This document shows, piece by piece, positions 1 to 64,000 of a stretch of DNA of 64,000 bases. Both the position numbers and the translations under genes were made by a program. The notes below the pieces were generated by a model. That model ran no database searches and was not told the origin of the DNA. It worked only from the letters and a program-made list of their open reading frames with translations. This stretch comes from a virus (Duplodnaviria; Caudoviricetes), in the IMG/VR virus record IMGVR_UViG_3300042268_000564. One strand, 5' to 3'. Position 1 is the first letter of the stretch, and every line of letters begins with the position of its first letter.

Positions 1-1
1 T

Positions 2-2875
2 AATCAGTCTGGTTTATTGGCGAGAGAGACACAAATACAATATCGAGCTGGTGCTACGCAGTTATTAATGCAATTACAGAAGGATTCTCCGCTTTCAGAT
101 GTGTCGGGTGAAAGAATTGACCCGCAAACTCCTGAATTGCAGTTTATTATGGAGGATATTACTCAGGATGAACGAGATGTGGCTACAAGAGCGGTCTTGC
201 GACAATTAAGTTCTGGCACATTGACAGGAATGTCTAAGAAAAATTGTTTTAAATATCCAGAGCTGCGATTTCAAGCTGAAGATGGGCATTACGGTGTAGA
301 TGGAACAAACGTGGAGACCATTGAGCTTGAGGGTAGTGGATTTTTTGTAGAAGATTTCTTAAAGCAATTTGACGAGGATAAAGAAGGTTGGAAATTTGCC
401 AGCAGGCTTGATGCAAAAAAACAGTATAAAGAATTTGATGATAAATTTTATGAGGCAATGGACAGTGATTTAACCTCTCGCAGCGATGAGGATGGCGAGT
501 ATGATATAGAATACAAAAAACGTATCATTCCTGCGTCAGGTCGTAGAGATGTAATGCTTAAAGTTGAGGGGGAAGATAATAAAGTTCCTCTTTTAAGCAG
601 TAAACTCGAAACTCTTACTGATGAAAATAAGCAGTTTATTGGGCAAAAAGGTTATCTTTATAAGACGCATGATGACAAAGATGTAATGGAAGATGGCTAT
701 CTTTGTAATCCGAAAGGTAGGGTAGCATTTACTCATTACACACGCTCAGGAATTGATATAAGAGAGCTTGACCCTGATATTGATTTTCATGGGATTCAGG
801 CAAGCTTTAATTTGTATGGTTGGGACTTGGGGCAGTATTCCATTTTACATGAGTATTCCAAGAATCGTGATTCAGCGGAAATGACTTTTGGCCCTTATCC
901 GTTACCTTTAGCTGGTTTTGTAATGGAATCTGCTAAGATTGATTATGGTAAGGTTGCTAATAATGCTGCAATACCTACATTGCCAGTAGCTCACACACAA
1001 TATCCTCAGAAAAGTTTAAAAGATGATGACCATTCTGGTAGAACTACTTTGACTACTTATGGTGAAACTGCTACATGGGTTGGAATTGAGCAATTTTCAT
1101 CTCACATTCAACAAGTTTCAGGAAACTTTGATGATTTTTTGGGTGACACAAATTCCGAGACCTCTATGACGGAAGGTTTGGCTGAGGGCAGATTCGGCAG
1201 CAGGCTTCTTTTTAAGGACTATGTAATCCATGCCACACCAGATGATGACAAGACGCCATTAATAGCAGCAGCAAAATGGCAAAACAAACGTGGCGAGACT
1301 CACAAGTTGCTCGCACCAAAAGGTTCGGTAGAGCTGCATCACTATACAGGGTCAGGCTTGGCTTTTTATGATAAAAAGCAGCATTATATCAGTAAGTTTG
1401 GTGGCGGACATTCGATGGCGATGCGATTGAGTTTGCGCAGTTTTAATTTTATTGAGATGAAAGATAATGAGGCTGTGAATCCTTACGCAAATGATGACGG
1501 TTATTTTTTCTGTGAGATGCTGTCGAATGAAGTGGTGGACAAAGAGCCATATACTTTCTCATTGGATGAAAATGCTTTTGACGAAGAGGGTTCCCCAAGA
1601 GGGAAGGCACCGTCAGAAGCGCATGGGAAACGTGCTGCAACAACAGGTTTTGCACATGGTACAACAAGAACTGAAAAGTGGGAAATTGACCCTAAGTTTT
1701 ATATTGAGGATTATGTTATTCCGCAGGAAAGTGATGCAGGAATAGACTATTTCCCATCCCATATTTACAAGCCTAAAGAAGGGAAAGAACCAAGAAAACT
1801 TCTTATGCCGAAGGGCGAGGGGGGTATAACTTTTTGGAATTATTCTCAAGTAAAATTTGGGGATTGGGAAAAACAGAATGAGGAGGGGATTGACCCTGAA
1901 GACGTTGCTCGTGGCAAAAAGCAGAGACCTTATACGTATCTTGAATTGAATGCGTGGAATAACCAGAAGATAGATAGTCCAGACGAATGTCCTGCTCAAC
2001 CATACGTAGAGCCGTCGGCGGCTTTAGAAATGTCTTGTACTGCAAATATGGCTAATTACAATGGCAAAGATGCTGTGACGCTCGTATTGGAAACGCATTC
2101 CAACAAAGTTGAAAGTGAGTCGCATGGTTGTGCGCTTCTTTTTGAAGATTATGTGGATTATTCAGGTGATGAGGGGGAATCTTGCCATATATATGATGAT
2201 TCGGACGATGCATCAAAACGCAAGCCATTATTAATGCCAAAGGGCAGCTTGACGTTGCAGCATTATACAAAATCGGGCTTATTTATCTGGGATGCAGATA
2301 TAAAAGATAAGGACTCTCATAAGCCATATATGGAATTAAGGCTCACACCTTGGGATGAAGACAAGCCAAAAGCCGAGCCTGTGGCTATATTTTTTGCGCA
2401 AGACCAGACGACGCCTAAAACTGAAGAGGCTGTTAAGATGGGGCTTGTTCATGTTGATACTGTGACGGGGTTAAAAGTTGTTGACACTTTAAACGAAAAA
2501 GATAAGCATCAAATGATAACTTCGTTACATCATCGTGGCGAGGAAGAGTCATATTTAACGTTCACCGACAAAGACGATGAAGGCACAGATGTTAAGGTTG
2601 AGCTGCGGCACAAGGCTGGAGATTATTTGCAAATTGAATCTAATAATGAAACAGAAGTTTTATTAAAACTGAATCATCATACTGATATGGGGATTAAGTT
2701 CTTTAATACTGGTGGCAATAATTTGGCAGAACTTTATCATCCATCAGGTGCGGCTGTTACAATTCTGAATGATGGAACAATACAGCTTAAGCCTGTGACG
2801 CAGGTTTTAGTGGATGGCGATTTACATGTTGCTGGCACTATAACGTCGCCGGGTGGCGAATGGCACATGCCGTAA
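2..2875 (+). CDS. Very large baseplate central spike-like protein (gpV/gp5-type C-terminus), probably 5'-truncated by the window edge
   Basis: Frame is open from position 2. The C-terminus (ELYHPSGAAVTILNDGTIQLKP...VDGDLHVAGTITSPGGEWH) resembles spike beta-helix/apex regions. It lies directly upstream of gp25-like and baseplate-J-like genes. Confidence 0.6.
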   Translation, partial: NQSGLLARETQIQYRAGATQLLMQLQKDSPLSDVSGERIDPQTPELQFIMEDITQDERDVATRAVLRQLSSGTLTGMSKKNCFKYPELRFQAEDGHYGVDGTNVETIELEGSGFFVEDFLKQFDEDKEGWKFASRLDAKKQYKEFDDKFYEAMDSDLTSRSDEDGEYDIEYKKRIIPASGRRDVMLKVEGEDNKVPLLSSKLETLTDENKQFIGQKGYLYKTHDDKDVMEDGYLCNPKGRVAFTHYTRSGIDIRELDPDIDFHGIQASFNLYGWDLGQYSILHEYSKNRDSAEMTFGPYPLPLAGFVMESAKIDYGKVANNAAIPTLPVAHTQYPQKSLKDDDHSGRTTLTTYGETATWVGIEQFSSHIQQVSGNFDDFLGDTNSETSMTEGLAEGRFGSRLLFKDYVIHATPDDDKTPLIAAAKWQNKRGETHKLLAPKGSVELHHYTGSGLAFYDKKQHYISKFGGGHSMAMRLSLRSFNFIEMKDNEAVNPYANDDGYFFCEMLSNEVVDKEPYTFSLDENAFDEEGSPRGKAPSEAHGKRAATTGFAHGTTRTEKWEIDPKFYIEDYVIPQESDAGIDYFPSHIYKPKEGKEPRKLLMPKGEGGITFWNYSQVKFGDWEKQNEEGIDPEDVARGKKQRPYTYLELNAWNNQKIDSPDECPAQPYVEPSAALEMSCTANMANYNGKDAVTLVLETHSNKVESESHGCALLFEDYVDYSGDEGESCHIYDDSDDASKRKPLLMPKGSLTLQHYTKSGLFIWDADIKDKDSHKPYMELRLTPWDEDKPKAEPVAIFFAQDQTTPKTEEAVKMGLVHVDTVTGLKVVDTLNEKDKHQMITSLHHRGEEESYLTFTDKDDEGTDVKVELRHKAGDYLQIESNNETEVLLKLNHHTDMGIKFFNTGGNNLAELYHPSGAAVTILNDGTIQLKPVTQVLVDGDLHVAGTITSPGGEWHMP

Positions 2876-2908
2876 TTGTGTAAAGTTTTAAAGCAGGAGA
2901 ATTGAAAA

Positions 2909-3316
2909 GTGATAGCAGGATTAGAACAGCTCGGAATTGGGTTAGCTGAAACATTTTCTACTCGTGAAGCATTTATAAGCGAGCAGAATGATATTGCCAC
3001 GACCGCTGATGAGTTGGAAAATTTTGCTAATGCAATCTGGCGAAGGATAATGACCCCGCTGGGGTTTTATCCAGAATTTCCTGATTATGGTTGCGAGATT
3101 CATTCCCTGCGGGGACTTGGGTTTGTGCCTGAGACGTTAAGCTTGGCTGAAATTTTTGTAACGCAGGCTCTTGTTCGAGAGGTAAGAGTGCAGAAAATCG
3201 TATCTATTTCTGTATATCCAACCGATTACAGAGCACTAGCATTTTACGTGGTGTTGCAGCCGATTGATACGCCAAATCCATATGTAATGACATTTGATTA
3301 TTTTCTGGAAAATTAA
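2909..3316 (+). CDS. Baseplate wedge protein, gp25/GPW-like
   Basis: 135 aa with RRIMTPLG..PDYGCEIHSLRG..ALVREVRVQKI pattern; located between spike and baseplate J. Confidence 0.8.
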   Translation: MIAGLEQLGIGLAETFSTREAFISEQNDIATTADELENFANAIWRRIMTPLGFYPEFPDYGCEIHSLRGLGFVPETLSLAEIFVTQALVREVRVQKIVSISVYPTDYRALAFYVVLQPIDTPNPYVMTFDYFLEN

Positions 3317-3328
3317 AGGGGTTATAAA

Positions 3329-5395
3329 ATGCCAACTTTCAGGGTATTTGATGTAGATGCTTTGCCATCAACGCAAGATTTATTAAGCGAATCGCTTGTT
3401 AATATAGTTGCTACAACGCCGGGGATAACAGATATTGCGGTTGGCAGTAAGTTGTGGAGTATTTGTTATGCTATTGCTCGTCAAAAAGCGTCGATTTATT
3501 ACACGCTCCATTTTTATAAAAAACAATCTTATGTTATTACAGCGTCGGGCAAATATCTTGACTTGCATGGCATAGAAGTCGGTGTTTTCCGACAGCCTGC
3601 CATTTCTGCAAGAGGGCAAGCAACTTTTTCAAGAACGTCACCGTCAGCTTATAAAATCCTTATCCCATCTGGGACAGTTGTTACAACGCCTGTTCTTAGC
3701 ACTGCGTCTGATGTCAAGAAATTTGTAACCACTGAAGATGTTTTCATTGAAGTCGGTGGGACTACTGCGACTGTTGATGTTGCGGCGGCTGTTGCGGGTG
3801 AAACAGGGAATTTGCCTGCTGGTGCGATTGCAAGAATAGAAGCCCCTATAGCGGGGGTTCAGGCAGTAACGGCTACTTCAACGAGTGGTGGGACTGAGAT
3901 TGAATCTGATGAATCTTTGCGAGAGCGCATTTTGTCTGCGTGGGCTGGCAGGATGTCGGGAACCTCAGACGCAATTCGAGATGCGATTCTATCTGTAACT
4001 GGAATACGAAGTGTTCTTATTATTGACCCTGCAAGAAATAGAGTCAAGCAGTCGCACATGATAAAATCGCTTGCTGGACAACCGATGGTATCTTTGGAAA
4101 CCAAAACGCCACTCGAAGCCAAGTATGATTTATATTCAAGCTTGCAATATGAGGATGATGGTCTAACTTTGAATATTAAGCAGTATGATGATACTGGGAA
4201 TCTTTTGTATGCAGAAAAAGCATCTGCATTGTCGGATGGGATTAGTGTTTTAGCCAAGGTGAATTATCTAAGTAAGAGTGCAATTATAGAGATTTTTTCG
4301 ATTGCACTTGATGATAACCCTTATGATGACCTAAGCCCGGTTGCTACAGACCGTCAGGCAGTATATGTTAGGACACTGAGCGAAGAAGTTAGCAACCAGC
4401 CTGTAACTCTTATTATTGCGAAAGACCCAAGTAACGCCGAGAATAAAAGGCTTGTTGTTTCTACATTTGCACAATTCAGACACAATGAAATACTTGGACA
4501 GACAGAAGTTACGCCATTGGTTGAGGTATTTGATGGATTTCAAACATATTCGGGAATGTGCAATAAAGTAAATGCCGAGTCTAAACTTATCCAGATGGAA
4601 CTTTTGGATGTTAAAGTTGCCACAGAGGAATTAATGCCTACGTGGAATCAGGCATATTCTACGAATACCGTTCAAACTAAATTTAGACCAATTGTTGAGC
4701 TGTTGTCGCCAACAGGGAGTAATTTCGAGGTGCTTGACCAGACTAACGGAATTATAAAAGTCGGGTCTGGGGCAGTGATGTCTGCGATAGAGTTCAGTTA
4801 TAGATACGAGACTGATTTTGGTTCAAGGTCGGTCGAGGAATTGACAATTAATTTGCAAGATGATGGGTCGAGTCTCGTATATGCAATGCCTCTTACTGGT
4901 TATTCTGATGAGTTAATGGAAAATGTTTCTTATTTGACAGAAATTCCTGCTGTTTATACTGAGACAAAAATGGAGCCACATTATGAATTAGTGAGAGGTC
5001 GTATCGACGTGGTGCCTGTGCCTTATGCTCTGCCAATAAGTGATGAGTTAGTAGCGGAGGTGGTTGCGGCGGCAGAAAGAGTTAAGCCTGCTGGCGTAGA
5101 GCTTTATATCCAGTCGCCAAGCGTTCAATATATCGATGTTTCTGTGGTAATAGAAGTGGAAACTAAGAATGACGCTATATTGCCATCTCAATTTTACGAG
5201 ACAATTAGAACCAATATTACGAATTACATAAATCAGCTCGACATGGGCGAGGCGGCTTATGTTGAAAGAATTATTGCTGCGGCGAATCCTGATATCGAGG
5301 GTTTAAAAGTGGCTCATGTTTTGAGTCCAGAAAATGATATATCACCTGCGCCATTAACATTCTTGCGAGCAGGCACTATTGAGTTTGTGGAGTAA
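3329..5395 (+). CDS. Baseplate J-like protein with a large internal insertion
   Basis: TASGKYLDLHG..R.PA..ARG, IPSGTVV, GETGNLPAGAI, GGTEIESDESLRERI and a C-terminal KPAGV...GTIEF. About 320 extra residues lie between the conserved halves. Confidence 0.9.
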   Translation: MPTFRVFDVDALPSTQDLLSESLVNIVATTPGITDIAVGSKLWSICYAIARQKASIYYTLHFYKKQSYVITASGKYLDLHGIEVGVFRQPAISARGQATFSRTSPSAYKILIPSGTVVTTPVLSTASDVKKFVTTEDVFIEVGGTTATVDVAAAVAGETGNLPAGAIARIEAPIAGVQAVTATSTSGGTEIESDESLRERILSAWAGRMSGTSDAIRDAILSVTGIRSVLIIDPARNRVKQSHMIKSLAGQPMVSLETKTPLEAKYDLYSSLQYEDDGLTLNIKQYDDTGNLLYAEKASALSDGISVLAKVNYLSKSAIIEIFSIALDDNPYDDLSPVATDRQAVYVRTLSEEVSNQPVTLIIAKDPSNAENKRLVVSTFAQFRHNEILGQTEVTPLVEVFDGFQTYSGMCNKVNAESKLIQMELLDVKVATEELMPTWNQAYSTNTVQTKFRPIVELLSPTGSNFEVLDQTNGIIKVGSGAVMSAIEFSYRYETDFGSRSVEELTINLQDDGSSLVYAMPLTGYSDELMENVSYLTEIPAVYTETKMEPHYELVRGRIDVVPVPYALPISDELVAEVVAAAERVKPAGVELYIQSPSVQYIDVSVVIEVETKNDAILPSQFYETIRTNITNYINQLDMGEAAYVERIIAAANPDIEGLKVAHVLSPENDISPAPLTFLRAGTIEFVE

Positions 5396-5398
5396 ATA

Positions 5399-7753
5399 AT
5401 GCTAACACCACAACAAATACTTGAGAAAATGTTGGAATGTGTTGCGTCTTTCGACGGGGCGCATACTGAAGAGTCTTTAGACCGAGCGATATTAAGAGCT
5501 GAGGCTAATTCTCTTTTTAGAATCCTGAGAGTTATTGAAGAAAGTTCAGGGCAGAGATTTGCAGTAACTGCGTCGGGGAAATATCTTGACCTTATCGGGC
5601 AAAGCATGTCACGGCCTAGATACGCTGGTGAATCTGATGATGATTATCGTGCGAGACTTGTGTTTAATGAGCGATTCTGGAATGATGTCACCGTAGCAGG
5701 CATCAAGGAAATGATAAAAAATTACTATGGTATCGACCTTGATAATGATGAATATGAAGAAACTAGACTTGTAGAGCTGTATCGTTCAGCCGCAGCCTTC
5801 CTTAGCGATGAAGAAGAGTGTGAAATAAAGCCTTGGGGTGAATTTGGTGCAGAATGGTTGGGTGCCAATACATTGCCCGGTGCGTTTGAAGTGCATTTGA
5901 GATGTTTTCAAGACGGCGAAGAAAAGCTCATTAAGAAACGCCATGTAAAAGAAAAGCTTATGCAGGTGCGAGCCGCAGGTATTGTGGTTTTGCTTTATTT
6001 TCATATAAGTTTTGGTGCCGACGCTATGATGCCGCCAGAAGGTGGGATAAGCGAGCTTGAATTAATTCAAAAAGAGACAGTGCCAATCCCTGAAGTTGAC
6101 CATGAATTCGAAGTCGAGATAACGAATAACGAGATTTCGTCTATTGTTGAGAGTGCTACTGATAAATTAAGAGGTTTAGTGTCTCGTAGAATTGTTCATA
6201 TCGACCAGAAAAATAAATGTCGTCCTGATTATCAGGAAGAATTTAATAGAATCACGACACCTCTTGAAATGGCGAAGTTTAATGCAGGGGAAGGTATGAG
6301 ACGTGCTGAACCTTTCAGATTTCGACAAAGTCGTTTAAGAAATTCTTGCTGGCGTTTTTATTATGGGACGAAATATGAAGAAATGGATATCACTGCCGCT
6401 TCTTTAACTCTGTCATTGGCATGGAATAAGCCTTCTACTTTCTATCCTCAGCAATATAAGGTTTATTATGATGAGGGGGGCAAAACGCTTGACGGGACAG
6501 GCTTATATTTAAACGGTGAAAGAGTAGACTCCCCTTTTACTGTTTCTGCTGCGATGCTTCAAGACCAAGACCAGCCAGCAATAGTTTTAACAAATGCCTC
6601 TTTGTCGGGGCTTTATTATTTTGAGATTGCTGCGATTATGCCGAATGGTGACGAACTGAAGCCATTGAATTCAGCATATTCTACATATAATGCAGGGATT
6701 CACACTTATTACACAAGACCGAATCCTATGGTAGATGCAACGCATCATTATCGTGGGGATGATACCTACGGGGTAGATTTTTATTCATTGATGGAATATT
6801 GTAATTTCTGGTGGCGTGTTTCATCTGTAGAGAATGGAACAGTATCAGCTACCTCATTGCCTTGGAAATTAACCGTTTACAAGACACAGGAGCCTATCAG
6901 TAGATTCTGGTGGCGTGTAACAACTGTCGATGGACAGGTCTTGAGCGCACCTTCAAAAGCGGCATTATTAAAGCTTGTCGGACAATCGAATATGGCGGAA
7001 CCCTCTCGTCAGGATTTGATGCAGGTTGTAAGGTGGGGTGCGTATGCCAATAACATAAATTTGCCCTCAATTGCTCAGTCGGATTCACAGTTGACGATAA
7101 TGGAGAGATTTGATTCAAGTTACAATAACTTTTCCAGATTGGATATTTTGTCCCTGAAAACAAGTAGGACACCAGCCCGATTGATTTTAGCGAAATTGCC
7201 AGTTTGTGGTGCAAGACAAGATGACCCAATACTGCAACAAATAGATGCCGCTGATAAAGGCGTCGCCGTTGCTGGTTACATTCCTTTTAATTGGCAGTCT
7301 GTGTTTGTTAAAGATAAGTTCCGTCAGCTTATGGATAAAATAGTCTCGGCAGGATATGACGGTGTTTTGCTTGACGGGCTGTGGTTAAATGATGTTTTTG
7401 GCGATGAAATATCAGCCGTGGAATTGGTTAAAGAGATAATTAATTACTTCAGGGTGATTAAATCGAAGCCATTGTTTTATGTTCTAATAAGAGGGCAGGA
7501 ACATTGGGTGGCACATTATGACCTGTTTAATTCATTGTCGGGGGTTCTTTCCGAGAATCTATTTTATGTTGGTGATGTTGAACAGCCAGCGGCAGTTACG
7601 CAAGATAAAGTGGGGTATTTGAATGTGTTTCACACAAATGGAAAAAGAGTGTTTGTGATTGATTATGTAGTGGATTCAGGGTTGCAGATTCTGTTCAAAC
7701 AAAAATGCGCAGCTCTTGGCTACGCATCTTTTATTACTGGTCAGAATTGGTAA
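5399..7753 (+). CDS. Baseplate wedge protein fused to an Fn3-like region and a C-terminal GH114/TM1410-like TIM-barrel domain
   Basis: N-term TASGKYLDLIG..RYAGESDDDYRARL..VRAAGI. Middle LSLAW..YKVYY..YYFEIAA plus two FWWRV hairpins. C-term GYDGVLLD..GVLSENLFY..GKRVFVIDY. Confidence 0.7.
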   Translation: MLTPQQILEKMLECVASFDGAHTEESLDRAILRAEANSLFRILRVIEESSGQRFAVTASGKYLDLIGQSMSRPRYAGESDDDYRARLVFNERFWNDVTVAGIKEMIKNYYGIDLDNDEYEETRLVELYRSAAAFLSDEEECEIKPWGEFGAEWLGANTLPGAFEVHLRCFQDGEEKLIKKRHVKEKLMQVRAAGIVVLLYFHISFGADAMMPPEGGISELELIQKETVPIPEVDHEFEVEITNNEISSIVESATDKLRGLVSRRIVHIDQKNKCRPDYQEEFNRITTPLEMAKFNAGEGMRRAEPFRFRQSRLRNSCWRFYYGTKYEEMDITAASLTLSLAWNKPSTFYPQQYKVYYDEGGKTLDGTGLYLNGERVDSPFTVSAAMLQDQDQPAIVLTNASLSGLYYFEIAAIMPNGDELKPLNSAYSTYNAGIHTYYTRPNPMVDATHHYRGDDTYGVDFYSLMEYCNFWWRVSSVENGTVSATSLPWKLTVYKTQEPISRFWWRVTTVDGQVLSAPSKAALLKLVGQSNMAEPSRQDLMQVVRWGAYANNINLPSIAQSDSQLTIMERFDSSYNNFSRLDILSLKTSRTPARLILAKLPVCGARQDDPILQQIDAADKGVAVAGYIPFNWQSVFVKDKFRQLMDKIVSAGYDGVLLDGLWLNDVFGDEISAVELVKEIINYFRVIKSKPLFYVLIRGQEHWVAHYDLFNSLSGVLSENLFYVGDVEQPAAVTQDKVGYLNVFHTNGKRVFVIDYVVDSGLQILFKQKCAALGYASFITGQNW

Positions 7754-7831
7754 TTAACGACCGAAGTTCTGTCTTTCTTCAACTTCTCGCTCACCGTTAA
7801 TGCGAGCTGCTGCACTGCCACCGTTTTCAAG

Positions 7832-8059
7832 TCACACTTCGTAGTCGGCTTCAGCCTTAGCTTCCCAGTAGAGGTCTGCTGGATACCAGAAAGAAAGGTC
7901 TATCATGCCAGTTTCAGCTACTTTATTTTCGAGCCAAACAGCCTGTTTCAAAGTAAGAGGTTTATGAATATATATTAAAATGTCGCCATCTACTTCAACA
8001 TACACATTGGTATTGTCCCTGCTAACGCTTGTTATAGGTCTCATCGCGGCTACGTTCAT
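7832..8059 (-). CDS. Small early-type hypothetical protein, possibly prematurely terminated (the frame continues to 7754)
   Basis: AAGGAG RBS and a TTGACA/TATAAT promoter upstream. An in-frame 25-codon continuation follows the TGA. Confidence 0.65.
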   Translation of the reverse strand: MNVAAMRPITSVSRDNTNVYVEVDGDILIYIHKPLTLKQAVWLENKVAETGMIDLSFWYPADLYWEAKAEADYEV

Positions 8060-8122
8060 ATTCGGTCTCCTTTGTTTTTTTCTTTATACTCTTATTATAA
8101 TCAAATATAAAAAAGTGTCAAG
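8060..8122 (-). promoter_or_regulatory. Sigma70-type promoter plus conserved leader/RBS cassette (copy 1)
   Basis: On the minus strand: TTGACA (8121-8116), 16 nt, TATAAT (8099-8094), then AAGAGTATAAAGA...ACAAAGGAGACCGAAT-ATG. Close match to 61781-61844. Confidence 0.85.
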
Positions 8123-8182
8123 TGTTTTTGAAAAAAAGTGATGCCCTCTACCATGTAAAGTATTTGAGAAATGGAGGGCATT

Positions 8183-8977
8183 ATGTTCAACTTGGATAAC
8201 AGTGTTCATTCTTACATGTATGGTTTTTTTAGTGCTGATGGTAATTTGTATGAAATGTCGAGAAATAGGGGTAGATTTTCGATTGAATTGTCTGTTGTTG
8301 ATGTAGAAATTTTGGAAAGATTCAAGGTGGTGTTGGAGGGAATTGGTTATACAGTTAGTCTAACGAGTCGGACTCGGAACACTAATTTTAAAAAAAATTA
8401 TTGTAGTAGCGTTTTGAGATTACATTCGTTTGATTTTCGTCAATGTTTGAAAAGATTGGGATATATTGCAGGAAACAAAGCAGGCATGTCGCTACCGGCG
8501 GGAGATTATTCTATAAGGGATTATCTGAGAGGGTATTTTGACGCTAATGGGTCGGTTGGTTTTACAGCCAAAGGCTTTCCTTTTATTTGTCTCGGCACGC
8601 CAAATGAAAATGTTGCGAATCTATGGAAGGAGTATGCTGGTAAAATTACTGGCTATTATAGCTCTGTTAAAAGAAACGCAAGGGATGGTTACTACAATAT
8701 TATGTTTAACAAAGAACGGGCGCAAGAGGTAATAAAAAATCTTTATACAGAGGATTGTATTTGTCTCAGACGAAAGAAGATTGTTGCTGAACAGGTTTTG
8801 TTGTGGCAACGTCCCGACAATATGCGCAAACACGTTCGGCAGGTTTGGGAAGCGTGGGAAGATGATTATGTATTGTCGCATTCCATAAAAGATAGTGTTG
8901 AAAAATTACAGAGGTCGTATTCGAGTATTGTATCAAGACGTGGAGTTTTAAAAAAGCTGAATAAAGTATTAGGTTAG
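8183..8977 (+). mobile_element. Free-standing double-motif LAGLIDADG homing endonuclease with a C-terminal helical (Myb/HTH-like) extension
   Basis: Motifs YMYGFFSADGNL and YLRGYFDANGSV; C-term WEAWEDDYVL..LQRSYSSIVSRR. GGAGG RBS favours the ATG at 8183. Confidence 0.85.
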
Positions 8978-8999
8978 AAACCTTTTGGAGGCTATTCCG

Positions 9000-9875
9000 A
9001 TGATAAAAATAAATCCCGCAAAAGCGATTTTAATTCCTGTTGGCATGGATGACCAGATTGTCTCTGGCATTCAATTTGTTGTTGACCCGAACGGTAATAA
9101 TTTAACCGTTACACCGGGCAGGGTTCGTATAAATTCACTTTATATGGACATGGCGATAGCAATTGAAACCAATTTATCTGCGGCACCTACAGGTGTGAGT
9201 TTGATGGCATTAACACAGAGCCTGAATTTGACTTTTATTGATGATAACAATTTTTCAGACAAGTTGGTTATTGGTGTTATCGATAAAAAACCTTCACTCA
9301 CTCTTATAACGCCTGTAGTTTATACTGAGTCGTCTATTGGGACTCAGGTGCCGCCAAGCAGTATCGTTGATGTTTTTGACCCAAGCATTAGTGCTGACAT
9401 CCAAATAAGGATGTTGTTTGACGAATTGGCAATCAATAAGACAAAGGACGCTGACCTTAAATATGAAGAAATGCTTGAAGCACTTCCTGTTGAATACAAC
9501 GCCGTATTCAAAGAAACTTTTGCTAATACGGTAAATTTTGTTGACAACACATTGACTTACAATGCTTATACCAGAACGATGTCGTTGGGTATTATCCCAC
9601 CTTATCCTACAGATATGCGTGTTTTGACTGAGAAAGTTGTTCTCTCAAATTCAATCAGTAAAGCGTATATTTCAGTTGATAAAATCAATAATGACCAGAC
9701 TTGCAATATTCGTCTTTCTTTTGACAATGGTGCAACTTGGGTGCCTTATGTAGAAGAAGGTGAATATATGGCAGGTGCAGGTGCTGATTTCATGATTGAA
9801 ATTTCTATGCGAACTGCAAATAGAAATGTTACCCCACTCCTCCGTTCTTGGGCAGTATTTTATCAGCAACTTTAA
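9000..9875 (+). CDS. Putative virion structural (tail/baseplate) protein
   Basis: GGAGG RBS; LTVTPGRVRING N-terminus and LSFDNGATW...TPLLRSWAV C-terminal beta-sandwich pattern; tail-gene context. Confidence 0.6.
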   Translation: MIKINPAKAILIPVGMDDQIVSGIQFVVDPNGNNLTVTPGRVRINSLYMDMAIAIETNLSAAPTGVSLMALTQSLNLTFIDDNNFSDKLVIGVIDKKPSLTLITPVVYTESSIGTQVPPSSIVDVFDPSISADIQIRMLFDELAINKTKDADLKYEEMLEALPVEYNAVFKETFANTVNFVDNTLTYNAYTRTMSLGIIPPYPTDMRVLTEKVVLSNSISKAYISVDKINNDQTCNIRLSFDNGATWVPYVEEGEYMAGAGADFMIEISMRTANRNVTPLLRSWAVFYQQL

Positions 9876-9896
9876 TTGAAGGGACGGTGAAATGGC

Positions 9897-11480
9897 ATGG
9901 CTGACAGTTTTACGCTAAAGGATAGTTTAGCTACCAGAAAGTATGAGATTACAAATGTAGTCAGGATACTTCAACCGCTGACAGAGTCGTCGCTTGGCGT
10001 ATTGTTGTCTGTAGAAGACGCTCGTGCCATTTTAAGTGACAGGCTTGCTGCTTTGTCCGGTCAGGTTGATGTAAATACTCTTGATATTGCACAAATTACT
10101 GACAGGCTTTTGGAAGCAGTTAATGTACTTACAGGAAACAATTTTTCTATCGCCGATTTAAGGGATGGCACTCTTCCTGTGTCAGCAGTATTGGATGCGA
10201 TTCAATCTGTGACCAAAGACAAAAAGTTGGTTATCTATCCTCGTTTTGAACTTGGAAATATCGCTGGTCAAGCTACTGGCAGCATCATTTTAACACCTGA
10301 AGAATTGGCCAAATATGATTCTTTAAGTTGGGCTGATGAACAATATGGGGGGCTTGATGCCCCCTATAATGTCGCTATTCCAACATTGGCGTCATTGGCT
10401 TATTCAGATGAGACTGCTGTTGATTTGTTGTATGCAGACAAGACCCCTGTTTTTAATGATGACAATGACAGGTTGCTTGGTTTTGTTTCTGGATTTACTG
10501 GCGGGAATGTAATTAATATTACTTGGGGTAAAATGATTGCAGGGAGTTTTGTGCCAGAAGCTATCCCTGCATCAGTAACTGACGAGGTTACTGCCATTGT
10601 GCCGATGAAGACCAATTTGTCGGTTTTGCCAGTGACAAGCCTGTCTTTGACGAAGCTAGATAATTTTGGCGTTAATCAGCAAGATGAGCTTGAAAATGTT
10701 CAGTTGGTTTTGGCAAATAATGGTTTAACTACTTCGACAGAGCTTGGTGGGGTTTTGGGGCTTGCAAATGTTACGGTAACTGATTTTCTTTCTGCGACTG
10801 CTTCTGCATTATTCCCCACAGGGTTTAATAATGTTATTTCTGCTATTTCTGCGATTGTTGTTCAGTTGCAGAATATTTTGGCACAACAAGCATCAACGGA
10901 AGATGTTTGGCCGTATGTGGGGCAAGTAGAAGAAGATGCCTTGGTCAGTGCTGTGCATGGAATACTTATGTCGCTCACAGATAATTATACGGCTGCTCTT
11001 GTTGATTCGTTCAGGACAGATGAGAATCTTTATGTTGGTGCTGATAAAGCCGATGTAGATATAAAGAAGTCTGTCTTAAAGCATGGCGATGAAGGCATGT
11101 TAAAGACTTATTATTTGCAGCAAGTGAATGATGATGTTGCTGGCAAAACAAGTGTTATTTTTAAGATTCAGCTTTCAGAGCCAGAGGTTGGCAACCAAGA
11201 CTATGAAATAGGTGCCATTTTGGAGATTAAGGGGGGACGATATGGCACAGGAGTTTCATATAATCTAGTGCAATTTACTTCCCCTTTGCCGTCTCAGACT
11301 GAATTGCAGGAATTGGTAGAATATGACCTCACAGCATTGCCTCATAACCCTATGGGTGACACTCCATTAGACCCTATTGTTGACGTTGGCGAAACTATGT
11401 GGTTAAGGCTTGTTATTAAGATGGACTCTGCGGGTGTAGAATTTACTCCTATTATTAGAAATTATCAACTTTTTGTGTGA
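9897..11480 (+). CDS. Putative virion structural protein
   Basis: 527 aa acidic protein; its C-terminal TPIIRNYQL resembles the TPLLRSW end of the upstream gene; tail context. Confidence 0.55.
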   Translation: MADSFTLKDSLATRKYEITNVVRILQPLTESSLGVLLSVEDARAILSDRLAALSGQVDVNTLDIAQITDRLLEAVNVLTGNNFSIADLRDGTLPVSAVLDAIQSVTKDKKLVIYPRFELGNIAGQATGSIILTPEELAKYDSLSWADEQYGGLDAPYNVAIPTLASLAYSDETAVDLLYADKTPVFNDDNDRLLGFVSGFTGGNVINITWGKMIAGSFVPEAIPASVTDEVTAIVPMKTNLSVLPVTSLSLTKLDNFGVNQQDELENVQLVLANNGLTTSTELGGVLGLANVTVTDFLSATASALFPTGFNNVISAISAIVVQLQNILAQQASTEDVWPYVGQVEEDALVSAVHGILMSLTDNYTAALVDSFRTDENLYVGADKADVDIKKSVLKHGDEGMLKTYYLQQVNDDVAGKTSVIFKIQLSEPEVGNQDYEIGAILEIKGGRYGTGVSYNLVQFTSPLPSQTELQELVEYDLTALPHNPMGDTPLDPIVDVGETMWLRLVIKMDSAGVEFTPIIRNYQLFV

Positions 11481-11490
11481 GGGAACTGCG

Positions 11491-11955
11491 ATGTCGCCGA
11501 CTAAGAAAACAACAAGAGATGAAATAACAGCCCTTGTGGGTAAAATTTTACAGCAACATAATCAAGTTGAGCGCAATCGTATTTTAGAAATGTTACTTGA
11601 ACTCGATAGAGACAAGACGCAAGCTCGGCTCGAAATGGAAATTCTTAAAAATGAACTTAATCAGGCGATTCATAGTCTTGAGATGCGCAGGACGAGTCAG
11701 GTGGATGATAAACAAAAAGATTGTCAGGAAACGATGCGAGAGAGATTTGCCGTCATAGATAGTAATATAGAAAGGATGCGTCCTAACTATATCGCAGTAT
11801 TAGGGCTTTTATTTTCTGTGTTATTGCCTTTTTTGGGCTGGGTTTATTCCATTCAGGCGGCTGTATGGGAGACTAAGGTTTCTGTTGCGAGTGTACGACA
11901 AGAGGTTACAGAGATTAAAGATAAGGCAAGGCTGTTGAAAAAGGACGATAAATAA
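11491..11955 (+). CDS. Coiled-coil membrane protein with one C-proximal TM helix (holin/XhlA-like architecture)
   Basis: Charged heptad N-terminus, hydrophobic YIAVLGLLFSVLLPFLGWVYSI, basic C-terminus. Confidence 0.55.
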   Translation: MSPTKKTTRDEITALVGKILQQHNQVERNRILEMLLELDRDKTQARLEMEILKNELNQAIHSLEMRRTSQVDDKQKDCQETMRERFAVIDSNIERMRPNYIAVLGLLFSVLLPFLGWVYSIQAAVWETKVSVASVRQEVTEIKDKARLLKKDDK

Positions 11956-11969
11956 GCGGGTGATTTAAT

Positions 11970-12473
11970 ATGTGGAAGTTGTTTCAACATGATAAAAGAG
12001 AGCTTGACGACATGGGCTTTCGTTTCGCAAGACGAGTGCTTGCGGGGAAAAAGATTGTTATTGCTGACGACCACGGCAGCACTCTAAAGTGGCTTAAATA
12101 TACGCTTGAAGCATATTTTGCAGAAGTGTTTGTGTTTAAGCATGGGCAAGAAACGATTGACTTTCTCCAGAAAGCTAATAATGATAACGTGCCAGCAGAT
12201 GCGTTGATTTTAGATATTCACATGAACTCTATTGGTGGGTTGGAAATAGCGAGATTTAATTCAACTATGGCTCACCCTGCTTTTGCAATGTTTTTAACTG
12301 GTTGTAGGGAAGATAGTGAGGAGTATAAAAAGGCTGAAACAATGTCTGTCGTTTTACAAAAGCCTGTCGATATGGAAAAGATTCTGCAAGTGCTTTTGCA
12401 TGGCTTAGTCTCAGATTTTGATTTAGAGTATGAAGCATATGCAGAAGAACAAAAAAAAGCGTCTGTTGCCTAA
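11970..12473 (+). CDS. Single-domain response regulator (CheY-like receiver)
   Basis: IVIADDH acidic pocket, LILDIHM phospho-acceptor Asp, GGLE, FLTG and QKP motifs; no output domain. Confidence 0.9.
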   Translation: MWKLFQHDKRELDDMGFRFARRVLAGKKIVIADDHGSTLKWLKYTLEAYFAEVFVFKHGQETIDFLQKANNDNVPADALILDIHMNSIGGLEIARFNSTMAHPAFAMFLTGCREDSEEYKKAETMSVVLQKPVDMEKILQVLLHGLVSDFDLEYEAYAEEQKKASVA

Positions 12474-13617
12474 GCTAAAGGTGCAGAAAAACAAGAGTCA
12501 AAGAAAAGTGCCTGATGATATTTTAAGCCTGTTGTGCGATGGCTTCTCTCTTAATATTCTGATAGCAGAGCCAAATGGGAATATTTTGTATAAAAGTAAG
12601 CAGGTTGGGCAATTAGGATTTAAAGGCTCTTTATATCAAGATATAGACGAGTCGTGTGTTCCAGTTATTAGAGCTTGTATGGAGGGTTTGACTCACATGG
12701 ATGAGTGTGTGGGCAAGCTTAATTTAATGCTTGATGACGAACTTATAACACATGAGGCACAGTTTCTAAAACGAAATGGACTGGTTTATATTTTTCTCAA
12801 GCCAAAAGCTTTCAAAGAAGCTATTTCGTCAGAAACAATCCAAGAAAAGTTAGCGTCAATGATTCGTCTTTCTAATGGCATCGCCCATAATTTAAGAAGC
12901 CCGTTAATGACATTGATGAATATTGCAGATTACATGTCACTTTTTCTTAATAAGTGGCATGAGATGTATAATCATGACCATAAAAATTGTCCTTTTTTGA
13001 TTAAGCAGGCTGAGATGAATAGTATTTTGTTGCAAATGCAAGAGGATATGATGTCAAATATCGTAATGATGTCTGATATTATTAATTCTTTGAAAATCTA
13101 TGGCAAGACTGACCGTTTGAATGAATATCAGACGATTGATATTGTTGATTTGATTGGTAATGTTTCAAAGATGGTTGAATACAATGCTAAAGTAGAAGTA
13201 GAGATAAAAATTAAGTGCAACCTGAGAGGCAACAGGCAGTTGTATTGTATTCCCTCGGACATGCAGGTCGTATTTGTTAATTTATTTGAAAATGCGATAG
13301 ACCAAATTCAAACTAGCCGTAAAGATGGGATTATAGAGATAACGGTTACTCATCACAAAGATTCTATTCAGATAAAAATGCGAGATAATGGCGGGGGGAT
13401 TCCTAAAGACCTTTTAACTACGAACCAACTTTTTGAGCCTTTTGCCACGAAAAAGATTGGTGGCACAGGATTGGGACTTCACTCTTGTTTTAAAATTATT
13501 AAAGAGCATAGAGGTAATATTTACGCAAGAAATCATAAGGCAAAAATGGGCGCAGGTGCAGAATTTTTGATTGTATTGCCGATAGATTGGAGACGTCATA
13601 ATGATAGGGTTAGATAG
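12430..13617 (+). CDS. Soluble sensor histidine kinase (HisKA + HATPase_c) with a short PAS-like N-terminus
   Basis: H-box GIAHNLRSPL, N-box NLFENAIDQ, DNGGGIP, FEPFATKK, GGTGLGL; no obvious TM helix. Confidence 0.93.
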   Translation: MKHMQKNKKKRLLPKLKVQKNKSQRKVPDDILSLLCDGFSLNILIAEPNGNILYKSKQVGQLGFKGSLYQDIDESCVPVIRACMEGLTHMDECVGKLNLMLDDELITHEAQFLKRNGLVYIFLKPKAFKEAISSETIQEKLASMIRLSNGIAHNLRSPLMTLMNIADYMSLFLNKWHEMYNHDHKNCPFLIKQAEMNSILLQMQEDMMSNIVMMSDIINSLKIYGKTDRLNEYQTIDIVDLIGNVSKMVEYNAKVEVEIKIKCNLRGNRQLYCIPSDMQVVFVNLFENAIDQIQTSRKDGIIEITVTHHKDSIQIKMRDNGGGIPKDLLTTNQLFEPFATKKIGGTGLGLHSCFKIIKEHRGNIYARNHKAKMGAGAEFLIVLPIDWRRHNDRVR

Positions 13618-16600
13618 TGGACAACCGCTGGTTTTTGATTTTGTCACACAACAAGATTTGCCACAAGAAATAGGCAGGTTCCCGTCTTGCACGTCTCTTA
13701 ATGGTGAGTATTGTATTGTTGGTTATGGTGAAAATTTACCTCATGTTATCGCTCAAAATGCCGTTGGGGCTTGGGTGAATAATTATTATGAACAGACAGA
13801 CCATTCTACTTATACAGTTAAAGAGCAGTTACGCTTTAAGTGCAAGGGACGATTAAAGAGAGATAGTCTGGCGTCAATTGTGAAATGGCGAGTAAGATTG
13901 TTGAAGCAGGGGGTGCCTACGGGTATCTCAAAAGCTGGGGAATTTCAAGGACTTAACAGTGCGTCAAGTTTTGATATAAGCACTTATTTATGGTACCCGC
14001 AAACCTTTATTTTTAATAGTGTGAGATTGGATAATGGCGCGAATTATTCAGCGCAAATAAAATTTGAAGAATGGGTTGGGAGTTCTAAAATTGGCGAAAC
14101 GATTTGGTTTTCAACCGGGCACACAGTCAAGATAGCGATTAAAGCACCATCATTGTCTGTTGCATTAGGGCAGCCGATATATACGAATAATCCTACTTTA
14201 AGAGTCGAAGGAATTATTCACGGGAATTATCCTTATGTTGGCATGAGGAAAGACCTTGCATACGGCACGGGCGCTGCGGGGGCTGTTTTTTCTGCAAATG
14301 GTTCTGATTTGGATATAACCATCCCGACATCTGATAGAAAATATGGATTTGATATCAGCAGCTATGGAAACAAAAAGATGCGCATTGCTATAGCGGCAAA
14401 AGACGCTTATGGCAATGTTATGACACGTCCTGCAATAAGAGATGTTTGTTTTGATTTCGAGGCTCCTGCATTGTCATGGTCTGATGTAACACAAAGCGGG
14501 AGCGTCCTCACAGTAGAAGTAAAAGCAACAGATGTGTGGTCGGGCGTGGATGCGGCAACATGTGTGGCAAAGAATGTGTCTCATGGCGTTACGAAAGCGG
14601 CTACTTTTTTGGGACAAGATACTTATACTGTCGACATTCCTGTGATAGAAGGGCAGAACGTTATAACTTTTACTGCTGCCGACAGAGCAGGCAACTCAAG
14701 AACTATTGACAGGATTGTGCTGATAGACACTACAAAGCCCACAGTTGTTTGCAAAGAGGTCGTAGGAAAAGATAGCGCAAATGCCACGAAGACGTTGAGT
14801 TTTGTAGATGGGATGCGGGTATATGGCAATTCAATTACGGCGAGGTTTCTTGCTCAAGATGCAACTACGGGGCTGCAAGAAGTTATACTGGCACATAATG
14901 GTATGATTTATGGTTTTGATTATCAAGGTGAGCAGGCAGTTGTGTGCGAGCAAGTGTTTACTTTGATTGAGGGCAACAATGTAATTGCTTGGCAGGCAAC
15001 GGATAAACAAGGAAATGTAAATAATGGCGAGTCCGTTATAAGATATGCGCCATACAATGCAGGTGGTCCTGCCCTGACTGTTGTGTCACCAATTTTTAAC
15101 TCTTGGCAAACGAATGGTTGTTTGTGTGAAGGAACTGTGAATGATGCTGACGGCGTTGATGGTGTTAGGGTTGATGTGGCGTTAAATGACGGCGGCTTGC
15201 CTTATAAATCTTTTCTTACAACTGTAACGGGAAATTCTTGGTCTTGCGAGATGAATAATCTTGTCGATGGGACAGCTTATTTAACTATTGTTGCAAAGGA
15301 TTTAAAAGGTGTAGAGAATTCGTTGAAGCATAAAATAAGGGTTGATAATGTTTCGCCGGAGGTTACGGTTGTAGGAACTGTGCCATCAATGACAAATCAA
15401 AGTAATTTTTCTTTGAAAACGTATGCAGAGGAGCCAACTTCTTATCTTTCTAACTACAAATTGATTGTTAATGGGGTTGAAAAGGTGAATCATGTTTTTC
15501 AAGGAACCACTCAGTCGAACAAATTACAACCTCGAACAGATGTCGTAGCATTGAGCCAAGGTACAAATACGATTTCTGTTGTATATACCGATGCTACAGG
15601 GAATCAAGGACAAAAAGATTTTAGTATTGAACGAGTTAATCTAGCTGTAAATATTTCGGTTACGCCATCTGAAGGGACTCATATCTCTGAGCAGATGTTT
15701 GATTTTGTTGTGGCTGCTACAAGCCAAGAGCAGATTCAGCAGGTTCTCGTAGATTACTTGCCAAATAAGACCTCTGAACAGGCAAGAATAGACGGGGCTG
15801 GCTTTTATCGACTTGCGGCATCTACGATTAATTCAGTTTTGTGGCAAAATTCTTTTATGTTGAGTGCCGGTACGCCGTGTATAAATGTTGCAGGAAGTTA
15901 TGGCTCGCGAGTTTTGAGCGAACATTTTCCAGTTGCAAATTATACGATGAGGATAACTGCGGTTACTGCACTTGGGAATACTGAAGCTTTTTTTGGATAC
16001 ACAATGGATACAGCAGCAGATTTGCCAAGAGTAATTTCTATTACTCCGGCGGATGGCGCAAGTGGCGTATCGGCAAGCGTGCCAATAAAGATTGTATTTT
16101 CAAAGCCAATGAATACGACAGTTGCCTTACAGTTCATTTCTATTAATCCTCAACCACAAGGTGAATGGTATTGGTCTCAGGGGAATACAGTGGCGGAATT
16201 TATTCATACTCAGACATTTCAGAGCAATGTAGTTTACATCGAAGTAAATAGTGCCGCTAAGGATATTTACTCAAGGAATTTGGTGACAAGCTATTTTTCA
16301 AGTTTTTCTGTGAACCAACTTCCATTTGTAGAAAGTGTCTTGCCAAGTAATGGGGCGGGGTTGGATTCTGTGGTAGAGGTGAGATTTTCAACAAGGATGC
16401 TTTTAACATCGTTAGATTTTGTGGGCTTAAAGACAGTTAGCGGCGCATCTATTAATTGCGATTATTCTAATTTCGAGGATAATGGGAAAACAGTTTTAAG
16501 GCTTCGTCCGCAGGTTTTATTAACATATTCAACCAATTACATAGTGACCGTGCCAAGTTCTGTCACAAGCGTTTATGGACAGAATATCTCTGAACATCGG

Positions 16601-17239
16601 CATAGTTTTACAACAAGAATGGCAGGCAGTGTAACTGAGATGCAGGGGGCAACGGTTTTATTGCTGCCGGGGCTTAATGGTGTTTCTTTGCCGATGGAAA
16701 ATGCTGAGATTTATGATGAAAAAACATTGAGAAGTTATATTGATAAACAATTGGGGACAGGCAGCACTGGAACTATTTTCAGATATGACACACAATTAAA
16801 GAAGTGGACTGCAAAAATAGGGAATACATCTGGCAAAACATTTCTTTTTGGCGAGTCTGTTGTAGTGGCGATGAATATTGACACAGCAAAAACTGTGAGA
16901 TTTATTGGTTCTGCTCATCCAAATGGAAAAAATATTGTCATATCTGCTGGGTTGAATTGTATCAGCTTGCCAAGACAGGTTCAGGGATTGAATAGAGTCA
17001 AGGATATGGCAGCTCATATTGCAAGCCAGCTAGGGCTTAGTCAGTTGCCAGTATATTTAATTCGTAAAAAAGCTGGAAGCAGTAGCAAGATGGCAGTTGG
17101 CTATGCATACAGACTCCCTGTGACTCATGAGGGATTGTATTTGGAGACTGCTGATGAAGATATAAGAGGTGACGCTATTATTATTGTTTCGCCAAAATCT
17201 GGGTTTGTAAAGTTTAGTGGAGATTCATGGGAAAACTAA
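13601..17239 (+). CDS. Large multi-Ig-domain virion protein (tandem bacterial Ig-like domains, Big_5-like domains, two C-terminal GLNxxSLP repeats)
   Basis: Repeated D..P...A.D..SG...G.N...A.D..GN units; PADGASGV..IKIVFSKPM; LLPGLNGVSLP and ISAGLNCISLP. Confidence 0.75.
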   Translation: MIGLDSGQPLVFDFVTQQDLPQEIGRFPSCTSLNGEYCIVGYGENLPHVIAQNAVGAWVNNYYEQTDHSTYTVKEQLRFKCKGRLKRDSLASIVKWRVRLLKQGVPTGISKAGEFQGLNSASSFDISTYLWYPQTFIFNSVRLDNGANYSAQIKFEEWVGSSKIGETIWFSTGHTVKIAIKAPSLSVALGQPIYTNNPTLRVEGIIHGNYPYVGMRKDLAYGTGAAGAVFSANGSDLDITIPTSDRKYGFDISSYGNKKMRIAIAAKDAYGNVMTRPAIRDVCFDFEAPALSWSDVTQSGSVLTVEVKATDVWSGVDAATCVAKNVSHGVTKAATFLGQDTYTVDIPVIEGQNVITFTAADRAGNSRTIDRIVLIDTTKPTVVCKEVVGKDSANATKTLSFVDGMRVYGNSITARFLAQDATTGLQEVILAHNGMIYGFDYQGEQAVVCEQVFTLIEGNNVIAWQATDKQGNVNNGESVIRYAPYNAGGPALTVVSPIFNSWQTNGCLCEGTVNDADGVDGVRVDVALNDGGLPYKSFLTTVTGNSWSCEMNNLVDGTAYLTIVAKDLKGVENSLKHKIRVDNVSPEVTVVGTVPSMTNQSNFSLKTYAEEPTSYLSNYKLIVNGVEKVNHVFQGTTQSNKLQPRTDVVALSQGTNTISVVYTDATGNQGQKDFSIERVNLAVNISVTPSEGTHISEQMFDFVVAATSQEQIQQVLVDYLPNKTSEQARIDGAGFYRLAASTINSVLWQNSFMLSAGTPCINVAGSYGSRVLSEHFPVANYTMRITAVTALGNTEAFFGYTMDTAADLPRVISITPADGASGVSASVPIKIVFSKPMNTTVALQFISINPQPQGEWYWSQGNTVAEFIHTQTFQSNVVYIEVNSAAKDIYSRNLVTSYFSSFSVNQLPFVESVLPSNGAGLDSVVEVRFSTRMLLTSLDFVGLKTVSGASINCDYSNFEDNGKTVLRLRPQVLLTYSTNYIVTVPSSVTSVYGQNISEHRHSFTTRMAGSVTEMQGATVLLLPGLNGVSLPMENAEIYDEKTLRSYIDKQLGTGSTGTIFRYDTQLKKWTAKIGNTSGKTFLFGESVVVAMNIDTAKTVRFIGSAHPNGKNIVISAGLNCISLPRQVQGLNRVKDMAAHIASQLGLSQLPVYLIRKKAGSSSKMAVGYAYRLPVTHEGLYLETADEDIRGDAIIIVSPKSGFVKFSGDSWEN

Positions 17240-17249
17240 GGGGGATGGC

Positions 17250-18059
17250 ATGGCAACGTCAGTTAAAGATTTTGTAATACAAGGTTACGTATATCAGGGC
17301 GGAAGTAAGATTCTTAACGGGTTTGTTCGATTAAGAAATACTAATTTGCCAGATGTTATAACTGTTGCAAGGATTGGTGTAATGAATGATGGCACCAGTA
17401 ATCCGCCAGTTACGGATGGCATTTATGACGCATGGTGGTCGTCTCTTGGAAATCCGAGCGCGCCAGATGTCGCCAGAGTCGGCGACATTTTTGAGGTCTC
17501 TGTTTACGAACTTGATTCTGTCGCTGACATTAATCTTCCAGTGGAACTTTTAATGGAGCCAGTTGGCACTTTGGATGCCCCGATAATTCCTGCATTTAAT
17601 ATTTCAGCAGTTACTCAAGCCCATATTGACGCTGGCATGATGATTTATGATGTGTATGCTGCGGCGAATTCACTTCCTCAAGCTGTTACAATCGTGCCTG
17701 AAGATTTAGAAAATGGGTATAATTTGCGCTTTACAAATAATTCAACTGTCAAATGGGTGTGGACGATTCCGGCAGATAATGAGAACCAGCCCATTCATTT
17801 TAAAGTTGAATGGAGTAAAGACCCATCATTCCCGTCTACACCGGGAGTGGTTGGCGTTGCAACAACTTTGCCTACAGACCCTACAAGAACATTGTTTAAG
17901 TATGAATACAATCCTAATGTGTTTGGCGCATTTCCAAGCACGGGTGTTGAGAATCGGACTGGCTGGCGATGCATGTTGCAAATGAATTTGGGAAGCAGCT
18001 TGTCAAATGATGGGGAATATTATTGGCGAGTAAGTGCTACCGATGGCACAACTACTTGA
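17250..18059 (+). CDS. Structural protein: N-terminal beta-sandwich plus a C-terminal Fn3/Ig-like domain ending at YYWRVSATDG
   Basis: N-domain is paralogous to 18638-18988; C-domain is paralogous to domains in 21136, 28244, 29925 and 30927. Confidence 0.6.
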   Translation: MATSVKDFVIQGYVYQGGSKILNGFVRLRNTNLPDVITVARIGVMNDGTSNPPVTDGIYDAWWSSLGNPSAPDVARVGDIFEVSVYELDSVADINLPVELLMEPVGTLDAPIIPAFNISAVTQAHIDAGMMIYDVYAAANSLPQAVTIVPEDLENGYNLRFTNNSTVKWVWTIPADNENQPIHFKVEWSKDPSFPSTPGVVGVATTLPTDPTRTLFKYEYNPNVFGAFPSTGVENRTGWRCMLQMNLGSSLSNDGEYYWRVSATDGTTT

Positions 18060-18092
18060 TAAAGTATTTAAAAAAGCGAAGGAGATTCTTGT

Positions 18093-18635
18093 ATGCCAGT
18101 AACAGGTCATAAAATTTATTGGAATACTGCGCCACAAATTAATGGTATGACGAATACAGCACATCCTGTTAATTCGGCATATAATTCGCCTATTGACATA
18201 TCATCGTTGCCGGGGTTTGACATAAATAATCCCAATTCAATTGTATTGCCGGGTGATTTTTGGGTAAATCAGTTTGCCTCTACAGGGATTTATGTTCGGA
18301 TAGGTGTTTTTGATGGAACTAGTTTAGCGGGGCTGTCCAGAGTGATGAAGATTAAACATTATGGGAAGATTTTTACGGGTGTTGGGCAATATTTCCCATT
18401 TTGTATGCCGCTTGATGATGGGAATGTCAAAACAGTTAAAGAAACATGTGTCACAATAAATAGTACGGGGGCTTTTTTCAAAACTAATGCAGGACAGTGG
18501 AAATATACGACGCCTGCATATTTGACAGTAGATGATTCTCCTATTATGGATGGGATGCGGGGTGCTTTATTCCTAAAGCCTGACGACGAGGGTGTTATTT
18601 CTTGGCTAGGAAAGCCTTGGCGAAAGGAGCCTTAA
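18093..18635 (+). CDS. Structural protein: N-terminally incomplete Fn3-like domain plus a small C-terminal domain
   Basis: GGAG RBS; starts at VTGHKIYW; GFDINNPNSIVL matches GFDPENPSITL in 20086; ends ISWLGKPW. Confidence 0.55.
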   Translation: MPVTGHKIYWNTAPQINGMTNTAHPVNSAYNSPIDISSLPGFDINNPNSIVLPGDFWVNQFASTGIYVRIGVFDGTSLAGLSRVMKIKHYGKIFTGVGQYFPFCMPLDDGNVKTVKETCVTINSTGAFFKTNAGQWKYTTPAYLTVDDSPIMDGMRGALFLKPDDEGVISWLGKPWRKEP

Positions 18636-18637
18636 TT

Positions 18638-18988
18638 ATGTTGCCATTATTTGGTTTTGAAGGAATGGTTTGGAAAGATGAGGCTCGCACAGTACCATTG
18701 GCGGGTGAATATTACATACGTTGTGTGAATAAGCGCAACAAAATGTGGGATGCAGACGCTCTAGGAATAGAGGACGGGGCTTTTGCTACTGAAGGGCATT
18801 TTAGCCTTTGCTTGGCAGATTTAAAAGGAAATGATGCCGTAAAAGCTGGCGATGAGATTGAATTTTTTATTTTTAAAAAGCCATACAATGAAGTGCGTTT
18901 ATGTAATCTTGGTAGTCACATTGTTACTGCGCAAGACATGAAGGTCGCTGGCGTGGCGATTGAATTTGTTGCAGGAGAAGAGTTATGA
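18638..18988 (+). CDS. Small beta-sandwich structural protein
   Basis: AAGGAG RBS; FEGMV..N..GHF..AVKAGDEIEF..VTAQDM aligns with IQGYV..N..GIY..ARVGDIFEV..VTQAHI of 17250. Confidence 0.55.
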   Translation: MLPLFGFEGMVWKDEARTVPLAGEYYIRCVNKRNKMWDADALGIEDGAFATEGHFSLCLADLKGNDAVKAGDEIEFFIFKKPYNEVRLCNLGSHIVTAQDMKVAGVAIEFVAGEEL

Positions 18989-19443
18989 CCGACCTGTATA
19001 AGCCAATTGTGAACGGAAAGATAGTCGGTGGCAGGAAGTTATTAATTCAAGCCATTGACAAAGAATTTTCTGAGAATTTGACTGGGAGTTATAGTGGCGA
19101 CAATACAGTTGACACTAGGCAATTTAAGGCTGTGATAGAGCAGGCTCGTGGTTCAGATGTTATTGCTGGTTGGATGTTGCAATCGCAACATTTATTACCT
19201 CAGTTGCCCGTAAATTCTGAGATATGGCTGTTGGCAGGAAAGGTTAATTATGTTGACATGACCTGCCGAGGGACTATCAAGAGGATGTCTAGCTTGGGCA
19301 GATTGTTGGGGCAGATGAATTTCAGGGCTGTTGTAGGTGAGGGTTCAATTTCTTTGGAAATTATAGGCTTGAGAGGTCAGATTATTTTTAATAAGCAGCC
19401 AGATGCCTATCAAAAGCCAGAATATAGGGTGGTAGAACCATGA
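18985..19443 (+). CDS. Hypothetical structural protein
   Basis: ATGA overlaps with both neighbours; the N-terminus resembles the first two strands of an Ig-like domain. Confidence 0.5.
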   Translation: MTDLYKPIVNGKIVGGRKLLIQAIDKEFSENLTGSYSGDNTVDTRQFKAVIEQARGSDVIAGWMLQSQHLLPQLPVNSEIWLLAGKVNYVDMTCRGTIKRMSSLGRLLGQMNFRAVVGEGSISLEIIGLRGQIIFNKQPDAYQKPEYRVVEP

Positions 19444-20075
19444 CAGTAAGTAAAATTTTTTATAGATTTATAGAATCGCCGGATGGTGATGATTCAATTA
19501 AAGAAGTTGCAGCCCCTGAAGATAGCGTAATGTTTTCTCACTTATTGGAGCCAATTGAAAAGGGCAATTATAAAGTCGAATATTGGGCACTTGATGATTC
19601 AGGGAAAGAGTCTGATAAGAAATATGCAATTTTAAAAGTTGGTGCTAATGTGAGTCCGAAACCTTATAAGGGCGGATTGTTCACACCCAATGAGATTGGC
19701 GACGGTGTTACTCAGGTGTTTTTTAAGAATTGCAATATCACACTTGAGTTTAATCGAGACGTGACGGGGCTTGGCGTGTTTTTCGATTGGGCTAGTCTCA
19801 ATTTGCAGGATATAGTTGTGGAGCAGGACAGATTAGAGATTCCTGCGAATAGTTGGCTTTATAAACAAATGGTAGAGGCTAAATCATCTTTTTCTGCGAA
19901 ATTTTATTCATCTTGTAAAAAGAAACTTGTTGTAAAAAAACAGGGCGGCGAATTTGTAGCCATGAAGAATGGTTTAGTAAATCCTTTGGTGGCGGATATG
20001 ATTTCTGACTTGGCGGTAGACGGACGAACTACATCTTTTCGAGTTTTGAAGCCTGCTATATTTTTGATGAGATGA
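19440..20075 (+). CDS. Hypothetical structural protein starting with a partial Ig-like domain
   Basis: VSKIFYRF...GNYKVEYWALDDSGKES is the C-terminal part of an Ig-like fold. Confidence 0.55.
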   Translation: MTVSKIFYRFIESPDGDDSIKEVAAPEDSVMFSHLLEPIEKGNYKVEYWALDDSGKESDKKYAILKVGANVSPKPYKGGLFTPNEIGDGVTQVFFKNCNITLEFNRDVTGLGVFFDWASLNLQDIVVEQDRLEIPANSWLYKQMVEAKSSFSAKFYSSCKKKLVVKKQGGEFVAMKNGLVNPLVADMISDLAVDGRTTSFRVLKPAIFLMR

Positions 20076-20085
20076 GAGGTGTAAT

Positions 20086-21120
20086 ATGGCATTAGTTAAC
20101 GGGACTGAATATTTTTATTCGATTTACTTTTATGATGCAAGTGGGAATTACACTCGTCTCGACTCTTCGGCTATTCCTGAGTTAAATATCCCTGCGCCAG
20201 TGATGACATCATTAGTCTCGGGGGACAATCAATTGACTCTGACATGGGACAAGGTGGATTTATCGGGGAATGATGTGGACAGCTATAAAGTTTACTACGG
20301 ATTTGCTCCGGGAGACTACTCTTTTACGAAGTCGGTATTGTTGACTGATGCTGGCTTTGACCCTGAGAATCCATCAATTACGTTGACAGACAACATTTTT
20401 AATAATACGACTTATTGGGTGACTGTGTCTGCAACTTATGCCAGCAATGAGTCTGCTTATGCGGCGCCAGAACTTAGCGCAACGCCAGCATTGGTGTCAC
20501 TTGTGCCGCAGCCGCAGAATGTTTATGCTGTTGCGGGTGATGCAGCATTTAGAATCAAATGGGACAATGATGCGAGTGTTGATAAGTGGATAGTGATGTA
20601 TGATACCGCTACGCCGCCAATAACCAATGCAGTAGAAATATTGCCGGGGCAGGTTCAAATTGACCCCGGTGACGGGATGGCATATTTTGACGTTTTGCAT
20701 GTCGACGGGGTAACACCTGTAGTTAATGACACTTTGTATTTTGTCCGAATGTGGGCTGAGATAACTGGTGCTGCTGAACAAAGTCCGGGTTCTGAAATTG
20801 TTTCAGTATTCCCGCAAGAGGGTTTGGTTGGATTTGTTGACGGGCTTTATGCTTATTCGGTGCCGTATTATGAAAATATTGTCGGCGTTCCTCTGGCAAC
20901 AACAAGTATGGACACTCTGGACGCAATGACAACTACAATGCAGAGTCCTTATACAATCTATTATGACACGTCATTCAATACATACATCCCGGGACTTAGT
21001 CAGGGTGGCGACACAGTTGTTTCAGGCGCGACGGCTTATATTGTAGGAGCATCTGATTTGTCGGGTGAGGATATTATAGTGACTGGTGATGACTGGAGCA
21101 ATGACATTACAAGTTTGTAA
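20086..21120 (+). CDS. Fibronectin type III repeat structural protein
   Basis: Two Fn3 domains (GDNQLTLTW..YKVYY..YWVTVSA; GDAAFRIKW..YFVRMWA), preceded by an orphan LVNGTEYFYSIYFYDASGNY segment. Confidence 0.75.
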   Translation: MALVNGTEYFYSIYFYDASGNYTRLDSSAIPELNIPAPVMTSLVSGDNQLTLTWDKVDLSGNDVDSYKVYYGFAPGDYSFTKSVLLTDAGFDPENPSITLTDNIFNNTTYWVTVSATYASNESAYAAPELSATPALVSLVPQPQNVYAVAGDAAFRIKWDNDASVDKWIVMYDTATPPITNAVEILPGQVQIDPGDGMAYFDVLHVDGVTPVVNDTLYFVRMWAEITGAAEQSPGSEIVSVFPQEGLVGFVDGLYAYSVPYYENIVGVPLATTSMDTLDAMTTTMQSPYTIYYDTSFNTYIPGLSQGGDTVVSGATAYIVGASDLSGEDIIVTGDDWSNDITSL

Positions 21121-21135
21121 GATAAGGGGAGAATT

Positions 21136-22272
21136 ATGGCGATTGTAAGAAATGTAATAGCCAAAGCAGGCTATCATAAAGTGGGTGTTGCATGGTTAGC
21201 CCCATTAGATGTGTTTGACCATGTCCGTGTATTGTATAAATTGGGCAGTGCGCCAGCAAATGATACTGATGGGACTTATGTAGATTATTCAATCGGCGAC
21301 CCTGAAATAAGTGTTGATTTCGGCGACTCTTTAGGACTTGGTGGCTATTTTCAATATGAAAGTTCTGATGTCGCTACACCTGTTTATTTCCAAATTTATA
21401 CTTATGCTACACCGGATGACCCTGCGCCTGAAATGGTTCAAAAAACTGCGGCACCGGGCGCTGGCGGACTAAAGATAAGTCCTTATGCGGGGACTTTGCA
21501 AGACCAAACAGGTGTACCAATTGTTGTAGGAACTGATACATGGCTTGTTAAAGCGGTGAATGCTCGTTTGAATCCATTGGTTAGCCCCGGCGATTTGTTT
21601 TATGAGCTGGAGTCTAATGCGATTACAGACGAGAATTTTGTCATTGATTCTTTGAATAATGGAATTAGTGTTGTGACGGATTACGCTGACGACCTTTTGT
21701 GGCATGATGACACAATCGTATTTGAAGTTTGGAAGAATGGCAGTAAACTTTATCAATCATCCAAAAAAATTAATCTGTATCAAGCGACTCACTCTTATAC
21801 GCAGTTCCCGGGTGGCACTGGCGACCCAGACCTTCTTTCACAGTTGATATTGCAGGCTCCTGCGAATCAGCTTCCGTTGGCACCTGACATTGTTGCAGGA
21901 CAGGATACAAGCACGACTGATTTGACGCCAACTGTTATGTGGTATCACAGGGCGGATATTGATAATGTAAATAATGAAATTCATTATGCAGTAGAGTATG
22001 CCACTGCACAGACATTGGTTGGCGGAAGTATGCAGGTTGATGATACTCATGCATCTTATCGGGCATTTCTTTCAATTGACAACCCAGAATATTTTGAATA
22101 TTCAACCGATGGCGGTTCTACTTGGACATCATTTACAACTCTTGCGGGGGCAGGTTTGGTTTTGGCAGAGGATAGTCAGAATCAAGTTCGTTGCACAGTG
22201 CCTGCTGCGAGTGAATTGAGTGTGGGACAATGGTATTGGCAAGTGCGTGCGACTGACAAGACTCTTGCCTAA
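21136..22272 (+). CDS. Fn3/Ig-like domain structural protein
   Basis: N-term VGVAW..VRVLYK..PANDTDG; C-term TPTVMW..IHYAVE..WYWQVRATD then stop. Confidence 0.65.
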   Translation: MAIVRNVIAKAGYHKVGVAWLAPLDVFDHVRVLYKLGSAPANDTDGTYVDYSIGDPEISVDFGDSLGLGGYFQYESSDVATPVYFQIYTYATPDDPAPEMVQKTAAPGAGGLKISPYAGTLQDQTGVPIVVGTDTWLVKAVNARLNPLVSPGDLFYELESNAITDENFVIDSLNNGISVVTDYADDLLWHDDTIVFEVWKNGSKLYQSSKKINLYQATHSYTQFPGGTGDPDLLSQLILQAPANQLPLAPDIVAGQDTSTTDLTPTVMWYHRADIDNVNNEIHYAVEYATAQTLVGGSMQVDDTHASYRAFLSIDNPEYFEYSTDGGSTWTSFTTLAGAGLVLAEDSQNQVRCTVPAASELSVGQWYWQVRATDKTLA

Positions 22273-22294
22273 TTAAGTATAAAGGAGCGAGGTA

Positions 22295-22567
22295 ATGGCA
22301 ACCCCTAAACCACCTGTCTTGGTTACACCTGCGGACGCAATGATTACGGTCGACACGTCGCCTGTTTTTCGCTGGCAAGTGCCGGAAGGTGAAGAGGGTG
22401 CTCGGTATGATTTTCTATTGGAAATTGCCGAGGACAGGGACTTTACTAAGAATGTTAGACGATTCAACTCATTTGAGAGCAAAGAAGGATTTTCGTTTAA
22501 CACGCCAAGAGAAGCAAATTCGGGAGAAATAGTGTCCTTCGTATTGCCGGAGCCTTTAGTGACTTAA
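22295..22567 (+). CDS. Small stand-alone, C-terminally incomplete Fn3/Ig-like domain
   Basis: GAGG RBS; PVLVTPAD..PVFRWQVP..EGFSFNTP aligns with domains of 28244 and 30927 but stops before the YYWRV strand. Confidence 0.65.
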   Translation: MATPKPPVLVTPADAMITVDTSPVFRWQVPEGEEGARYDFLLEIAEDRDFTKNVRRFNSFESKEGFSFNTPREANSGEIVSFVLPEPLVT

Positions 22568-22597
22568 TTATTTGACCATTGTTTTATATAAAGGAAT

Positions 22598-22624
22598 GCA
22601 GGACAGTTGAGCGTCCTGCTTTTT
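22598..22624 (+). terminator. Rho-independent terminator
   Basis: GCAGGAC-8 nt loop-GTCCTGC followed by TTTTT. Confidence 0.7.
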
Positions 22625-22681
22625 CCTTTTTTAGTTTGTTCGGTAGGTAATATAAAAGAAATTAACCGGAAGGAAAAAGTT

Positions 22682-23161
22682 ATGGAATTAATGACTATCG
22701 AACAGATTAATATGAAAAATAATATCATTTTTACGAAAATACACCCGAAAGCGAAGATGCCAAAAAAGGCAACTGATGGTGCTTGTGCATATGACCTTTA
22801 TGCAGTAGAAGATGTTGTTCTTGAGCCAATGGACGTGACGCTTGTAAAGACAGGAATCAAAGGTAAAGTTCCTGAAAATTTTGAAGTTCAAGTTCGTTCC
22901 AGAAGTGGACTGTCTTTGAAAAAAGTTTTTGTTTTGAACTCGCCGGGGACCATTGACGAAGATTACTTGGGTGAATGGGGAGTTATTTTGTTCAACATCG
23001 GCAAAGAGCCTTTTAAAGTTGAAGCAGGTATGCGCATTGCTCAAGCAAAAATTTCTGCATGTGTAAAAGGAGTGAATTTTGTTGAAGTTGCGCAAGATGA
23101 ATTTGCCAAAATAACTACCGCAAGAGGTGAGGGTGGCTTTAATAGCACGGGCTTGAAATAA
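22682..23161 (+). CDS. dut: Trimeric dUTPase
   Basis: AYDL, RSRSGL, NSPGTIDEDYLGE, RIAQ and RGEGGFNSTG motifs. The ATG at 22682 follows GGAAGGA. Confidence 0.95.
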   Translation: MELMTIEQINMKNNIIFTKIHPKAKMPKKATDGACAYDLYAVEDVVLEPMDVTLVKTGIKGKVPENFEVQVRSRSGLSLKKVFVLNSPGTIDEDYLGEWGVILFNIGKEPFKVEAGMRIAQAKISACVKGVNFVEVAQDEFAKITTARGEGGFNSTGLK

Positions 23162-23184
23162 AAGCCTTGTCAGAAGGTAATATG

Positions 23185-23218
23185 AATAAGAGGGGCACAA
23201 AATCCCCTCTTATTTTTT
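23185..23218 (+). terminator. Rho-independent terminator after dut
   Basis: AATAAGAGGGG-CACAAAAT-CCCCTCTTATT followed by TTTT. Confidence 0.8.
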
Positions 23219-23256
23219 ATCAAAGAAAGAAACTATTAAACAGGGTAGATATATAA

Positions 23257-24099
23257 ATGGGGGCAGCAGCGATGTTTAAAGATTTTTTAAATGCGCTTGT
23301 AAATAAATTCAGGTTTAACAAGCAGCAGGGGCAAAAAAAGATTCTTGGTCGTAAACTGGAAGATGATTTTTATATCACAGTTGAAGGCATACCAACTCTT
23401 GAACTTGAGCGCAACGGCGTCGTGATTGCTCGTTCAACTTCACACAATATTGTAACTCAAAGAGCGTCCGTGCTTGTACAGAAACTTTTGATGATGCAGG
23501 CTGATACTTATGGAATTACACATATTGCTCTTGGAATCGGTGACCCTCATGGCTTGATTCCAGACAATTTGAATGATGGACAGCCTTGGCTATGTAATAG
23601 ACCGCCAGCAGCTCCACCACAAGGTGGACGCATAGACCCCACAACTGGTCGTCCTATTCTTGTGAATGAGATAGCAAGAAAGAAAATTGATAGCAGACAT
23701 TATCTCAACGAAGATTATTCAATCTCGCAAACAATCCTTCAGACAGGCGAAGCTGTTTCATTGCCGACTCATATTGGTGAATATAAGGCTCTCTTTCTTG
23801 AGCACGAAGGCAACGGCCCAATTATGGAATTTGGATTAGTCGGCGGCGATGTGTTTCCTAATGATGTTGATTATATTCCCTCTTATCAAACAGATGAGCG
23901 TGGGGTATTGTTGGAAGATGTAAATGGGCATTTTATCCCGATAGATGACCCTGCATCTGTGAGACTGATAAACCCCGGCGATTTAACAACTTATAAAACT
24001 CATAAGCTTTTTTACAAGACAAGTGAGGATAGATTGCGAGTTTCTTACATTTTAAAGATGTCACTCAATAATGCAGACCCTGAGCCAGCGGCAGATTAA
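23257..24099 (+). CDS. Tail-collar/fibre attachment-type structural protein
   Basis: HNIVT..ITHIALGIGD..LVNEIARK..EGNGPIMEFGL..YKT pattern, typical of tail-collar-like proteins of large myoviruses. Confidence 0.65.
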   Translation: MGAAAMFKDFLNALVNKFRFNKQQGQKKILGRKLEDDFYITVEGIPTLELERNGVVIARSTSHNIVTQRASVLVQKLLMMQADTYGITHIALGIGDPHGLIPDNLNDGQPWLCNRPPAAPPQGGRIDPTTGRPILVNEIARKKIDSRHYLNEDYSISQTILQTGEAVSLPTHIGEYKALFLEHEGNGPIMEFGLVGGDVFPNDVDYIPSYQTDERGVLLEDVNGHFIPIDDPASVRLINPGDLTTYKTHKLFYKTSEDRLRVSYILKMSLNNADPEPAAD

Positions 24100-24112
24100 T
24101 GGAGGCTGGTAA

Positions 24113-27100
24113 ATGACAAAGACAATCTCATCATATATATATTCAGATGCGTCAATAGTTCAGCCTTTGCAGGTAAATGCGCAGTTGGGGAAAGTAATTG
24201 GTGGTTATCAATATTCTGACCCAAGCATAATTCAGCCGTTAGAAGAAATAGGTGAAATTCCAACTGTTGAGCTTGTCGGCGGACTTTCTACTGTTTATCA
24301 AAATATCAGGTCTATTTCGGCAGTGATAAGAGTTTATGACTCTCTGACAGGGAATGATTTGCCTGATGTTAATGATGTTTTTGAATATAGTTTGGTAAGA
24401 TTTGGCGAAGCTGACTCTTGGCAGATAAATACTGATGAGAATATTCAAGTATTAAATCCAGACAATACAGTTGCTGCTGGCATGATGGAAGGTCACTTTG
24501 TTTTAAAAGTAAGAGTGACCAGAGATGGAAGTTATATTGCACCGGGTGTCCTGTCAAAAGAATTTTTTGTGGATGAAGTTGACCCGGTTGTAAGTATAAC
24601 GCCTGCGGCAGGCAGTTATTCATCTACAACTCAGATAGAATTGAGTGTGGTGGATTATACTGCGGCGACGATTTATTACACTACAGACGGGAGCGAGCCA
24701 ACTACTTCCAGCAACGCATATGTTTCTGCGATTGGAATGATGAATGCAGAAATCCGTTATATGGCAGTTGACGCTGCTGGGAATCAGAGTGCTACACAGA
24801 CAGCATCTTACTCTATAGATGATATTGCGCCTTTGATTACCGTATTGCCAGACGATACGCTTTTAAGTCTCGGCGAGGTGTGTAATGTTACTTGGCATGT
24901 TAATGAATATTGCGATACTGTTATTTTTGAACTCGGTGGTGACGGACTTAATATTGGTACCGGAACTGAATTGTTTGAATATACAAATGTAGTGGCGAAC
25001 GACCCTCGCATTACTACTATAAGCTCATTGCAATTACCAAATGGTGATTCAGAAATCAATGCCTATGCTGTTGATATTGCTGGAAATTGGGGACATGCAG
25101 GCTTTTCCATTACTTACAGCTCTCTTGTTCCTACGATTACAATATATGAAGTTTTTAGACCCGCTCTGGCTGCTGACGAAGACGGCGTTATTATTTGGTC
25201 GTCTGATTATGCAGGTGATTATGAAATCAGAGTTGGCGGTGCGAACCCCGGCGAAGGCACGCTTGTAGAAGATGGTGTTATTGCTGCGCACGAAATAAAA
25301 GAAAGTCAGGTTTTAAACTCGACTCTCGTAGCAAATGCTGACAATCAGATTAGAGTTTATGTTACTACGTCAGTAGGCAATACAGGCACGAATTCGTCAG
25401 TTAGAATGACTGTGGACTCAGAAGCACCTACCACTGTAATAAACCATTACGGCAGTGAAAGCCCATTCTCGGCACCTTTCGTGCTATCTATCACTGCGAG
25501 CGATAATGTTGTTGTAGGGATTCCTACAAATTTTGGTGAGAGTGTAGATGTAGAACCGCTTAATTATAATTTTAATGGCATGAGTCTCCAGACAGAGTGG
25601 AACTCAGGTGGCTATCAATATTCTGACCCAAGCTTATTGCAGAGTCTAAATGTTCAATTGCCTATAATCATAAGCAATGTGACAGCAATGGCTACCGTGA
25701 CCACTGCAACGGTTACTTGGGACACAAATAGAAATACAAACTCAGCTCTGTACTATGGATTGCAACCAGATTTGTCAGATGCAACCATTGAAAGTGACTC
25801 GTCCCTTGTTACTGCTCATTCTATTGGCATAACGGGGTTGACAGCCGATACGCAATATTTTTATAAAGTTGTTTCGGGAAGTGATGGCTATTTTGAAGAG
25901 TCCGCTATCCTGAGTTTTACTACAGCTACTGTCATAGATAGTGTTCCGCCAACAATTTCTAATGTAGTTGCTTCAGCAATAAGTGCGACTGAAATATTAG
26001 TTACTTGGGATACTGACGAGCAAGCAACTTCTGCTGTAATGTATGGACAACAATCAGATTTGTCTGATGGCGTTATGACAGCCATGACAGACCTTGGCGG
26101 GGTATTTTCACATTCCGTATTGTTGACTGGCTTACTGGCCAATACTGAATATTTTGTAAGGGTTTACAGTAAAGACAGGTCGACAAATGAGAACGAATCT
26201 TCTAGTGCTATTTTTAGTGCTACAACTTGGGATAGTTCTGCTCCTGTTATTTCGAATGTGACCATAGATGTATATAAAACTATTGCAGTGGTAAGATGGG
26301 AAACTGATGAGCCAAGCGTAGGGCATGTTGATTATGGCATTAATAATAGCTACGGCTTAACTGCGAATGAATTAAATGCAGGTTTGAAAACACAGCATGA
26401 AGTTATCTTACAGTCTTTAACGCCTGACAGGCTTTATCACTACAATGTTGTTGCTGAGGATTCTTATGGGAATCAGACGGCTGTTTTTGACAGAGAATTT
26501 ACAACTTTTGCCAATAGAGACGACAGAGTTGTAATTTATGCGACAACTGATGGAACTACACCGACTACATCGCATTATGGATATCGAGCGATAGGGCTTC
26601 CATTGAATATCACTGTTAATGGTGACACTATTGTCAAGTATTTTGCGGCTGATGGGTTCGGGAATCACCAAGCAGTTCAAACTGAGAATTACGCATTTGA
26701 CATTTCTGTTCCTGTAATTACGTTCGACAGCATGACACCTATTCTTTTGGGTGGCGGTCAAACATCTATTATTCGCTTCAAGGTGAGCGAGGTAACTGAT
26801 TATGAAATCCTCAATCAAGATGATACGATTCTTGCAAGTGGGGTTTCTGGCATTGATGCGTGGATAGATGCATCTGTTTCGTCAGATGACATGGTAGAAG
26901 GTTATAACCATATAACCATTAGAGCAACTGACACGTTTAATTACACAGCAGAACTTCAGATAGGGCATATAATTAAAGACACAATTCCAGCAGAGGTTGT
27001 GGCTATGCCACCTGCGGGTTATTTCAAGGAAGATGTGTTCATCGATTTGTTGCCACAAAATTTGCGCACTGGCGAACAAGTTACAATTTATTATACAACA

Positions 27101-28231
27101 GATGGCACAATGCCTGATTTGACATCACCGTCGGCAATCGGACAGGTTAATGATATTCAAATTTCTGATACAGCAACAATCAGATGGTTTTCTGTAGACG
27201 AAGTTGGGAATATCGAACCTACAAAGTATGCACATTATGTAATTGACAGAATCAAGCCAACGGTTTCAGCATCACCATTGCCGGGAACTTATGACGAAGT
27301 TCTTTATGTGACGTTAACGCCTTCAGAACAGGCTTTGATTTACTACACTGTTAATGGCAGCATTCCTACTGAAGGTTCTGCTATCTATACAGCTCCGATT
27401 CAGATATTGCGAGACACAACAATTCGTTGTTTTGCAAAAGATTTGGCGGGGAATATTAGTGACCAAATTTACACTTTTGAATATCGAATACAGGTGCTTC
27501 ATGACAAGAAATTCAAAAAGGTTATTGGGTTCCAAGATAAATTTTTGCTGGAAACAGAAATTAATGAAATGCAGGACAATCTCAATCGCCGTATAGAAGA
27601 ACTCACTGGTGATGTGGTAGGTGGTGCCTGCGCTGCATACGGTTTCGATTTAACTTTGTCTGATTATACATTTGAGTTCTTTGTTGGCAAAGGTAGAGCT
27701 TATGTTGCGGGGAAATTTATCAGTATTGTTCGTGGCGACCAAGATTTCATACCTAAGCCGCAGCAGGGTGAGAATGATAAAACCTATCATATTGTTTTAA
27801 GACCTCATGAGCCAATATATCGACCATTAATGCCGGGACAGCCGGGATGGGAAACTGGTGTTCCAGAGATAACATCCTATCGTCTTGAAGAAAGCTATGT
27901 GCTTGAGATTGTGGAAGATTTGCCAGATGTTCCTCATTTGGAACTTTATGAAATTTTCAGACCAATGACTGCAACAAGAGCGGCTGACTGTACTATAGTA
28001 GAAAAGATTCATCGTTTTGAATCCTTATGTGAATTTCAGTCGAGAATAAATCAAACTGTTTCTGAGATGCAGGCAAATTTCTTGGCATTAGGTTTAGAAA
28101 TTGAGTCTTACAAAGTAAGAAATTTGTTAGGGTTAAAAAATGCGTTTGTTGATACGTTTGAGTCTGTCAGTGATGTGGACATGAGTAAATCAACGGGGTT
28201 CAGATATAAAAATACGAGATTTGAATTGTAA
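24113..28231 (+). CDS. 1372-aa multi-domain tail protein: four chitobiase-C-terminal-like Ig domains, three Fn3 domains, C-terminal tail-attachment-type domain
   Basis: IYYTTDGSEPT, IYATTDGTTPT, IYYTTDGTMPD, IYYTVNGSIPT; three (V/T)WxT units; C-term KKFKKV..EINEMQD is paralogous to the N-terminus of 35927. Confidence 0.75.
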   Translation: MTKTISSYIYSDASIVQPLQVNAQLGKVIGGYQYSDPSIIQPLEEIGEIPTVELVGGLSTVYQNIRSISAVIRVYDSLTGNDLPDVNDVFEYSLVRFGEADSWQINTDENIQVLNPDNTVAAGMMEGHFVLKVRVTRDGSYIAPGVLSKEFFVDEVDPVVSITPAAGSYSSTTQIELSVVDYTAATIYYTTDGSEPTTSSNAYVSAIGMMNAEIRYMAVDAAGNQSATQTASYSIDDIAPLITVLPDDTLLSLGEVCNVTWHVNEYCDTVIFELGGDGLNIGTGTELFEYTNVVANDPRITTISSLQLPNGDSEINAYAVDIAGNWGHAGFSITYSSLVPTITIYEVFRPALAADEDGVIIWSSDYAGDYEIRVGGANPGEGTLVEDGVIAAHEIKESQVLNSTLVANADNQIRVYVTTSVGNTGTNSSVRMTVDSEAPTTVINHYGSESPFSAPFVLSITASDNVVVGIPTNFGESVDVEPLNYNFNGMSLQTEWNSGGYQYSDPSLLQSLNVQLPIIISNVTAMATVTTATVTWDTNRNTNSALYYGLQPDLSDATIESDSSLVTAHSIGITGLTADTQYFYKVVSGSDGYFEESAILSFTTATVIDSVPPTISNVVASAISATEILVTWDTDEQATSAVMYGQQSDLSDGVMTAMTDLGGVFSHSVLLTGLLANTEYFVRVYSKDRSTNENESSSAIFSATTWDSSAPVISNVTIDVYKTIAVVRWETDEPSVGHVDYGINNSYGLTANELNAGLKTQHEVILQSLTPDRLYHYNVVAEDSYGNQTAVFDREFTTFANRDDRVVIYATTDGTTPTTSHYGYRAIGLPLNITVNGDTIVKYFAADGFGNHQAVQTENYAFDISVPVITFDSMTPILLGGGQTSIIRFKVSEVTDYEILNQDDTILASGVSGIDAWIDASVSSDDMVEGYNHITIRATDTFNYTAELQIGHIIKDTIPAEVVAMPPAGYFKEDVFIDLLPQNLRTGEQVTIYYTTDGTMPDLTSPSAIGQVNDIQISDTATIRWFSVDEVGNIEPTKYAHYVIDRIKPTVSASPLPGTYDEVLYVTLTPSEQALIYYTVNGSIPTEGSAIYTAPIQILRDTTIRCFAKDLAGNISDQIYTFEYRIQVLHDKKFKKVIGFQDKFLLETEINEMQDNLNRRIEELTGDVVGGACAAYGFDLTLSDYTFEFFVGKGRAYVAGKFISIVRGDQDFIPKPQQGENDKTYHIVLRPHEPIYRPLMPGQPGWETGVPEITSYRLEESYVLEIVEDLPDVPHLELYEIFRPMTATRAADCTIVEKIHRFESLCEFQSRINQTVSEMQANFLALGLEIESYKVRNLLGLKNAFVDTFESVSDVDMSKSTGFRYKNTRFEL
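24140..25654 (+). repeat. Three dispersed YSD(A/P)SxxQxL peptide repeats (starting at 24140, 24212, 25619)
   Basis: GGTGG(T/C)TATCAATATTCTGACCCAAGC occurs at 24200 and 25607. Confidence 0.8.
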
Positions 28232-28243
28232 GGGGTTGGCAAC

Positions 28244-29911
28244 ATGGCTTTAAGTAATGCTTCACAAACCAAAAATATAACAATTGCATCTGCTAATTAC
28301 GGGAATTATAGCAGCACTTTTGAATTTGTTGTTAACCTGAATCAAGCCCCAGAAAAAACAATCCTTGTTACGCCTGCCGACGACGAAATTTTGATTGGTG
28401 ATTTTAGACCGATACTTTCATGGAATGTGCCAGCAGACCCTGAAATGCAAGATTTACAATTTCAAGTGCAGATAGACCTTGCCAGCACATTCGATTCACA
28501 GGTTGGCGGCTTGCCTCTTATTGTCGCTGACAGTAGTGTAAGTTATGATGGATTTGATTTTACATCGCCAGTGCCGTCTGGAAACGGCACTGCAAGCTAT
28601 CAGCCAATAGTAGATTTAGCTGATAAAACTGTTTACTATTGGCGAGTGAGGGCATTTGACGGGACAAGATATGGTGAATGGTCGGAGCCTAACAAATTAA
28701 CCATTGGCATTGTTGCTACAGAGATTAGACTTGTTGCTGATAGGGTGTATATGCCAGCGGCAAATACACTTGTGAATATTACAGCGTCTTATGTTGACAG
28801 ATTTGGAAACGTGGACGTTTCTTATCAAAACTTGCTGATTTTTGTTCAGTCGCAGACGGTAATGGGGGCTTTTAGCGACACGTCGGTTCTTGTTGTGGAC
28901 GGCGTGGCTACTACAAGTTATACGTCTACTGGGGTTTTGGGTGCGACTCATATAGAAGTTGTAAGTTCAATGCCTCACAACACCCTGATATTGCGTTCTA
29001 TTGTAATTGGCGAAGTCCCTATATTAATGACACCTCTCAATGGTCAAAGGTTGCCGAGCGAGACTAGACCAAGATTAACATGGTTGGTGCCTGATGATGC
29101 TCAGGGTGATTTGTTGCATTTCAAGGTTGAAATTTTTGATTCACCTCTCATGAGCATGGGTGATTTAATATATTCAGCAGACAGCAGGCTAGACGCTACT
29201 GGCTTTATACCTGCGATGCCAGTGCAGCCTCTTATTCCGTCTGCATCTCACGATGTGCAAATGGATTTGGTTGACGGGAAGTATTGGTGGCGTGTTACAC
29301 CATATGATAGTGCGTATAAAGCTGCATCAGAACCCTTTGTATTTTCAATGCCCGATGAAATGACGGTTGTTTCTAAGCCATTGGTGAGCAATAAGGCTGT
29401 ATCACAGGTCGTGGTAATGGCGAATGTTACTATTGAGCAGCGTGGTGAAAATTTGCCTGCGGAAGCCAAGCATTTTGTTACGAATATGGCTTTTGAACCA
29501 GAGGGTGAGATTATTTGGGAAGAGGTTACTGAAAAAGCAAAAGCAAGAGGACGTCATGTTTTCGAACAAAAAGATGTTCCAGCGCATGGTTGGGCTGTTG
29601 CAATAAAAACAGTCATTAAGGCGAATGAAACTACAGGGCAAATTTCGTTAAATGGGCATGGTGTAGTTTTTGACGGTGATTATGTTGGCACAGCAGATGA
29701 AGATTATATCGGCGTATTGTCATCAGTAACGCCAATAGGTTTTACAGCAATGCCTGTAGATAGTGGCGACTCTATTGCGCTTACATGGAGTTATGTGGAT
29801 TTGAATACCGATAATAGACGGGTTATTGATAAATTCATCATTGAGGTATTTAATCCTACTACTGGCGAGTATGAGCCGTATGACGGTGGCACTGGCGAGA
29901 TTATAGCGTAA
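28244..29911 (+). CDS. Multi Fn3/Ig-like structural protein
   Basis: Two complete W.VP.D...L.F.V...YxWRV domains, an invasin-like Ig domain and a terminal half-Fn3 (IALTWSY..KFIIEV). Confidence 0.7.
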   Translation: MALSNASQTKNITIASANYGNYSSTFEFVVNLNQAPEKTILVTPADDEILIGDFRPILSWNVPADPEMQDLQFQVQIDLASTFDSQVGGLPLIVADSSVSYDGFDFTSPVPSGNGTASYQPIVDLADKTVYYWRVRAFDGTRYGEWSEPNKLTIGIVATEIRLVADRVYMPAANTLVNITASYVDRFGNVDVSYQNLLIFVQSQTVMGAFSDTSVLVVDGVATTSYTSTGVLGATHIEVVSSMPHNTLILRSIVIGEVPILMTPLNGQRLPSETRPRLTWLVPDDAQGDLLHFKVEIFDSPLMSMGDLIYSADSRLDATGFIPAMPVQPLIPSASHDVQMDLVDGKYWWRVTPYDSAYKAASEPFVFSMPDEMTVVSKPLVSNKAVSQVVVMANVTIEQRGENLPAEAKHFVTNMAFEPEGEIIWEEVTEKAKARGRHVFEQKDVPAHGWAVAIKTVIKANETTGQISLNGHGVVFDGDYVGTADEDYIGVLSSVTPIGFTAMPVDSGDSIALTWSYVDLNTDNRRVIDKFIIEVFNPTTGEYEPYDGGTGEIIA

Positions 29912-29924
29912 GGGGAACGGGATT

Positions 29925-30923
29925 ATGCAAAAATCAATTAATTCATTTATATATGGCGATGCGTCGACACCTGTAAATAGCCTGTTGGTGACCAGTGTCC
30001 TTCAGCCTGTTGTCGTTTTGACGGCTTTTCCACAAACATACACGAATTCAGCGCAAGCATCTTTCCAATTCAGGGTTGACTCCCTTGAAGGAAACGTGTT
30101 GAACACTGCGACAGTTTATTATAGGCTTTCACCTACAGATGCTTATATTGATATCGGCTTAGAAAGAGAAATTCCTGTTTTTCAGGCAAATATCGGCTTA
30201 AATTATATAGATTTTAAAGCTGAAATAAATGGACAGTGGTCAGACATAGTAACTTATCAATGGACTGTTGATACAGCAGCACCTACTGTTGCTAGTGTTA
30301 CACCAATAAATGAGGCTAATGATGTTGGCGTGCAGACGCAGATTGAGATTACGTTTGATGAAAATGTGCAAGCCACACCAATTACACAAAATAATGCAAT
30401 ACAGATTCAACCGTCAATTGCAGGAAGTTGGACGGGTTCAGGGGCGACGTATACATTCACGCCGAGTGGACGTTATGAATATGCTACTGAATATACTGTT
30501 GTTGGCACATCTGCAATTAAAGACATGGCAGGCAATATTTTTACAAGTGGTGAAATATGTAGGTTCGCCACTATTGAGCGCACAAATGAAGCACCGTCAG
30601 CCCCTGATTTCGATGGGATTACGAATATAAGTAGAACGTCTGGGAAGAAGCCGCAGCTCATTTTTAATATTCCTGATGATGTAGACCTTGACCGCCTTCA
30701 TTTTACTGTAGAAGTGACTAATGTTGTTTCGGGACAGGTGAGGTTATTTGCATCATTAGTTTATCCTGACAGTTTTGTTTACTATCCAACTTCAGGCACT
30801 CGAACAGTTCCTTTCCCCACTACGGGGGTGGTTCCTATGAGTGGGAAAGTTGTATTTAAAACGCCGATAGAATTGGATTCTGGCGAATATGCGTTTAAAG
30901 TTTTTGCGGACGACAGGAGATAA
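29925..30923 (+). CDS. Ig-like (Big_5-type) structural protein
   Basis: DTAAPTVASVTP..IEITFDE..IKDMAGN; C-term IPDDVDLDRLHFTVE..YAFKVFADD. Confidence 0.7.
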   Translation: MQKSINSFIYGDASTPVNSLLVTSVLQPVVVLTAFPQTYTNSAQASFQFRVDSLEGNVLNTATVYYRLSPTDAYIDIGLEREIPVFQANIGLNYIDFKAEINGQWSDIVTYQWTVDTAAPTVASVTPINEANDVGVQTQIEITFDENVQATPITQNNAIQIQPSIAGSWTGSGATYTFTPSGRYEYATEYTVVGTSAIKDMAGNIFTSGEICRFATIERTNEAPSAPDFDGITNISRTSGKKPQLIFNIPDDVDLDRLHFTVEVTNVVSGQVRLFASLVYPDSFVYYPTSGTRTVPFPTTGVVPMSGKVVFKTPIELDSGEYAFKVFADDRR

Positions 30924-30926
30924 AAG

Positions 30927-32285
30927 ATGGGAACTCAATTTAATACACCTACGGTAGCAGCTTATCCAACATCTTTAAATCGTGTAGCTCCTGTAGCATC
31001 TATTGTGATGCCATCTACAACTATTGTTGGTGACAGAGATTTAACAATTCAATGGACAGCGGATAAGCCTGATTGTCGGTTTAAATGGGCTGTAACAGGT
31101 TCAACAAATCTTATTCCGTGGACTACAGCTTGGGCATATGATACGAGTGTTGTTTATTCTAATGTTCCTAATGGAAGTTACACAATTTCGGTTAAAGCAC
31201 TTGATGAGTGGGGGAATGAATCTATTGTTGCAACAAAAGCAATAGATGTTCGTAGAGAAATTATTCCACCAACTGTTTTGGCACCTTTGCAGGGTGATAT
31301 TTTGCCATCAGGCAATGTGGTATTTCGTTGCACTGTGCCTCGAAATGAAACAGGTGATTTATATCATTATGCTTTTCAGATTTTGGAAGAAATATCTGAA
31401 AGTCCGTTGCAGACTAGATATGTAGAGAATCAGCAATGGTTCGATAGTCGTGATGGATATGATGGATTCAGTTTTACATCGCCAGTGCCTGAAGATGCTG
31501 GTGGTGAGGTTAGTTTTACTAAGGCTCTTGATGTAAGAAAGAATTATTATTGGGCAGTGAGAATCAGCACTCTCAGAGCTGGGGTCGTGACCTATAGTGT
31601 TACTACACAGCCGCAAAGATTCACTGTGGGGGTTTTGGCTACAAAAATAATCCTGACAGCACAGCCGGGAGTATTAAGAGCTGATAACGTGACGAAGACC
31701 ACTTTACAGGCTAAGGCTGTGAATCCGCAAGGTCAGCTTGATGTTCAGTGGACGGGAACGGTGAATTTTTCTATTGCGTCGGGAACTGCGTCTTTCGCTC
31801 AGGCTAATATTGGCGTTGGTTTTGCGGGAGGAATAGCAGAAACAAAAATGACTGCTAATGTGGCGAATGTGGTTTCAGTTTCGGCGGCGAGTAATAAGTT
31901 ATTGAATGGAACGGCAAATATTCAGTTTGTGACAAATCGTTTACCTGAGAGTCCTGCATGGCACGAGGATAATTTGGCAGAGACTAATGAAATACGGGCT
32001 AAATTAAAAATCAATGTGCCATCTGATGCTGATAACGATTTGATTCACATGAGGGTTGAGTTGGACACAGAACCAACATTTGATAGTCCGAACAAGATTG
32101 TCGCTGAAAGCCGTTTCTCTACGATTAACTGGACATATTTTGACGGAACGAATGAGATTCCTTATCCAGTAAGTGGCGTGCCACAGGGTGTCCCTAACAC
32201 ATGGGTAGCGTATGATACTGGCGATGTTTTAATAGATGGCAAAAGATATTATTGTAGAGCGTCAGCATGGGATAATTGGCAATGA
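30927..32285 (+). CDS. Multi Ig/Fn3-like structural protein
   Basis: GSYTISVKALDEWGNES, DGFSFTSPVP..YYWAVR, an invasin-like LRAD segment, and VPSDADNDLIHMRVE..YYCRASAWD. Confidence 0.7.
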   Translation: MGTQFNTPTVAAYPTSLNRVAPVASIVMPSTTIVGDRDLTIQWTADKPDCRFKWAVTGSTNLIPWTTAWAYDTSVVYSNVPNGSYTISVKALDEWGNESIVATKAIDVRREIIPPTVLAPLQGDILPSGNVVFRCTVPRNETGDLYHYAFQILEEISESPLQTRYVENQQWFDSRDGYDGFSFTSPVPEDAGGEVSFTKALDVRKNYYWAVRISTLRAGVVTYSVTTQPQRFTVGVLATKIILTAQPGVLRADNVTKTTLQAKAVNPQGQLDVQWTGTVNFSIASGTASFAQANIGVGFAGGIAETKMTANVANVVSVSAASNKLLNGTANIQFVTNRLPESPAWHEDNLAETNEIRAKLKINVPSDADNDLIHMRVELDTEPTFDSPNKIVAESRFSTINWTYFDGTNEIPYPVSGVPQGVPNTWVAYDTGDVLIDGKRYYCRASAWDNWQ

Positions 32286-33223
32286 TAAATAATCTTGGCT
32301 ACGACAATTTATATGGGGGCATAACCTTAAAATGGTCTGTAGACAATCCTGCCAACTTTAACGGTGTAAGAGTATATTTGCAGGGTGATGATTTGACGCT
32401 GCTCGCTACATTGTCGAGTTTTACAGAGGATTACACCTACTTGATTCCACAAGCGGACAGGGGAGTTGTTTTAAACTTTGTTGTAGCATTATTTGTGGTT
32501 GATGATGTCGAGGCTGTTGAATACGAAGTAGCGACCATTCCTAACCCACCTGTTAATCTGTCTGGTGAATCAAAAGAAAATATGGCTATTTTGACATGGG
32601 ACTCGCCACAGGGCAAGAATATTAAAGGATATCTTGTAAAACGAGATGGCGAAGAATTGGGTGTTGCAGCAGCGGGGAAATATACCGATATAGGGAATTT
32701 TATAAAACCACCTTCCAGCGGAAACAGTTACACATACGACGTAGCTACAATTACCTATAATAATGAGCTTTCATCATTCCTTTCTGTTAATGTAACTATT
32801 GTTATTTCCGAAAGAACAATTCAAGAGAGATTATCTAAATCAGTTACAGTTGCAAAAGTTGATAAATATCGTATTTGTTCTGTTGATGAAGATGGCTCTC
32901 GTTCAAGATGGACTACATTCCGTAAGATTGATATGCCAAGTTTATTACCAGCGCATGAGATGCAATTCCGTATCCAAGCGATTACGACAACAGGGGCAAA
33001 GTCTTTGCCATTGGTGACAAAGTCGATAAAAGTAGATAGCAATTTTGAAGCAGGCGACTATCCGACATTTCGATTAAGGGTGATAGATGTAGATGGTTGC
33101 GAGTCCGATGCGATTGTAACGGTGGCTCAGGATTATCTCTGGCGACAAAAAGTATTGATTAACAGAAGTAATGATTTGTTAATTAATAAGTCCGATGAGA
33201 CTCTTGTCGGCAGGGAGTTGTAA
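32282..33223 (+). CDS. Fn3 protein with three tandem orphan C-terminal Fn3 hairpins
   Basis: ITLKW and AILTWD..GYLVKRDG Fn3 units, then KYRICSVDEDGSRS, MQFRIQAITTTGAKS and PTFRLRVIDVDGCES. Confidence 0.65.
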   Translation: MINNLGYDNLYGGITLKWSVDNPANFNGVRVYLQGDDLTLLATLSSFTEDYTYLIPQADRGVVLNFVVALFVVDDVEAVEYEVATIPNPPVNLSGESKENMAILTWDSPQGKNIKGYLVKRDGEELGVAAAGKYTDIGNFIKPPSSGNSYTYDVATITYNNELSSFLSVNVTIVISERTIQERLSKSVTVAKVDKYRICSVDEDGSRSRWTTFRKIDMPSLLPAHEMQFRIQAITTTGAKSLPLVTKSIKVDSNFEAGDYPTFRLRVIDVDGCESDAIVTVAQDYLWRQKVLINRSNDLLINKSDETLVGREL

Positions 33224-33226
33224 GTT

Positions 33227-35719
33227 ATGGCATCGGTTTATCATGATGAACAAAAAACAATAGACGGAATTCATATTCCTTACGCTTATGAATTTGCAAG
33301 TGCTGTTGCCAGAGCAAATGCTGTAGGCTTGTCTGCGGCTGACACGGGGAAATTCGCTCGCCAGATGGATGATAATTCTATTTGGATGCTTTTGACTCAT
33401 TCTCCGATTTTATGGGCAAGAGTCAGTTTTGACCCTTTGCATGTTCATGATACACCGACTTTGGTGGCTGGTAGTGGGGTTGAGATAGAGAATGACATTG
33501 CGAACAATCAAATAATAATCAAAAACATAATGCAAGCTATAACAACGCTTCAGAGTGGAAGCGAAAGCTTGGTTGTGCCGAGTTCGGGGATTTTGAATCT
33601 TTTGGGCACCAATATAGGTGTAGAATTATTGTTTGATGCACAGACAGAGACAGCAACGGTTAGCCTGACATTGTTGGAACATGCTTCTACGCATGGTATC
33701 GGTGGCAGTGATGAAATAGCAGGCTTGCTCACTAATGAACAAATAATGAAGCTTGATAATTTGCCTGAAGGCGCAGATGCCAATCAGAATGCTTTTTCTG
33801 TGATGGCGTTTAACGGACAGTCGATTCAGGCAAAAAATACAACAGATACGGTAGACTTTGCTATTGTTGGGGCTAATGTAGTTGCAGATAACACGACAAA
33901 TACAGTTACATTGGAAATCCCCGCTGTTTCGGGGGAGACAGGTCTTATTAACCATGCTGCAACACATCTTACAGGCGGTAGCGACCCAATTTCATTGGCG
34001 TCGAGTACTGCGGCGGGGCTTATGTCCGCTGCGTATGCTCAGAAACTTATAGGGATTGCCACCGGGGCACAAGTGAATGTTGTAGAGTCGATACTTGGCT
34101 CTGGTCATATTTCTGCAACTCAAGTCGGCAAACAAGTTACAATTAGTAGCAGCTTGCAACAAAGTGTAGCTTTGGCGGCAGGTTCTACGGGAGAGACATT
34201 GGTCAGCCCTTTAACTTCCGGCAGTAATTTATATTTTAAGCGATTAGTTCAGGGTGATGGAATTGTATTGAGTGCTGATAACGAAAAGATTACAATCAGC
34301 ACGTCATTCCAAGCGAGCGAGACATTGGCACCTCACGCTTCTCTGCATCAAACTGGCGGCACAGATGCGATTCCTGTTGCCAGAGGCGCCGCTGACCCTG
34401 CGGGTGCGCTTGATGGGCTAATGGCATCAACAGATAAAGACGCTATTGAGAGTTTGGGTGATTCATTGGTTTTGCATAGAACTGCTGATGAACATGAACA
34501 ATACATACACAATATGTCGCCAAGGCAGGTGAGCGCTAGACATACATATACGGATGGTGCATTATTTCAAACGTCTACGGGGAGTAATACGCCTGTAGAA
34601 ATTAATCTTGGCGGCACATCGGACGCTGTTGGCGCAATAGTCGTTAGGTCGACAAATGCTGCGTCTCGTGGTGATGGTGTAATACGTTGGGGGATTTATG
34701 CTGAACATGCTAGTTATGGTGCAGTTGTTGGTGTAGTGCCAAAGGGAGTCAGTTATGCAGGCTTTCACGCGAGAGTGAATGATTTTAGCAATAATAATGC
34801 GAGCGGTTATCAGGCAGATATAGACAAAACATCGAATGCTGGTAATTTGTTTTACGGCGCATCGGCAGGTCTTGGCTCTTTGATTAAGGTGACTGGGACT
34901 AATGCTGGTGCAACCCATGCAGTTAATGTGGCTACGGCTGGTACGGGCAGTGCTGCTTATTTTACTCAAAATGGGACGGGTAGAGGTGTAACGTCTTATG
35001 TCGCAAATAATGGCGATTCAGCTTATTGGGCGCAAATAAATGCTGCGAATACTAATACAAATGCATGTTTATTTTATGGTGTTCAGTATGGACTTGGTGG
35101 CGGGGTGCGTTCAGTTATCTCTAATGCATCAAATGCAGCTACGGCTCTTTATGTAAGGCATAACGGGATAGATGCAAGTTGGCTTGCCGATTTAACTCAT
35201 TCTGGAACGGGGAATGGTGTTTACATTAATGTTGCATCAGGAAGGCAGGCTTTGAGAGTTGCGCAGGGTGACGTGAATATCGTTAGCGGGAATTGTTATG
35301 TTGGCGGGACTCTTTCTAAGGCAGCAGGCACATTTTTGATTGACCATCCAGTTGACCCATATAATAAAGTTCTGAGGCATTCATTTGTTGAATCACCTGA
35401 CATGAAAAATATTTATGATGGCACGATTAAATTGGATGAATATGGAACAGCAACTATTTATCTGCCCGAGTATTTCAGTGCCTTAAATTCTGATTACAGA
35501 TGTCAATTAACGCCATTATGCGAGGCTATGCCCAATCTTTATGCTGGGAAGGTAAATAAAGATTACAATACGTTCTCGATTCTCGGCGGGGAGCCTAATG
35601 GCGAAGTAAGTTGGCAGATTACGGGGATTCGCAAAGATAAGTTTGCTTTGGCAAATCCTGTGGTTGTAGAAGAAGCGAAAGAGAAGCCGGGGTATCTGCA
35701 TCCAGAGCTGTTTGAATGA
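33227..35719 (+). CDS. Tail fibre protein
   Basis: Three HAxxHxxGGxDxI repeats, a Gly/Ala/Asn-rich beta-helix-like region, and C-terminal FLIDHPVDPYNKVLRHSFVESP..LPEYF..YRCQLTP. Confidence 0.75.
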   Translation: MASVYHDEQKTIDGIHIPYAYEFASAVARANAVGLSAADTGKFARQMDDNSIWMLLTHSPILWARVSFDPLHVHDTPTLVAGSGVEIENDIANNQIIIKNIMQAITTLQSGSESLVVPSSGILNLLGTNIGVELLFDAQTETATVSLTLLEHASTHGIGGSDEIAGLLTNEQIMKLDNLPEGADANQNAFSVMAFNGQSIQAKNTTDTVDFAIVGANVVADNTTNTVTLEIPAVSGETGLINHAATHLTGGSDPISLASSTAAGLMSAAYAQKLIGIATGAQVNVVESILGSGHISATQVGKQVTISSSLQQSVALAAGSTGETLVSPLTSGSNLYFKRLVQGDGIVLSADNEKITISTSFQASETLAPHASLHQTGGTDAIPVARGAADPAGALDGLMASTDKDAIESLGDSLVLHRTADEHEQYIHNMSPRQVSARHTYTDGALFQTSTGSNTPVEINLGGTSDAVGAIVVRSTNAASRGDGVIRWGIYAEHASYGAVVGVVPKGVSYAGFHARVNDFSNNNASGYQADIDKTSNAGNLFYGASAGLGSLIKVTGTNAGATHAVNVATAGTGSAAYFTQNGTGRGVTSYVANNGDSAYWAQINAANTNTNACLFYGVQYGLGGGVRSVISNASNAATALYVRHNGIDASWLADLTHSGTGNGVYINVASGRQALRVAQGDVNIVSGNCYVGGTLSKAAGTFLIDHPVDPYNKVLRHSFVESPDMKNIYDGTIKLDEYGTATIYLPEYFSALNSDYRCQLTPLCEAMPNLYAGKVNKDYNTFSILGGEPNGEVSWQITGIRKDKFALANPVVVEEAKEKPGYLHPELFE

Positions 35720-35943
35720 GGTATTTGATGTTTTTAAAGTGTAAAATCGGTGGGCTTGAATTGCAAATCGGACAAGATGAGCAAGAGACGGTAATGCGAA
35801 GGTGCTCAAACTGTTTTTATGAAGGGTGGACGTGCGAACATCCAAAAGCGGGGGAATGTCAGACAGCCATGCTTTATGGCGGGGAATTTAAACACTTCAA
35901 GGCAAAAGAAAAAGGGGCAGTAAGAGATGCTTGTTTCGTATAA
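35716..35943 (+). CDS. Small Cys-rich hypothetical protein
   Basis: ATGA overlap; CSNC..C..C. Confidence 0.45.
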   Translation: MRYLMFLKCKIGGLELQIGQDEQETVMRRCSNCFYEGWTCEHPKAGECQTAMLYGGEFKHFKAKEKGAVRDACFV

Positions 35944-38900
35944 CACAAATCAAAAGAAATTCAGAAAAGTATATTTTTTAAGCGGAAATCCTACGACAGG
36001 AAGCCGTGTGGTTCTTGACCCAAAAGATTTTTCTGAAATGCAGGATATTTGGCTCGAACAGCTTGATAATTTTGTTAAGGCAATTCGAGGTGTCGATAGT
36101 GGCGTTGTTGACGGTTGTGAAGTTGTAGTTCAGGCAAAATCGACGGGTGGTTTTGAGATTGTTGTAGCCCCCGGCAAGTTCTATGTGAATAGTACAATGG
36201 TGCAGCTTGTTCAGGCTCATGCAATAGATATTCCAATTCCATCATGGTCAGGTAATAAAGTTTTTTATTTTATTGCAAAACCTGTAATAAAGACGTTCAT
36301 CCCTACAGTAATTGGTGAACCCGGATTTTCCACATTGGCAGGACGACCTACCAGCAATAGGGCTGAGATAGCATTTGAACTTGAATTGGTTGATACATTG
36401 CCTGAAGATTGGCATGTTATATTTTGTGCTGTAAGAATTGGTGAAACTCTTGCCACGATTGATGACATTGAGATTCTTTACGATGACCGCAATGAATTAA
36501 TGGAAATGAAAGACATTCAAGAAGCTGCCGTTTATGCCAAGGCTCTTATTGATGAGCATCTTACGTTTTATTTTGACAAGCAGATTGTAGCTGAGAGTGA
36601 TGGCGTAACAACATCTTTTGAATTGAAATATCCAGTAATGGCAGGTTCAGAAGTAAAGGTTTTCGCTGATGACATAGAGATAACAAATTTCACCATTGAA
36701 ACCGTTGGCGATTGGCTTAATAATGAAAAACCAGTTTCGACGCTTACTTTGTCTGCGCCAGTGCAGGATAGTTTGATTATTAAAGCAAGTTATTTCCCTG
36801 ACCATCATGTTCAATATCTTTCAAGATTTAGATTTAGCGAGCATATAGGTGCAGAGTCAATTGACCACGATAATCGTTATTACACTGAAGCCGAGATTGA
36901 TGCATGGCGTATAACTCATAATCAAGATGTTGATGCGCATCCGACTCATGTTTTGTGGACTGATTTTAATGCTTGGGTTGAACAGCATACGTCGTCCACT
37001 ACGACTGACCATGACAATGCTTATACAAGAATCGGGCATGGACATACAATTGACGATGTAAATAATTTGCGTGGCGAGCTTGTTATGTTGTCTCAACAGA
37101 TAGGTTACGGTAGCGATGATTACTACATTGTTACTCAGCAGATAACAGAAAATGTGGACGGCGTAAATACATTATTCACCGTTTCAAATAGTTTGATTGA
37201 TTCTGGTGTAGGCTATGTAAAATCTGTAAGAGCGGATATCACAAACGATGCAGTTAAAAATCCTGCCGTATTAAAAGTGATTGATGCAACCGAAGAGTTT
37301 GAGACACCGTCGGTGGGTGCTTTTTCGGAGCCAAAGCTTTTAAGTCAGAGAAATTTGAATGGGAATCCATCAGCTTGTGTTCAATTGGATGATGAAGTGT
37401 GGGCTGTGTGGTCGGCAAAAGAAACAGAAGATATTTCCAGAATTTGGTTCGCTTCTTACAAGCAGGGTGATGGCTATTTTTCACCTGCCACGTCTACGGG
37501 CTTGCCGTGCAATCCTGACTCCAGAGTTTCGGCTACTGTAGTTTATTCTGTGAATCCTACAATAAATCAACGGATTGTAATTGTTTGGAATTACAATGAC
37601 CAGCTTTATTATTCTCATATTGATAAAGGACAGACGGAATGGATTAATGCGGTGCCATTGCCTAATACTTCCGGGGCAAGTGATGCCGCAGTATGTTGGG
37701 TTAATGATGGGGTAACAGCGTCTGGAAGGCTGCATGTTCTTTATACAAAAGAAGCTGGCACGGGTAAGATGGCGATTTACAAAAAGATGTATGAGATAGA
37801 CCTTCTTGAGGTTGATGACGAGGTTAATGTAACGTTTGGTGATATAAATGAGGTGCATCCTGTTATTGTGCAGGATACGAGCACGAGTAAGCGAGTTTGG
37901 TATGGTTGGATAGCCAGAGAAGAAAATGTTGGCGGAGATTATGATAATTCTTGCACTTTGAAATATAAAATTGTAGACAAGTATTCTCCAACAGTTTATC
38001 AGCCAGTTTCGGTGTTGGGTGGGATTTCTGATTTGAATATTGCCAGCGGGCTTTCTTTTTCACCTCAGCCATCTGGGATGTGGGTTCAATTTTCAGTGTT
38101 TGAGAGTGGTCAATTTAACATTTATTATCAGGAGTTTGATTTCGCAGGCTCAATAATAAATCCTAGAATTTATCTTGAAAAAGGGACACAAGTCTCGGCT
38201 GTGGTAAGCAGTGATAATGTTGTGTGGTCGATTTATCAGTATTTATCGTCGATTTATTATAGAGCGAGAGAAAATGGAGCAGGCGAAGTCAAGTGGAATA
38301 TTGCCACAAAAGAGCTTGAGTTTGAAAATGCACCTGTATCTATTCCCATTTTTGTGGACATTGCTGTTCCATTGCAGAGTCTTAATAAGCGTGTTTCTCG
38401 TTTGGAGAGTGATGTTGCTGATACAGAGGAATTGGTTGCGCAAAGAATTCGAGACGTAATTGAGTCTATGGGGCTGAATATTCCTCAAGAACGTATGAAT
38501 ATGATGCGTGAGAAGATGATTGTGGAAGCAAATACAGACATTGATTCAAGACGAATAGCTCTTAATTACGACAAGGTGATTTATAATAAATTTTTCGATG
38601 CTACGAGCGGTTTGCCAGATGGGATTAATTCTGTGGTGCTGAAGAATGGAAGTCCTGTATTATTTATAGAGTCGGGCTTAGTTCACGATTCTATGGGTAA
38701 AATTATTAATCCGACAGGACAGATTATGAAAATTTACACCAAAATTTATGATGTGGATTTCCTTTGTGATGGACATCTTAGAGTCGAAGCAAATGGTGAT
38801 ATTGAATGTTTGGCTTTCAGAATTACTTCTAAATTGACTAATACACCGAGTGACCCTGCCATTGATTGGTGGAATATTGCAGATGCGCAGCTATCACAAG

Positions 38901-39022
38901 ATTTAAACTTGTCAGGAGATGCGAATTTTGTGACTAATCATAATTACGGTGTTGAAATAGAAATATTGCCCGGTGGTTGGATATATGATTGGGCTATTTT
39001 CATGAACGGAAGTGCAATTTAA
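35927..39022 (+). CDS. Large tail fibre/spike-like protein with His-rich segments and a probable beta-propeller
   Basis: N-term KKFRKV..FSEMQD..PGKFYV; DHDNRYY, DAHP and GHGHTIDDVNNL fibre motifs; repeated VWAVW, IVIVW, LHVLY and VWYGW blades. Confidence 0.65.
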   Translation: MLVSYNTNQKKFRKVYFLSGNPTTGSRVVLDPKDFSEMQDIWLEQLDNFVKAIRGVDSGVVDGCEVVVQAKSTGGFEIVVAPGKFYVNSTMVQLVQAHAIDIPIPSWSGNKVFYFIAKPVIKTFIPTVIGEPGFSTLAGRPTSNRAEIAFELELVDTLPEDWHVIFCAVRIGETLATIDDIEILYDDRNELMEMKDIQEAAVYAKALIDEHLTFYFDKQIVAESDGVTTSFELKYPVMAGSEVKVFADDIEITNFTIETVGDWLNNEKPVSTLTLSAPVQDSLIIKASYFPDHHVQYLSRFRFSEHIGAESIDHDNRYYTEAEIDAWRITHNQDVDAHPTHVLWTDFNAWVEQHTSSTTTDHDNAYTRIGHGHTIDDVNNLRGELVMLSQQIGYGSDDYYIVTQQITENVDGVNTLFTVSNSLIDSGVGYVKSVRADITNDAVKNPAVLKVIDATEEFETPSVGAFSEPKLLSQRNLNGNPSACVQLDDEVWAVWSAKETEDISRIWFASYKQGDGYFSPATSTGLPCNPDSRVSATVVYSVNPTINQRIVIVWNYNDQLYYSHIDKGQTEWINAVPLPNTSGASDAAVCWVNDGVTASGRLHVLYTKEAGTGKMAIYKKMYEIDLLEVDDEVNVTFGDINEVHPVIVQDTSTSKRVWYGWIAREENVGGDYDNSCTLKYKIVDKYSPTVYQPVSVLGGISDLNIASGLSFSPQPSGMWVQFSVFESGQFNIYYQEFDFAGSIINPRIYLEKGTQVSAVVSSDNVVWSIYQYLSSIYYRARENGAGEVKWNIATKELEFENAPVSIPIFVDIAVPLQSLNKRVSRLESDVADTEELVAQRIRDVIESMGLNIPQERMNMMREKMIVEANTDIDSRRIALNYDKVIYNKFFDATSGLPDGINSVVLKNGSPVLFIESGLVHDSMGKIINPTGQIMKIYTKIYDVDFLCDGHLRVEANGDIECLAFRITSKLTNTPSDPAIDWWNIADAQLSQDLNLSGDANFVTNHNYGVEIEILPGGWIYDWAIFMNGSAI

Positions 39023-39837
39023 TGACTATTTTCAAACATAATTCAGACATAATTTGCCTAACAAAGAAAAAAAGCAGCGTTAAAGCTACTGCGACAGAAG
39101 GATTTAAGCCTGTTGGTCAAATTATAGAGCGTGGTGAATGGGCTGGAATTCCTATTGTAAAAGAGAAGCCTGATGTTGGGCACCATAATCCTATAACAGT
39201 GCAAGATGTAATTAACTCTCTGAACTACTTTGGCATGTCAAAAGATGACATTCAGGGGTTACAAGTTATTATTATTTCTGGCAGAAGCCCTTATACTGAT
39301 GAATTGGGTGCATCTTGGGCATTTGGTGCCTATCAAGTATTATGGGAACAGCAGGCTGTCAGAGATAAAAAGACCAAGAAGATAAAGCGCACAAACACTC
39401 CTAAAGAGAATCGTTTAATTTTGTGGGCACAGAAAATGGATTTGATTCAATTTAATCTTGGTGGTGAAATGCGTCAGGGTTATTACTACAGGATTCAACC
39501 TACTATGGGTGGGCAGCAGGTTGATAGATACATAAGTGTCAAAGCTTTGCGCAGAGAAGTTCTTGGCGACACAGTGTTGCATGAAATAGGGCACCACGTA
39601 GATATTTGGCATTATGGTCGGTTTATTAAGACTGAGAAAGACAGGGCAAAGGCAGAAACATTTGCTGAGAAATATTCCGCAGCAATGTCAAAGGGCAAGA
39701 TTGACAATTCAGCTTTTGAGGATATTATAAATGGGACATATGAAAGTAGTGGACAAATTCCATCTCAGTTGCCTACAGAAACGCCAGAACCTGAGCAGGT
39801 GGAGGTAGCAGAAAATGAAAATGCGGGACAAGGATGA
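39022..39837 (+). CDS. Zincin-like metallopeptidase-domain protein
   Basis: TVLHEIGHHVD followed by AETFAEKY (third-ligand Glu pattern). Confidence 0.7.
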   Translation: MTIFKHNSDIICLTKKKSSVKATATEGFKPVGQIIERGEWAGIPIVKEKPDVGHHNPITVQDVINSLNYFGMSKDDIQGLQVIIISGRSPYTDELGASWAFGAYQVLWEQQAVRDKKTKKIKRTNTPKENRLILWAQKMDLIQFNLGGEMRQGYYYRIQPTMGGQQVDRYISVKALRREVLGDTVLHEIGHHVDIWHYGRFIKTEKDRAKAETFAEKYSAAMSKGKIDNSAFEDIINGTYESSGQIPSQLPTETPEPEQVEVAENENAGQG

Positions 39838-39979
39838 CCTTGTGGGCAATTCGGTTACATGCCCTTTTTGTGATGAAAATACACCCATGAAAATGGGGAG
39901 AGATTCTAAGATAGAGTGCGAACATTGTAAACGAAAATTTGATGCTAATAACGTAGAAAGGGAAGTAATCTTTTTATGA
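39815..39979 (+). CDS. 54-aa zinc-ribbon protein (not in the ORF track)
   Basis: MKMRDKDDLVGNSVTCPFC...IECEHCKRKF...; GGAGG at 39801; ATGA overlap with the next gene. Confidence 0.7.
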   Translation: MKMRDKDDLVGNSVTCPFCDENTPMKMGRDSKIECEHCKRKFDANNVEREVIFL

Positions 39980-40332
39980 CAGGCAAGAAATTAAAATTAG
40001 ACCCAAGGATTTTTAAAAATCAGTCGAGTCAAACAGCCCGGAGCGCAGGAATCCCTGTAAAGACCAAGCTTGTTTTCTATAAACAGGAAGGGAAAAGAAC
40101 TGAAAAATTTGCTGAAGCAGGTTGGGACGTGGAAAAGAATGAATGGCAATTTTCTGGTGATGATGCAAATTTGATTGATTGGTTGAAGGGTGTATTTGCG
40201 CAGCCAATTATTGGTAAAGCTGCGGCTACTCGACCAAATATGACGTTGCAGCCTGATTCAATGGCATTTGTATACCACCTGAAAGATGTAATCATGCCTC
40301 GCAAAAAAATTATAATGAAAATTGAGAATTAA
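39976..40332 (+). CDS. Hypothetical protein
   Basis: 118-aa ORF in a tight operon. Confidence 0.65.
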   Translation: MTGKKLKLDPRIFKNQSSQTARSAGIPVKTKLVFYKQEGKRTEKFAEAGWDVEKNEWQFSGDDANLIDWLKGVFAQPIIGKAAATRPNMTLQPDSMAFVYHLKDVIMPRKKIIMKIEN

Positions 40333-40335
40333 TAC

Positions 40336-41679
40336 ATGGCAAGGTTAAGTGGTCCAAAAGCACACGGGAGAGCCAGCGGCTTAGGCAATAAATCTTCTAA
40401 GCTGATTGGAACCCGTGAGGATGAATCTGGAAATGTCCAGACAGCTTTGTCGTCTGTTAGAGATGCTTTAAAAGAAAAAACTATTGCGGCGAAAGAAAAA
40501 GCTGTAAAGGGTCTTGTGCAGGATTTCCTTAAGCAGAATGGCATGAAGCATGTTGATGTGCAGGTCAAGCTTGATGTCGATGCAAAAAAAGCTGAGAACT
40601 ATATTTCATCATTATTAACCACTTTGTCAGAGCAAAAAGATTCTCTTTTTAAAGAAGGGCTTACTTCGATTAACATTGTTACGGGTGATATTGCTAAGAA
40701 TGAAATGGCAAATAATACTGAATTTAGCAAGCGGTTAGAATATCAAGAGACAGACAATGGGACTACTGCCGCCGAGGTTGTGACATCGCTCAACTTTGAC
40801 CCTAACAAAAGATATCCGCATGACATGCATCTGAATGTGTATATCCCAAATGAGGAATCGAAAGCCCTGCCGAATCTTACAGGCGTGATGGCTCATGAGC
40901 TTACACATTTGATGGAGCGTAAGTGGGCTGACTCTTTGATGAATGATTATGTAATGGTGAAAACTGGAAGTCGAATGATGAACCTTGATATTAATGACCC
41001 TGCCAATTCTAATCCACCAAGGTTTTTATTCTTAAAAACCGCTGTAGATGTCGACACTAGAGCTATTTTAAAGCTTTTGCAGGACAAGAGTAAGAACGAC
41101 CCTGATTTTAAAAAGCAGATGGAATTTGTAAAAGAATGGGAAAAGAAGTCTGCTTTTTCAATACAGACAGTAAAAATTATGGGTGGCGATGGCGACCCTG
41201 AAAGTGGAAAGAATAAACCTGTCGAGGCTAAGGACTGGGTGTTTTCTGCTGATAAAATTCCAATAAAACAAAAGGGTATGGAAGCTCGTGAAGTGATTCG
41301 GGCTGCATTTTCATTAAACGAGCCGAGCAGAGGATATGTATTAAATGACGCTGAAAAGAAAGCTATTGTTGGGGCATCTGTTTCGCCATCAGAAGAATTG
41401 GCTGAGGCTGTTCGAGTAGCGAGAGACCCACAATTTCCACAGCATATGGAGCGGTTGGCAAAAGAGAACCCTGATGCAAAAGCTTATCTTGAAGGGCTTC
41501 TTTCTGTTGTAGCGAAGTATGATGATGTAATCAAGGGCAGATTGCAAACAGTTTCTAAAGACCCATCTGCCTTAATTTATTCGACTGCCAAGCCTAAAAG
41601 AAATCGTGCGGTTTCTGAAGAACTTAAAGATGAAAGTGTTAAAAAACGAGTTAAGCGTAAGAATGTAATTCCAATTTAA
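40336..41679 (+). CDS. Zincin-like (HEXXH) protein, possibly virion-internal
   Basis: VMAHELTHLM and a distal SPSEELAEAV; basic Gly-rich N-terminus. Confidence 0.6.
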   Translation: MARLSGPKAHGRASGLGNKSSKLIGTREDESGNVQTALSSVRDALKEKTIAAKEKAVKGLVQDFLKQNGMKHVDVQVKLDVDAKKAENYISSLLTTLSEQKDSLFKEGLTSINIVTGDIAKNEMANNTEFSKRLEYQETDNGTTAAEVVTSLNFDPNKRYPHDMHLNVYIPNEESKALPNLTGVMAHELTHLMERKWADSLMNDYVMVKTGSRMMNLDINDPANSNPPRFLFLKTAVDVDTRAILKLLQDKSKNDPDFKKQMEFVKEWEKKSAFSIQTVKIMGGDGDPESGKNKPVEAKDWVFSADKIPIKQKGMEAREVIRAAFSLNEPSRGYVLNDAEKKAIVGASVSPSEELAEAVRVARDPQFPQHMERLAKENPDAKAYLEGLLSVVAKYDDVIKGRLQTVSKDPSALIYSTAKPKRNRAVSEELKDESVKKRVKRKNVIPI

Positions 41680-41697
41680 TTCTGCTAATAAAGAGCG

Positions 41698-41728
41698 TGC
41701 TGGTAATATAAAGTTACCAGCATTTTTT
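41698..41728 (+). terminator. Rho-independent terminator containing a GGTAATATA motif
   Basis: TGCTGGTAA-TATAAAG-TTACCAGCA then TTTTTT. Confidence 0.8.
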
Positions 41729-41747
41729 GTTTTTAGGAGATAAAATC

Positions 41748-42341
41748 GTGGCTGTTTTTACCAAACTGAACGTTGATATGCCAGAGCATGTCGCATATTA
41801 TACGCAAAAAACAATTCCCGTAGATATTACTGAGGATGAGATTGACGAATGGCTTGCTGCCCTGCCTGACGTGTTGGACTTTTGGGAAACTCAGGTAGCA
41901 GAAAAACGGCTTGCTTACGAGATGCAAGATATGGAAGCAAAACAGATAGCTGCTATTTGTTATAACGACACGGAATCATCTCTCTCTGTTAAGAATAGAG
42001 AGAATATTGCAGCTTGTGACCCACGCTTATTAGAAGCCACAAAAAAAGCTGCGAAATTTCAATACGAAGTGAATCTTGCCAAAGCAAAAATGGCACAGAT
42101 GGAAGCAAAACTCAAATCTGTACATAAAATTGCAACCCTGAGAGTCCGAAGATTAGAGCAGGGTGTAACATCGCCTACCGTCACATCTAAAACTTTGACG
42201 AGGAATGATAGGGGACGTTCTGAGCGAATAGTATGGGACAAGCCTGAAGAGCGCAAGGCTAAGGTTGACAGCGTGATTAATGATGAAGTGCGGAAGGAAA
42301 TTAATCAGGATATTTATGCAGAAGATAGAGAGGTCTGGTAA
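41748..42341 (+). CDS. Helical/coiled-coil protein, possibly a UvsY-like recombination mediator
   Basis: AGGAG RBS and GTG start; all-helical pattern with central DP and C-terminal coiled coil; first gene of the replication block. Family call is tentative. Confidence 0.4.
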   Translation: MAVFTKLNVDMPEHVAYYTQKTIPVDITEDEIDEWLAALPDVLDFWETQVAEKRLAYEMQDMEAKQIAAICYNDTESSLSVKNRENIAACDPRLLEATKKAAKFQYEVNLAKAKMAQMEAKLKSVHKIATLRVRRLEQGVTSPTVTSKTLTRNDRGRSERIVWDKPEERKAKVDSVINDEVRKEINQDIYAEDREVW

Positions 42342-42910
42342 TGGCAATTGAACAAATAGACATGTTTGATGATGAATATACTCCCGATGAGTTGCTTTTT
42401 AAAAAGCTTGAAGCAGATATGGAAGCAGGTAAGCGATATTTGGTGACGGCAACAAATGTAAGGCTGTTGGATGAGATTGTATTGCGGAACAAGGTTGTTT
42501 TTTCAGGGAATCTTATACGGCATGGCTGCAAGAATCTTGGGTTCGGCGAAGTGTTTTTGCATGAATATGACTCAAGTGAAAATATGGCAGTTTATAAAGA
42601 GTTTGTTGTTGTGGATATCGCTGACGTAGAGGCTTTAACCGAATTGGCACCTACAGAGCTTGTATTTAATTCCCCTTATAGGGTGCAATTGGTGGAAAAA
42701 GATGAAGCGAATCGAAAGAACTTATGGTTAAGCTGTCGATTTGTTGGGCAAACACTCTCAGGCTGTCTTTTGTTTCTGGACTACAGTGAACATAAAGCCA
42801 TAATAATGTTAAGACAAGATGAGATTAAAAGCATTTTTTCAATGTCTGTTGCCGAGATTGAACCTTTGGACGAGGAAATCTTAGAGAAGGAATTATCAGA
42901 TGAAGCCTGA
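42341..42910 (+). CDS. Hypothetical protein
   Basis: 189-aa ORF overlapping both neighbours. Confidence 0.65.
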   Translation: MAIEQIDMFDDEYTPDELLFKKLEADMEAGKRYLVTATNVRLLDEIVLRNKVVFSGNLIRHGCKNLGFGEVFLHEYDSSENMAVYKEFVVVDIADVEALTELAPTELVFNSPYRVQLVEKDEANRKNLWLSCRFVGQTLSGCLLFLDYSEHKAIIMLRQDEIKSIFSMSVAEIEPLDEEILEKELSDEA

Positions 42911-45900
42911 AGAATTTGTTCATTTACATCTGCATAGCCATTACTCCATGCTCGACGGCATGATTGACCATAAAGGGCTGTGTAAAAGGTTGAAAGAACT
43001 TGGCATGACCTCTGTGGCAATCACCGACCACGGGAACATGTTTGGTTCTGTGTTTTTCTATAAAGCAGCTAAAGAGGCTGGGATTAAGCCCATTATCGGT
43101 CTGGAAGCTTATATTGCTCCAGAAGAGATGACAAACAAATCTACGGTTTCAACAATCAATGGACAGAATATTTGCAAATATTATCACATCCTTTTGCTGG
43201 CAAAGAATGAAGTTGGATACAAAAACCTGATTAAGATGGCATCAGCGTCTTATGTGGATGGTTTTTACTATCGACCAAGAATAGATAAGAACCTTTTGCA
43301 GAAACATCATGAAGGAATTGTATGCACGAGCGCCTGTTTGGCAGGCGAATTGGCAAGGTTATTGACAGCTAATCGTATTGACGATGCTCGTGAGGTAATG
43401 AGGGAATATAAGTCCATCTTCGGCGATGATTATTATTTTGAAATCATGCGTCACGGGATTGATGAGCAGGAAATTGTGATTCAGCGTGGCGTTAAGCTGG
43501 CAAGAGAGTTGGGTGTTCCTATTGTTGCTACGAATGATTGTCATTATCTGACAAAAGATGATGTTGAGCTACATACGATTATCCTTAATGTTCAGAATAA
43601 AACTGGCGAAGCAATTAGGGAGTATGACACTGGCGAGTTTTATGTGAAATCAGGGCAAGAGATGATGGCTTTGTTTAAAGACCTGCCAGATGCTTGCGAG
43701 AACACAAAAAAGATAGCTGACCAATGTAACTTTGATTTTAAATTTGGTGAATTGCACTTTCCAAAAGTTGATTTGCCTGATGGGATGACGGAAGATGATT
43801 ATCTTGCTCATCTTGCATGGCAGGGTTTTGCCAAGCGTTATCCGAATGAATCCAAAGATGGCGAAGTTGGCAAAAGATTGCAGTATGAACTTGATGTTAT
43901 CAAAAAAATGGGCTTTCCCGGATATTTCCTTGTTGTGGAAGATTTTACCGTGTATGCCAAAGATGTCCTTAACATGGAGGTCGGCTGCGCAAGAGGTTCT
44001 GTAGGTGGTTCAGTTGTAGCCTATTGTTTAAGAATAACAGAGCTTGACCCGATTAAATATGATTTGATGTTTGAGCGATTTTTGAATCCTGACCGAATTT
44101 CGATGCCTGATATTGATATGGACTTTCCAGAATCCCGTCGTCTCGAAATCATTGACTATGTAACAGAGAAATATGGTGCTGATTGTGTGTCGCAGATTGT
44201 GACCATTAACTATATGAAGGCTCGTACATCAGTAAGAGATGTCGCTAGAGTTTTGAGAGTGCCAATCCATAAAGCGGATAAAATGGCAAAAAGCATTAAT
44301 CCATTTATGACATTGAAAGAACAAATGGAAATCCGAGATGACGATGAGCAGGCTGTTGCGAATATGAAACAGGAAACAATAGCCGTAATGAATGAAGATG
44401 AAGAAACTAAGAAGGTATGTCGTCTCGCTTGTGGTGTTGAGGGAACGCCTCGCCAGACGGGTGTTCATGCTGCGGGTGTTGTTATAAGTGACCGACCTTT
44501 GTATGAATATTTGCCGTTATCGAGAGAGAAAGAGGCTGTTACTACTCAGTATACAATGGATATGCTTGAGCCATTAGGTTTGCTTAAGATGGATTTCTTG
44601 GGTTTGCGCACAATGGATGTTATACGAAATACTGTAGACCTCGTAGAGAAGAGGCATGGCGTGAGGATTGATGTCCATAATTTGCCAATGGATGATGAGG
44701 TAACTTGCCAAATGCTCTCTGATGGCTTTACAAAGGGGGTATTTCAGTCAGACAGTAGCGGGATTTGTGCTCTTATTAAAGATATTGCTCCAAAGTCTAT
44801 GTTCGATTGTGTGCCAATTGTTGCGCTTTATCGTCCCGGTCCACTTGAGTCAGGAATGGTTGAAACCTATCTGAATTGTCGTCATGGACGAGAAGCAGCG
44901 GTTCCATTTTATCCAACGATAGCTAAGATTACGAAAGATACTTATCATCAGTTCCTGTATCAGGAGCAGATTATGCAGGCATCACAAGTATTGTCAGGTT
45001 TTACGATTGGTGAGGCTGATGAGCTGCGCAAGGCTATTGGAAAAAAGAATGCAGAGAAACTTGCCAAGCTGCGCAAGAAATTTGTTGAAGGTGCGATAAA
45101 ACAGAACCCGAATGACCCTGATGTTGGCAGAATAGCAGACGACCTTTACAGCAAGATTGAGTTTTTTGGACGCTATTGTTTCAATAAGGCTCACTCTGCC
45201 GCATACGGTTTGATTATGTATCAGACAGCATACTTGAAAGCTAACTATCCTGTTGAATATATGTCTTGTTTGCTAACCTCTGTTGTGGGCAAAAAGGAAG
45301 ACCAGTTTATCTCTTATTTGAGAGAGGCAAAGCGCATGGGACTACATGTAATGCCGCCATGCGTGAATAAGAGCGTAGAAGTTTTTGCGGTAGAGTCTGA
45401 CAAGCGAATCCGATTTGGCTTAATGGGTGTCAAAGGATTGTCGTCTGCTGCCTCAGAAATTCTTACCTCCAGACAGGAGGGTGGGGATTTCATGAGTTTT
45501 TATGATTTTCTGGAACGGGTGAAAGTTCATAGTGGCAATTTGAAGGCTCTGATTATGGCTGGTGCATTGGACTGCTTCGGCATTACTCGGAAGACCATGA
45601 TTGATAAAATTGAAAATAAAATCTTGGATAAAGTCGCGAAAGTGCTGAAAGAAAAGGCTCAAGGGCAGATGGATATGTTTGCTGAGGAAGGGGATTCATT
45701 TGTTTATGGTGAATTAGTAAGCACTGGTGAATATCCTGAGAAAGAAATGCTTGCTGAAGAAAAAAGATTGCTTGGTGCTTATCTGGGTAAGCATCCGATA
45801 GATAATTACAAAAAATTTATAGCCAATATTGGTGATTTAAAATCAGTTGTTCAATGCCATGAATCAGACGAAGGTAAAGCGGTAGTCGTCGCAGGTGTTG

Positions 45901-46514
45901 TTGCAGGGCTGAAGACTATCAATACCAAAAAAGGTGATGTGATGGCGTTTCTGGATATTGAAGATAATACTGGCACAATAGAGACAATCGTCTTCCCAAA
46001 GGTCTATGCAAACTATCAGAACAGCTTGTCGTTGGATAATACGGTATTGGTCGAAGGTCATATTCAGCATGATGCTGATGACAGCGATGACGAAGAGAAT
46101 GCTGCGCCAAAAGCCAAGACAGCTAAGTTAATGGTTGTGGGTGCTTTTAATCTGGAAAAGATGCAGAGGGATAAAAAGCGATATTCGCCAAGCCCTGATT
46201 TTATACAAGCAAAAAAGCGAAAGTATTCTGGCTATAAGAAAAAAGTAGAACAACCTGCAATCCAACAACCAAAACAAGAGGTTAAAGTGCCTGTTGGTGT
46301 CAGATTGTATGTAAGGACAGAACAGAGTTTGTTGTTGAGTAAATATGTTAAGCAGTATGCAAAGCCCGGTGCGATGAACCTTGAGCTTTGCGTAGGTGAG
46401 ACAGATAGCGGCGGTGTGGTTATTACATTGCCGAACAGAATTGATTTGCGCAGCCTTGAGCCTTTATTTGCAATAAGTGGGGTTTCTTGTGAGCTGTTGT
46501 ATAGGACTAATTAA
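42900..46514 (+). CDS. dnaE: DNA polymerase III alpha subunit (C family)
   Basis: PHP HLHLHSHYSMLDG and AITDHG; RGS; catalytic PDIDMDF; LLKMDFLGL; FNKAHSAAY; C-terminal OB fold; no intein. Confidence 0.97.
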   Translation: MKPEEFVHLHLHSHYSMLDGMIDHKGLCKRLKELGMTSVAITDHGNMFGSVFFYKAAKEAGIKPIIGLEAYIAPEEMTNKSTVSTINGQNICKYYHILLLAKNEVGYKNLIKMASASYVDGFYYRPRIDKNLLQKHHEGIVCTSACLAGELARLLTANRIDDAREVMREYKSIFGDDYYFEIMRHGIDEQEIVIQRGVKLARELGVPIVATNDCHYLTKDDVELHTIILNVQNKTGEAIREYDTGEFYVKSGQEMMALFKDLPDACENTKKIADQCNFDFKFGELHFPKVDLPDGMTEDDYLAHLAWQGFAKRYPNESKDGEVGKRLQYELDVIKKMGFPGYFLVVEDFTVYAKDVLNMEVGCARGSVGGSVVAYCLRITELDPIKYDLMFERFLNPDRISMPDIDMDFPESRRLEIIDYVTEKYGADCVSQIVTINYMKARTSVRDVARVLRVPIHKADKMAKSINPFMTLKEQMEIRDDDEQAVANMKQETIAVMNEDEETKKVCRLACGVEGTPRQTGVHAAGVVISDRPLYEYLPLSREKEAVTTQYTMDMLEPLGLLKMDFLGLRTMDVIRNTVDLVEKRHGVRIDVHNLPMDDEVTCQMLSDGFTKGVFQSDSSGICALIKDIAPKSMFDCVPIVALYRPGPLESGMVETYLNCRHGREAAVPFYPTIAKITKDTYHQFLYQEQIMQASQVLSGFTIGEADELRKAIGKKNAEKLAKLRKKFVEGAIKQNPNDPDVGRIADDLYSKIEFFGRYCFNKAHSAAYGLIMYQTAYLKANYPVEYMSCLLTSVVGKKEDQFISYLREAKRMGLHVMPPCVNKSVEVFAVESDKRIRFGLMGVKGLSSAASEILTSRQEGGDFMSFYDFLERVKVHSGNLKALIMAGALDCFGITRKTMIDKIENKILDKVAKVLKEKAQGQMDMFAEEGDSFVYGELVSTGEYPEKEMLAEEKRLLGAYLGKHPIDNYKKFIANIGDLKSVVQCHESDEGKAVVVAGVVAGLKTINTKKGDVMAFLDIEDNTGTIETIVFPKVYANYQNSLSLDNTVLVEGHIQHDADDSDDEENAAPKAKTAKLMVVGAFNLEKMQRDKKRYSPSPDFIQAKKRKYSGYKKKVEQPAIQQPKQEVKVPVGVRLYVRTEQSLLLSKYVKQYAKPGAMNLELCVGETDSGGVVITLPNRIDLRSLEPLFAISGVSCELLYRTN

Positions 46515-48034
46515 TGATAAAGCTGGTGGTTGAACATTCCATTACGAGAGTCGAGGGCGGTTACGTTCCTGTTGATGTAATCAATAAACCTTTGACATAT
46601 ATGGAGAAAAAATATCTCAAAGCAGATACAAGGAAAAAATTTGCCAGTCAGGCAAAAGCAGCGGGAAAGAAGTTTAATCCTAATTCTCACTCAATGCAAG
46701 CACAGACCTTGTTTAATGATTTTGACAATACATTCCCAACCGGGATGTTGCCGAAAGTGATTCAGGCTTTAAATCGTGCAAGATTTCAATTTGAAGTAAT
46801 AGATTTGAGACAGTATGGTGATGAAACGCTTATTTTTGGTCAGAAAACAGGCAAATACGCCAATATAAATCCTTACCCATATCAGGCAGATGCAATAGAT
46901 AATATCTTGCATAAGAAACGTGGATTAATACGCATAGCCTGTGGTGGTGGCAAGACGTTAGTTGCTGGACAGGCAATTAGAGAGCTGAAACGGCAGTCTG
47001 TCTTTTTGGTGAATCGTAAAGGTCTCCTTTATCAAACAAAAGAAGTGTTCGAGGATTTATTAGGTCAAGAAATTGGTCAAGTGGGTGATGGGATAGTTGA
47101 TATTAAAGAAGTGAATGTTGTAATGATTCAATCTTTAATTCGCTTTCTCGGTGGAACCTACGAACGATTTGACGAAGAGGATATAGACGAAGACACTACA
47201 GATGTTGTGGCTAATTCAGGGGCTATCGGTAACATGCTTGCGGAAACACAGGTATTGGTGGTCGACGAGTGTCATTGTATCGGTGCGCAGACAGCTTACG
47301 ATTGTGTAACAGCTTTTAGAAACGCAGGCTGGGTTATAGGTGCTTCCGCCACGCCTGTTCGAGAGGATGGAAAGACAATCTACTTTGAAGCCTGTTTTGG
47401 CGAGAAGTTGGCGGACATTTCTTTTACTTATTTAATAGAAAATGGCTTTCTTGTGCAACCGTATATTTATATGATTCCTCTTTCTGAGAGAATGATAGCG
47501 GAGAGCAAGAAAAATGCGAGATATGACACTATTTATAGACATGGGATAGTGAATAATGAGATGCGCAATCATCTGGCGATTATGGAAGCCAGAATGATGC
47601 ATATGACTGGTCATCATCCTTTGATATTAGTGCAACATGTTAAGCATGGTAACGCAATACAGCAAATGATGCCTGAAGCGTCTTTTTTACACGGATTGCA
47701 CAAGCAAAAAGAAAGAAAACGAGTTTTAAACGAATTTAGTGAAGGCAAAATCAAAACATTGATTGCATCTACAATTTTCGACGAGGCAATAGATATCCCT
47801 GCTTGTGACGGTGCCATCTTGCTTGGCGGCGGCTGCTCTTATGTAAGAACAATTCAACGAATGAGTAGACCAATGCGATTGGATAGAAGTAATCCTAAGA
47901 AGGACAAATGTTTCATTGTTGATTTTTGGGATGTAGATAATATTGTGGATAGACATTCAAAGCTCAGGTATTCAACCTACAAGTCGGAAGCAGCGTTTAA
48001 GATTATTGAGTTGGGTGGCAGGCTTCCGTATTGA
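46514..48034 (+). CDS. Superfamily 2 (UvsW-like) DNA helicase
   Basis: YPYQ, ACGGGKT, VDECH, SATP, FDEAIDIP and QRMSRPMR motifs. Confidence 0.88.
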   Translation: MIKLVVEHSITRVEGGYVPVDVINKPLTYMEKKYLKADTRKKFASQAKAAGKKFNPNSHSMQAQTLFNDFDNTFPTGMLPKVIQALNRARFQFEVIDLRQYGDETLIFGQKTGKYANINPYPYQADAIDNILHKKRGLIRIACGGGKTLVAGQAIRELKRQSVFLVNRKGLLYQTKEVFEDLLGQEIGQVGDGIVDIKEVNVVMIQSLIRFLGGTYERFDEEDIDEDTTDVVANSGAIGNMLAETQVLVVDECHCIGAQTAYDCVTAFRNAGWVIGASATPVREDGKTIYFEACFGEKLADISFTYLIENGFLVQPYIYMIPLSERMIAESKKNARYDTIYRHGIVNNEMRNHLAIMEARMMHMTGHHPLILVQHVKHGNAIQQMMPEASFLHGLHKQKERKRVLNEFSEGKIKTLIASTIFDEAIDIPACDGAILLGGGCSYVRTIQRMSRPMRLDRSNPKKDKCFIVDFWDVDNIVDRHSKLRYSTYKSEAAFKIIELGGRLPY

Positions 48035-48059
48035 GTAATATAGAGTTTGGAGTATTAAA

Positions 48060-48431
48060 ATGAAATTTCCCGCAAAAGTTAATAGGAACATGACGATTAG
48101 AATTCCTGCGCATATTGTACAGACAATGGGGCTTCATCCTCATGACCTGATAGATGTGTCGATAGAATTTAATATTGTTGGTGTAATTGCTGAGAGTGAG
48201 AAATTCACAGAATTTTGTAAAAAACGCATGAGTCCTACGCAATTAAATCAATTACATGCCGTATATAAAGAGACAGGTGGTCTCGATAAACATGGCGGTT
48301 TTAAATCATGGTTGGTTAAGGAACTGAACTTGCAGTCGATGGGGTTAAGAGCTTGGACGGATAAAAGTACTGTGGAAGAATTATTTCCGAGTGGCTTTGT
48401 CCCGATTCCGGGTGATGACAGAAATAAATAG
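48060..48431 (+). CDS. AbrB/MazE-like N-terminal domain protein
   Basis: AKVNRNMTIRIPAHIVQTMGLHPHDLIDVSI swapped-hairpin pattern. Confidence 0.6.
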   Translation: MKFPAKVNRNMTIRIPAHIVQTMGLHPHDLIDVSIEFNIVGVIAESEKFTEFCKKRMSPTQLNQLHAVYKETGGLDKHGGFKSWLVKELNLQSMGLRAWTDKSTVEELFPSGFVPIPGDDRNK

Positions 48432-48441
48432 GAGATGTAAT

Positions 48442-49260
48442 GTGAAAGAGAAAATTTTTCCAGCTCTAAAAAAGATTCTAAAATTTGCGGCTTTATTGCT
48501 GACGGTTTACGGCTTGTGGCGGCTTGGCATGTATTTATTCCCGGGCACAATCGGCGGCGGGACACAAGAAGCGGGACAGGACGTAGTAAACTTTTGGACT
48601 ACAGCTTATCAGACAATAAAAGATTCTTTTAAAGAAGTAATTAAGCAGTTCTTTTTGAACATCCACCAATCTATCGTATTAGTGTTTGTTGGATGGTTGT
48701 TTGCTGGTGTGAAACGTTTGTGGTCGGGTGTCCGTGAACGAGTATATATTTTGATTGATGTTTACCTCGGCAAAATGGCTCAAGAAAAGCGTGAGAATAT
48801 TAAAAAATACTTGGATACAATCATCATTGCTAATATTGAACTTGTTGAGAGCGCATTTGCCACCATTAGTGGTGGCTCTAATGAGGACATCGAAGAGAAG
48901 CGCAGACGTAATGAGGAAAAGCTTACAGCAGCTTTGACCATGACTCTTTATGACTTGATGAAGAATGAATCCGGTAGAGAGCTTGTTAAAGACTATACAA
49001 AAGAAGAGATTGTAAGAATGCTGATTTGTGAAATCGAAAAGAATATTCTCAAGCAGAAAATTGTTTCTGACAGTCCAGAAGCAAATATTTTCGCCTCGCC
49101 CATTATGGCATGTGCTGCTGGGTCAAGGACTCTTGGTCTCGAAGACAATATTTCAGAAGAGGCTGCTGGTAGATTGCGTAAATTAATCAAAAAGACATCC
49201 GACACTCTTCCAGCCGAGTATCAGGCAGCTATTAAGGAATCGGTTTCGGAGAGCAAGTAA
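48442..49260 (+). CDS. Membrane protein with two TM segments, possibly holin-like
   Basis: AGGAG RBS; FAALLLTVYGLWRLGMYLF and SIVLVFVGWLFAGV; a helical soluble domain loosely like LL-H-type holins. Confidence 0.45.
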   Translation: MKEKIFPALKKILKFAALLLTVYGLWRLGMYLFPGTIGGGTQEAGQDVVNFWTTAYQTIKDSFKEVIKQFFLNIHQSIVLVFVGWLFAGVKRLWSGVRERVYILIDVYLGKMAQEKRENIKKYLDTIIIANIELVESAFATISGGSNEDIEEKRRRNEEKLTAALTMTLYDLMKNESGRELVKDYTKEEIVRMLICEIEKNILKQKIVSDSPEANIFASPIMACAAGSRTLGLEDNISEEAAGRLRKLIKKTSDTLPAEYQAAIKESVSESK

Positions 49261-49880
49261 TGGAATTTCCTGTGCGCATGGATATAAGAAGAATTGACAG
49301 TAAGCCTGACATGCTTGAAAAATTGAAAGCAAGCGATTGGATTTGTTGTATGGATTGTGGGCTTCTTATTGAGAAAAAAAGGCAGGGCAAGCCTCAATGG
49401 TCTATTTGCCCTGCCTGCGTGCGGGTTTATTCCGAGGTAAAGCATAAATGGCTTGCGTCTATGCTTGCTAAAAGAGTTATGGAACAGCAAGGATTGTTGG
49501 CTGCAAGAGCAGAGATGTTGCAAAAGAATAATGTTTATTATTGCAAAGATTGCCATAGATTCTATTTGGCAATAAAGGACATAGAGAGCCAACAGATGCA
49601 GTGCAGGTGGTGTTTTGTTTATGAAAAGAAAACAGGCAGTCCTTTAAAGTCTCGCAGAGAAAAGACTTGCATAGTATGCTATGGCGAAACAGGTGGACAG
49701 GCTGTTTGCGATAATTGCTTCTCAAAAATGCGCATAGTTAAGAAAAGTATGGAATATACATATTTCATTACTTGGCTTGGTCGGTATATGAGAGAACCTG
49801 TTTTTGAAGCAGGGAAGATGACCAAAAAGGGGCTTAAACAAGAGAAGATAAATATGCGAGAGAGGATTCCCCGTGAATAA
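49260..49880 (+). CDS. Multi zinc-finger protein
   Basis: Six CxxC pairs (CMDC, CPAC, CKDC, CRWC, CIVC, CDNC). Confidence 0.7.
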   Translation: MEFPVRMDIRRIDSKPDMLEKLKASDWICCMDCGLLIEKKRQGKPQWSICPACVRVYSEVKHKWLASMLAKRVMEQQGLLAARAEMLQKNNVYYCKDCHRFYLAIKDIESQQMQCRWCFVYEKKTGSPLKSRREKTCIVCYGETGGQAVCDNCFSKMRIVKKSMEYTYFITWLGRYMREPVFEAGKMTKKGLKQEKINMRERIPRE

Positions 49881-50478
49881 AGATGAATTATTAGCGAATT
49901 ATTACAAGCTGATGCAGAATAATGAGCTTTCGACTGATGACGTCACTGGTTTGATACGAGGACTTATTTCTTATAACCCTGAGCTTGCGAAACAAGCCAT
50001 AGAGATGACTGATGACCAGCTCAAACAAACTTCAGATTTGTTGGTCGAGGCTAAAAATGAAAAAAGTATCGGCAAAGTGGACAGATGCCTTGAGCTTTTA
50101 TCAAGACGATATTCAATGTTATTGGCACAGATTGGCACTGTCGAAGCCCAATTAGAAATGTGCGAGATATTAAGGGTTGAGTCAGAAAAGTCTGAGTCTC
50201 AAGTAATTATGGGGACAATGCCGCTGATTCTTATAATTGAACTCGTGCATTTTTTGAAAAGCCAAATATGGGCGACTATCACATGGGAAAATAATGAGGC
50301 TTATGAGGATAAGAAAATTAATGAGCGTGCTCGGCTTGTGCGATTAAAGGTTGAGCCGAATAAAATGTGGGATGGCAAGATTAATTTTGTTTTTGCTCAA
50401 GAGGGGTATGTGACAGAACAAGATTTTAATCGTCTTTGTCAAAAATTAAAGTGTTCTTATGTGTATTATAACAACTAA
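49873..50478 (+). CDS. Hypothetical protein
   Basis: 201-aa ORF with GAGG RBS. Confidence 0.65.
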   Translation: MNKDELLANYYKLMQNNELSTDDVTGLIRGLISYNPELAKQAIEMTDDQLKQTSDLLVEAKNEKSIGKVDRCLELLSRRYSMLLAQIGTVEAQLEMCEILRVESEKSESQVIMGTMPLILIIELVHFLKSQIWATITWENNEAYEDKKINERARLVRLKVEPNKMWDGKINFVFAQEGYVTEQDFNRLCQKLKCSYVYYNN

Positions 50479-50543
50479 GTGGTTGTTTTTATTATGTATA
50501 AAACTACAGGAGGGCTTTTTAAAGCCGTGAATAGGGGGAACAT

Positions 50544-50867
50544 GTGGAAAGATTAGCGAGAATGTCAATCCCATTGGATATGGCAAATACACCTGACGAT
50601 GTCGGCGATTTTTTGATTAGGGTGATAAGACTCAAGATTGAGGATTTGGAAGGGGAAATCATCGGGCGCAACAAACAGCTTTCTGAATTGCGCATGATGG
50701 GGGAAGTAGACCCTAAGAACGAAACTTTAAGCGGTAGTGTGGCTGCTATTGAGAAAATAATTAAAGCTCGTCTTAAATCTAAAAAGATGTTCCGTGGGGT
50801 TCTTATGAAGTTGCAGCAACATGGGAACAAGTTTTTTAAATTTGAAAATACTGATACTGAAGAATAA
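50544..50867 (+). CDS. Hypothetical coiled-coil protein
   Basis: GGGGG RBS, GTG start. Confidence 0.6.
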   Translation: MERLARMSIPLDMANTPDDVGDFLIRVIRLKIEDLEGEIIGRNKQLSELRMMGEVDPKNETLSGSVAAIEKIIKARLKSKKMFRGVLMKLQQHGNKFFKFENTDTEE

Positions 50868-50890
50868 ACCAGAAGGAGCATTGGCTGAAT

Positions 50891-51385
50891 ATGAATAATT
50901 TGATTGTGTTAGATGGGCGGGTAAGGACTGATGTCAAAATAGGCACAAAACAGGGATTTAATGGCAGCTCCCAAAAAGTGGCCAGATTTTCCATTCCCGA
51001 ATATGCAGGGAAAGATGACGCTGGAAATTACAAGCCAACTAAGGCTTGGTATCAGATTACTGGCTATGGACATATGGCTGACAAAATAGAGAAATATGTA
51101 ACAAAGGGTTCTCATGTTATTGTTACTGGCAAGATAAGGGTTGATGCTTATAATCACAAAACTGACAACAGTGCGGTAGCGAGTGTGAACGTGACCGTAA
51201 CTGATATTCAGGTTGTGGGTGGGTATGACTCTCAATCTCAAGGACAGCCGACTACTTATAATAATCCATCGTTTAATGATGACAATGATACTGCATCTTC
51301 GACTGGCGATACTGGTTATTCTTACAGAGCTACTACTGGCAAGCGACAAGATTCAAATGATTCTGGTGCTGGAGAAAATTGGTAA
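50891..51385 (+). CDS. ssb: Single-stranded DNA-binding protein
   Basis: MNNLIVLDGRV..VARFSI..WYQITGYG..KGSHVIVTGKI OB fold with an acidic disordered tail. Confidence 0.88.
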   Translation: MNNLIVLDGRVRTDVKIGTKQGFNGSSQKVARFSIPEYAGKDDAGNYKPTKAWYQITGYGHMADKIEKYVTKGSHVIVTGKIRVDAYNHKTDNSAVASVNVTVTDIQVVGGYDSQSQGQPTTYNNPSFNDDNDTASSTGDTGYSYRATTGKRQDSNDSGAGENW

Positions 51386-53523
51386 TGGACTACAAGACTA
51401 AGCTAAAATCGTGGAAAACATCGTATGTGTTCTCTAACGGAATGCAGCTTTGGTACCGTCAAACGGACACGCTTACATCAGTTCTTTATGGTATTATTGA
51501 CGCAGGCAGTCGACATGATGGCGACAAGCGAGGGATAGCCCATTTTACAGAGCATTTACTGTTTGATGGGAACTCGTCTATGTCCGGCAGGGCTTTAAAG
51601 GAATTCGCCGCCAATAATGGTCTGGACATTAATGCAGGCACCAGTAAAGAATTTATGACAGTCGAAGTGGGTGACATTTTGCCAGAAAAGTTGCCCGAAG
51701 CTGTCGAGATACTTTATCAGACGATGATTAAAGCTGATTTTAATGGTGAGGACTTTGACAGAGAGAAGCGAGTCGTAATCTCTGAAATTGGCGATGCCGA
51801 AGACCGTGCTCTTAGCAAAGCGATGGAGCAGGTAGCGGGAATGCTTTTGGCAGACAAATATCGTTACCCTGTATTGGGCAATGCAGAATCAGTATCTTCA
51901 ATTACCAAAGAGGATGTAAGAGCTTTTTATGCCAGAACATTCAGACCTGAAAATATGGTTATTTGTTATGCAGGCTCCAAATCTGCTGATGAAGTTGCCA
52001 GAGAGGTTTCGCAAAAACTTAAATGGGAAGACAATGACTTGACATGGTCTCAATCTAATTCCGATATCGAGCTGCAATTCAATCAAATGGATACAGTATT
52101 TGATGGCAACGGTTTCGAGTGGAAAGAAGAGGTGGATAGGCAAGGTCAGCGTCAGGTCGCTGTAGCTTTCGGCTATAAGGGTTTGTCGAGCCACTTAGAC
52201 GAAGATACTATTTCTTTGTCTCTTGCTACCAAGATTTTTGGTGGCGGTGTAATGACAAGTCGAATGTTCCGAAGGCTCAGGGAAGAAAAAGGTCTTTGTT
52301 ATTGGGCTGGTGGCAAAGTTTCAAATTTTATTGATGAGCAGGGACTTATTGCATTACTTGGCACAACAAATAGTGAGAACTATAAAACCTTTATAAGTGA
52401 ATTGCAACAATTGGTGGATGAGGTGAGAACTACTGCACCTTTTACACAGCAAGAATTGGACGCTGCGAAGCTGTGTGAAAAAGCAGGGCTTTTAAAGATA
52501 TTTGACAGTTTTTCCTCTTCTGTCAATTTGTTCATGCACTCATACATAACAGCTAATAAGCTTGCTCTTGCAGATGAGTTGGAAAAGATTGAAAAAACAA
52601 CATTGCAGGACGTGCAGTCTGCTTTTAATAAGTATTTTGCAGAAGCACCTGTTATTGTGGCAGTAGGAAGCCTTAACGAGAATGCCGCAGACGAGCCACA
52701 AGAGAAAGAACAGGAATTAATGAATGCAGACAGACCTACGCCTGCGGGGTCGCACGCCACTACGCCGAATTCTGTAACACCACCATATGCAGCTCCTCCG
52801 ATTAAGGAAGAAAATGAATTACAGCCTTCGATAGTTGACGAGGAAAAGCCTGATGATGAATCTGAGGATATTGATGAGGAAACAGGACTTGAAGATGCAG
52901 AGGTAAATACGATGCCTCTTGAAGAAAGTCAATGTGCTGGCTGTGGCAAACCTTTTTTGCATATAGCTGGGGTTGCAGTTAAGAAATGTCCTGAGTGCAA
53001 GGTTCAGGACGTGGAAGGTGCCGTTAGAAAACCTGTTGAACATGTCAGTCTTTACGGATTGGACGGCAATGAGGTTTTGGGCAAGGCACAACAAGTTGTA
53101 ATACTTGATGATAAGGTAGATTTTTCCAATGCAGATATGTGTGACTCTTTGTTGCTCGAAGGTGCGAAATCAGAGGGTAAAGATTTTGGCTCAAAAGCAA
53201 GTTCGCAGTTAAAACCTGCGAGTGCTCCGCCGCCCGTAACGCCATCTGGCAAAAAAAATGATGGTGCTCCTGAACCGACTGCTGGGGCAGAAAAGGCTGG
53301 TGGCAAGGATAAATATAAGCCTACTGGCATGGGTGGCGGTAGCGCAGAAGCTGACGCTGCTGCCGAGGAAGAGGCCGAAAGAGCTGCGGTTGAAAAACAA
53401 AACGAAATAGAAGCTGAGATGGAAATGGCAGGGGTGGAAGCTACTGGCGGCAGGGGCAGTGCTTGGAATCCTGAAGACCATCCTAGAAATCCAGACAGTG
53501 GAAGGTTCATTGATGCTGAATAA
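51385..53523 (+). CDS. M16 (pitrilysin/MPP-like) zinc peptidase with an acidic low-complexity tail, zinc ribbon and terminal HPR motif
   Basis: GIAHFTEHLLF (HXXEH), INAGTS, REKRVVISEI, SRMFRRLREEKGLCY; tail CAGC..CPEC and WNPEDHPRNPDSGRF. Confidence 0.88.
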   Translation: MDYKTKLKSWKTSYVFSNGMQLWYRQTDTLTSVLYGIIDAGSRHDGDKRGIAHFTEHLLFDGNSSMSGRALKEFAANNGLDINAGTSKEFMTVEVGDILPEKLPEAVEILYQTMIKADFNGEDFDREKRVVISEIGDAEDRALSKAMEQVAGMLLADKYRYPVLGNAESVSSITKEDVRAFYARTFRPENMVICYAGSKSADEVAREVSQKLKWEDNDLTWSQSNSDIELQFNQMDTVFDGNGFEWKEEVDRQGQRQVAVAFGYKGLSSHLDEDTISLSLATKIFGGGVMTSRMFRRLREEKGLCYWAGGKVSNFIDEQGLIALLGTTNSENYKTFISELQQLVDEVRTTAPFTQQELDAAKLCEKAGLLKIFDSFSSSVNLFMHSYITANKLALADELEKIEKTTLQDVQSAFNKYFAEAPVIVAVGSLNENAADEPQEKEQELMNADRPTPAGSHATTPNSVTPPYAAPPIKEENELQPSIVDEEKPDDESEDIDEETGLEDAEVNTMPLEESQCAGCGKPFLHIAGVAVKKCPECKVQDVEGAVRKPVEHVSLYGLDGNEVLGKAQQVVILDDKVDFSNADMCDSLLLEGAKSEGKDFGSKASSQLKPASAPPPVTPSGKKNDGAPEPTAGAEKAGGKDKYKPTGMGGGSAEADAAAEEEAERAAVEKQNEIEAEMEMAGVEATGGRGSAWNPEDHPRNPDSGRFIDAE

Positions 53524-53539
53524 AGGAGATGCGAGTTTT

Positions 53540-54118
53540 ATGCAAGGATTACCATTGATAACAAGGCAGGCAGAGCCTGATGACAGACTTGGACAGGTAT
53601 TAACTGTTGCGTCTGGGAAAGGACAATTGATGCTGCAAGGGATTCTTTTGCGTCCTTTGCAGATTAAGAATTATATTCTCTCTAATACATCATTAGAAAG
53701 ATTTGAAATCCCAGAATCAATTGAACTTTTTAGCGGCGAAGAAACCATTCGCACCGCAGACGGAAAGGAAGAAAAACGCCAAAGACTACTCGGTGCAGGC
53801 GTGTTGACCAAAAAGAATAATGGTGCTGATGGATTTGTTATAGAGTTTAATATTGAGCTTCTTGATGATTCTATAATTGAAGAAGTAAAGAGCAGTGTGG
53901 GCAAGCTTGGCTTAACTGCATTTGAACGTCTTTATCCTATCATGCCAGTGTTCGAGATTAAGTCTGAAGACCTTTATTGTAGTATTTGTGATGAGCAACT
54001 GAATCAATGTTCCCATAATGTGGGTGAAGGATATTCAAGAGTCACTTGCCGTGCACAAGTGCGTCAGGGTGCAATAAAATCGTTGATATGGTCAGGTGTC
54101 AGAGAAGACTTTAATTAA
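53540..54118 (+). CDS. Hypothetical protein with a CSIC..CxH..GxxY..C module seen in phage head-maturation-associated proteins
   Basis: AAAGGAG RBS; YCSICDEQLNQCSHNVGEGYSRVTCRA. Confidence 0.5.
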   Translation: MQGLPLITRQAEPDDRLGQVLTVASGKGQLMLQGILLRPLQIKNYILSNTSLERFEIPESIELFSGEETIRTADGKEEKRQRLLGAGVLTKKNNGADGFVIEFNIELLDDSIIEEVKSSVGKLGLTAFERLYPIMPVFEIKSEDLYCSICDEQLNQCSHNVGEGYSRVTCRAQVRQGAIKSLIWSGVREDFN

Positions 54119-54137
54119 TTCTTTTTTTGCTTGGTAG

Positions 54138-54166
54138 AAAGCCCCTTAATTGGGGCTTTTTCTTTT
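54138..54166 (+). terminator. Rho-independent terminator
   Basis: AAAGCCCC-TTAATT-GGGGCTTT then TTCTTTT. Confidence 0.8.
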
Positions 54167-54199
54167 CTGTAGGTAATATAGATGTAAAGCGCACGAGGG

Positions 54200-55393
54200 G
54201 TGACAGCATTGATTATATATGGCACTGGTGATTTGCATATCGGACAAAGTATGAATTATGGGAAAACTGATGAAAATGGTTTCCCAGACAAATTAAGAGA
54301 GCAGCAAAAGTTATTAGCCGATTTTGTTACAGAGGCAATAAATAAAGCTGACATGGTTGTATTTGCTGGCGATTACTTCCCGAAGCATTTCAGGATAAAT
54401 CCAGATGCCATGAGAGTTCTTTCAGAGCAGATTCTTAGGCTTGTTGAGGCAAAAATTCCTGTAAAGATTTTAGAGGGCAATCATGATAAAGCCAGAATAG
54501 AAGCATTAGACAGCACTGTTCAAATGTTTTCTGTGTTTAAATTGGCGGGTGTAGAGGTTATCCGCAAGCCTTGTGTTCAGAGCTATGACGACATTGATGT
54601 TTTATTCGTGCCTCATCTAATACCTGCCGAGCTTGCTGTTTATCAAAAGTCTGACCAAGATGATGTTACTGCTGCGATGAAGAATATGTTGGATGATTTG
54701 TTAAGCCAGACAACAAAAAGGGCTATTTTGTTTGGACATTTTGGGATTGCCGAAGCAGGACGTGGAAGCGAAACGACTATGATAGCAGGGAACAATATTT
54801 GTGTTTCTGCTGATATATTTGACCGACCTGAATTGGCATATTGTTTCTTGGGACATATCCACAAGAGTTGGAAATGGCAAGGAAACTATACGAATGTTGT
54901 TTATTTTGGGTCGATGGATAGATTTGATTTTGCAGAAGCCAAAGACACAAAGGAATACGGAATTATTCAAATTGCTGATGAAAAAGTGAATTATGAGACT
55001 ATTGCAGTTAATGCAAGAACTTTCGTAGATGTTAAACATTATTTGGGGCATGATGCCACTATAGCTTTCCTTGAGGAATACGATTTTAAAGATGCCGTTG
55101 TTAAGGTGAATGTAGAGGTAGATAAAGACTACACTCAGGGTAAGAAAATTTCCGAGAAAATCAAGGATTACATTACAAAGGCTGGTGCCTACCATATACA
55201 CGGGATTAGTATTGTGTATAGACCATCTTTTGTGGCAAAGAATTCAAAAGTTGTGGAATCTGCGTCTGTTGAAGATAATTTGCAAAGAGTAATTCTTGAC
55301 GAGGGATTTGCTAATCCCGCTGACTTGTATCGTGCTCATATAGAGTTAAGCAGGGAAATTCGTGCAGAGGATGAAGCGGAGGCTGAGAAATGA
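54200..55393 (+). CDS. sbcD: SbcD/Mre11-like nuclease
   Basis: GDLHIG, FAGDYF, GNHD, LGHIH and YFGS metallophosphoesterase motifs; upstream of a Rad50-like ATPase. Confidence 0.88.
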   Translation: MTALIIYGTGDLHIGQSMNYGKTDENGFPDKLREQQKLLADFVTEAINKADMVVFAGDYFPKHFRINPDAMRVLSEQILRLVEAKIPVKILEGNHDKARIEALDSTVQMFSVFKLAGVEVIRKPCVQSYDDIDVLFVPHLIPAELAVYQKSDQDDVTAAMKNMLDDLLSQTTKRAILFGHFGIAEAGRGSETTMIAGNNICVSADIFDRPELAYCFLGHIHKSWKWQGNYTNVVYFGSMDRFDFAEAKDTKEYGIIQIADEKVNYETIAVNARTFVDVKHYLGHDATIAFLEEYDFKDAVVKVNVEVDKDYTQGKKISEKIKDYITKAGAYHIHGISIVYRPSFVAKNSKVVESASVEDNLQRVILDEGFANPADLYRAHIELSREIRAEDEAEAEK

Positions 55394-55647
55394 CCAATTG
55401 GCGAGAGATTATTGCAGAATTGAATCCAGATGCATTACTTATTGATAGCTTTGATGAAGCTATTGTTGGGCATGTAGAACAGAGCAGCAAGGTATTGGCA
55501 GCCTACAGCAAAGAGGTGGTGTTAGACATATTGCATCGACAAGGCATGACAGAGGAAGAAGCAATAGAACATTTTGATTTTAATATAATTGGTTCATACG
55601 TCGGCGAGAATACGCCTGTTTTTCTTACTGCGGTGGTGAGTGAATGA
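55390..55647 (+). CDS. Small phage hypothetical protein
   Basis: FDEAIVG..EEAIEHFDFNIIGSYVGENTPVF; ATGA overlaps. Confidence 0.7.
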   Translation: MTNWREIIAELNPDALLIDSFDEAIVGHVEQSSKVLAAYSKEVVLDILHRQGMTEEEAIEHFDFNIIGSYVGENTPVFLTAVVSE

Positions 55648-56099
55648 ATAGTAAAGAACAGGTTGTAAAATGTGAAATTAATACGCATAGACGAGATGTC
55701 GAGAAAGTAATGACATTAATGGCATCGCTTTTCTTGCGGCGTGGCAAGTTGCATGATGTGTCTAAATTAGAGGAGCCAGAGCTTTCCGCAATTACTTTGA
55801 TTAAAGATATGAAATATGGCACTGATGAGTATTTAAAACATTGTCAGTCTGATGGCATTAAAGCTCACTACAAGAATAATCGCCATCACCCAGAACATTT
55901 TGAGAATGGCGTAGACGATATGACATTGATTGATGTGATGGAATATTTTGCCGATTGTGCAGTAGCTGCGAAGAGACGTAGTGGCTGTTACATTGATTTT
56001 GAAAATTTGCGAGAGCGACATAAGCTGTGTCCTCAGCTTGTAAAAATATTAAACAATACGTTGCAGGCAGTTATTATAGAGTTGGACAAGATTCATTAA
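55644..56099 (+). CDS. HD-superfamily-like protein (DUF5662-like)
   Basis: LHDVSKL...HYKNNRHHPEHFENGVDDMTLIDVMEYFAD. Confidence 0.7.
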   Translation: MNSKEQVVKCEINTHRRDVEKVMTLMASLFLRRGKLHDVSKLEEPELSAITLIKDMKYGTDEYLKHCQSDGIKAHYKNNRHHPEHFENGVDDMTLIDVMEYFADCAVAAKRRSGCYIDFENLRERHKLCPQLVKILNNTLQAVIIELDKIH

Positions 56100-56111
56100 A
56101 GAGAGTAGATA

Positions 56112-58709
56112 ATGATTCCAAAGGGTTTACAATTAATCAATTTTCGTTCACATAAGAATACAGTAATAGACCTTTCCAATATCACTGTAGCTGCGATACT
56201 TGGCGATAATGGGATAGGTAAATCATCTATTGTCTTGGCTATTTTGTATGTATTGTGGGGAAAAATCCCGAAATATACATTGCTTGAATTGGTCAACGAT
56301 GGTGGCGCAAAAGACATGTCAGTTATTTATGATTTTGAGCACGAGGACGGATGCGATTATCGTATAGAGCGCAGTGTAAAGGTTTCGGGGAAAACAAAAA
56401 AGACAGCCATAAGCACGTTAACTCTTTCCAAAAAATCTGATTCTGGAAAATGGGTTGATATTTCAGGGAATAGTATTAATGCAACCACAGCTACAATACA
56501 AAAGATGCTGGGGGGTCTTACAGTTGATGCTGCAATGTATTCTAATCTTGCGATGCAGGATGAATTTTCGAGATTTATGGATGCAGAGCCAAGTGAACGT
56601 AGAGAAATATTTGAAACAATTTCTAATGTGGGAATTTATGACAGGCTTGGAAAGAAAGCTAAAAGACGAGCAGATGATGCGCAGGCTGTAATTAAGGCTG
56701 TAAATCTTGATGATGACTTGGTAGTCTCAGGTTGGTCAACCCGTCTTAAAGAAATCGATGTTGAATTGCGGCAGCTTGAGCAAGATAGGCAAGAGAAGGA
56801 AAAAGATTTGTCTGCTTTTATGAGTGCGAAAGCTCAACTTACGTCCAGTGAGGCTTTTGATGTAAAAGGGGATAAAGAACGACTTGCCAGTTTGATGCAA
56901 CAGCTTGAAACATGGCAGGCAAAGGAAATTGAAACAAAAGAAAATTTGCAGGAATATTCAACCCTGATAAGTTCAAAAGACAAGATAACAGCCGACTATA
57001 ACCGTTTTACGGCTTTACGGATGGAAAATGATAAGTATTCCGAGCTGGAAAGGGAATACTCACAAATAGAGCGTGATTTGGCAGCAGAAAAGAGTAATCT
57101 TGTTCATATTAATCAGTTGCAGGAAAAAATCATTGCCGAGAAAGTGCGGCTTCAGCAGAAATCAGATAAGATTAAGGCAGACCTGAGAAAACAGTACGCA
57201 ATAGAGAGTGATGCCCCTATTCAGGCAAGCTTGAAGGAAAAGATTGCAGATTTGACCGAGGGGTTGACAGAACTTGCCCAAAAGAAAGATAGTCTTGTTG
57301 CAGAACAGGATACGCTTGAGCAGAAATTAACATCTTGCAGGGTAGCCATATCTGACTCGCAGGCTTCTTTGAACCAGATTGCTGAAACAATCACGAGATT
57401 AAAAGGTTCCGACGGGGAGTGTCCCTTCTTGCGCAAGAAATGTTCTAAAATTAGTGGGGACAGTTTAGCTTCTGAGATTCTATCGTTGGAAAAGAGAGGA
57501 AACCTTCTTAAAGCCCAGCAGGTTGTAATAGAGACAACAAGAACAGAAATAACTGAACTTATAGATTCAACAAAAAAAGAAGCCTATAAAGTAGAGCAAG
57601 AGGCTAAGGGAATAGAGAAGACCATTGTTGGAATTAATGCTGATTTAAAAAATGCAGCGGCTCAACTGTCAGAGATTAAGCAGCTTACAAAGCGACTTGA
57701 CGATGATTTTGACGGGAATTTTAAAGCCATGCAGGAGATAGAAATCTCTGTAGGGAACATTGAAAAGTTGCAGCAGGCTTGTTCGTATGACAGGCAGAAG
57801 CATGATACATGCAGAACATCTTTAAAGGAATTGCAGGCAACAGAAATCTCTACGCTATATCAAGCTCTATTAACAGCAGGCAAACTTTATGTTACAACAA
57901 AAGAACAGCTTGCCGATATTCAGGACAATTTAAAAAGAGCAGGACAAGAATCAACACGACTAACTCAAGTTATTGCAGACAAGCAGAAAAGGCTTGATGC
58001 GGCGGAACCAGAATTGAAGCGGATTGAGGATGCAATTGAAAAGGCTAACAATGAATTGGCAGTATTTGCAGAAAATAAGACGGCTCTTGTTGTGGAACAA
58101 ACGAATTGCAAAGCTAGGATTGAACAGCACGAGAGAACAAAAGAAACAATAAGTGCGCAGCAGAAAACATATGATACGCATATTAATCTGACAAAAGCCT
58201 ATCAAATGGCAAAGGCGTTTATCGTAGAGAATAGTATCCCTCGTTATCAAGAGAATTGTAACCGTATGTTGGAATATTTGGGCTTGAATATCCGTGTGAG
58301 GATAGAAACATTGGAAGAAGCTAAAGATAGTAAGCCTGACAAGCCTAAGTTTAATAAGGTGTTTAAGATTATTGTAATCAATTCTCAGGGGATTGAGCGC
58401 AGCTATCACACATGGAGCGGCGGTGAAAAGCATCGTGTGAATTTGGCGTTAAGACATGCCCTTTCAATGACATTGCTGAACAGAAGTGGTGTTAAAATGG
58501 GATTGGTAGTTATTGACGAAGGTGATACAAGGCTTGATTCGGCAGGCAAAGAAGCTTTGTTAAAAGTAATTGATGCAACCAGTAATGGTGAATTTGGGTT
58601 TCCTGCAAAAGTTTTGTTTATTACTCACGCAGAGGATTTGAAGGATAGATTGCCCACAAGGATAATATTGTCAGCGGGTAAAAATGGGACGAAAGTTACG
58701 ATAAATTAA
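56112..58709 (+). CDS. sbcC: SbcC/Rad50-like SMC ATPase
   Basis: INFRSH, Walker A GDNGIGKSS, Q-loop, long coiled coil with central CPFLRKKC, SGGE signature, Walker B VVIDEG, ITH. Confidence 0.92.
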   Translation: MIPKGLQLINFRSHKNTVIDLSNITVAAILGDNGIGKSSIVLAILYVLWGKIPKYTLLELVNDGGAKDMSVIYDFEHEDGCDYRIERSVKVSGKTKKTAISTLTLSKKSDSGKWVDISGNSINATTATIQKMLGGLTVDAAMYSNLAMQDEFSRFMDAEPSERREIFETISNVGIYDRLGKKAKRRADDAQAVIKAVNLDDDLVVSGWSTRLKEIDVELRQLEQDRQEKEKDLSAFMSAKAQLTSSEAFDVKGDKERLASLMQQLETWQAKEIETKENLQEYSTLISSKDKITADYNRFTALRMENDKYSELEREYSQIERDLAAEKSNLVHINQLQEKIIAEKVRLQQKSDKIKADLRKQYAIESDAPIQASLKEKIADLTEGLTELAQKKDSLVAEQDTLEQKLTSCRVAISDSQASLNQIAETITRLKGSDGECPFLRKKCSKISGDSLASEILSLEKRGNLLKAQQVVIETTRTEITELIDSTKKEAYKVEQEAKGIEKTIVGINADLKNAAAQLSEIKQLTKRLDDDFDGNFKAMQEIEISVGNIEKLQQACSYDRQKHDTCRTSLKELQATEISTLYQALLTAGKLYVTTKEQLADIQDNLKRAGQESTRLTQVIADKQKRLDAAEPELKRIEDAIEKANNELAVFAENKTALVVEQTNCKARIEQHERTKETISAQQKTYDTHINLTKAYQMAKAFIVENSIPRYQENCNRMLEYLGLNIRVRIETLEEAKDSKPDKPKFNKVFKIIVINSQGIERSYHTWSGGEKHRVNLALRHALSMTLLNRSGVKMGLVVIDEGDTRLDSAGKEALLKVIDATSNGEFGFPAKVLFITHAEDLKDRLPTRIILSAGKNGTKVTIN

Positions 58710-58954
58710 AGCATTTCAATTGCTTGCATTTCAGACTCGGCTATTTCTGTCTCGTGTTGTTCGTAGACATTGTCCAATGCGTCAAATATTGCTTGGCGTA
58801 TTGGTGTGATGGAATTTTTAATATCTCGCAACTCTCTCATAAAATCCTTGTAAGCTTTTTTACTGCCTCTGGCATTAGTGAGATGTTTGCGATAGTTTTC
58901 TTCACAGCTTTGGAATAGACAAAATAGTCGTTCCATTTCATCGATTTTGGGCAC
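58706..58954 (-). CDS. Small helical hypothetical protein
   Basis: AGGAG upstream of the GTG at 58954; stop overlaps the sbcC stop. Confidence 0.55.
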   Translation of the reverse strand: MPKIDEMERLFCLFQSCEENYRKHLTNARGSKKAYKDFMRELRDIKNSITPIRQAIFDALDNVYEQHETEIAESEMQAIEML

Positions 58955-59010
58955 TCTGAGTTCTCCTAAAGTATTGAGTATGTTTTTATTATAGCATTGG
59001 AGGTGCAATC

Positions 59011-59379
59011 ATGGAAATTAGTTGGCAAACAATCAAATTGGTATTACTTGCCATAGTTGGTGGCGTGCTATGGTTTCTTGGATGGTTATTTGGTAAAAAA
59101 AATTCACCTGTAAAAGTGCCCGACACTAAGGAAAAAGAAAAGGAGGCTGCACGTAAAGAGGGTAGGGTCGAGGTCAAAGAGGAAGCAGTCGAAAATAAAC
59201 TTGATGAAGCTGAAAAAAATTCTGAAAAAGCAGAAGAACATTTAAAGGAAGCAGATAAAATAAGAGAAGAAATCGAAAAAAGTAAAGAAGAAGAAAAAGA
59301 GCTTCTTGAAAATCGGGAAACGTATGACGATGCTACGCCCGATGAAATCGATGACGAGTTTAAAAAGCGAGGTTATTAA
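59011..59379 (+). CDS. N-terminal TM plus charged coiled coil (i-spanin-like architecture)
   Basis: GGAGG RBS; LVLLAIVGGVLWFLGWLFG then an E/K-rich helix. Confidence 0.55.
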   Translation: MEISWQTIKLVLLAIVGGVLWFLGWLFGKKNSPVKVPDTKEKEKEAARKEGRVEVKEEAVENKLDEAEKNSEKAEEHLKEADKIREEIEKSKEEEKELLENRETYDDATPDEIDDEFKKRGY

Positions 59380-59381
59380 CG

Positions 59382-59897
59382 TTGTTTAAGAGAATAGTCT
59401 GTGGTGTTTTGATTTTCTCTCTCATTTCTCAATCTGTTGTTTTTGCTGGCGGAATTATTCGTAAAGGACAAACATTCACGGCGCATGAAGACGTGCGTTG
59501 GTTTTCCATGACAGAAGCAAGGCAATTACTTAATGAATTAAGTAAGAAAGATGCTCTCGAAGCACAAGTTACTTTATTGAAAAATAGAGAGCAGAGATAT
59601 GAGGGTGAAATTTATGTCCTGCGTCAAGCTGAGGCTGCAAGGAAAGACGCTGTAGAGGCGTGTCAGCAAGCGATAGGCATCATGAAAGAAGCGATGGCTG
59701 AATTGAAAGATGTTAATAAGATGTATAAGGATATTGTGTTAGTTCAGCAAGAAGCTTTAGGGAAACAGGCTGTTCAGGTTCAACAAGCGCAGAGAAGTCG
59801 CCGCAGAGGCAATGTTGTGTCGTTTATTTTGGGATTAGCGGCACCTATTGGTGGCGCATTTGCGCTTGGTCGTATCGGGCAATTTTTGAAATTCTAA
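59382..59897 (+). CDS. Exported coiled-coil protein with a C-terminal hydrophobic helix (possible spanin partner)
   Basis: Signal-peptide-like MFKRIVCGVLIFSLISQSVVFA; C-term VVSFILGLAAPIGGAFAL. Confidence 0.5.
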   Translation: MFKRIVCGVLIFSLISQSVVFAGGIIRKGQTFTAHEDVRWFSMTEARQLLNELSKKDALEAQVTLLKNREQRYEGEIYVLRQAEAARKDAVEACQQAIGIMKEAMAELKDVNKMYKDIVLVQQEALGKQAVQVQQAQRSRRRGNVVSFILGLAAPIGGAFALGRIGQFLKF

Positions 59898-59990
59898 AAA
59901 AACCCGTAAATGTTGGCACTTTTTAAGATTGGTAATTTTGCAAAGTAATAAGTGTAACATTTTTTCTTAGTTAATAATGGAGGGCATATT

Positions 59991-61274
59991 ATGGGACAAG
60001 GCGGACGTGGTGGCGGAATCACAGTTACCAGAACATCAGATGGACAAATACAGTTAAGTGGTAGAGTCGGCAAGAAAATGCGTGAAAAACTTGGTGATGC
60101 TACTGCCGACAAACTTAATAAATTGGCGAGAGAAGGCAAGAAATTGAATGTTGGTGCGGTAAAAGCTGCACTTACAATTAAGGGCGCAAAAGGCACACCA
60201 AAAGTTCTCGCTGACACAATCGCAAATTTCAGTCAAAAAGGTGGCGCACCTGTTGGCACTAAGTTAAGAGTTGGGCTTAATAGCAAGGGTGAAGTTGGAA
60301 CCACAATGAGAGATTCCAGTGGCAAGCTTAAATTTAAAGCTACTGTTGATGAGCTTCGCAAAGTGACTAAACTCAAAAATTTGGTTCCAAAAGCTAATAA
60401 GGGCGAGAACGCAGGTGTCTCAGTTGCGAATCCTTTGAAAAGCAAGGCTAATCCTATTACCGTAGGACAAGCTCAGGCATCTGCTGCGGCAGGCGGGAAG
60501 TTTGGTGATAACGTTCCTAAGATTGGAGACATTAAAGGTAATAAAGCACCTAACGAAACTGCCATGAATTTGGTGAAATCACTCCAGAGTACAGCACAGC
60601 GAGAGATATCAAAACAAATAGCTGATGTTGCTGCAAAGCTCGGTCGTGACGCAAACCTTTCAAAAGAAGCTCATGCTGAAGCCATGGGCAAGGCTGAGAA
60701 GCTTTCTCTTGCTTCTAAGGAAGTTAAAGCCCGTCTTACTGGCAAAGAAGCTACTCTTGCTGATAAACACGCAGTAAGAGACCAAGTTCGTGCTGAGGCT
60801 ATTGCCGCTCTTAGTGCCAATAAAGATGTAGGACTCGCCAAGCAGATTCTTTCTCTTAAGAAAGAGTATGAGACTAAAGGTGTAATGGTTCTTATGACCA
60901 AAACTGGCACTGCTGCGACCGAGGGTAAGCGTGTTGGGCCTGATGCTGACACGCAATACAAAAGCACTACTGGTGCAGGTGCGAAACTTCCACCTAACAC
61001 CCACTATGGTTATTTCCAGACTGCAAATGTTGGAAAGACTGGCGATGCTGCTGGCAAACTGAATATTAGCATTACTGATGAAACTCGTAGATTGACTGGT
61101 GAAAAATCAGCGGCTGCTGCAACTGACAATCGTTTCACTACCACTCGTGCCGAAAATATTGACAGGATGTTTGTTAAAAATGGTAATCAGTGGAGCGAAG
61201 TTACTGACAAGGGACTTAAGCCAGTAAAAGATGTGTGGAAAGAAATTGGCGCAGAAGCTCCAAAAGCTGAATAA
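59991..61274 (+). CDS. Basic Lys/Ala/Gly-rich protein, candidate internal virion or DNA-binding protein
   Basis: GGAGG RBS, own terminator, strongly basic composition; N-terminus paralogous to 63550. Confidence 0.6.
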   Translation: MGQGGRGGGITVTRTSDGQIQLSGRVGKKMREKLGDATADKLNKLAREGKKLNVGAVKAALTIKGAKGTPKVLADTIANFSQKGGAPVGTKLRVGLNSKGEVGTTMRDSSGKLKFKATVDELRKVTKLKNLVPKANKGENAGVSVANPLKSKANPITVGQAQASAAAGGKFGDNVPKIGDIKGNKAPNETAMNLVKSLQSTAQREISKQIADVAAKLGRDANLSKEAHAEAMGKAEKLSLASKEVKARLTGKEATLADKHAVRDQVRAEAIAALSANKDVGLAKQILSLKKEYETKGVMVLMTKTGTAATEGKRVGPDADTQYKSTTGAGAKLPPNTHYGYFQTANVGKTGDAAGKLNISITDETRRLTGEKSAAAATDNRFTTTRAENIDRMFVKNGNQWSEVTDKGLKPVKDVWKEIGAEAPKAE

Positions 61275-61291
61275 GTAATAAGGTTCACAAT

Positions 61292-61320
61292 AAAAGAGGC
61301 AGAAAATTCTGCCTCTTTTT
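61292..61320. terminator. Bidirectional-type intrinsic terminator
   Basis: AAAAGAGGCAGAA-AA-TTCTGCCTCTTTT inverted repeat. Confidence 0.8.
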
Positions 61321-61325
61321 CCTTT

Positions 61326-61353
61326 TTGACAATGTTACAATTTGCTATATAAT
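61326..61353 (+). promoter_or_regulatory. Sigma70-type promoter, probably giving a leaderless mRNA
   Basis: TTGACA-16 nt-TATAAT with the ATG 6 nt downstream and no RBS. Confidence 0.7.
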
Positions 61354-61359
61354 AGCAAT

Positions 61360-61554
61360 ATGGACGATAAAGAAAAGATTGAGCTAGACGCATTAAACAT
61401 TAAAATCAAAGTAATGCGAGAGACGCAAATTTTGATACTAGTGTATCTATTTTTGATGGTTGTATGGTTTGCTTTGCAGGTGATGCAAGTATTGATTCCA
61501 GCCAAGCCAGAAATTAAAGCAGAAAAACCTCCTGAAGTAGTTGAGCTGAAGTAA
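61360..61554 (+). CDS. Small single-TM protein
   Basis: ILILVYLFLMVVWFALQVM; ATG at 61360. Confidence 0.6.
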   Translation: MDDKEKIELDALNIKIKVMRETQILILVYLFLMVVWFALQVMQVLIPAKPEIKAEKPPEVVELK

Positions 61555-61763
61555 TGGACTTTGATATAGAGCTTGCGCAACAAAATAAACAGGTTGCTCC
61601 ACCAGAGGTGCCACCAGAAGAACAAAATCCTGAACTTAAAGAACGACTAAAGCAACATGACAGGCTGCTTTATTGGTCAGTTATCTGCATGAAAATAGCC
61701 ACCTTTTCGTTATTCATTTCCATAATAAAAAGCACAGTAGAAGTGTTTTCTAAACTTTTTTAA
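61554..61763 (+). CDS. Small membrane protein
   Basis: TAATG overlap; hydrophobic C-terminus. Confidence 0.55.
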   Translation: MDFDIELAQQNKQVAPPEVPPEEQNPELKERLKQHDRLLYWSVICMKIATFSLFISIIKSTVEVFSKLF

Positions 61764-61780
61764 TTTTTTTTGCTTCACTG

Positions 61781-61844
61781 CTTGACACTTTTTTGCTTTT
61801 CATTATAATAAAAGTATAAAGATGAAAAACAAAGGAGCCGAGCA
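61781..61844 (+). promoter_or_regulatory. Sigma70-type promoter plus conserved leader/RBS cassette (copy 2)
   Basis: TTGACA (61782-61787), 16 nt, TATAAT (61804-61809), then AAAAGTATAAAGA...ACAAAGGAGCCGAGCA-ATG. Confidence 0.85.
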
Positions 61845-62153
61845 ATGAAAGTAACAATTTTCCATAAAGAACATGAATGGGGGTATGAATATTCACCCGT
61901 GGTTAACATGGACAAATGTGAAAAGGTTGCTGATGTAGAAGTGGCAACTGATAATGAAATGGAAGCTCTCGAAACAGCTTACTATCTCACCAATAACATT
62001 GATGAGTCATGGACTAACATGTCTAGACGCAGCAACATTGTGAGCACTCACCTTGAGAATGCACGTTCAACATCAGTTGGTGATGTGGCTGTTGTTAATG
62101 GTAAAACCTTCGTGGTTGCACCATGTGGCTTTGAAAAAGCTGTGATGGCATAA
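61845..62153 (+). CDS. Early-type small protein with a YodL-like RSxSVGDV motif
   Basis: AYYLTNN...ARSTSVGDVAVVNGKTFVVAPCGF. Confidence 0.6.
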   Translation: MKVTIFHKEHEWGYEYSPVVNMDKCEKVADVEVATDNEMEALETAYYLTNNIDESWTNMSRRSNIVSTHLENARSTSVGDVAVVNGKTFVVAPCGFEKAVMA

Positions 62154-62163
62154 GGAGGCTAGT

Positions 62164-62760
62164 ATGTTAGTAGAACTTAAAGAGAAAAATGTTCTGGTTC
62201 GCAAATTGCCTTTAAAGATTCAAAATGTAATTAAGTGGTTGTTTAACGACCCGCCAAAGACTGCAAGAGTTTCATATGCTGCCAAAAAACGTGTTGGTGG
62301 CTCATGGCACGACTATAACGTTCCTACGGCTACGTTGCTTAAAATGTCGGGTGCTGTTGTGTGGGAAAGACATGGCTGCACTTATGAGAGCATGATAAAC
62401 GCAGACCCTGAAACTCGTGAGTTCATGGATGGCATGGAGAAAGAGATTCAGAGGGATGAGGCTCTGATTCTTACGCAGTCATATCCAAAAATTGTTGAAG
62501 TTATATACAATCCGATTGCCTCAACAAAAGAATACGTAAATATTTCGCCAGAAGCTGCAAAATTACTTTACGACATAAAAGGTGCGGGAACTAGCAAAGT
62601 CTATCGTGAACGTGTAATTGCAGGTGCGGCTGAAAGTGCATTTGACGAGCTTGAAGACAAAGGCTTTGTTTCTACAAGACGGACTCTGACACCGAAAGGT
62701 AAAGAATTGGCAAGAAACATTAATATTGCCGAAGTGGAATTTCATTTAAAAAACAAATAA
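62164..62760 (+). CDS. Hypothetical protein with a C-terminal winged-helix-like segment
   Basis: AAGGAGG RBS; ELEDKGFV..LTPKGKELA. Confidence 0.6.
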   Translation: MLVELKEKNVLVRKLPLKIQNVIKWLFNDPPKTARVSYAAKKRVGGSWHDYNVPTATLLKMSGAVVWERHGCTYESMINADPETREFMDGMEKEIQRDEALILTQSYPKIVEVIYNPIASTKEYVNISPEAAKLLYDIKGAGTSKVYRERVIAGAAESAFDELEDKGFVSTRRTLTPKGKELARNINIAEVEFHLKNK

Positions 62761-62782
62761 TTTATAGTTCATACACTATTAT

Positions 62783-62813
62783 AAAAAGTGCCTGCAAATA
62801 CGGGCACTTTTTT
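62783..62813. terminator. Intrinsic terminator
   Basis: AAAAAGTGCCTG-CAAATA-CGGGCACTTTTT (one G-U pair). Confidence 0.75.
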
Positions 62814-62854
62814 ATTTTTCTAAAAAATAAAATAAAAAGTAAGAGGGAGTGCAA

Positions 62855-63085
62855 ATGTCAGATGTAAACTTTGTAAGGATGAAGATGTGTGGCGGTTTGT
62901 TGGCGGAAGGCTTGCGACCAGCATGGGTGCAAGTAGAAAAACTTAACACTGGTGGATATATGGTGAAAGCGTTAGTTGTTAATGTTGCTACACCTGACAT
63001 TGAGGATGCACAGGTAATCCCTTTTGATTATAGAGTTGATGCAATTGAAAGCGGGGGCAAGCTGAATGACGATTTTAATGGCTGA
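62855..63085 (+). CDS. Hypothetical protein
   Basis: GAGGGAG RBS. Confidence 0.55.
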   Translation: MSDVNFVRMKMCGGLLAEGLRPAWVQVEKLNTGGYMVKALVVNVATPDIEDAQVIPFDYRVDAIESGGKLNDDFNG

Positions 63086-63527
63086 GAAATTCTCTTTTAA
63101 CTCGAAAGACAAAAAGAAGCAAAAACTGGAACGTCCTAAAAAAGGACGTCCACGCAATAAATTTGTAAGCTATAAAACTTATTGGTGCCTTCCTTATGGC
63201 TTGTTTTGTGACGCAGCTCGTCGTTGTGGCAAATGTGCTGAGGAATCGCCTGAGCATTCAATGCCTTATCCTTTTACTGATTTTGATTGTCAGAGATATG
63301 TAAAAATCTCATCGTCTTTTTTGACAAAGTTTCCGATAGAAAAGCTTACTAAGATTTTGCAGGACGCTTTTTTAAGTTTAATGTCTAAGTTGGGTGCTGG
63401 AACCAATGTAAATATGTTAGTTGAAGATATTCAAGAGAGTGATAACGGCAAGTTTTATGTAAAGTTTTGTGTGAAGTATAATTTTCAAGAGAACTTGCGT
63501 GAGAGGCATATTGAAGTTGTTGTTTAA
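63066..63527 (+). CDS. Hypothetical protein with an AT-hook-like KGRPR and a Cys cluster
   Basis: KKGRPRNK; WCLP..FC..CGKC..DC. Confidence 0.55.
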   Translation: MTILMAEKFSFNSKDKKKQKLERPKKGRPRNKFVSYKTYWCLPYGLFCDAARRCGKCAEESPEHSMPYPFTDFDCQRYVKISSSFLTKFPIEKLTKILQDAFLSLMSKLGAGTNVNMLVEDIQESDNGKFYVKFCVKYNFQENLRERHIEVVV

Positions 63528-63549
63528 GAAAAAGTAAAGGTGGTCTGTT

Positions 63550-64000
63550 ATGAAGGGTGGCTTATCAGTTGTAAAGGTATCGGATGGAAAGCTTAAATTT
63601 GCGGGGAAAATCGATTCTCGAACAAGAAAGGCACTTGGGGACAAGGCTGCTGATAAAATAGCTGGTCTCATAAAAAAGGGCACCCCTTTAAATTCAACTG
63701 CATTAAAAGCTCTTTTAACACATAAGTCTGCATTAGCTAAAAAGCTCTCGGATTTTGCAGCGAAGCGAGCGGGTAGCGCAGGTACTAAAATGTCAGTCAA
63801 AGATGACAAAGTAGCTTATTCTGGGAATAAAAATGCTACAATAAAGGTTTCGCCGTCTGCCGTATTCGGCAATAAGTCTAATCCTTATATTAATATAACG
63901 CAGGTCGATGTTAATAAGAATAAAGGCGTAATGGCGACAAAAGATTTGATAGATGACCTTGCTGAGAAATTAGGTGTGCCCAAAAATGCAAAATCTAACG
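63550..64000 (+). CDS. Basic protein paralogous to 59991-61274, 3'-truncated (not in the ORF track)
   Basis: Frame is open from the ATG at 63550 to the window end: MKGGLSVVKVSDGKLKFAGKIDSRTRKALGDKAADKI... Confidence 0.75.
   Translation, partial: MKGGLSVVKVSDGKLKFAGKIDSRTRKALGDKAADKIAGLIKKGTPLNSTALKALLTHKSALAKKLSDFAAKRAGSAGTKMSVKDDKVAYSGNKNATIKVSPSAVFGNKSNPYINITQVDVNKNKGVMATKDLIDDLAEKLGVPKNAKSN

Follow-up and report, generated by a model that had tools for sequence, protein, structure and literature searches.

In a 394-kb myophage genome from wastewater, Fn3 domains are cut into complementary pieces that lie on separately encoded proteins of the baseplate and fibre region, and these pieces likely serve as plugs and sockets in the assembly of a branched baseplate appendage. 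As the same cuts are found in related phages, the tail proteins are probably held together through mutual completion of their folds. The analysis covers a 64,000-nucleotide stretch of this genome (the window), on which all features given below lie on the plus strand. A profile of our own for the domain, which is of the Rha78A-N type, detects eight copies genome-wide, all of them within the window between 17217 and 32285: three are complete, four end just after strand F and one ends after strand E. The complete A-G copies are found in gene 28244 (28334..28708 and 29003..29350) and in gene 30927 (31251..31631, with strand G at residues 220-234 of its model), and the copies ending after strand F belong to genes 17217, 21136, 29925 and 30927; the copy ending after strand E is the 90-aa gene 22295. 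The first copy in 28244 matches Pfam PF25788, Ig_Rha78A_N (1.5e-8; 35.3 bits against a cut-off of 27.4; positions 10-103 of 105), whereas the truncated copies fall below that cut-off and are related to the family through our profile. Nearly all of 74 internal copies run on into strand G; four short proteins do not. A preliminary description, made from the sequence alone, had reported eight copies with complete internal domains and four C-terminal ones ending at the penultimate strand; the profile confirms this, and the motifs that it quoted were all located where it had placed them.

The genomic context is that of a contractile-tail baseplate, as set by a Baseplate J wedge protein at 3329..5395 (PF04865, 2e-35; PHROG 6). 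In the Pfam and PHROG annotation, terminase, capsid, sheath, hub and wedge genes are followed by the split-domain genes, which, with one pair of plugs lying inside a wedge subunit, appear to belong to the baseplate and adhesion module. Queries of IMG/VR with single proteins and alignments returned no relative, a metagenome scan yielded one short contig only, and 28244 had no match among GenBank phages. A PDB sequence search with the window proteins found no close structure, and Foldseek with the 30927 model retrieved only generic tandem Ig/Fn3 proteins.

The four C-terminal A-F sockets occupy 17661..18059 in gene 17217 (likely start ATG 17250), 21859..22272 in 21136, 30579..30923 in 29925 and 31929..32285 in 30927. 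Against a profile of 120 positions built from 68 complete domains of other, unrelated proteins, their match ends at position 103-104. All 31 orthologues of these genes (29-72% identity) stop 2-6 residues past the same strand-F Asp: 3-4 residues past it in the seven orthologues of 17217 (34-68% identity), 4 residues in all six of 21136 (29-72%), 2-3 in the seven of 29925 (35-59%) and 4-6 in the eleven of 30927 (39-69%). The same genes with the same stops recur in independent assemblies, and no indel, DNA joint or variant appears at the stops in four wastewater runs (one of them possibly from the source). Tail-fibre regions are prone to recombination and may hold fragments, but sporadic decay or assembly error is refuted by the conserved split points: the stops agree across independent assemblies and samples, and every one of the 31 diverged orthologues has them too. 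Conserved split points had been proposed beforehand as a check on the split-domain reading, and unsplit homologues with sporadic stops as grounds for rejecting it.

The strand that the sockets lack is found on other proteins. Genes 17217 and 21136 contain no donor strand of their own. Gene 24113 (24113..28231), which encodes a 1372-aa CHB_HEX_C/Fn3 protein (Pfam) without a socket, carries three G-strand donors, at 24140..24175, at 24212..24247 (whose second half fits less well, reaching only profile position 112) and at 25619..25654, in a linker preceding three inserted Fn3 domains. These donors are kept in orthologues, the third in L009 and L017, and their number varies from one (L019) to four (L009). 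This variation, and the unequal counts of plugs and sockets, speak against a plug-and-socket system. Two further donors are N-terminal, one in 28244 (28298..28333) and one in 29925 (29952..29990); the latter is missing from one orthologue (P0034/L019), and the former, the most canonical, is kept in five of five orthologues and adds 13-19 bits to all four sockets, a gain matched by 0/150 random peptides. Taken together, the five orphan peptides named in the preliminary description add 8-19 bits and extend three sockets to position 112-118 of the 68-domain profile, with 0-1/150 random peptides doing as well on those three and 0-17/150 on the weaker 29925 socket. They thus fill the missing profile positions and are kept in relatives. 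In a matrix derived from complete G strands they rank 6, 16, 120, 288 and 755 among 119,375 windows, ranks that are not an unbiased probability, since the peptides had been chosen by eye; when the matrix is trained solely on donors of related phages, four donors of the window take ranks 1-4. New donor-bearing genes follow socket genes in L012 and L017. The N-terminus of 30927 was rejected as a donor: it looks G-like by eye in distant orthologues, but here 38-76/150 random peptides score equally.

Sockets thus cover profile positions 2-104 and donors 106-119, two parts of one sandwich encoded by separate genes, each with its own start. The ends match almost residue for residue, one position of the donors is conserved as Asp, Glu or Asn, and in this genome the reading frame of 29925 continues past its stop into 30927. 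Covalent joining may therefore be envisaged, whether of the RNA (trans-splicing), in translation (readthrough or ribosome bypass), by rearrangement of the DNA or through an isopeptide bond with the donor Asp, Glu or Asn. Such joining is nevertheless very improbable. In seven phages 29925 and 30927 are separated by 2, 2, 2, 3, 3, 5 and 7 nt, spacings that do not preserve the frame, and each split-domain gene has its own purine-rich start region. Recoded stops and readthrough are ruled out by the mixture of TAA and TGA stops and by flanking frames that are closed or not conserved, and DNA rearrangement by the lack of long shared repeats at the junctions and of joints in the four runs. Furthermore, the invariant socket Lys, facing an Asp or Asn of the donor, that a bond of the SpyTag/SpyCatcher kind would call for is absent from 19 aligned sockets, and several donors are internal or tandem.

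Structure models are consistent with open sockets, although the alignments behind them are shallow (7-8 sequences). In AlphaFold models the sockets have no G strand and do not complement themselves, so that supply of the strand from the protein's own N-terminus, anticipated as a refuting outcome, is not seen. The C-terminal socket of 30927 ends at strand F (residues 442-449), as does that of 29925, in which strand A and the N-terminal donor are disordered; in general, donors are disordered alone and strand A of the socket is unpaired or disordered. The socket cores are nonetheless modelled at pLDDT 77-92 without strand G, and a hairpin is inserted in each of the four sockets but in none of the three complete copies of the window, which would fit stable six-stranded A-F folds closed by that hairpin, with the orphan strands as linkers left by older gene fissions. 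We regard this reading as quite unlikely. The insertion and strand G coexist in complete domains elsewhere (P0092, P0108, P0128 and P0105), so the hairpin is not a built-in substitute for G; in addition, strand A is left disordered or unpaired in the models, and the orphan pieces are tandemly repeated and conserved as much as, or above, their proteins.

Docking was predicted for one socket-donor pair, 21136 with 28244, picked by sequence likeness and not by evidence of partnership. The complex scored 0.44 (runs 0.42, 0.62 and 0.44) against 0.02 for the best control. Of 80 solved complexes 58 attain that mark, as do 2 of 110 mismatched pairs, yet scores at 0.60 or under comprise only 7 of the 80 solved complexes and both passing mismatches, and halves of split folds tend to pass through resemblance to solved Fn3 domains; contact agreement across the runs was at least 0% and partner pLDDT at least 55. 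Donor docking thus gains slight support. As this prediction yielded no interface, and as the exposed F edge could take any strand, truncated domains might instead pair with one another or with another edge strand (in a homo-oligomer, or from a host or tail protein), leaving peptides of the Tyr-Ser-Asp-Pro-Ser type to bind something else; ahead of the Tyr, most donors have a conserved stretch that would be superfluous in a G strand. This alternative is unlikely, although it is the strongest of those weighed here, given that donors begin where sockets end and resemble the family's own G strand, and that equal complementarity is found at a second cut point, between 22295 and 5399. The plug-and-socket interpretation originally put forward is therefore upheld as to conserved split points, the lack of self-complementation in models and the hairpin being no stand-in for G, and docking is weakly supported by computation.

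The original description had seen only part of the system, missing other registers and partners outside the window. Gene 5399 (5399..7753) encodes a baseplate wedge subunit (PHROG baseplate matches) with a gpI-like N-terminus, a GH114-like C-terminus and two tandem orphan F-G hairpins, at 6800..6886 (profile positions 93-119) and 6899..6982 (93-113), both present in 12 of 12 orthologues (41-68% identity). Gene 22295 (22295..22567) encodes a free 90-aa A-E socket that ends before strand F (positions 5-89; Atlas model pLDDT 0.51); its counterpart is likewise 90 aa in three relatives and, with the same end, forms the C-terminus of a 460-470-aa Fn3 chain in two others. Hairpins and socket are complementary without overlap, and both are conserved: fused in silico to 22295, hairpin 1 raises the score from 57 to 84 bits and hairpin 2 to 88 bits, each with 0/300 random peptides doing as well. 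Two window proteins probably have partners encoded 100-200 kb away. Protein 18093 (18093..18635) opens with strand C of an Fn3 domain, as a C-G socket whose A-B plug is probably the C-terminus of the gene at genome 35659-36462; joined, they score a modest 16 bits against 3.6 and 5.6 alone (0/300 in both controls), and the fit recurs in L017, a relative in which the plug gene is close by. An N-terminal orphan F-G hairpin at 20086..20187, whose identity in two relatives is 89-93% when that of the full protein is 51-59%, would probably find its A-E socket in the C-terminus of the gene at genome 140852-143752, a junction that fits by eye, with 9/300 random sequences scoring as well in the profile test. 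The C-terminus of 28244 holds a partial Fn3 (about A to C'; 29711..29911), which may be a socket of another register and ends alike in five orthologues (65-89% identity), and 32276 is a candidate multi-plug hub, with three tandem E-F-G- or F-G-like hairpin units near its C-terminus (32858..33130) that are kept in L008, L010, L012, L018 and L019; the fit between the partial Fn3 and hairpin 2 of 32276 is weak (13 bits). Profile scoring also covered the junctions of 36478/39679 with 35659, of the 28244 C-terminus with hairpins 1 and 3 of 32276, and of 19440 with possible partners.

In the proposed mechanism, split Fn3 domains would join virion proteins, each made on its own, without covalent bonds. 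A C-terminal A-F domain would expose a groove between strands A and F, into which a G-strand peptide of another protein would insert, completing the sandwich, and the other cut points would work alike (A-E with F-G, A-B with C-G, A-C' with E-G), their differences possibly preventing joints from being mixed up. Multi-plug proteins would be hubs, namely the wedge protein 5399 by its two hairpins, 24113 by its three strands and 32276 by its three units; 24113 would be the root of the F|G branch, its anchoring being presumed. Donor-plus-socket proteins (29925, perhaps 30927) would be links, and proteins that have a socket only (17217, 21136) would be ends, so that a branched Ig/Fn3 apparatus for adhesion would be mounted on the baseplate. 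The sequences themselves show the cuts, their conservation, the complementarity and the separate genes; the binding, the pairings, the branching, the adhesion role and the place of each protein in the virion are what we infer. More tentatively, and with some doubt on our part, the locus may embody a programmable assembly code, in which several non-interfering cut points, multi-plug baseplate hubs, links carrying both donor and socket (29925, possibly 30927, which might grow head to tail in a pilus-like manner) and caps specify a branched or hair-like appendage. Twelve or more proteins would take part in it, among them modules whose genes lie 100-200 kb away and which phages could swap without re-fusing genes. 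The way in which jumbo phages fasten their many Ig-rich fibres and branches to the baseplate bears on host range and on the exchange of adhesion modules. The parts of this locus are small enough to be tested, the four sockets measuring 114-137 residues and the peptides 12-30. If the binding is true, it explains the "broken" look of these genes to annotation pipelines and provides natural split-Fn3 tag-and-catcher pairs at several cut points.

In chaperone-usher pili (Pap/Fim), an Ig-like fold without its last (G) strand is completed in trans by an N-terminal extension, and subunits may be socket-only, donor-plus-socket or donor-only. The phage sockets likewise lack G, and N-terminal donors that may bind them occur on other proteins. 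However, the phage domain is an Fn3 of Rha78A-N type and not a pilin fold, the socket is C-terminal on multi-domain, cytoplasmically made proteins, and donors are also internal and tandem, which, unlike in pili, would allow branching; no pilin, chaperone or usher family appears among the Pfam and NCBIfam matches of the scanned proteins. PF25788, matched by a complete 28244 copy, is an Fn3-like domain of bacterial surface proteins and rhamnosidases, whose nearest unsplit relatives are large proteins with up to nine complete copies, internal and whole, whereas the phage sockets end after F and carry the inserted hairpin. The adhesin-binding motifs of gingipains are presumably of Fn3 fold too. 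In Porphyromonas gingivalis, the repeated short gingipain motifs ABM1 and ABM2 are thought to join separate polypeptides non-covalently (PMC10319874; PMC5266723, neither of which shows the fold), but there the pieces derive from proteolysis of one precursor on the cell surface.

The closest precedent comes from a phage virion. Searching the literature for complementation by donor or other strands in phage virions turned up nothing pertinent, which is weak evidence of absence because the same searches missed the paper on phage Tuc2009, and the earlier statement that such joints were not known for virions is wrong as worded. In the Tuc2009 baseplate crystal structure, a 25-residue C-terminal β-hairpin of BppU completes a sheet and, together with domain 2 of BppA, forms a titin-like domain, hanging an accessory adhesion protein on the baseplate tripod (PMC4742702; PDB 5E7T). 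Both systems split a small β-sandwich over two separately encoded baseplate proteins, and no sequence relation of the window proteins to BppU or BppA was found in Pfam, PHROGs, PDB sequences or 50,697 phage records. Tuc2009, a small siphophage of Lactococcus, has one joint with a two-strand plug. In the contractile-tailed 394-kb phage the main plug is a single G strand; there are four such sockets for no fewer than five donors, the fold is cut in at least two further places, and one chain can carry plugs in tandem. If binding is true, a kind of joint with a single previous example, from a small dairy phage, extends to a multi-joint network; the novelty lies in the single-strand register, in how many joints there are and in hubs with several plugs.

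The split-domain genes (named here by their start in the window) belong to the module for baseplate and fibres of a jumbo phage with a contractile tail, since genes for terminase, the major head protein, two tail sheath proteins, a baseplate hub, a gp25-like protein and Baseplate J lie 5' of the locus. The record holding the window is a single sequence of 393,839 bp, the phage DNA is present in wastewater metagenomes, and a search of GenBank phages with 28244 returned no cultured relative. The two sheath genes, encoding 709 and 745 aa, adjoin each other at genome positions 203403–207848 (locus L021). Within the virion operon lie a membrane protein, a receiver domain and a histidine kinase (window 11473–13617), the latter two at the same position in related phages (contigs L001, L002 and L020). 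A dUTPase gene (22607–23161) occupies the middle of the structural region, its L001 counterpart (11606–12847; 413 aa) showing a faint LAGLIDADG match that suggests an intein, and a free-standing gene that by eye resembles a LAGLIDADG homing endonuclease (window 8171–8977) stands among the baseplate genes and is missing there in L020.

The motifs quoted in the preliminary description are present in the sequence, and a profile search finds eight copies of the Fn3 domain in the genome, three complete, four ending just after strand F and one, the 90-residue gene 22295, ending after strand E. A complete copy in 28244 belongs to Pfam PF25788. The four A–F copies (sockets) form the C-termini of 17217, 21136, 29925 and 30927, and their truncation as sporadic decay or assembly error can be virtually dismissed: independent assemblies contain the same genes, four sequencing runs hold no indel, joint or variant at the stops, and all orthologues in related phages end at the same place (7/7, 6/6, 7/7 and 11/11, respectively, at 29–72% identity), 2–6 residues past the conserved strand-F Asp. 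Covalent joining of the pieces is also very unlikely. Readthrough in particular is improbable: 29925 and 30927 are separated by 2, 3, 5 or 7 nt depending on the phage, and a separate purine-rich start region precedes each gene.

Copies of this family at internal positions run on into strand G, the beginning of which often resembles orphan donor peptides carried by other proteins, three in 24113 and one each at the N-termini of 28244 and 29925. To avoid circularity, the proposed alignment of these peptides with the missing strand was assessed on a profile of 68 complete domains from other, mostly very large proteins of a representatives library. The sockets span positions 2–104 of its 120, and each of the five peptides, placed behind the 17217, 21136 or 30927 socket, extends the match to 112–118 and adds 8–19 bits, a gain equalled by 0–1 of 150 random peptides; the fit is weaker for the shorter 29925 socket, where 0–17 of 150 do as well. 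With a matrix whose training set was limited to donors from related phages, four donors of the window take ranks 1–4 among about 119,000 windows. By eye, a CHB_HEX_C domain of 24113 is split by an insert bearing donor 3 and three Fn3 domains (window 25420–26520), and its C-terminal region (27480–28231) resembles the N-terminus of 35927 (35927–36200), which may represent a shared fibre-anchoring module. Three unrelated proteins of 138–142 aa (P0068, P0107 and P0129) combine the inserted-hairpin domain with a short aromatic Asn-Gln motif replacing the normal G, perhaps another truncated form.

AlphaFold models 30927 (mean pLDDT 81.7) with the G strand of the complete copy at residues 220–234, a last domain that stops with strand F at 442–449 and whose strand A is unpaired, and disorder in the first 14 residues of the protein; in the model of 29925 (83.2), the donor (1–23) and socket strand A (221–239) both fall below pLDDT 50. 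Completion of either socket by its own N-terminus, foreseen as grounds for rejecting complementation, is not seen in these models, which derive from shallow alignments. The hairpin inserted in all sockets is no substitute for G, since several complete relatives hold both. A stable six-stranded fold, with the socket sufficient as it stands, is judged unlikely, and pairing of its edge strand with other partners only slightly less so. For complex prediction, the 21136 socket was matched with the 28244 donor, the nearest complete relatives of this socket having the most 28244-donor-like G strands. The pair scored 0.44 (runs 0.42, 0.62 and 0.44) against 0.02 for the best of three controls, the runs agreeing in at least 0% of contacts and the partner pLDDT being at least 55; 58 of 80 solved complexes attain the mark applied, as do 2 of 110 mismatched pairs, and only 7 of the 80 complexes together with both mismatches did so with a score of 0.60 or less. 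Because split-fold halves tend to pass through likeness to solved Fn3 domains, the prediction shifts the odds only a little and gives weak support to docking.

The system extends beyond the preliminary account, with more cut points of the fold and more partners. On sequence grounds, the best candidate for a connection to the baseplate pairs 22295 (profile positions 5–89) with two tandem hairpins of the wedge subunit 5399 (93–113/119), the joined pieces scoring 84–88 bits vs 57 (0/300 random). Both hairpins are kept in 12/12 wedge orthologues; in three relatives 22295 stands free as a 90-residue protein, and in two others it forms, with the same end, the C-terminus of a 460–470-residue Fn3 chain. 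The 5399 C-terminus (window 7290–7750) is a GH114-like glycoside hydrolase domain, in orthologues too, a possible module for degrading or binding polysaccharide at the baseplate. At a further cut, 18093 begins at strand C, and the candidate A–B plug is the C-terminal end of the protein encoded at genome 35659–36462 (16 bits joined; 0/300 in both controls); in the related contig L017, the 18093 orthologue has a matching plug gene two genes ahead of it. The end of genome gene 93515–97606 (A–C') and the start of 140852–143752 (E–G) together make a full Fn3 match, scoring 56.7 bits joined vs 27.8 and 26.9 apart. By eye, the end of 140852–143752 fits the N-terminal hairpin of 20086, which is 89–93% conserved vs 51–59% for its protein; scored against the profile, 9 of 300 controls do as well as this junction. 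L017 and L019 have the same kinds of socket and hairpin on adjoining genes; L019 has the hairpin three times in tandem. The partial domain at the 28244 C-terminus and three units in 32276 are conserved, and sequence supports their pairing weakly at best. Well away from the virion operon, genes for long Fn3 chains (genome 35659–41010, 93515–97606 and 140852–143752; loci L016, L015 and L014) mostly begin or end in a partial domain, and one bears an RCC1-like repeat domain.

The most likely reading, and a probable one, is that virion proteins made separately complete one another's folds without covalent bonds. The cuts are real and conserved, the pieces are complementary, and the split arrangement is very probably functional. 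Split Fn3 domains would bind and complete one another, linking virion proteins, and we infer a role in adhesion. At the F|G cut, 24113 and 28244 would serve as donors only, 29925 as donor and socket, 30927 as socket and, doubtfully, as donor, and both 17217 and 21136 as sockets only. Several plugs per chain would create branch points. Orthologues of 24113 carry one to four donors, and in related contigs L012 and L017 additional donor-bearing genes follow the socket genes. A multi-register assembly code with hubs, possibly involving pilus-like polymerisation, can be advanced tentatively.

Neither a single-G-strand register in a phage nor as many joints with tandem plugs in one virion module was found described in the literature searched. 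Strand completion between virion proteins is itself already known, contrary to the novelty first supposed. The donor-only, donor-and-socket and socket-only classes correspond to pilus anchor, shaft and tip subunits. None of the present proteins is a pilin, and the likeness would lie in how they work. The closest solved case comes from the baseplate of Tuc2009 (PMC4742702): a BppU hairpin of 25 residues completes a sheet of BppA domain 2 in a composite titin-like fold, and to BppU and BppA, too, the present proteins would be alike in working and not in kinship.

Follow-up and report, generated by a model that had tools for sequence, protein, structure and literature searches.

A 90-residue protein encoded by gene 22295 of an uncultured huge phage probably clips onto the baseplate wedge of the same phage, where a β-hairpin of the wedge, hairpin 1, would complete its fold in an inter-chain plug and socket; this joint is predicted and conserved, and we propose it with modest confidence. 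The stretch of DNA analysed here (64,000 nucleotides, hereafter the window) belongs to a 394-kb genome, and the parts of the wedge gene, gene 22295 with its signals and the 28244 reference copy all lie on its + strand. On hhalign alignment, the 22295 product corresponds to positions 7-92 of a complete 123-residue domain and ends before strand F (probability 97.9%, E 4e-13), and wedge hairpin 1 corresponds to positions 96-120 of the same domain (E 2e-4). By sequence, the two parts cover the domain in a complementary manner; both are conserved, they co-occur, and the half-domain is reused in other proteins. Since 22295 encodes the fold minus exactly the strands that the wedge has to spare, the likeliest reading is that its product attaches to the baseplate through completion of this fold.

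The wedge gene (5399-7753, 784 aa) occupies a gpI/gp7-type position, as indicated by PHROG families and gene order. Residues 31-120 of its product match PHROG baseplate and wedge families (phrog_1160 at E 4.5e-7; also phrog_7378 and phrog_5857, 'baseplate wedge subunit'), a PF04865 Baseplate_J gene lies immediately upstream at 3329-5395, and the gene order is repeated in six relatives (L004-L008 and L018). Judging from the family match and from its place after gp25-like and Baseplate_J genes, the product of 5399-7753 is a baseplate wedge protein of the gpI/gp7 type. P2 gpI/T4 gp7-type wedge proteins anchor fibres. The wedge studied here resembles them in this gene order and in that its distal part would hold peripheral components, but differs from them in ending in a GH191/GH114-like domain and in that it would hold its partner via fold completion.

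The wedge protein starts with a baseplate core (residues 1-330, 5399-6388), which carries the PHROG matches and has 64% mean identity to orthologues. This is followed by a variable FN3-like domain with its own F and G strands (residues 338-430, 6410-6688; strands predicted by AF2 at pLDDT 55-75, mean identity 26%), which is replaced by unrelated sequence in distant orthologues and is missing from the orthologue P0010. Then come a conserved pre-hairpin segment (residues 435-469, 6701-6805; invariant columns HTYYTRPNPM-D..HH-R..D...F...Y, mean identity 67%), the F-G-like hairpin 1 (residues 470-493, 6806-6877), a linker of nine residues (494-502, YKTQEPISR, 6878-6904; mean identity 42%) and the F-G-like hairpin 2 (residues 503-527, 6905-6979). 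Hairpin 1 is recognized by its F-G signature, the F-G model, hhalign and the co-fold interface, and hairpin 2 by the F signature and the F-G model. The C-terminus is a predicted GH191/GH114-like α-galactosaminidase-type TIM barrel (residues 545-784, 7031-7753; AF2 pLDDT ~88), for which Foldseek found 9ep5_A (E 1e-17, TMt 0.80) and next TM1410, Ega3 and PelA (also 2aam, 6oj1 and 5tcb). Its placement among GH114/GH191-type barrels is suggested by this fold match, the PF03537 score of 15.7 bits being under the gathering cut-off of 27. The mean identity of the hairpin module (65-67%) is about that of the baseplate core and far above those of the neighbouring FN3-like domain and the enzyme domain (34%).

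According to the original prediction, the wedge carries two tandem FWWRV hairpins with no domain between them and these resemble the last two strands of the complete domain in gene 28244, and both statements held. FWWRV occurs at wedge residues 470 and 503 (nt 6806 and 6905), at the heads of two segments of 24-25 residues each (residues 470-493 and 503-527, nt 6806-6979) that are identical to each other at about half of their residues, and the nine residues between them leave no place for an intervening domain. The complete reference copy, the first domain of gene 28244 (28346-28714; PF25788 Ig_Rha78A_N, 35.3 bits against a cut-off of 27.4), defines strands F and G, and signatures, orthologues, F-G model and hhalign agree on the resemblance. 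Both hairpins keep the F-strand signature [FY]-[YW]-W-R-V-x-small-x-[DE]-[GN] defined on the complete copies in gene 28244. The G-strand signature S-x-P-x-K-L-T-V is full in hairpin 1 and is represented in hairpin 2 by S-x-P, a longer spacer and then L-K-L-V. Both hairpins are kept in all 12 wedge orthologues (38-73% identity), and F470, W471, W472, R473, V474, S475, G480, S486, P488, F503, W504 and G512 are invariant in the first 11 of these.

When the F-G model, which contains no wedge sequence, was run against the 2,728 ORFs of the genome, the wedge was the top match outside the family (E 7.6e-4), with 8.0 bits for hairpin 1 and 6.7 bits for hairpin 2; apart from the wedge pair, no orphan hairpin of the 394-kb genome scores with this model. 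A profile of the wedge module searched against 1.84 billion proteins matched, besides the orthologues, mainly tandem FN3 arrays, with one match per repeat at the F-G hairpins (P0020, 25 stretches with a period of 122; P0021, 11 stretches). The module has no Pfam match of its own. The 32276 product, which has three hairpins in tandem, and the N-terminus of the 20086 product offer further candidate plugs within the window; neither matches the F-G model of the 22295/28244 domain family.

The proposed socket, gene 22295 (22295-22567, 90 aa), encodes strands A-E of a Rha78A_N/FN3-like domain without F and G, as indicated by alignments, selection and the co-fold. The 22295 family finds the complete copies by jackhmmer at E 3e-26 to 3e-29, and its product is best described as a partial homologue of that domain, covering strands A-E; it has no Pfam match at E<=0.1. 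In terms of Rha78A_N (PF25788) and FN3 (PF00041), the 28244 copies are complete and pass PF25788, the half-domain would be A-E and hairpin 1 F-G, so that the 22295 product and the wedge module each seem to be part of a domain and not a complete PF25788 member. The gene is preceded by a Shine-Dalgarno sequence AAGGAG (22282-22287), 7 nt before the ATG, and followed by an intrinsic-terminator-like stem-loop with a T-run (22598-22629). Together with the hhalign and jackhmmer results, these signals bear out the earlier claim that 22295 is the domain minus exactly its last two strands, with its own ribosome-binding site and terminator. Among its relatives, nine are 86-90 aa long and one, with an N-terminal extension, is 118 aa; all end a few residues from strand E, always without F-G. 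Genome-wide, 22295 is alone in lacking both F and G of its domain family.

Gene 22295 starts 22 nt past 21136, the last domain of which is itself truncated, and lies directly before an inserted dUTPase gene, an arrangement that could suggest a functionless decaying fragment, left by a broken 21136-22295 fusion or by truncation of a domain through insertion of the dUTPase gene. Such decay is, however, very improbable: ten homologues down to 48% identity keep the size and the end point, pN (0.13-0.46) is far below pS (0.66-0.90), which indicates purifying selection, the gene has its own translation and termination signals and stands free at a different position in L004, L006 and L007, and reading past the stops reveals no G-strand-like sequence. 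Its ribosome-binding site, its terminator, the excess of pS over pN and the conserved size thus mark 22295 as a real gene. We also considered whether the truncated ends stem from read-through of stop codons or from an alternative genetic code, and rejected this: nothing strand-like follows the stops of 21136 and 22295, and with table 11 the ORFs are long and clean throughout.

Half-domain and hairpin-bearing wedge occur together on each of the four contigs on which this could be judged, namely the window's genome, L004, L006 and L007, the judgement being based on 10-kb flanks outside the window's genome. L018, which carries the wedge module, has no half-domain within the 15 kb read. In the window, the socket gene, cut after strand E, is 14.5 kb apart from the wedge plug, which is internal and duplicated. 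In L004, L006 and L007 the half-domain gene stands alone, and in distant relatives its neighbours are non-structural (SbcC-like, dUTPase, DnaJ and ThyX), a setting that weighs against the joint. In a related lineage, P0026-P0029 (260-445 aa) are FN3 arrays whose C-terminus is this F-G-less module, truncated at an identical point; there the module closes an FN3-array protein of 439-445 aa. The P0029 locus is syntenic with 21136-30927 of the window; the reading of P0029 as a plain fusion of 21136 and 22295 was rejected because no homology links its N-terminal part to 21136. Searches of GenBank phages by tblastn and blastn gave no match, a scan of IMG/VR with the half-domain gave no relative, and a metagenome scan with it gave one close homologue and six matches to its first half in unrelated proteins. 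Because hairpin 1 and the C strand of the 22295 product are both nearly invariant, there is no co-variation to measure between them.

Co-folding of the 22295 product with wedge residues 425-545 gave ipSAE values of 0.88, 0.87 and 0.89, whereas the best of three controls reached 0.01; the controls were unrelated proteins and not other F-G hairpins, so that the comparison says nothing on specificity. Among solved complexes, 58 of 80 reach the co-fold mark, as do 2 of 110 mismatched pairs; these counts apply only roughly here because own alignments were used. Contacts agreed between runs by at least 97%, and the pLDDT of the 22295 partner was at least 88, dropping to 53 when the wedge piece was replaced. 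The predicted interface consists of wedge residues 466-496 only, with hairpin 1 sitting as the missing F-G strands; in the lowest-error pairs, the F strand of the wedge (470-477) runs antiparallel to residues 39-46 of the 22295 product, and V474 meets W27 and L9. Hairpin 2 and wedge residues 435-469 are outside this interface. The co-fold result may simply mirror the model's knowledge of the FN3 fold.

The co-fold would be a generic fold-completion artefact if the hairpins were integral to the wedge, that is, if residues 435-528 formed one compact seven-strand FN3-like domain linking the core to the glycosidase or touching other baseplate parts; the 22295 product would then get its strands elsewhere or work incomplete. 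By hhalign, wedge residues 453-517 are collinear with positions 32-93 (62 columns, strands C to F) of the complete 104-residue FN3-like P0022 repeat at a probability of 92.7% and E 4e-7, and this collinearity with one complete domain allows the module to be read as an integral wedge domain. In this alignment hairpin 1 falls on strands C'-E, and hairpin 2, which pairs with the true F strand of the repeat, falls on F-G; the full assignment would be A 436-440, B 449-453, C 459-467, C' and E in hairpin 1, and F and G in hairpin 2. Both the length of about 95 aa and the number of strands would be right for an entire domain, the invariance of the hairpins extends to the pre-hairpin segment, and the co-fold controls did not include other hairpins. 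However, AF2 gives no confident intramolecular fold: residues 424-535 are at pLDDT ~30 in the whole wedge protein (11 sequences) and the cropped module alone has a mean of 47.7 (12 sequences; the region overall about 30-60), whereas the less conserved neighbouring FN3-like domain reaches 55-75 in the same whole-wedge run. In addition, the F-G signature of hairpin 1 is invariant, down to R473 and the S-x-P with which strand G starts, and a C'-E segment would have no reason to keep it; a portable, always F-G-less domain co-occurring with the module would be left unexplained. We regard an integral domain as rather unlikely. The earlier proposal that the 22295 product clips onto the wedge through these hairpins stands in part: it is favoured by the co-fold (ipSAE 0.88 against 0.01), conservation, modular reuse and co-occurrence, but only hairpin 1 is used, and the 'orphan' status of the hairpins is disputed by the match to a complete domain.

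Alternatively, the hairpins may plug or β-augment other partners, such as an adjacent wedge subunit, a different protein of the baseplate or another incomplete domain from the tail-fibre region, with the 22295 product docking elsewhere. The window is rich in incomplete FN3-type pieces, in that 17217, 21136, 29925 and 30927 each encode a product that stops shortly past strand F; moreover, hairpin 2 and residues 435-469 are conserved yet unused in the co-fold, and L018 has the wedge module without a half-domain in the stretch read. G-less domains of this kind, however, need one strand and not a hairpin, 22295 is the sole member of its domain family in the genome without both F and G, and the F-G model of that family matches the wedge hairpins only, so that other partners are distinctly improbable.

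If the 22295 product does join the wedge, the assembly may proceed as follows. The wedge would expose the hairpin 470-493, with its F-G-type sequence, between the baseplate core and the C-terminal glycosidase domain. The 22295 product, which ends after strand E, would be unable to close its own β-sandwich alone and so would take up this hairpin. The wedge F strand would then run antiparallel to the C strand of the 22295 product and the wedge G strand would lie against its A strand, with V474 pointing into the core beside W27. The outcome would be a composite domain fixed on every wedge, perhaps giving a stiffer glycosidase-bearing arm or serving as an adaptor. Hairpin 2 may hold a second 22295 copy or have a role within the wedge. 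The actual binding, the stoichiometry and the purpose of the joint are what we infer from the evidence above.

Completion of a fold by another chain is known from other systems. Chaperone-usher pilins have an Ig-like fold minus strand G, which is completed by an N-terminal extension of another chain. As in this donor-strand complementation, an incomplete Ig-like fold in one chain would here receive its strands from another. In contrast to the pilins, where only G is absent and the donor is N-terminal, two strands (F and G) are missing from the 22295 product, an internal hairpin would act as donor, and there is no chaperone or usher; no sequence kinship is claimed.

The closest solved precedent, by analogy, appears to be the baseplate tripod of Lactococcus phage Tuc2009, in the crystal structure of which the BppU hairpin 296-321 completes the sheet of BppA domain 2 (mBio 2016, PMC4742702). 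The BppU-BppA composite is titin Ig domain-like (PMC4742702). In both cases a baseplate β-hairpin completes the incomplete Ig/FN3-like sandwich of a separately made protein, a completion that is predicted here and solved there. As far as can be read from the genes, the elements of the Tuc2009 type are present, with a putatively free baseplate hairpin that has the sequence of the strands missing from the partner, and a partner that would be a separately translated protein with an incomplete β-sandwich. Unlike the Tuc2009 hairpin, which extends the C-terminus of a siphophage protein by 25 residues, those described here are internal, tandem and part of a myophage-type wedge of a 394-kb phage. The partner differs as well, BppA having a carbohydrate-binding domain, whereas the partner here is the half-domain alone, or the end of an FN3 array in relatives. 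PDB-wide sequence and profile searches with both alignments (A4 and A5) gave nothing at E<=1, and hence no kinship is detectable to chains of solved structure, among them BppU and BppA. A literature search found no paper uniting phage baseplate, FN3 and strand complementation.

A broader scheme is possible, if doubtful. Huge phages of this clade might share a portable docking code, in which the tandem F-G hairpins of the wedge arm capture an F-G-less FN3-like domain, be it free or terminal in a fibre-like FN3 array, with room for two modules per wedge; with the G-less ends of the four neighbouring proteins, the whole peripheral baseplate could then be an inter-chain network of fold completion.

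To our knowledge, there are almost no structures for uncultured huge phages, and most of their tail proteins are unannotated. The plug-and-socket idea is directly testable with two small recombinant pieces. If it is true, the single solved case of Tuc2009, a C-terminal tag in a small siphophage, would be extended to plugs that are internal and duplicated, in a wedge protein that belongs to a contractile tail and has an exopolysaccharide-degrading domain, and the socket would be a portable module. There would then be a sequence-readable rule for the attachment partners of the baseplate in uncultured huge phages, by which a domain stopping short of its last hairpin and a spare hairpin elsewhere would together predict a physical joint.

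The 64,000-nt window comes from a virus record of 393,839 bp, in which it occupies bases 223068-287067; no related record was found among GenBank phages or in IMG/VR. Its gene 5399-7753 (784 aa) is preceded by a 135-aa ORF (2909-3316), at the position of which relatives carry a sheath-initiator gene, and by a gene for Baseplate_J (PF04865, E 2e-35). Because of this position, and because PHROG baseplate and wedge families match the N-terminus of its product, 'baseplate wedge' seems a fair name for it. The C-terminal domain of the wedge (window 7031-7753) is confidently modelled as a TIM barrel, of GH191/GH114 type by fold (closest folds 9ep5_A, E 1e-17, TM1410, Ega3 and PelA); GH191/GH114 enzymes are alpha-galactosaminidases, and the modelled barrel is probably an exopolysaccharide depolymerase incorporated in the baseplate. 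After the wedge gene, ORF 8171-8977 looks like a gene for a free-standing homing endonuclease of LAGLIDADG type and contains the motif G-[FY]F-[SD]A-[DN]G twice; no such counterpart is found at the corresponding place in the related contigs L004, L005, L007 and L008. In contig L006, two opposite-strand genes, one for GmrSD_N and one similar to IS605 OrfB/TnpB, form an insertion immediately behind the wedge gene (12384-14074). In L018, where the wedge has no variable FN3-like domain, the gene for a TubZ-like tubulin (13837-14871) lies 8.6 kb downstream of that for the wedge.

The wedge does carry two tandem FWWRV hairpins, as originally predicted, each of 24-25 residues: hairpin 1 (nt 6806-6877) and hairpin 2 (nt 6905-6979) begin with FWWRV at residues 470 and 503 and are nine residues apart. 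Their proposed match to the last two strands, F and G, of the Rha78A_N/FN3-like domain also holds: the strand-F signature is present in both hairpins and the full strand-G signature in hairpin 1, which aligns to positions 96-120 of the 123-residue complete domain (hhalign, E 2e-4). With an F-G model derived exclusively from non-wedge sequences, the wedge is the top non-family match genome-wide (E 7.6e-4). F-G-like hairpins of classical FN3 type also occur elsewhere in the window, three consecutive ones near the C-terminus of the 32276-33223 product and one at the start of the 20086-21120 product; since neither scores with this model, these hairpins may serve as plugs for different sockets.

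A block at wedge residues 435-528, in which a segment rich in invariant residues precedes hairpin 1 and a loose linker joins this to hairpin 2, is kept in all 12 wedge orthologues (38-73% identity over this module). Mean identity to the window is 67% for the pre-hairpin segment, 65% for hairpin 1, 54% for hairpin 2 and 64% for the baseplate core; it is 34% for the C-terminal enzyme domain and 26% for the FN3-like domain preceding the module, which is replaced in distant orthologues and absent in the orthologue P0010. When 1.84 billion proteins were searched with the module profile, the non-orthologue matches were mainly FN3 tandem arrays, with one match per repeat, at the F-G hairpins.

Across all ORFs of the genome, jackhmmer finds the domain family solely in the tail region of the window, with two complete copies in gene 28244 (PF25788, 35.3 bits) and one in 30927. 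The 90-aa product of gene 22295 had been described as this domain without its last two strands, with its own ribosome-binding site and terminator; both signals are found in the sequence, and the 22295 family aligns to positions 7-92 of the complete domain (hhalign, probability 97.9%, E 4e-13), with the stop after strand E. By alignment, this half-domain and hairpin 1 are complementary almost to the residue. Its homologues, 86-90 aa long at 48-79% identity apart from one of 118 aa that is extended at the N-terminus, all terminate no more than a few residues from strand E. Debris was ruled out by their low pN (0.13-0.46) despite saturated synonymous sites, and sequence comparison argues for a translated gene under selection.

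The original prediction held that the half-domain clips onto the wedge through the hairpins, and proposed a co-fold. Run once with wedge residues 425-545 and the 22295 product, for which separate alignments were supplied, the co-fold supports this for hairpin 1: ipSAE was 0.88, 0.87 and 0.89, and the highest-scoring of three controls gave 0.01. These controls were unrelated proteins, and a predictor with knowledge of FN3 may join any such half to any F-G hairpin. Of 80 solved complexes, 58 attained the ipSAE mark, as did 2 of 110 mismatched pairs; these counts apply only roughly because own alignments were used. Contacts agree to at least 97% between runs, and the pLDDT of the 22295 product is at least 88, falling to 53 when the wedge piece is replaced. 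The predicted interface covers wedge residues 466-496, that is, hairpin 1 only; hairpin 2 lies outside it. Wedge residues 470-477 pair in antiparallel orientation with residues 39-46 (C strand) of the half-domain, V474 touches its W27 and L9, and the second arm of hairpin 1 is in contact with its N-terminal strand; the strands are thus modelled as in an intact FN3 sandwich. Because a PDB-wide sequence search found no solved relative, the result does not come from a similar complex known to the predictor; its knowledge of the FN3 fold can still be the source.

The wedge module could instead be one compact domain, in which the pre-hairpin segment would form strands A-C, hairpin 1 C'/E and hairpin 2 the true F-G pair. 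Such a domain is possible, as wedge residues 453-517 are collinear with positions 32-93 of a complete 104-residue FN3-like repeat of protein P0022 (hhalign, probability 92.7%, E 4e-7), but AF2 does not fold the region on itself with confidence, the full F-G signature is invariant in hairpin 1, and the always-incomplete 22295 partner would be left with no donor. A mixed model, with hairpin 2 in cis and hairpin 1 in trans, is also possible. With somewhat better than even confidence, we take fold completion in trans via hairpin 1, the F-G strands of which would close the 22295 half-domain, as the best explanation.

Socket and plug co-occur in all four contigs in which both could be sought, those of the window, L004, L006 and L007. 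In L001 the half-domain gene retains its position between the 21136 homologue and dUTPase; in L004, L006 and L007 it is solitary, 7-9 kb upstream of a wedge gene encoding both hairpins. A dUTPase gene lies beside or near it in the window (22295-23161) and in L001, L004, L006 and L007, a proximity that persists even in non-structural neighbourhoods. The 118-aa homologue, P0016, is encoded on a short contig (L002, 1909-2583) beside a Macro-domain gene, a kinase/phosphatase-like gene (Zeta_toxin, AAA_33, HAD_PNKP) and release-factor-like genes (PCRF, RF-1); this setting could hint at recoding in this phage.

Among solved cases, phage Tuc2009 is the only one of this kind that we could verify: a 25-residue C-terminal hairpin of BppU completes a sheet of BppA domain 2, and the composite is titin-like (PMC4742702). 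Unlike that hairpin, the plug in the window is internal and duplicated, and the wedge protein that contains it is of myophage type and has an enzyme domain; the FN3-like domain is cut after strand E, and the genes for socket and plug are not neighbours. A further difference is that the socket is portable, being free or at the end of FN3 arrays: a search among longer proteins found four (P0026-P0029, 260-445 aa) in which the last module is this same half-domain, likewise cut after strand E, and the P0029 locus is syntenic with window 21136-30927.

Incomplete endings recur in the tail region. The C-terminal domain copies of the 17217, 29925 and 30927 products end just past strand F, as does the 21136 product by motif; in these four proteins (17217-18059, 21136-22272, 29925-30923 and 30927-32285) the chain continues for just 6-9 residues past the strand-F motif, so strand G is missing in each. 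Their last residues are, in gene order, YYWRVSATDGTTT, WYWQVRATDKTLA, YAFKVFADDRR and YYCRASAWDNWQ, and such endings are kept in relatives (WYWQVRATDKTPA in L001, YWYRISANDRR in L016). Strand G of these proteins might be supplied by another chain. As the 22295-type domain always lacks F-G, whether free or terminal in a larger protein, it behaves, judging from its sequence, like a docking module awaiting its last hairpin from another chain.

Follow-up and report, generated by a model that had tools for sequence, protein, structure and literature searches.

A kinase-receiver pair fixed in the baseplate and fibre gene block of a jumbo-phage lineage

Bacteria rely on two-component systems as their standard sensory device, and in phages the genes of such systems have been noted mostly as scattered, host-like accessory genes. 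Two cellular systems share the basic arrangement of the phage pair reported here: ThkA-TrrA of Thermotoga maritima (3a0r), in which a cytoplasmic PAS-DHp-CA class I kinase is accompanied by an adjoining stand-alone receiver, and HK853-RR468 (3dge), in which a DHp-CA class I kinase is paired with a stand-alone receiver. By sequence, the best matches of the phage kinase are the HPK4 kinases NtrB, ZraS and AtoS (ZraS, 9jfj, at E 5e-17, with the H boxes in alignment). Phage-borne sensory genes of the bacterial type are also on record, namely the agr genes with an AgrC kinase in the Clostridioides phage phiCDHM1 (PMC3901668) and VqmA of the vibriophage VP882, both of which are described as accessory cassettes carried by temperate phages and similar to the quorum-sensing genes of hosts. 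Two-component logic enters phage-host conflict in the host-encoded Detocs system (DtcA kinase, DtcB buffer receiver and DtcC receiver-effector), which includes a stand-alone receiver with no output domain, and the ClpXP adaptors CpdR and RssB are stand-alone or receiver-led proteins that act by contact. A survey of jumbo phages (PMC7824862) discusses only a divergent receiver and never links it to kinases, and our full-text search of the literature, incomplete in its coverage, returned no description of a kinase-receiver pair in a phage baseplate/fibre operon.

We analyzed a 64,000-nucleotide stretch (hereafter the window) of the record IMGVR_UViG_3300042268_000564, which belongs to a 394-kb uncultured jumbo phage. 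Three tightly packed genes on the plus strand, at positions 11491-13617, code for a membrane protein, a receiver and a histidine kinase. These genes and their surroundings are:

8962..8970, plus strand: TAAAGTATT, a candidate promoter-type motif located 15 nt ahead of the unit's first gene
8985..9875, plus strand: conserved protein of about 296 aa, first gene of the unit, after two baseplate wedge genes (from family clusters)
9897..11480, plus strand: variable 527-aa protein, probably a receptor-binding protein or spike (from context)
11491..11955, plus strand: single-pass membrane protein, 154 aa (hydropathy, alignment, synteny)
11970..12473, plus strand: stand-alone receiver, 167 aa (PF00072 match, conserved residues, AF2 model)
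12430..13617, plus strand: soluble histidine kinase, up to 395 aa (HATPase_c, conserved boxes, fold model)
12511-12804, plus strand: PAS-like domain of the kinase, residues 28-125 (fold model)
12886-12888, plus strand: codon of kinase H153, in the DHp region with helices 135-180 and 189-226 (fold model, alignment)
12979..12993, plus strand: motif H184-K-N-C187-P188 at the tip of the DHp hairpin (alignment, model)
13129-13581, plus strand: CA domain of the kinase, residues 234-384 (fold model, HATPase_c)
13601..17239, plus strand: giant Ig-like (Big_5) protein, 1212 aa, probably a fibre or decoration protein (Big_5, 54.2 bits)
17217..18059, plus strand: 280-aa protein, last gene of the inferred unit (orthologues in relatives)
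18060..18068, plus strand: next copy of TAAAGTATT, at the start of the following unit (motif scan)

The model of the kinase matches 3a0r over its full length with an E-value of 1.3e-15 and HK853 with an E-value of about 1e-13. However, the phage kinase is only 18-22% identical to ThkA and HK853, and differs from them in its longer DHp helices, an [H/C]-x2-3-C motif at the hairpin tip and an H box of the form H-N-L-R/K-S-P; the phage receiver has extra N- and C-terminal helices, and the phage genes lie within a virion operon and adjoin a membrane protein gene. In comparison to the HPK4 kinases it has no TM or periplasmic sensor, carries Asn rather than Glu after the His, and is partnered by a receiver that is not an NtrC-type regulator; its NCBIfam scores for AtoS (100.7 bits against a cut-off of 646) and ZraS (99.2 against 479) fall well below the respective cut-offs. 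Unlike the genes of phiCDHM1 and VP882, the pair has no close cellular relative and is fixed in a jumbo-phage baseplate/fibre block, and unlike Detocs it is encoded by the phage. An identity with Detocs or any other known defence module was rejected, given that the three proteins have no PADLOC match, that there is no receiver-effector and that there is a single receiver.

The receiver was recovered by the Pfam profile PF00072 with 38.6 bits (cut-off 30.2), and with 39.3 bits in a scan of the whole genome, which contains only this one receiver and one such kinase. Residues D33, D34, D82, T110 and the K131-P132 pair are invariant in all nine aligned sequences, which upholds the earlier observation of a receiver with all of its catalytic positions. 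In the AF2 model (pLDDT 91.6) strands b1, b3, b4 and b5 end at these residues, within a (beta-alpha)5 core to which are added an N-terminal helix (14-24) and a C-terminal helix (150-166). Foldseek searches with this model return receivers, with TM-scores of 0.75-0.84 normalized by target. The codon of the predicted phospho-acceptor, D82, is at 12213-12215. No DNA-binding domain is seen in the protein, as had been stated before, so that it would have to act by protein contact.

The kinase shows a clear HATPase_c domain (68.9 bits against a cut-off of 26.4), and H153, N284/N288 and the DNGGGI, LFEPF and GTGLGLH motifs are invariant in 13 sequences. Thus, the H, N, G1, F and G2 boxes recognized in the preliminary description are all conserved, with the qualification that the H box is non-canonical, having Asn at H+1 and Ser at H+4. 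H153 is in the first helix (135-180) of the hairpin, where the sequence aligns to the H box of ZraS. The Pfam HisKA profile (PF00512) matches neither the window kinase nor the family members P0002-P0013, and on sequence grounds the kinase is an atypical subfamily related to HisKA. Mean pairwise identity in the family is 0.51-0.61 in the DHp region and 0.56 in the CA domain, and falls to 0.23 in the N-terminal region. Residues 28-125 of the latter model as a PAS-like domain with a pLDDT of about 85 (helix 29-38, strands 43-46 and 51-55, helices 57-60 and 77-86, and strands 92-101, 104-115 and 118-125), and the best full-length fold matches are PAS/LOV-DHp-CA kinases, namely YF1 (4gcz), ThkA (3a0r) and VicK (4i5s). 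Pfam PAS profiles do not match the kinase, and no ligand-binding residues were recognized in the domain. There is no TM segment, which agrees with the initial reading of a soluble protein without a TM sensor; the claim that it has no sensor has to be given up, as the model predicts that the kinase carries an N-terminal PAS-like sensor. The start of the protein is ambiguous between ATG 12430, ATG 12439 and GTG 12508. The 44-bp overlap with the receiver gene noted in the preliminary description applies only to ATG 12430, and not to GTG 12508, which is preceded by AAGAG and gives the N-terminus of the relatives; the leader encoded from ATG 12430 is not conserved.

Judged by these residues, the pair is complete, with all predicted phospho-acceptor residues in place. 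The most conserved parts of the two proteins are the stretch of DHp helix a1 that follows the His (N154, L155, S157, P158, L159, M160, L162, I165, D167 and M169) and helix a1 of the receiver (L39, W41, L42, L46, E47 and Y49). It is these surfaces, DHp a1 and receiver a1, that meet in known kinase-receiver complexes, and we infer that phosphotransfer takes place within the pair.

The genes of the surrounding block are separated by tiny gaps or overlap each other. The 17-bp overlap between the kinase gene and the downstream structural gene reported at the outset is real, and an overlap of 4-17 bp is kept in the window and six relatives; this arrangement of kinase stop and fibre gene start suggests translational coupling. 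The motif TAAAGTATT occurs in the window in four exact plus-strand copies, all of them immediately before start codons, and 17 of the 21 exact copies in the genome lie no more than 80 nt upstream of an ORF start, as against about 9% of random positions. It also precedes the orthologous first gene of the unit in the relatives L009 and L095, with AAAATATT in this place in L005, L008 and L094, and its placement at 18060 is matched in L009 (14925) and L093 (6589). In the block around the pair, TAAAGTATT occurs only at 8962 and 18060, bracketing a unit that extends over 8962-18068, and we regard it as a putative promoter-type element. A sigma-70 promoter scan of the block found promoter-like sites no more often than in shuffled sequences, and the unit contains no strong terminator, since the hairpin ranked highest on the plus strand is at 22598-22619. 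With no internal terminator or promoter signals, and with TAAAGTATT confined to the two ends, the co-expression with structural genes that had been suggested is supported: the pair is probably co-transcribed with the baseplate and fibre genes.

Of the other genes in this unit, the first (the true start of which may be Met6) belongs to a family of 19 clusters with 40-66% identity, all from within this phage lineage; it has no Pfam or PHROG match, and its structural neighbours are only weak matches to phage tail proteins. The 527-aa protein is conserved only in parts in the relatives, and the gene in its position has Pectinesterase or Beta_helix matches in L008 and L005. In all ten relatives with Pfam annotation the kinase gene is followed by one for a Big_5 protein (872-2067 aa), and in L012 it is followed by an ORF of 1205 aa. 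Orthologues of the 280-aa protein, 264-270 aa in length, follow the Ig-like gene in L009, L092, L093 and L012.

The order membrane protein, receiver, kinase and giant Ig-like protein, downstream of Baseplate_J, is found in 12 of 12 independent assemblies, a count that comprises the window phage and the related assemblies that reach this position. Every related assembly that extends to the locus has the pair; two contigs that seemingly lack it end before it, and the remainder is carried by a further contig of that sample. The identities of the relatives to the window proteins are 70, 48 and 47% for Baseplate_J, 63, 43 and 44% for the receiver and 53, 42 and 43% for the kinase. The membrane protein evolves faster than the receiver and kinase (20-52% identity to the window). 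Between the two most closely related relatives, dN/dS values come to 0.083 (membrane protein), 0.088 (receiver) and 0.028 (kinase), and this range of 0.03-0.09 across the three genes shows purifying selection.

The receiver family consists of 22 clusters recovered at E-values of 1e-47 or better, with nothing further down to 1e-8, and a scan of 185,579 species genomes of bacteria and archaea gave no match to it. The kinase family is likewise sharply set apart, with the next best kinases dropping to E 1e-22. In DNA and protein searches of 50,697 phage records, the Ig-like protein had no relative, and the kinase had none with more than about 30% identity. Scans of IMG/VR with the kinase and the 296-aa protein recovered only the window's own record; a metagenome scan with the 296-aa family gave no match, and one with the kinase family gave two further members (L012 and L013) among 80 generic kinases. 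The best-labelled phage match, "sasA" of the Microcystis phage MaAM05, is flanked by gatA, aspS and hppA, and is therefore not a comparable case of a virion operon. The preliminary description had allowed for a chimeric assembly, for the absence of the pair from related phages and for near-identity to a host locus. The identical gene order in 12 independent assemblies rules out the first, and the presence of the pair in every assembly reaching the position disposes of the second. As for the third, recent capture from a host is ruled out by the gaps in E-value to cellular proteins, with the species genomes empty of receiver matches, together with a divergence that parallels that of the baseplate proteins. 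Hence, going by sequence comparison, the pair is vertically inherited with the baseplate genes, and is neither a passenger gene nor a chimera.

The gene directly upstream of the receiver in all 12 contexts codes for the membrane protein, so that the membrane protein-receiver-kinase triplet, proposed earlier as an object of searches in other phages, is a conserved one. Its ATG at 11491 is preceded by the ribosome-binding site GAGGGA, and aligns with the N-termini of the relatives. The protein has a long helical N-terminal part, a TM helix at 101-119 (KD19 2.21) and a short, charged C-terminal tail rich in Lys and Asp, and residues Q25, L32, D39, T43, C78, P98, Y100, A102 and W117 are invariant in the alignment. 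An exhaustive profile search of 1.84 billion proteins recovered only 12 representatives, and none of the Pfam, PHROG, NCBIfam and PADLOC families matches the protein. It had at first been called holin-like, a label that we do not retain: it depends on the one TM helix, which together with the charged C-terminus fits holins and is not specific to them. A holin identity was rejected, with no support from Pfam, PHROG or NCBIfam, and with a lone match to Phage_holin_2_3 among nine members at a chance-level E-value of 0.074. No endolysin gene adjoins it, the neighbours being fibre genes and the kinase-receiver pair, and a search of the whole genome gave no match to the endolysin families Phage_lysozyme, Amidase_2 and SLT. 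With no family assignment, no nearby endolysin and these three families absent, a reading in terms of lysis comes down to adjacency.

Taken together, we regard it as very probable that this is a real and conserved phage phosphorelay produced along with the virion genes. The fixation of the pair, strong purifying selection and the lack of a close cellular relative suggest that the virus itself senses something late in the infected cell, and would act on the cue without a direct change of transcription. In the mechanism that we propose, a working two-component module would be expressed late, sharing its transcription unit with the genes of the distal baseplate and fibre proteins. The soluble kinase, with its PAS-like sensor, long DHp hairpin and GHKL ATPase, would dimerize; the fast-evolving PAS domain would read a cytoplasmic cue, leading to autophosphorylation of H153 and transfer of the phosphate to D82 of the receiver, which would then act by protein contact, probably through its two extra lineage-specific helices and the a4-b5-a5 face. 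If this contact is with the upstream membrane protein, the result would be a three-part switch by which conditions in the infected cell govern something that happens late at the membrane, for instance when lysis occurs or whether further infection is blocked. That the target of the phosphorylated receiver is this co-inherited membrane protein is our preferred but tentative proposal, which we hold to be less likely than not. A predicted complex of the kinase dimer (27-395), the receiver and residues 1-95 of the membrane protein scored 0.00, which we count neither for nor against it. The statement as a whole, namely a lineage-specific, late-acting and vertically inherited phosphorelay that acts on the membrane protein, is one towards which we lean on balance. 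Throughout this jumbo-phage lineage the kinase-receiver pair is fixed in the virion gene block and inherited vertically, and if an output is found, be it lysis timing, phage exclusion, proteolysis or host signaling, it would amount to a new decision circuit in lytic phages. With the membrane protein, the pair also offers a compact and orthogonal three-gene signaling module for study.

The alternative that survives best, even if we consider it unlikely, is that the receiver, with its own kinase/phosphatase setting its phosphorylation state, is directed at the host, either acting on the host's machinery in the manner of CheY or draining phosphate from host or defensive signaling. The stand-alone receiver as the output, the location among virion genes and the fast-evolving PAS input (23% identity), as is expected of a host-facing part, are all compatible with this, and phosphate-buffering stand-alone receivers are known from Detocs (bioRxiv 10.1101/2023.01.24.525353). 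As the genes are made with the virion proteins, the kinase and receiver could even be packaged in the virion and ejected at entry. However, no match to PADLOC or Detocs was found, the receiver family is far from every cellular receiver, so that mimicry of a host partner is not evident, and a mere sink would not require a conserved ATP-binding kinase of its own.

In 12 of 12 contexts the pair keeps strictly to a place after the variable receptor-binding gene and before the giant Ig-like fibre gene, and the kinase stop overlaps the fibre start in the window and six relatives. These observations bring up a checkpoint in assembly, where the receiver or kinase would attach to a chaperone or to a neighbouring structural protein and so control whether fibres are attached or modified. 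We judge this to be improbable: the pair is constant, in contrast to fibre genes that vary widely in size (872-2067 aa) and domains; assembly has no obvious need for a cytoplasmic PAS sensor; and no precedent is known to us for a phosphorelay that controls the assembly of tails.

An old passenger (moron) in a permissive spot, with a function unrelated to its neighbours, has to be weighed in view of the insertions that the region accepts. At the site that separates the second baseplate gene from the 296-aa gene, the window phage has a LAGLIDADG gene, L009 has RtcB, L006 has TnpB and GmrSD, and L099 has four reverse-strand genes. These insertions differ among relatives, whereas the pair and its membrane partner never move and are never lost; no insertions were seen in the relatives between the membrane protein gene and the Ig-like gene, and the pair diverges in step with the baseplate, all of which leaves little probability for this explanation.

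As opposed to the autophosphorylating kinase of the mechanism favored above, the protein might mainly be a phosphatase or scaffold. Across all 13 sequences the H box has the form H-N-L-R/K-S-P with Asn at H+1 and Ser at H+4, and thus lacks the catalytic acid beside the His; according to PMC3510030, on HisKA kinases, that acid is needed in four proteins for autokinase and not for phosphatase activity, which itself needs Thr or Asn at H+4. The Asn at H+1 thus speaks for this account and against an autokinase, and the Ser at H+4 speaks against a phosphatase. The invariance of all the ATP-binding boxes and the kinase dN/dS of 0.028 indicate selection for the use of ATP, no second kinase that could charge the receiver is encoded in the genome, and H-N is also seen in some cellular kinases (roughly 10 of 107 sampled, mostly from one family). 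We therefore consider this account, too, to be quite improbable.

It is very unlikely that the receiver is a kinase-flipped, CpdR/RssB-like adaptor for the phage's own ClpXP, which would dock on ClpX and switch the breakdown of a set of phage or host proteins, so that tagged early proteins would be destroyed or spared at the early-to-late switch. In its favor, genes for ClpP (266 bits) and a 419-aa ClpX-like ATPase are present in the phage, no other output is visible in the receiver, the receiver's best NCBIfam match is CpdR (E 1.9e-8) followed lower down by RssB, and in the fold search the RssB receiver comes second. However, these scores fall well short of the cut-offs (34.3 against 180 bits for CpdR and 21.8 against 329 for RssB), the RssB-like PP2C domain is missing, the fold resemblance is generic as the top fold matches are nearly tied, and the clp genes are 70-88 kb away from the pair. 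If true, such an adaptor would represent a virus-encoded, signal-controlled proteolysis program.

In the phosphorelay that we favor, the H box without an acid and the Cys/His tip of the DHp hairpin present small, testable questions on kinase mechanism. The preliminary description took the tip for a His/Cys-rich insert in the DHp region. There is no insert; the residues H184-K-N-C187-P188 sit at the tip of a long hairpin, in the loop (181-188) that joins the two DHp helices in the monomer model, which is of low confidence in the DHp region. The His/Cys character itself is conserved: the motif in the relatives takes the form HxxC, CxxC or Cx3C, and is followed by P in 11 of 13 sequences. The [His/Cys]-x2-3-Cys tips of the two hairpins in the dimer would probably share a metal such as zinc, and we accordingly describe the motif as a putative metal-binding one. 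Conservation at the tip is limited to W176 and [H/C]-x2-3-C187-P188; within these, W176 and C187 are invariant, and the first ligand position alternates between His and Cys.

The window spans positions 223068-287067 in a 393,839-bp virus record rated complete by CheckV, and all of its long ORFs are carried on the + strand. The genes ahead of the receiver (11970-12473) and the histidine kinase (12430-13617), hereafter the pair, include the following:

3329-5395, + strand: Baseplate_J/gp6-like wedge gene (phrog_6, E 1e-50), upstream of the pair
5399-7753, + strand: second baseplate gene, upstream of the pair
8171-8977, + strand: LAGLIDADG endonuclease gene, after the second baseplate gene

DnaE-type polymerase, helicase and SbcCD-like genes are encoded further downstream in the window. 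Given the size of the record, the baseplate genes on one side and these replication-type genes on the other, the phage is a jumbo phage with the pair in its baseplate and fibre region. An insertion hot spot lies behind the second baseplate gene and ahead of the gene for a 296-aa protein (window 7754-8984; bases 4621-6551, 2170-4230 and 2651-5372 of the relatives' contigs L009, L006 and L099). It holds the LAGLIDADG endonuclease in the window, RtcB with two small reverse-strand genes in L009, TnpB (OrfB_IS605) with GmrSD_N in L006 and four reverse-strand genes in L099; the remaining relatives have just ~100-150 bp at this position.

A search of 5.8 billion proteins recovered the kinase family as 12 clusters (40-57% identity, E 1e-69 to 1e-116), beneath which the next matches were generic kinases, starting from E 1e-22. 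The receiver family comprised 22 clusters at E 1e-47 or better, with nothing outside them down to 1e-8, and an exhaustive profile search found 12 representatives of the adjacent membrane protein (window 11491-11955) among 1.84 billion. Genomic contexts were read for the window and for the contigs L005, L006/L007, L008, L009/L010, L011, L092, L093, L094, L099, L100 and L012. In every contig that extends far enough, Baseplate_J comes first, then an ~800-aa baseplate protein and an ~296-aa protein; one or two variable proteins (matching pectinesterase or beta-helix in two relatives) separate these from the membrane protein, the receiver, the kinase and a giant Big_5 Ig-like protein, in that order. 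After it comes an ~270-aa protein in the window's nearer relatives and an fn3 protein in more distant ones. Two long contigs found via the 296-aa protein at first appeared to be without the pair; they stop just before it, and the missing genes open contigs from the same two samples. Baseplate_J (70, 48 and 47% identity to the window), the receiver (63, 43 and 44%) and the kinase (53, 42 and 43%) have diverged in parallel. In the closest pair of relatives the membrane protein has a dN/dS of 0.083, the receiver 0.088 and the kinase 0.028. No relatives of the receiver were detected in 185,579 species genomes, and none of the kinase family in phage records or IMG/VR other than the window's own record. 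The preliminary description had named a recent passenger, absence from relatives or a chimeric assembly as grounds against its reading; the conserved order and parallel divergence across relatives bear out none of these, and the pair is a real, conserved feature. The gap between these families and generic proteins, the fixed order, the parallel divergence, the dN/dS values and the absence elsewhere together indicate that it is old, vertically inherited, selected and confined to this phage lineage in the collections searched.

Neighbouring genes within 8985-18059 overlap or have only a few bases between them, and a scan of this block for promoters and terminators gave nothing beyond shuffles. 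The exact 9-mer TAAAGTATT has four + strand copies in the window (8156, 8962, 18060 and 58967), each just before a start codon, and genome-wide 17 of its 21 exact copies lie <=80 nt upstream of an ORF start, as against ~9% of random positions. Among the relatives, either TAAAGTATT or, in more distant ones, AAAATATT precedes the 296-aa gene, and in L009 and L093 the motif is found again behind the ~270-aa gene. TAAAGTATT is a strong candidate phage promoter or start-associated element. From the tight packing, the lack of internal signals above shuffles and the placement of the motif, we infer a single expression unit at 8962-18059, which would encode the 296-aa protein, a 527-aa variable protein, the membrane protein, the receiver, the kinase, a 1212-aa Ig-like protein and a 280-aa protein. 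The top-ranked + strand hairpin (22598-22619), symmetric and GC-rich with T runs on both strands, lies downstream of the block and looks like the first strong terminator after it. The Ig-like protein (13601-17239) and its orthologues range from 872 to 2067 aa; those of near relatives match its first ~600 residues, while three of four distant ones match only the last ~450-520 and the fourth, from L005, residues 375-738, which suggests that its middle and ends are swapped as modules.

The three ORFs for the membrane protein, receiver and kinase are present as first described. The 11970 product scores above the receiver profile cut-off, and its catalytic residues D33, D34, D82, T110 and K131-P132 are invariant in an alignment with eight orthologues. 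Its AlphaFold model (pLDDT 91.6) places them at the ends of strands 1, 3, 4 and 5, and adds helices before (residues 14-24) and after (150-166) the core. The 12430 product is confirmed as a kinase by a HATPase_c match and by alignment of its H box with that of ZraS; H153, the N box, DNGGGI, LFEPF and GTGLGLH are invariant across 13 family members. It had been reported to have no TM sensor. Residues 28-125 model as a PAS-like domain (pLDDT ~85) and its closest full-length matches by fold are PAS or LOV kinases, ThkA among them, for which reason a cytoplasmic sensor is predicted. With a mean identity of 23% within the family, against 51-61% for DHp and CA, the sensor is the fastest-evolving part of the kinase, so what it responds to may vary from phage to phage or follow the host.

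The H box was thought intact: H153 is indeed invariant, but every member has the motif H-N-L-R/K-S-P, and there is no Pfam HisKA match. According to PMC3510030, HisKA kinases require an acidic residue after the His for their autokinase activity, and their phosphatase activity requires Thr/Asn at H+4. An Asn at H+1 was seen in roughly one in ten of 107 sampled cellular kinases, mostly of one family, and is unusual but natural; on a less probable reading that starts from this Asn, the kinase might be mainly a phosphatase. As it lacks the HisKA motif, we file the kinase as an atypical class I kinase and not a HisKA member. The His/Cys-rich DHp insert noted earlier does contain a His/Cys motif, but corresponds to the tip of a long DHp hairpin, conserved only at W176 and a two-ligand motif. 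Six of the 13 members, the window's among them, have HxxC here, five have CxxC and two Cx3C; a P comes next in 11. Since His and Cys alternate at the first position, metal ligation would fit better than a disulfide, and in a kinase dimer two tips would meet. The 44-bp overlap between receiver and kinase holds only if ATG 12430 is the start, whereas GTG 12508, preceded by AAGAG, gives the relatives' N-terminus. The ATG start would add a 26-residue Lys-rich leader (12430-12507), seen in no relative; its frame overlaps the receiver's C-terminal helix, so this leader may be untranslated.

Conserved phospho-acceptors, invariant ATP-binding boxes and the near-invariance of the two surfaces in contact in solved kinase-receiver complexes (on the kinase the part of DHp helix 1 that follows the His, on the receiver its helix 1) point to true phosphotransfer from H153 to D82. 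The receiver is the only one in the whole genome and has no DNA-binding output, so it would have to act by protein contact. The membrane protein is the only other gene never parted from the pair. It has a single hydrophobic helix (residues 101-119; the receiver and kinase have none), a long helical N-terminal part and a short tail on the opposite side of the membrane; basic residues are more numerous before the helix, and the N-terminal part is thus probably cytoplasmic. Family support for its earlier label, holin-like, was not found, and a known holin system was rejected as its identity for want of a holin family match. Our preferred model, a tentative one, is a three-part switch in which the kinase would pass phosphate from H153 to D82 and the phospho-receiver (or the kinase) would work on the membrane protein, setting a late membrane event.

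Other readings bear on the same data. One is that the pair acts on host signalling or that the virion delivers it. Another is a switch for the ClpXP of the phage itself: the best named matches of the receiver are CpdR and RssB, and the phage encodes ClpP and a ClpX-like ATPase, but the CpdR and RssB scores are far under their cut-offs. The ClpP gene (266 bits; 305404-305931, + strand, of the whole genome) and that of the 419-aa ATPase (AAA_2 and ClpB_D2-small, with a weak, 16.7-bit zinc-finger match; bases 382-1641, - strand, of L098, a piece of the same genome) lie outside the window, ~157 kb apart. In a further reading the pair might gate fibre assembly, and in yet another it would be an old passenger whose function has nothing to do with the adjacent genes.

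In fold and logic the pair is nearest to ThkA-TrrA and HK853-RR468; by sequence the kinase is nearest to the NtrB/ZraS/AtoS group, though it scores far below the equivalog cut-offs. Detocs was rejected as an identity, the pair having no match to it. A phage-borne VqmA sensor has been described, as have phage-borne agr sensors (PMC3901668). In a jumbo-phage survey the sole mention is of a divergent receiver that is in no case linked to kinases (PMC7824862), and the searchable literature, whose coverage is incomplete, yielded no description of a kinase-receiver pair with a fixed place in a virion operon. The observations of the preliminary description largely stand, and its interpretation is supported in part. 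In Microcystis phage MaAM05, the stretch surrounding "sasA" (MW495066.1, 222815-237561) carries gatA, aspS, coaE, rnhC, hppA and sigE annotations, and this region reads like bacterial chromosome rather than phage.
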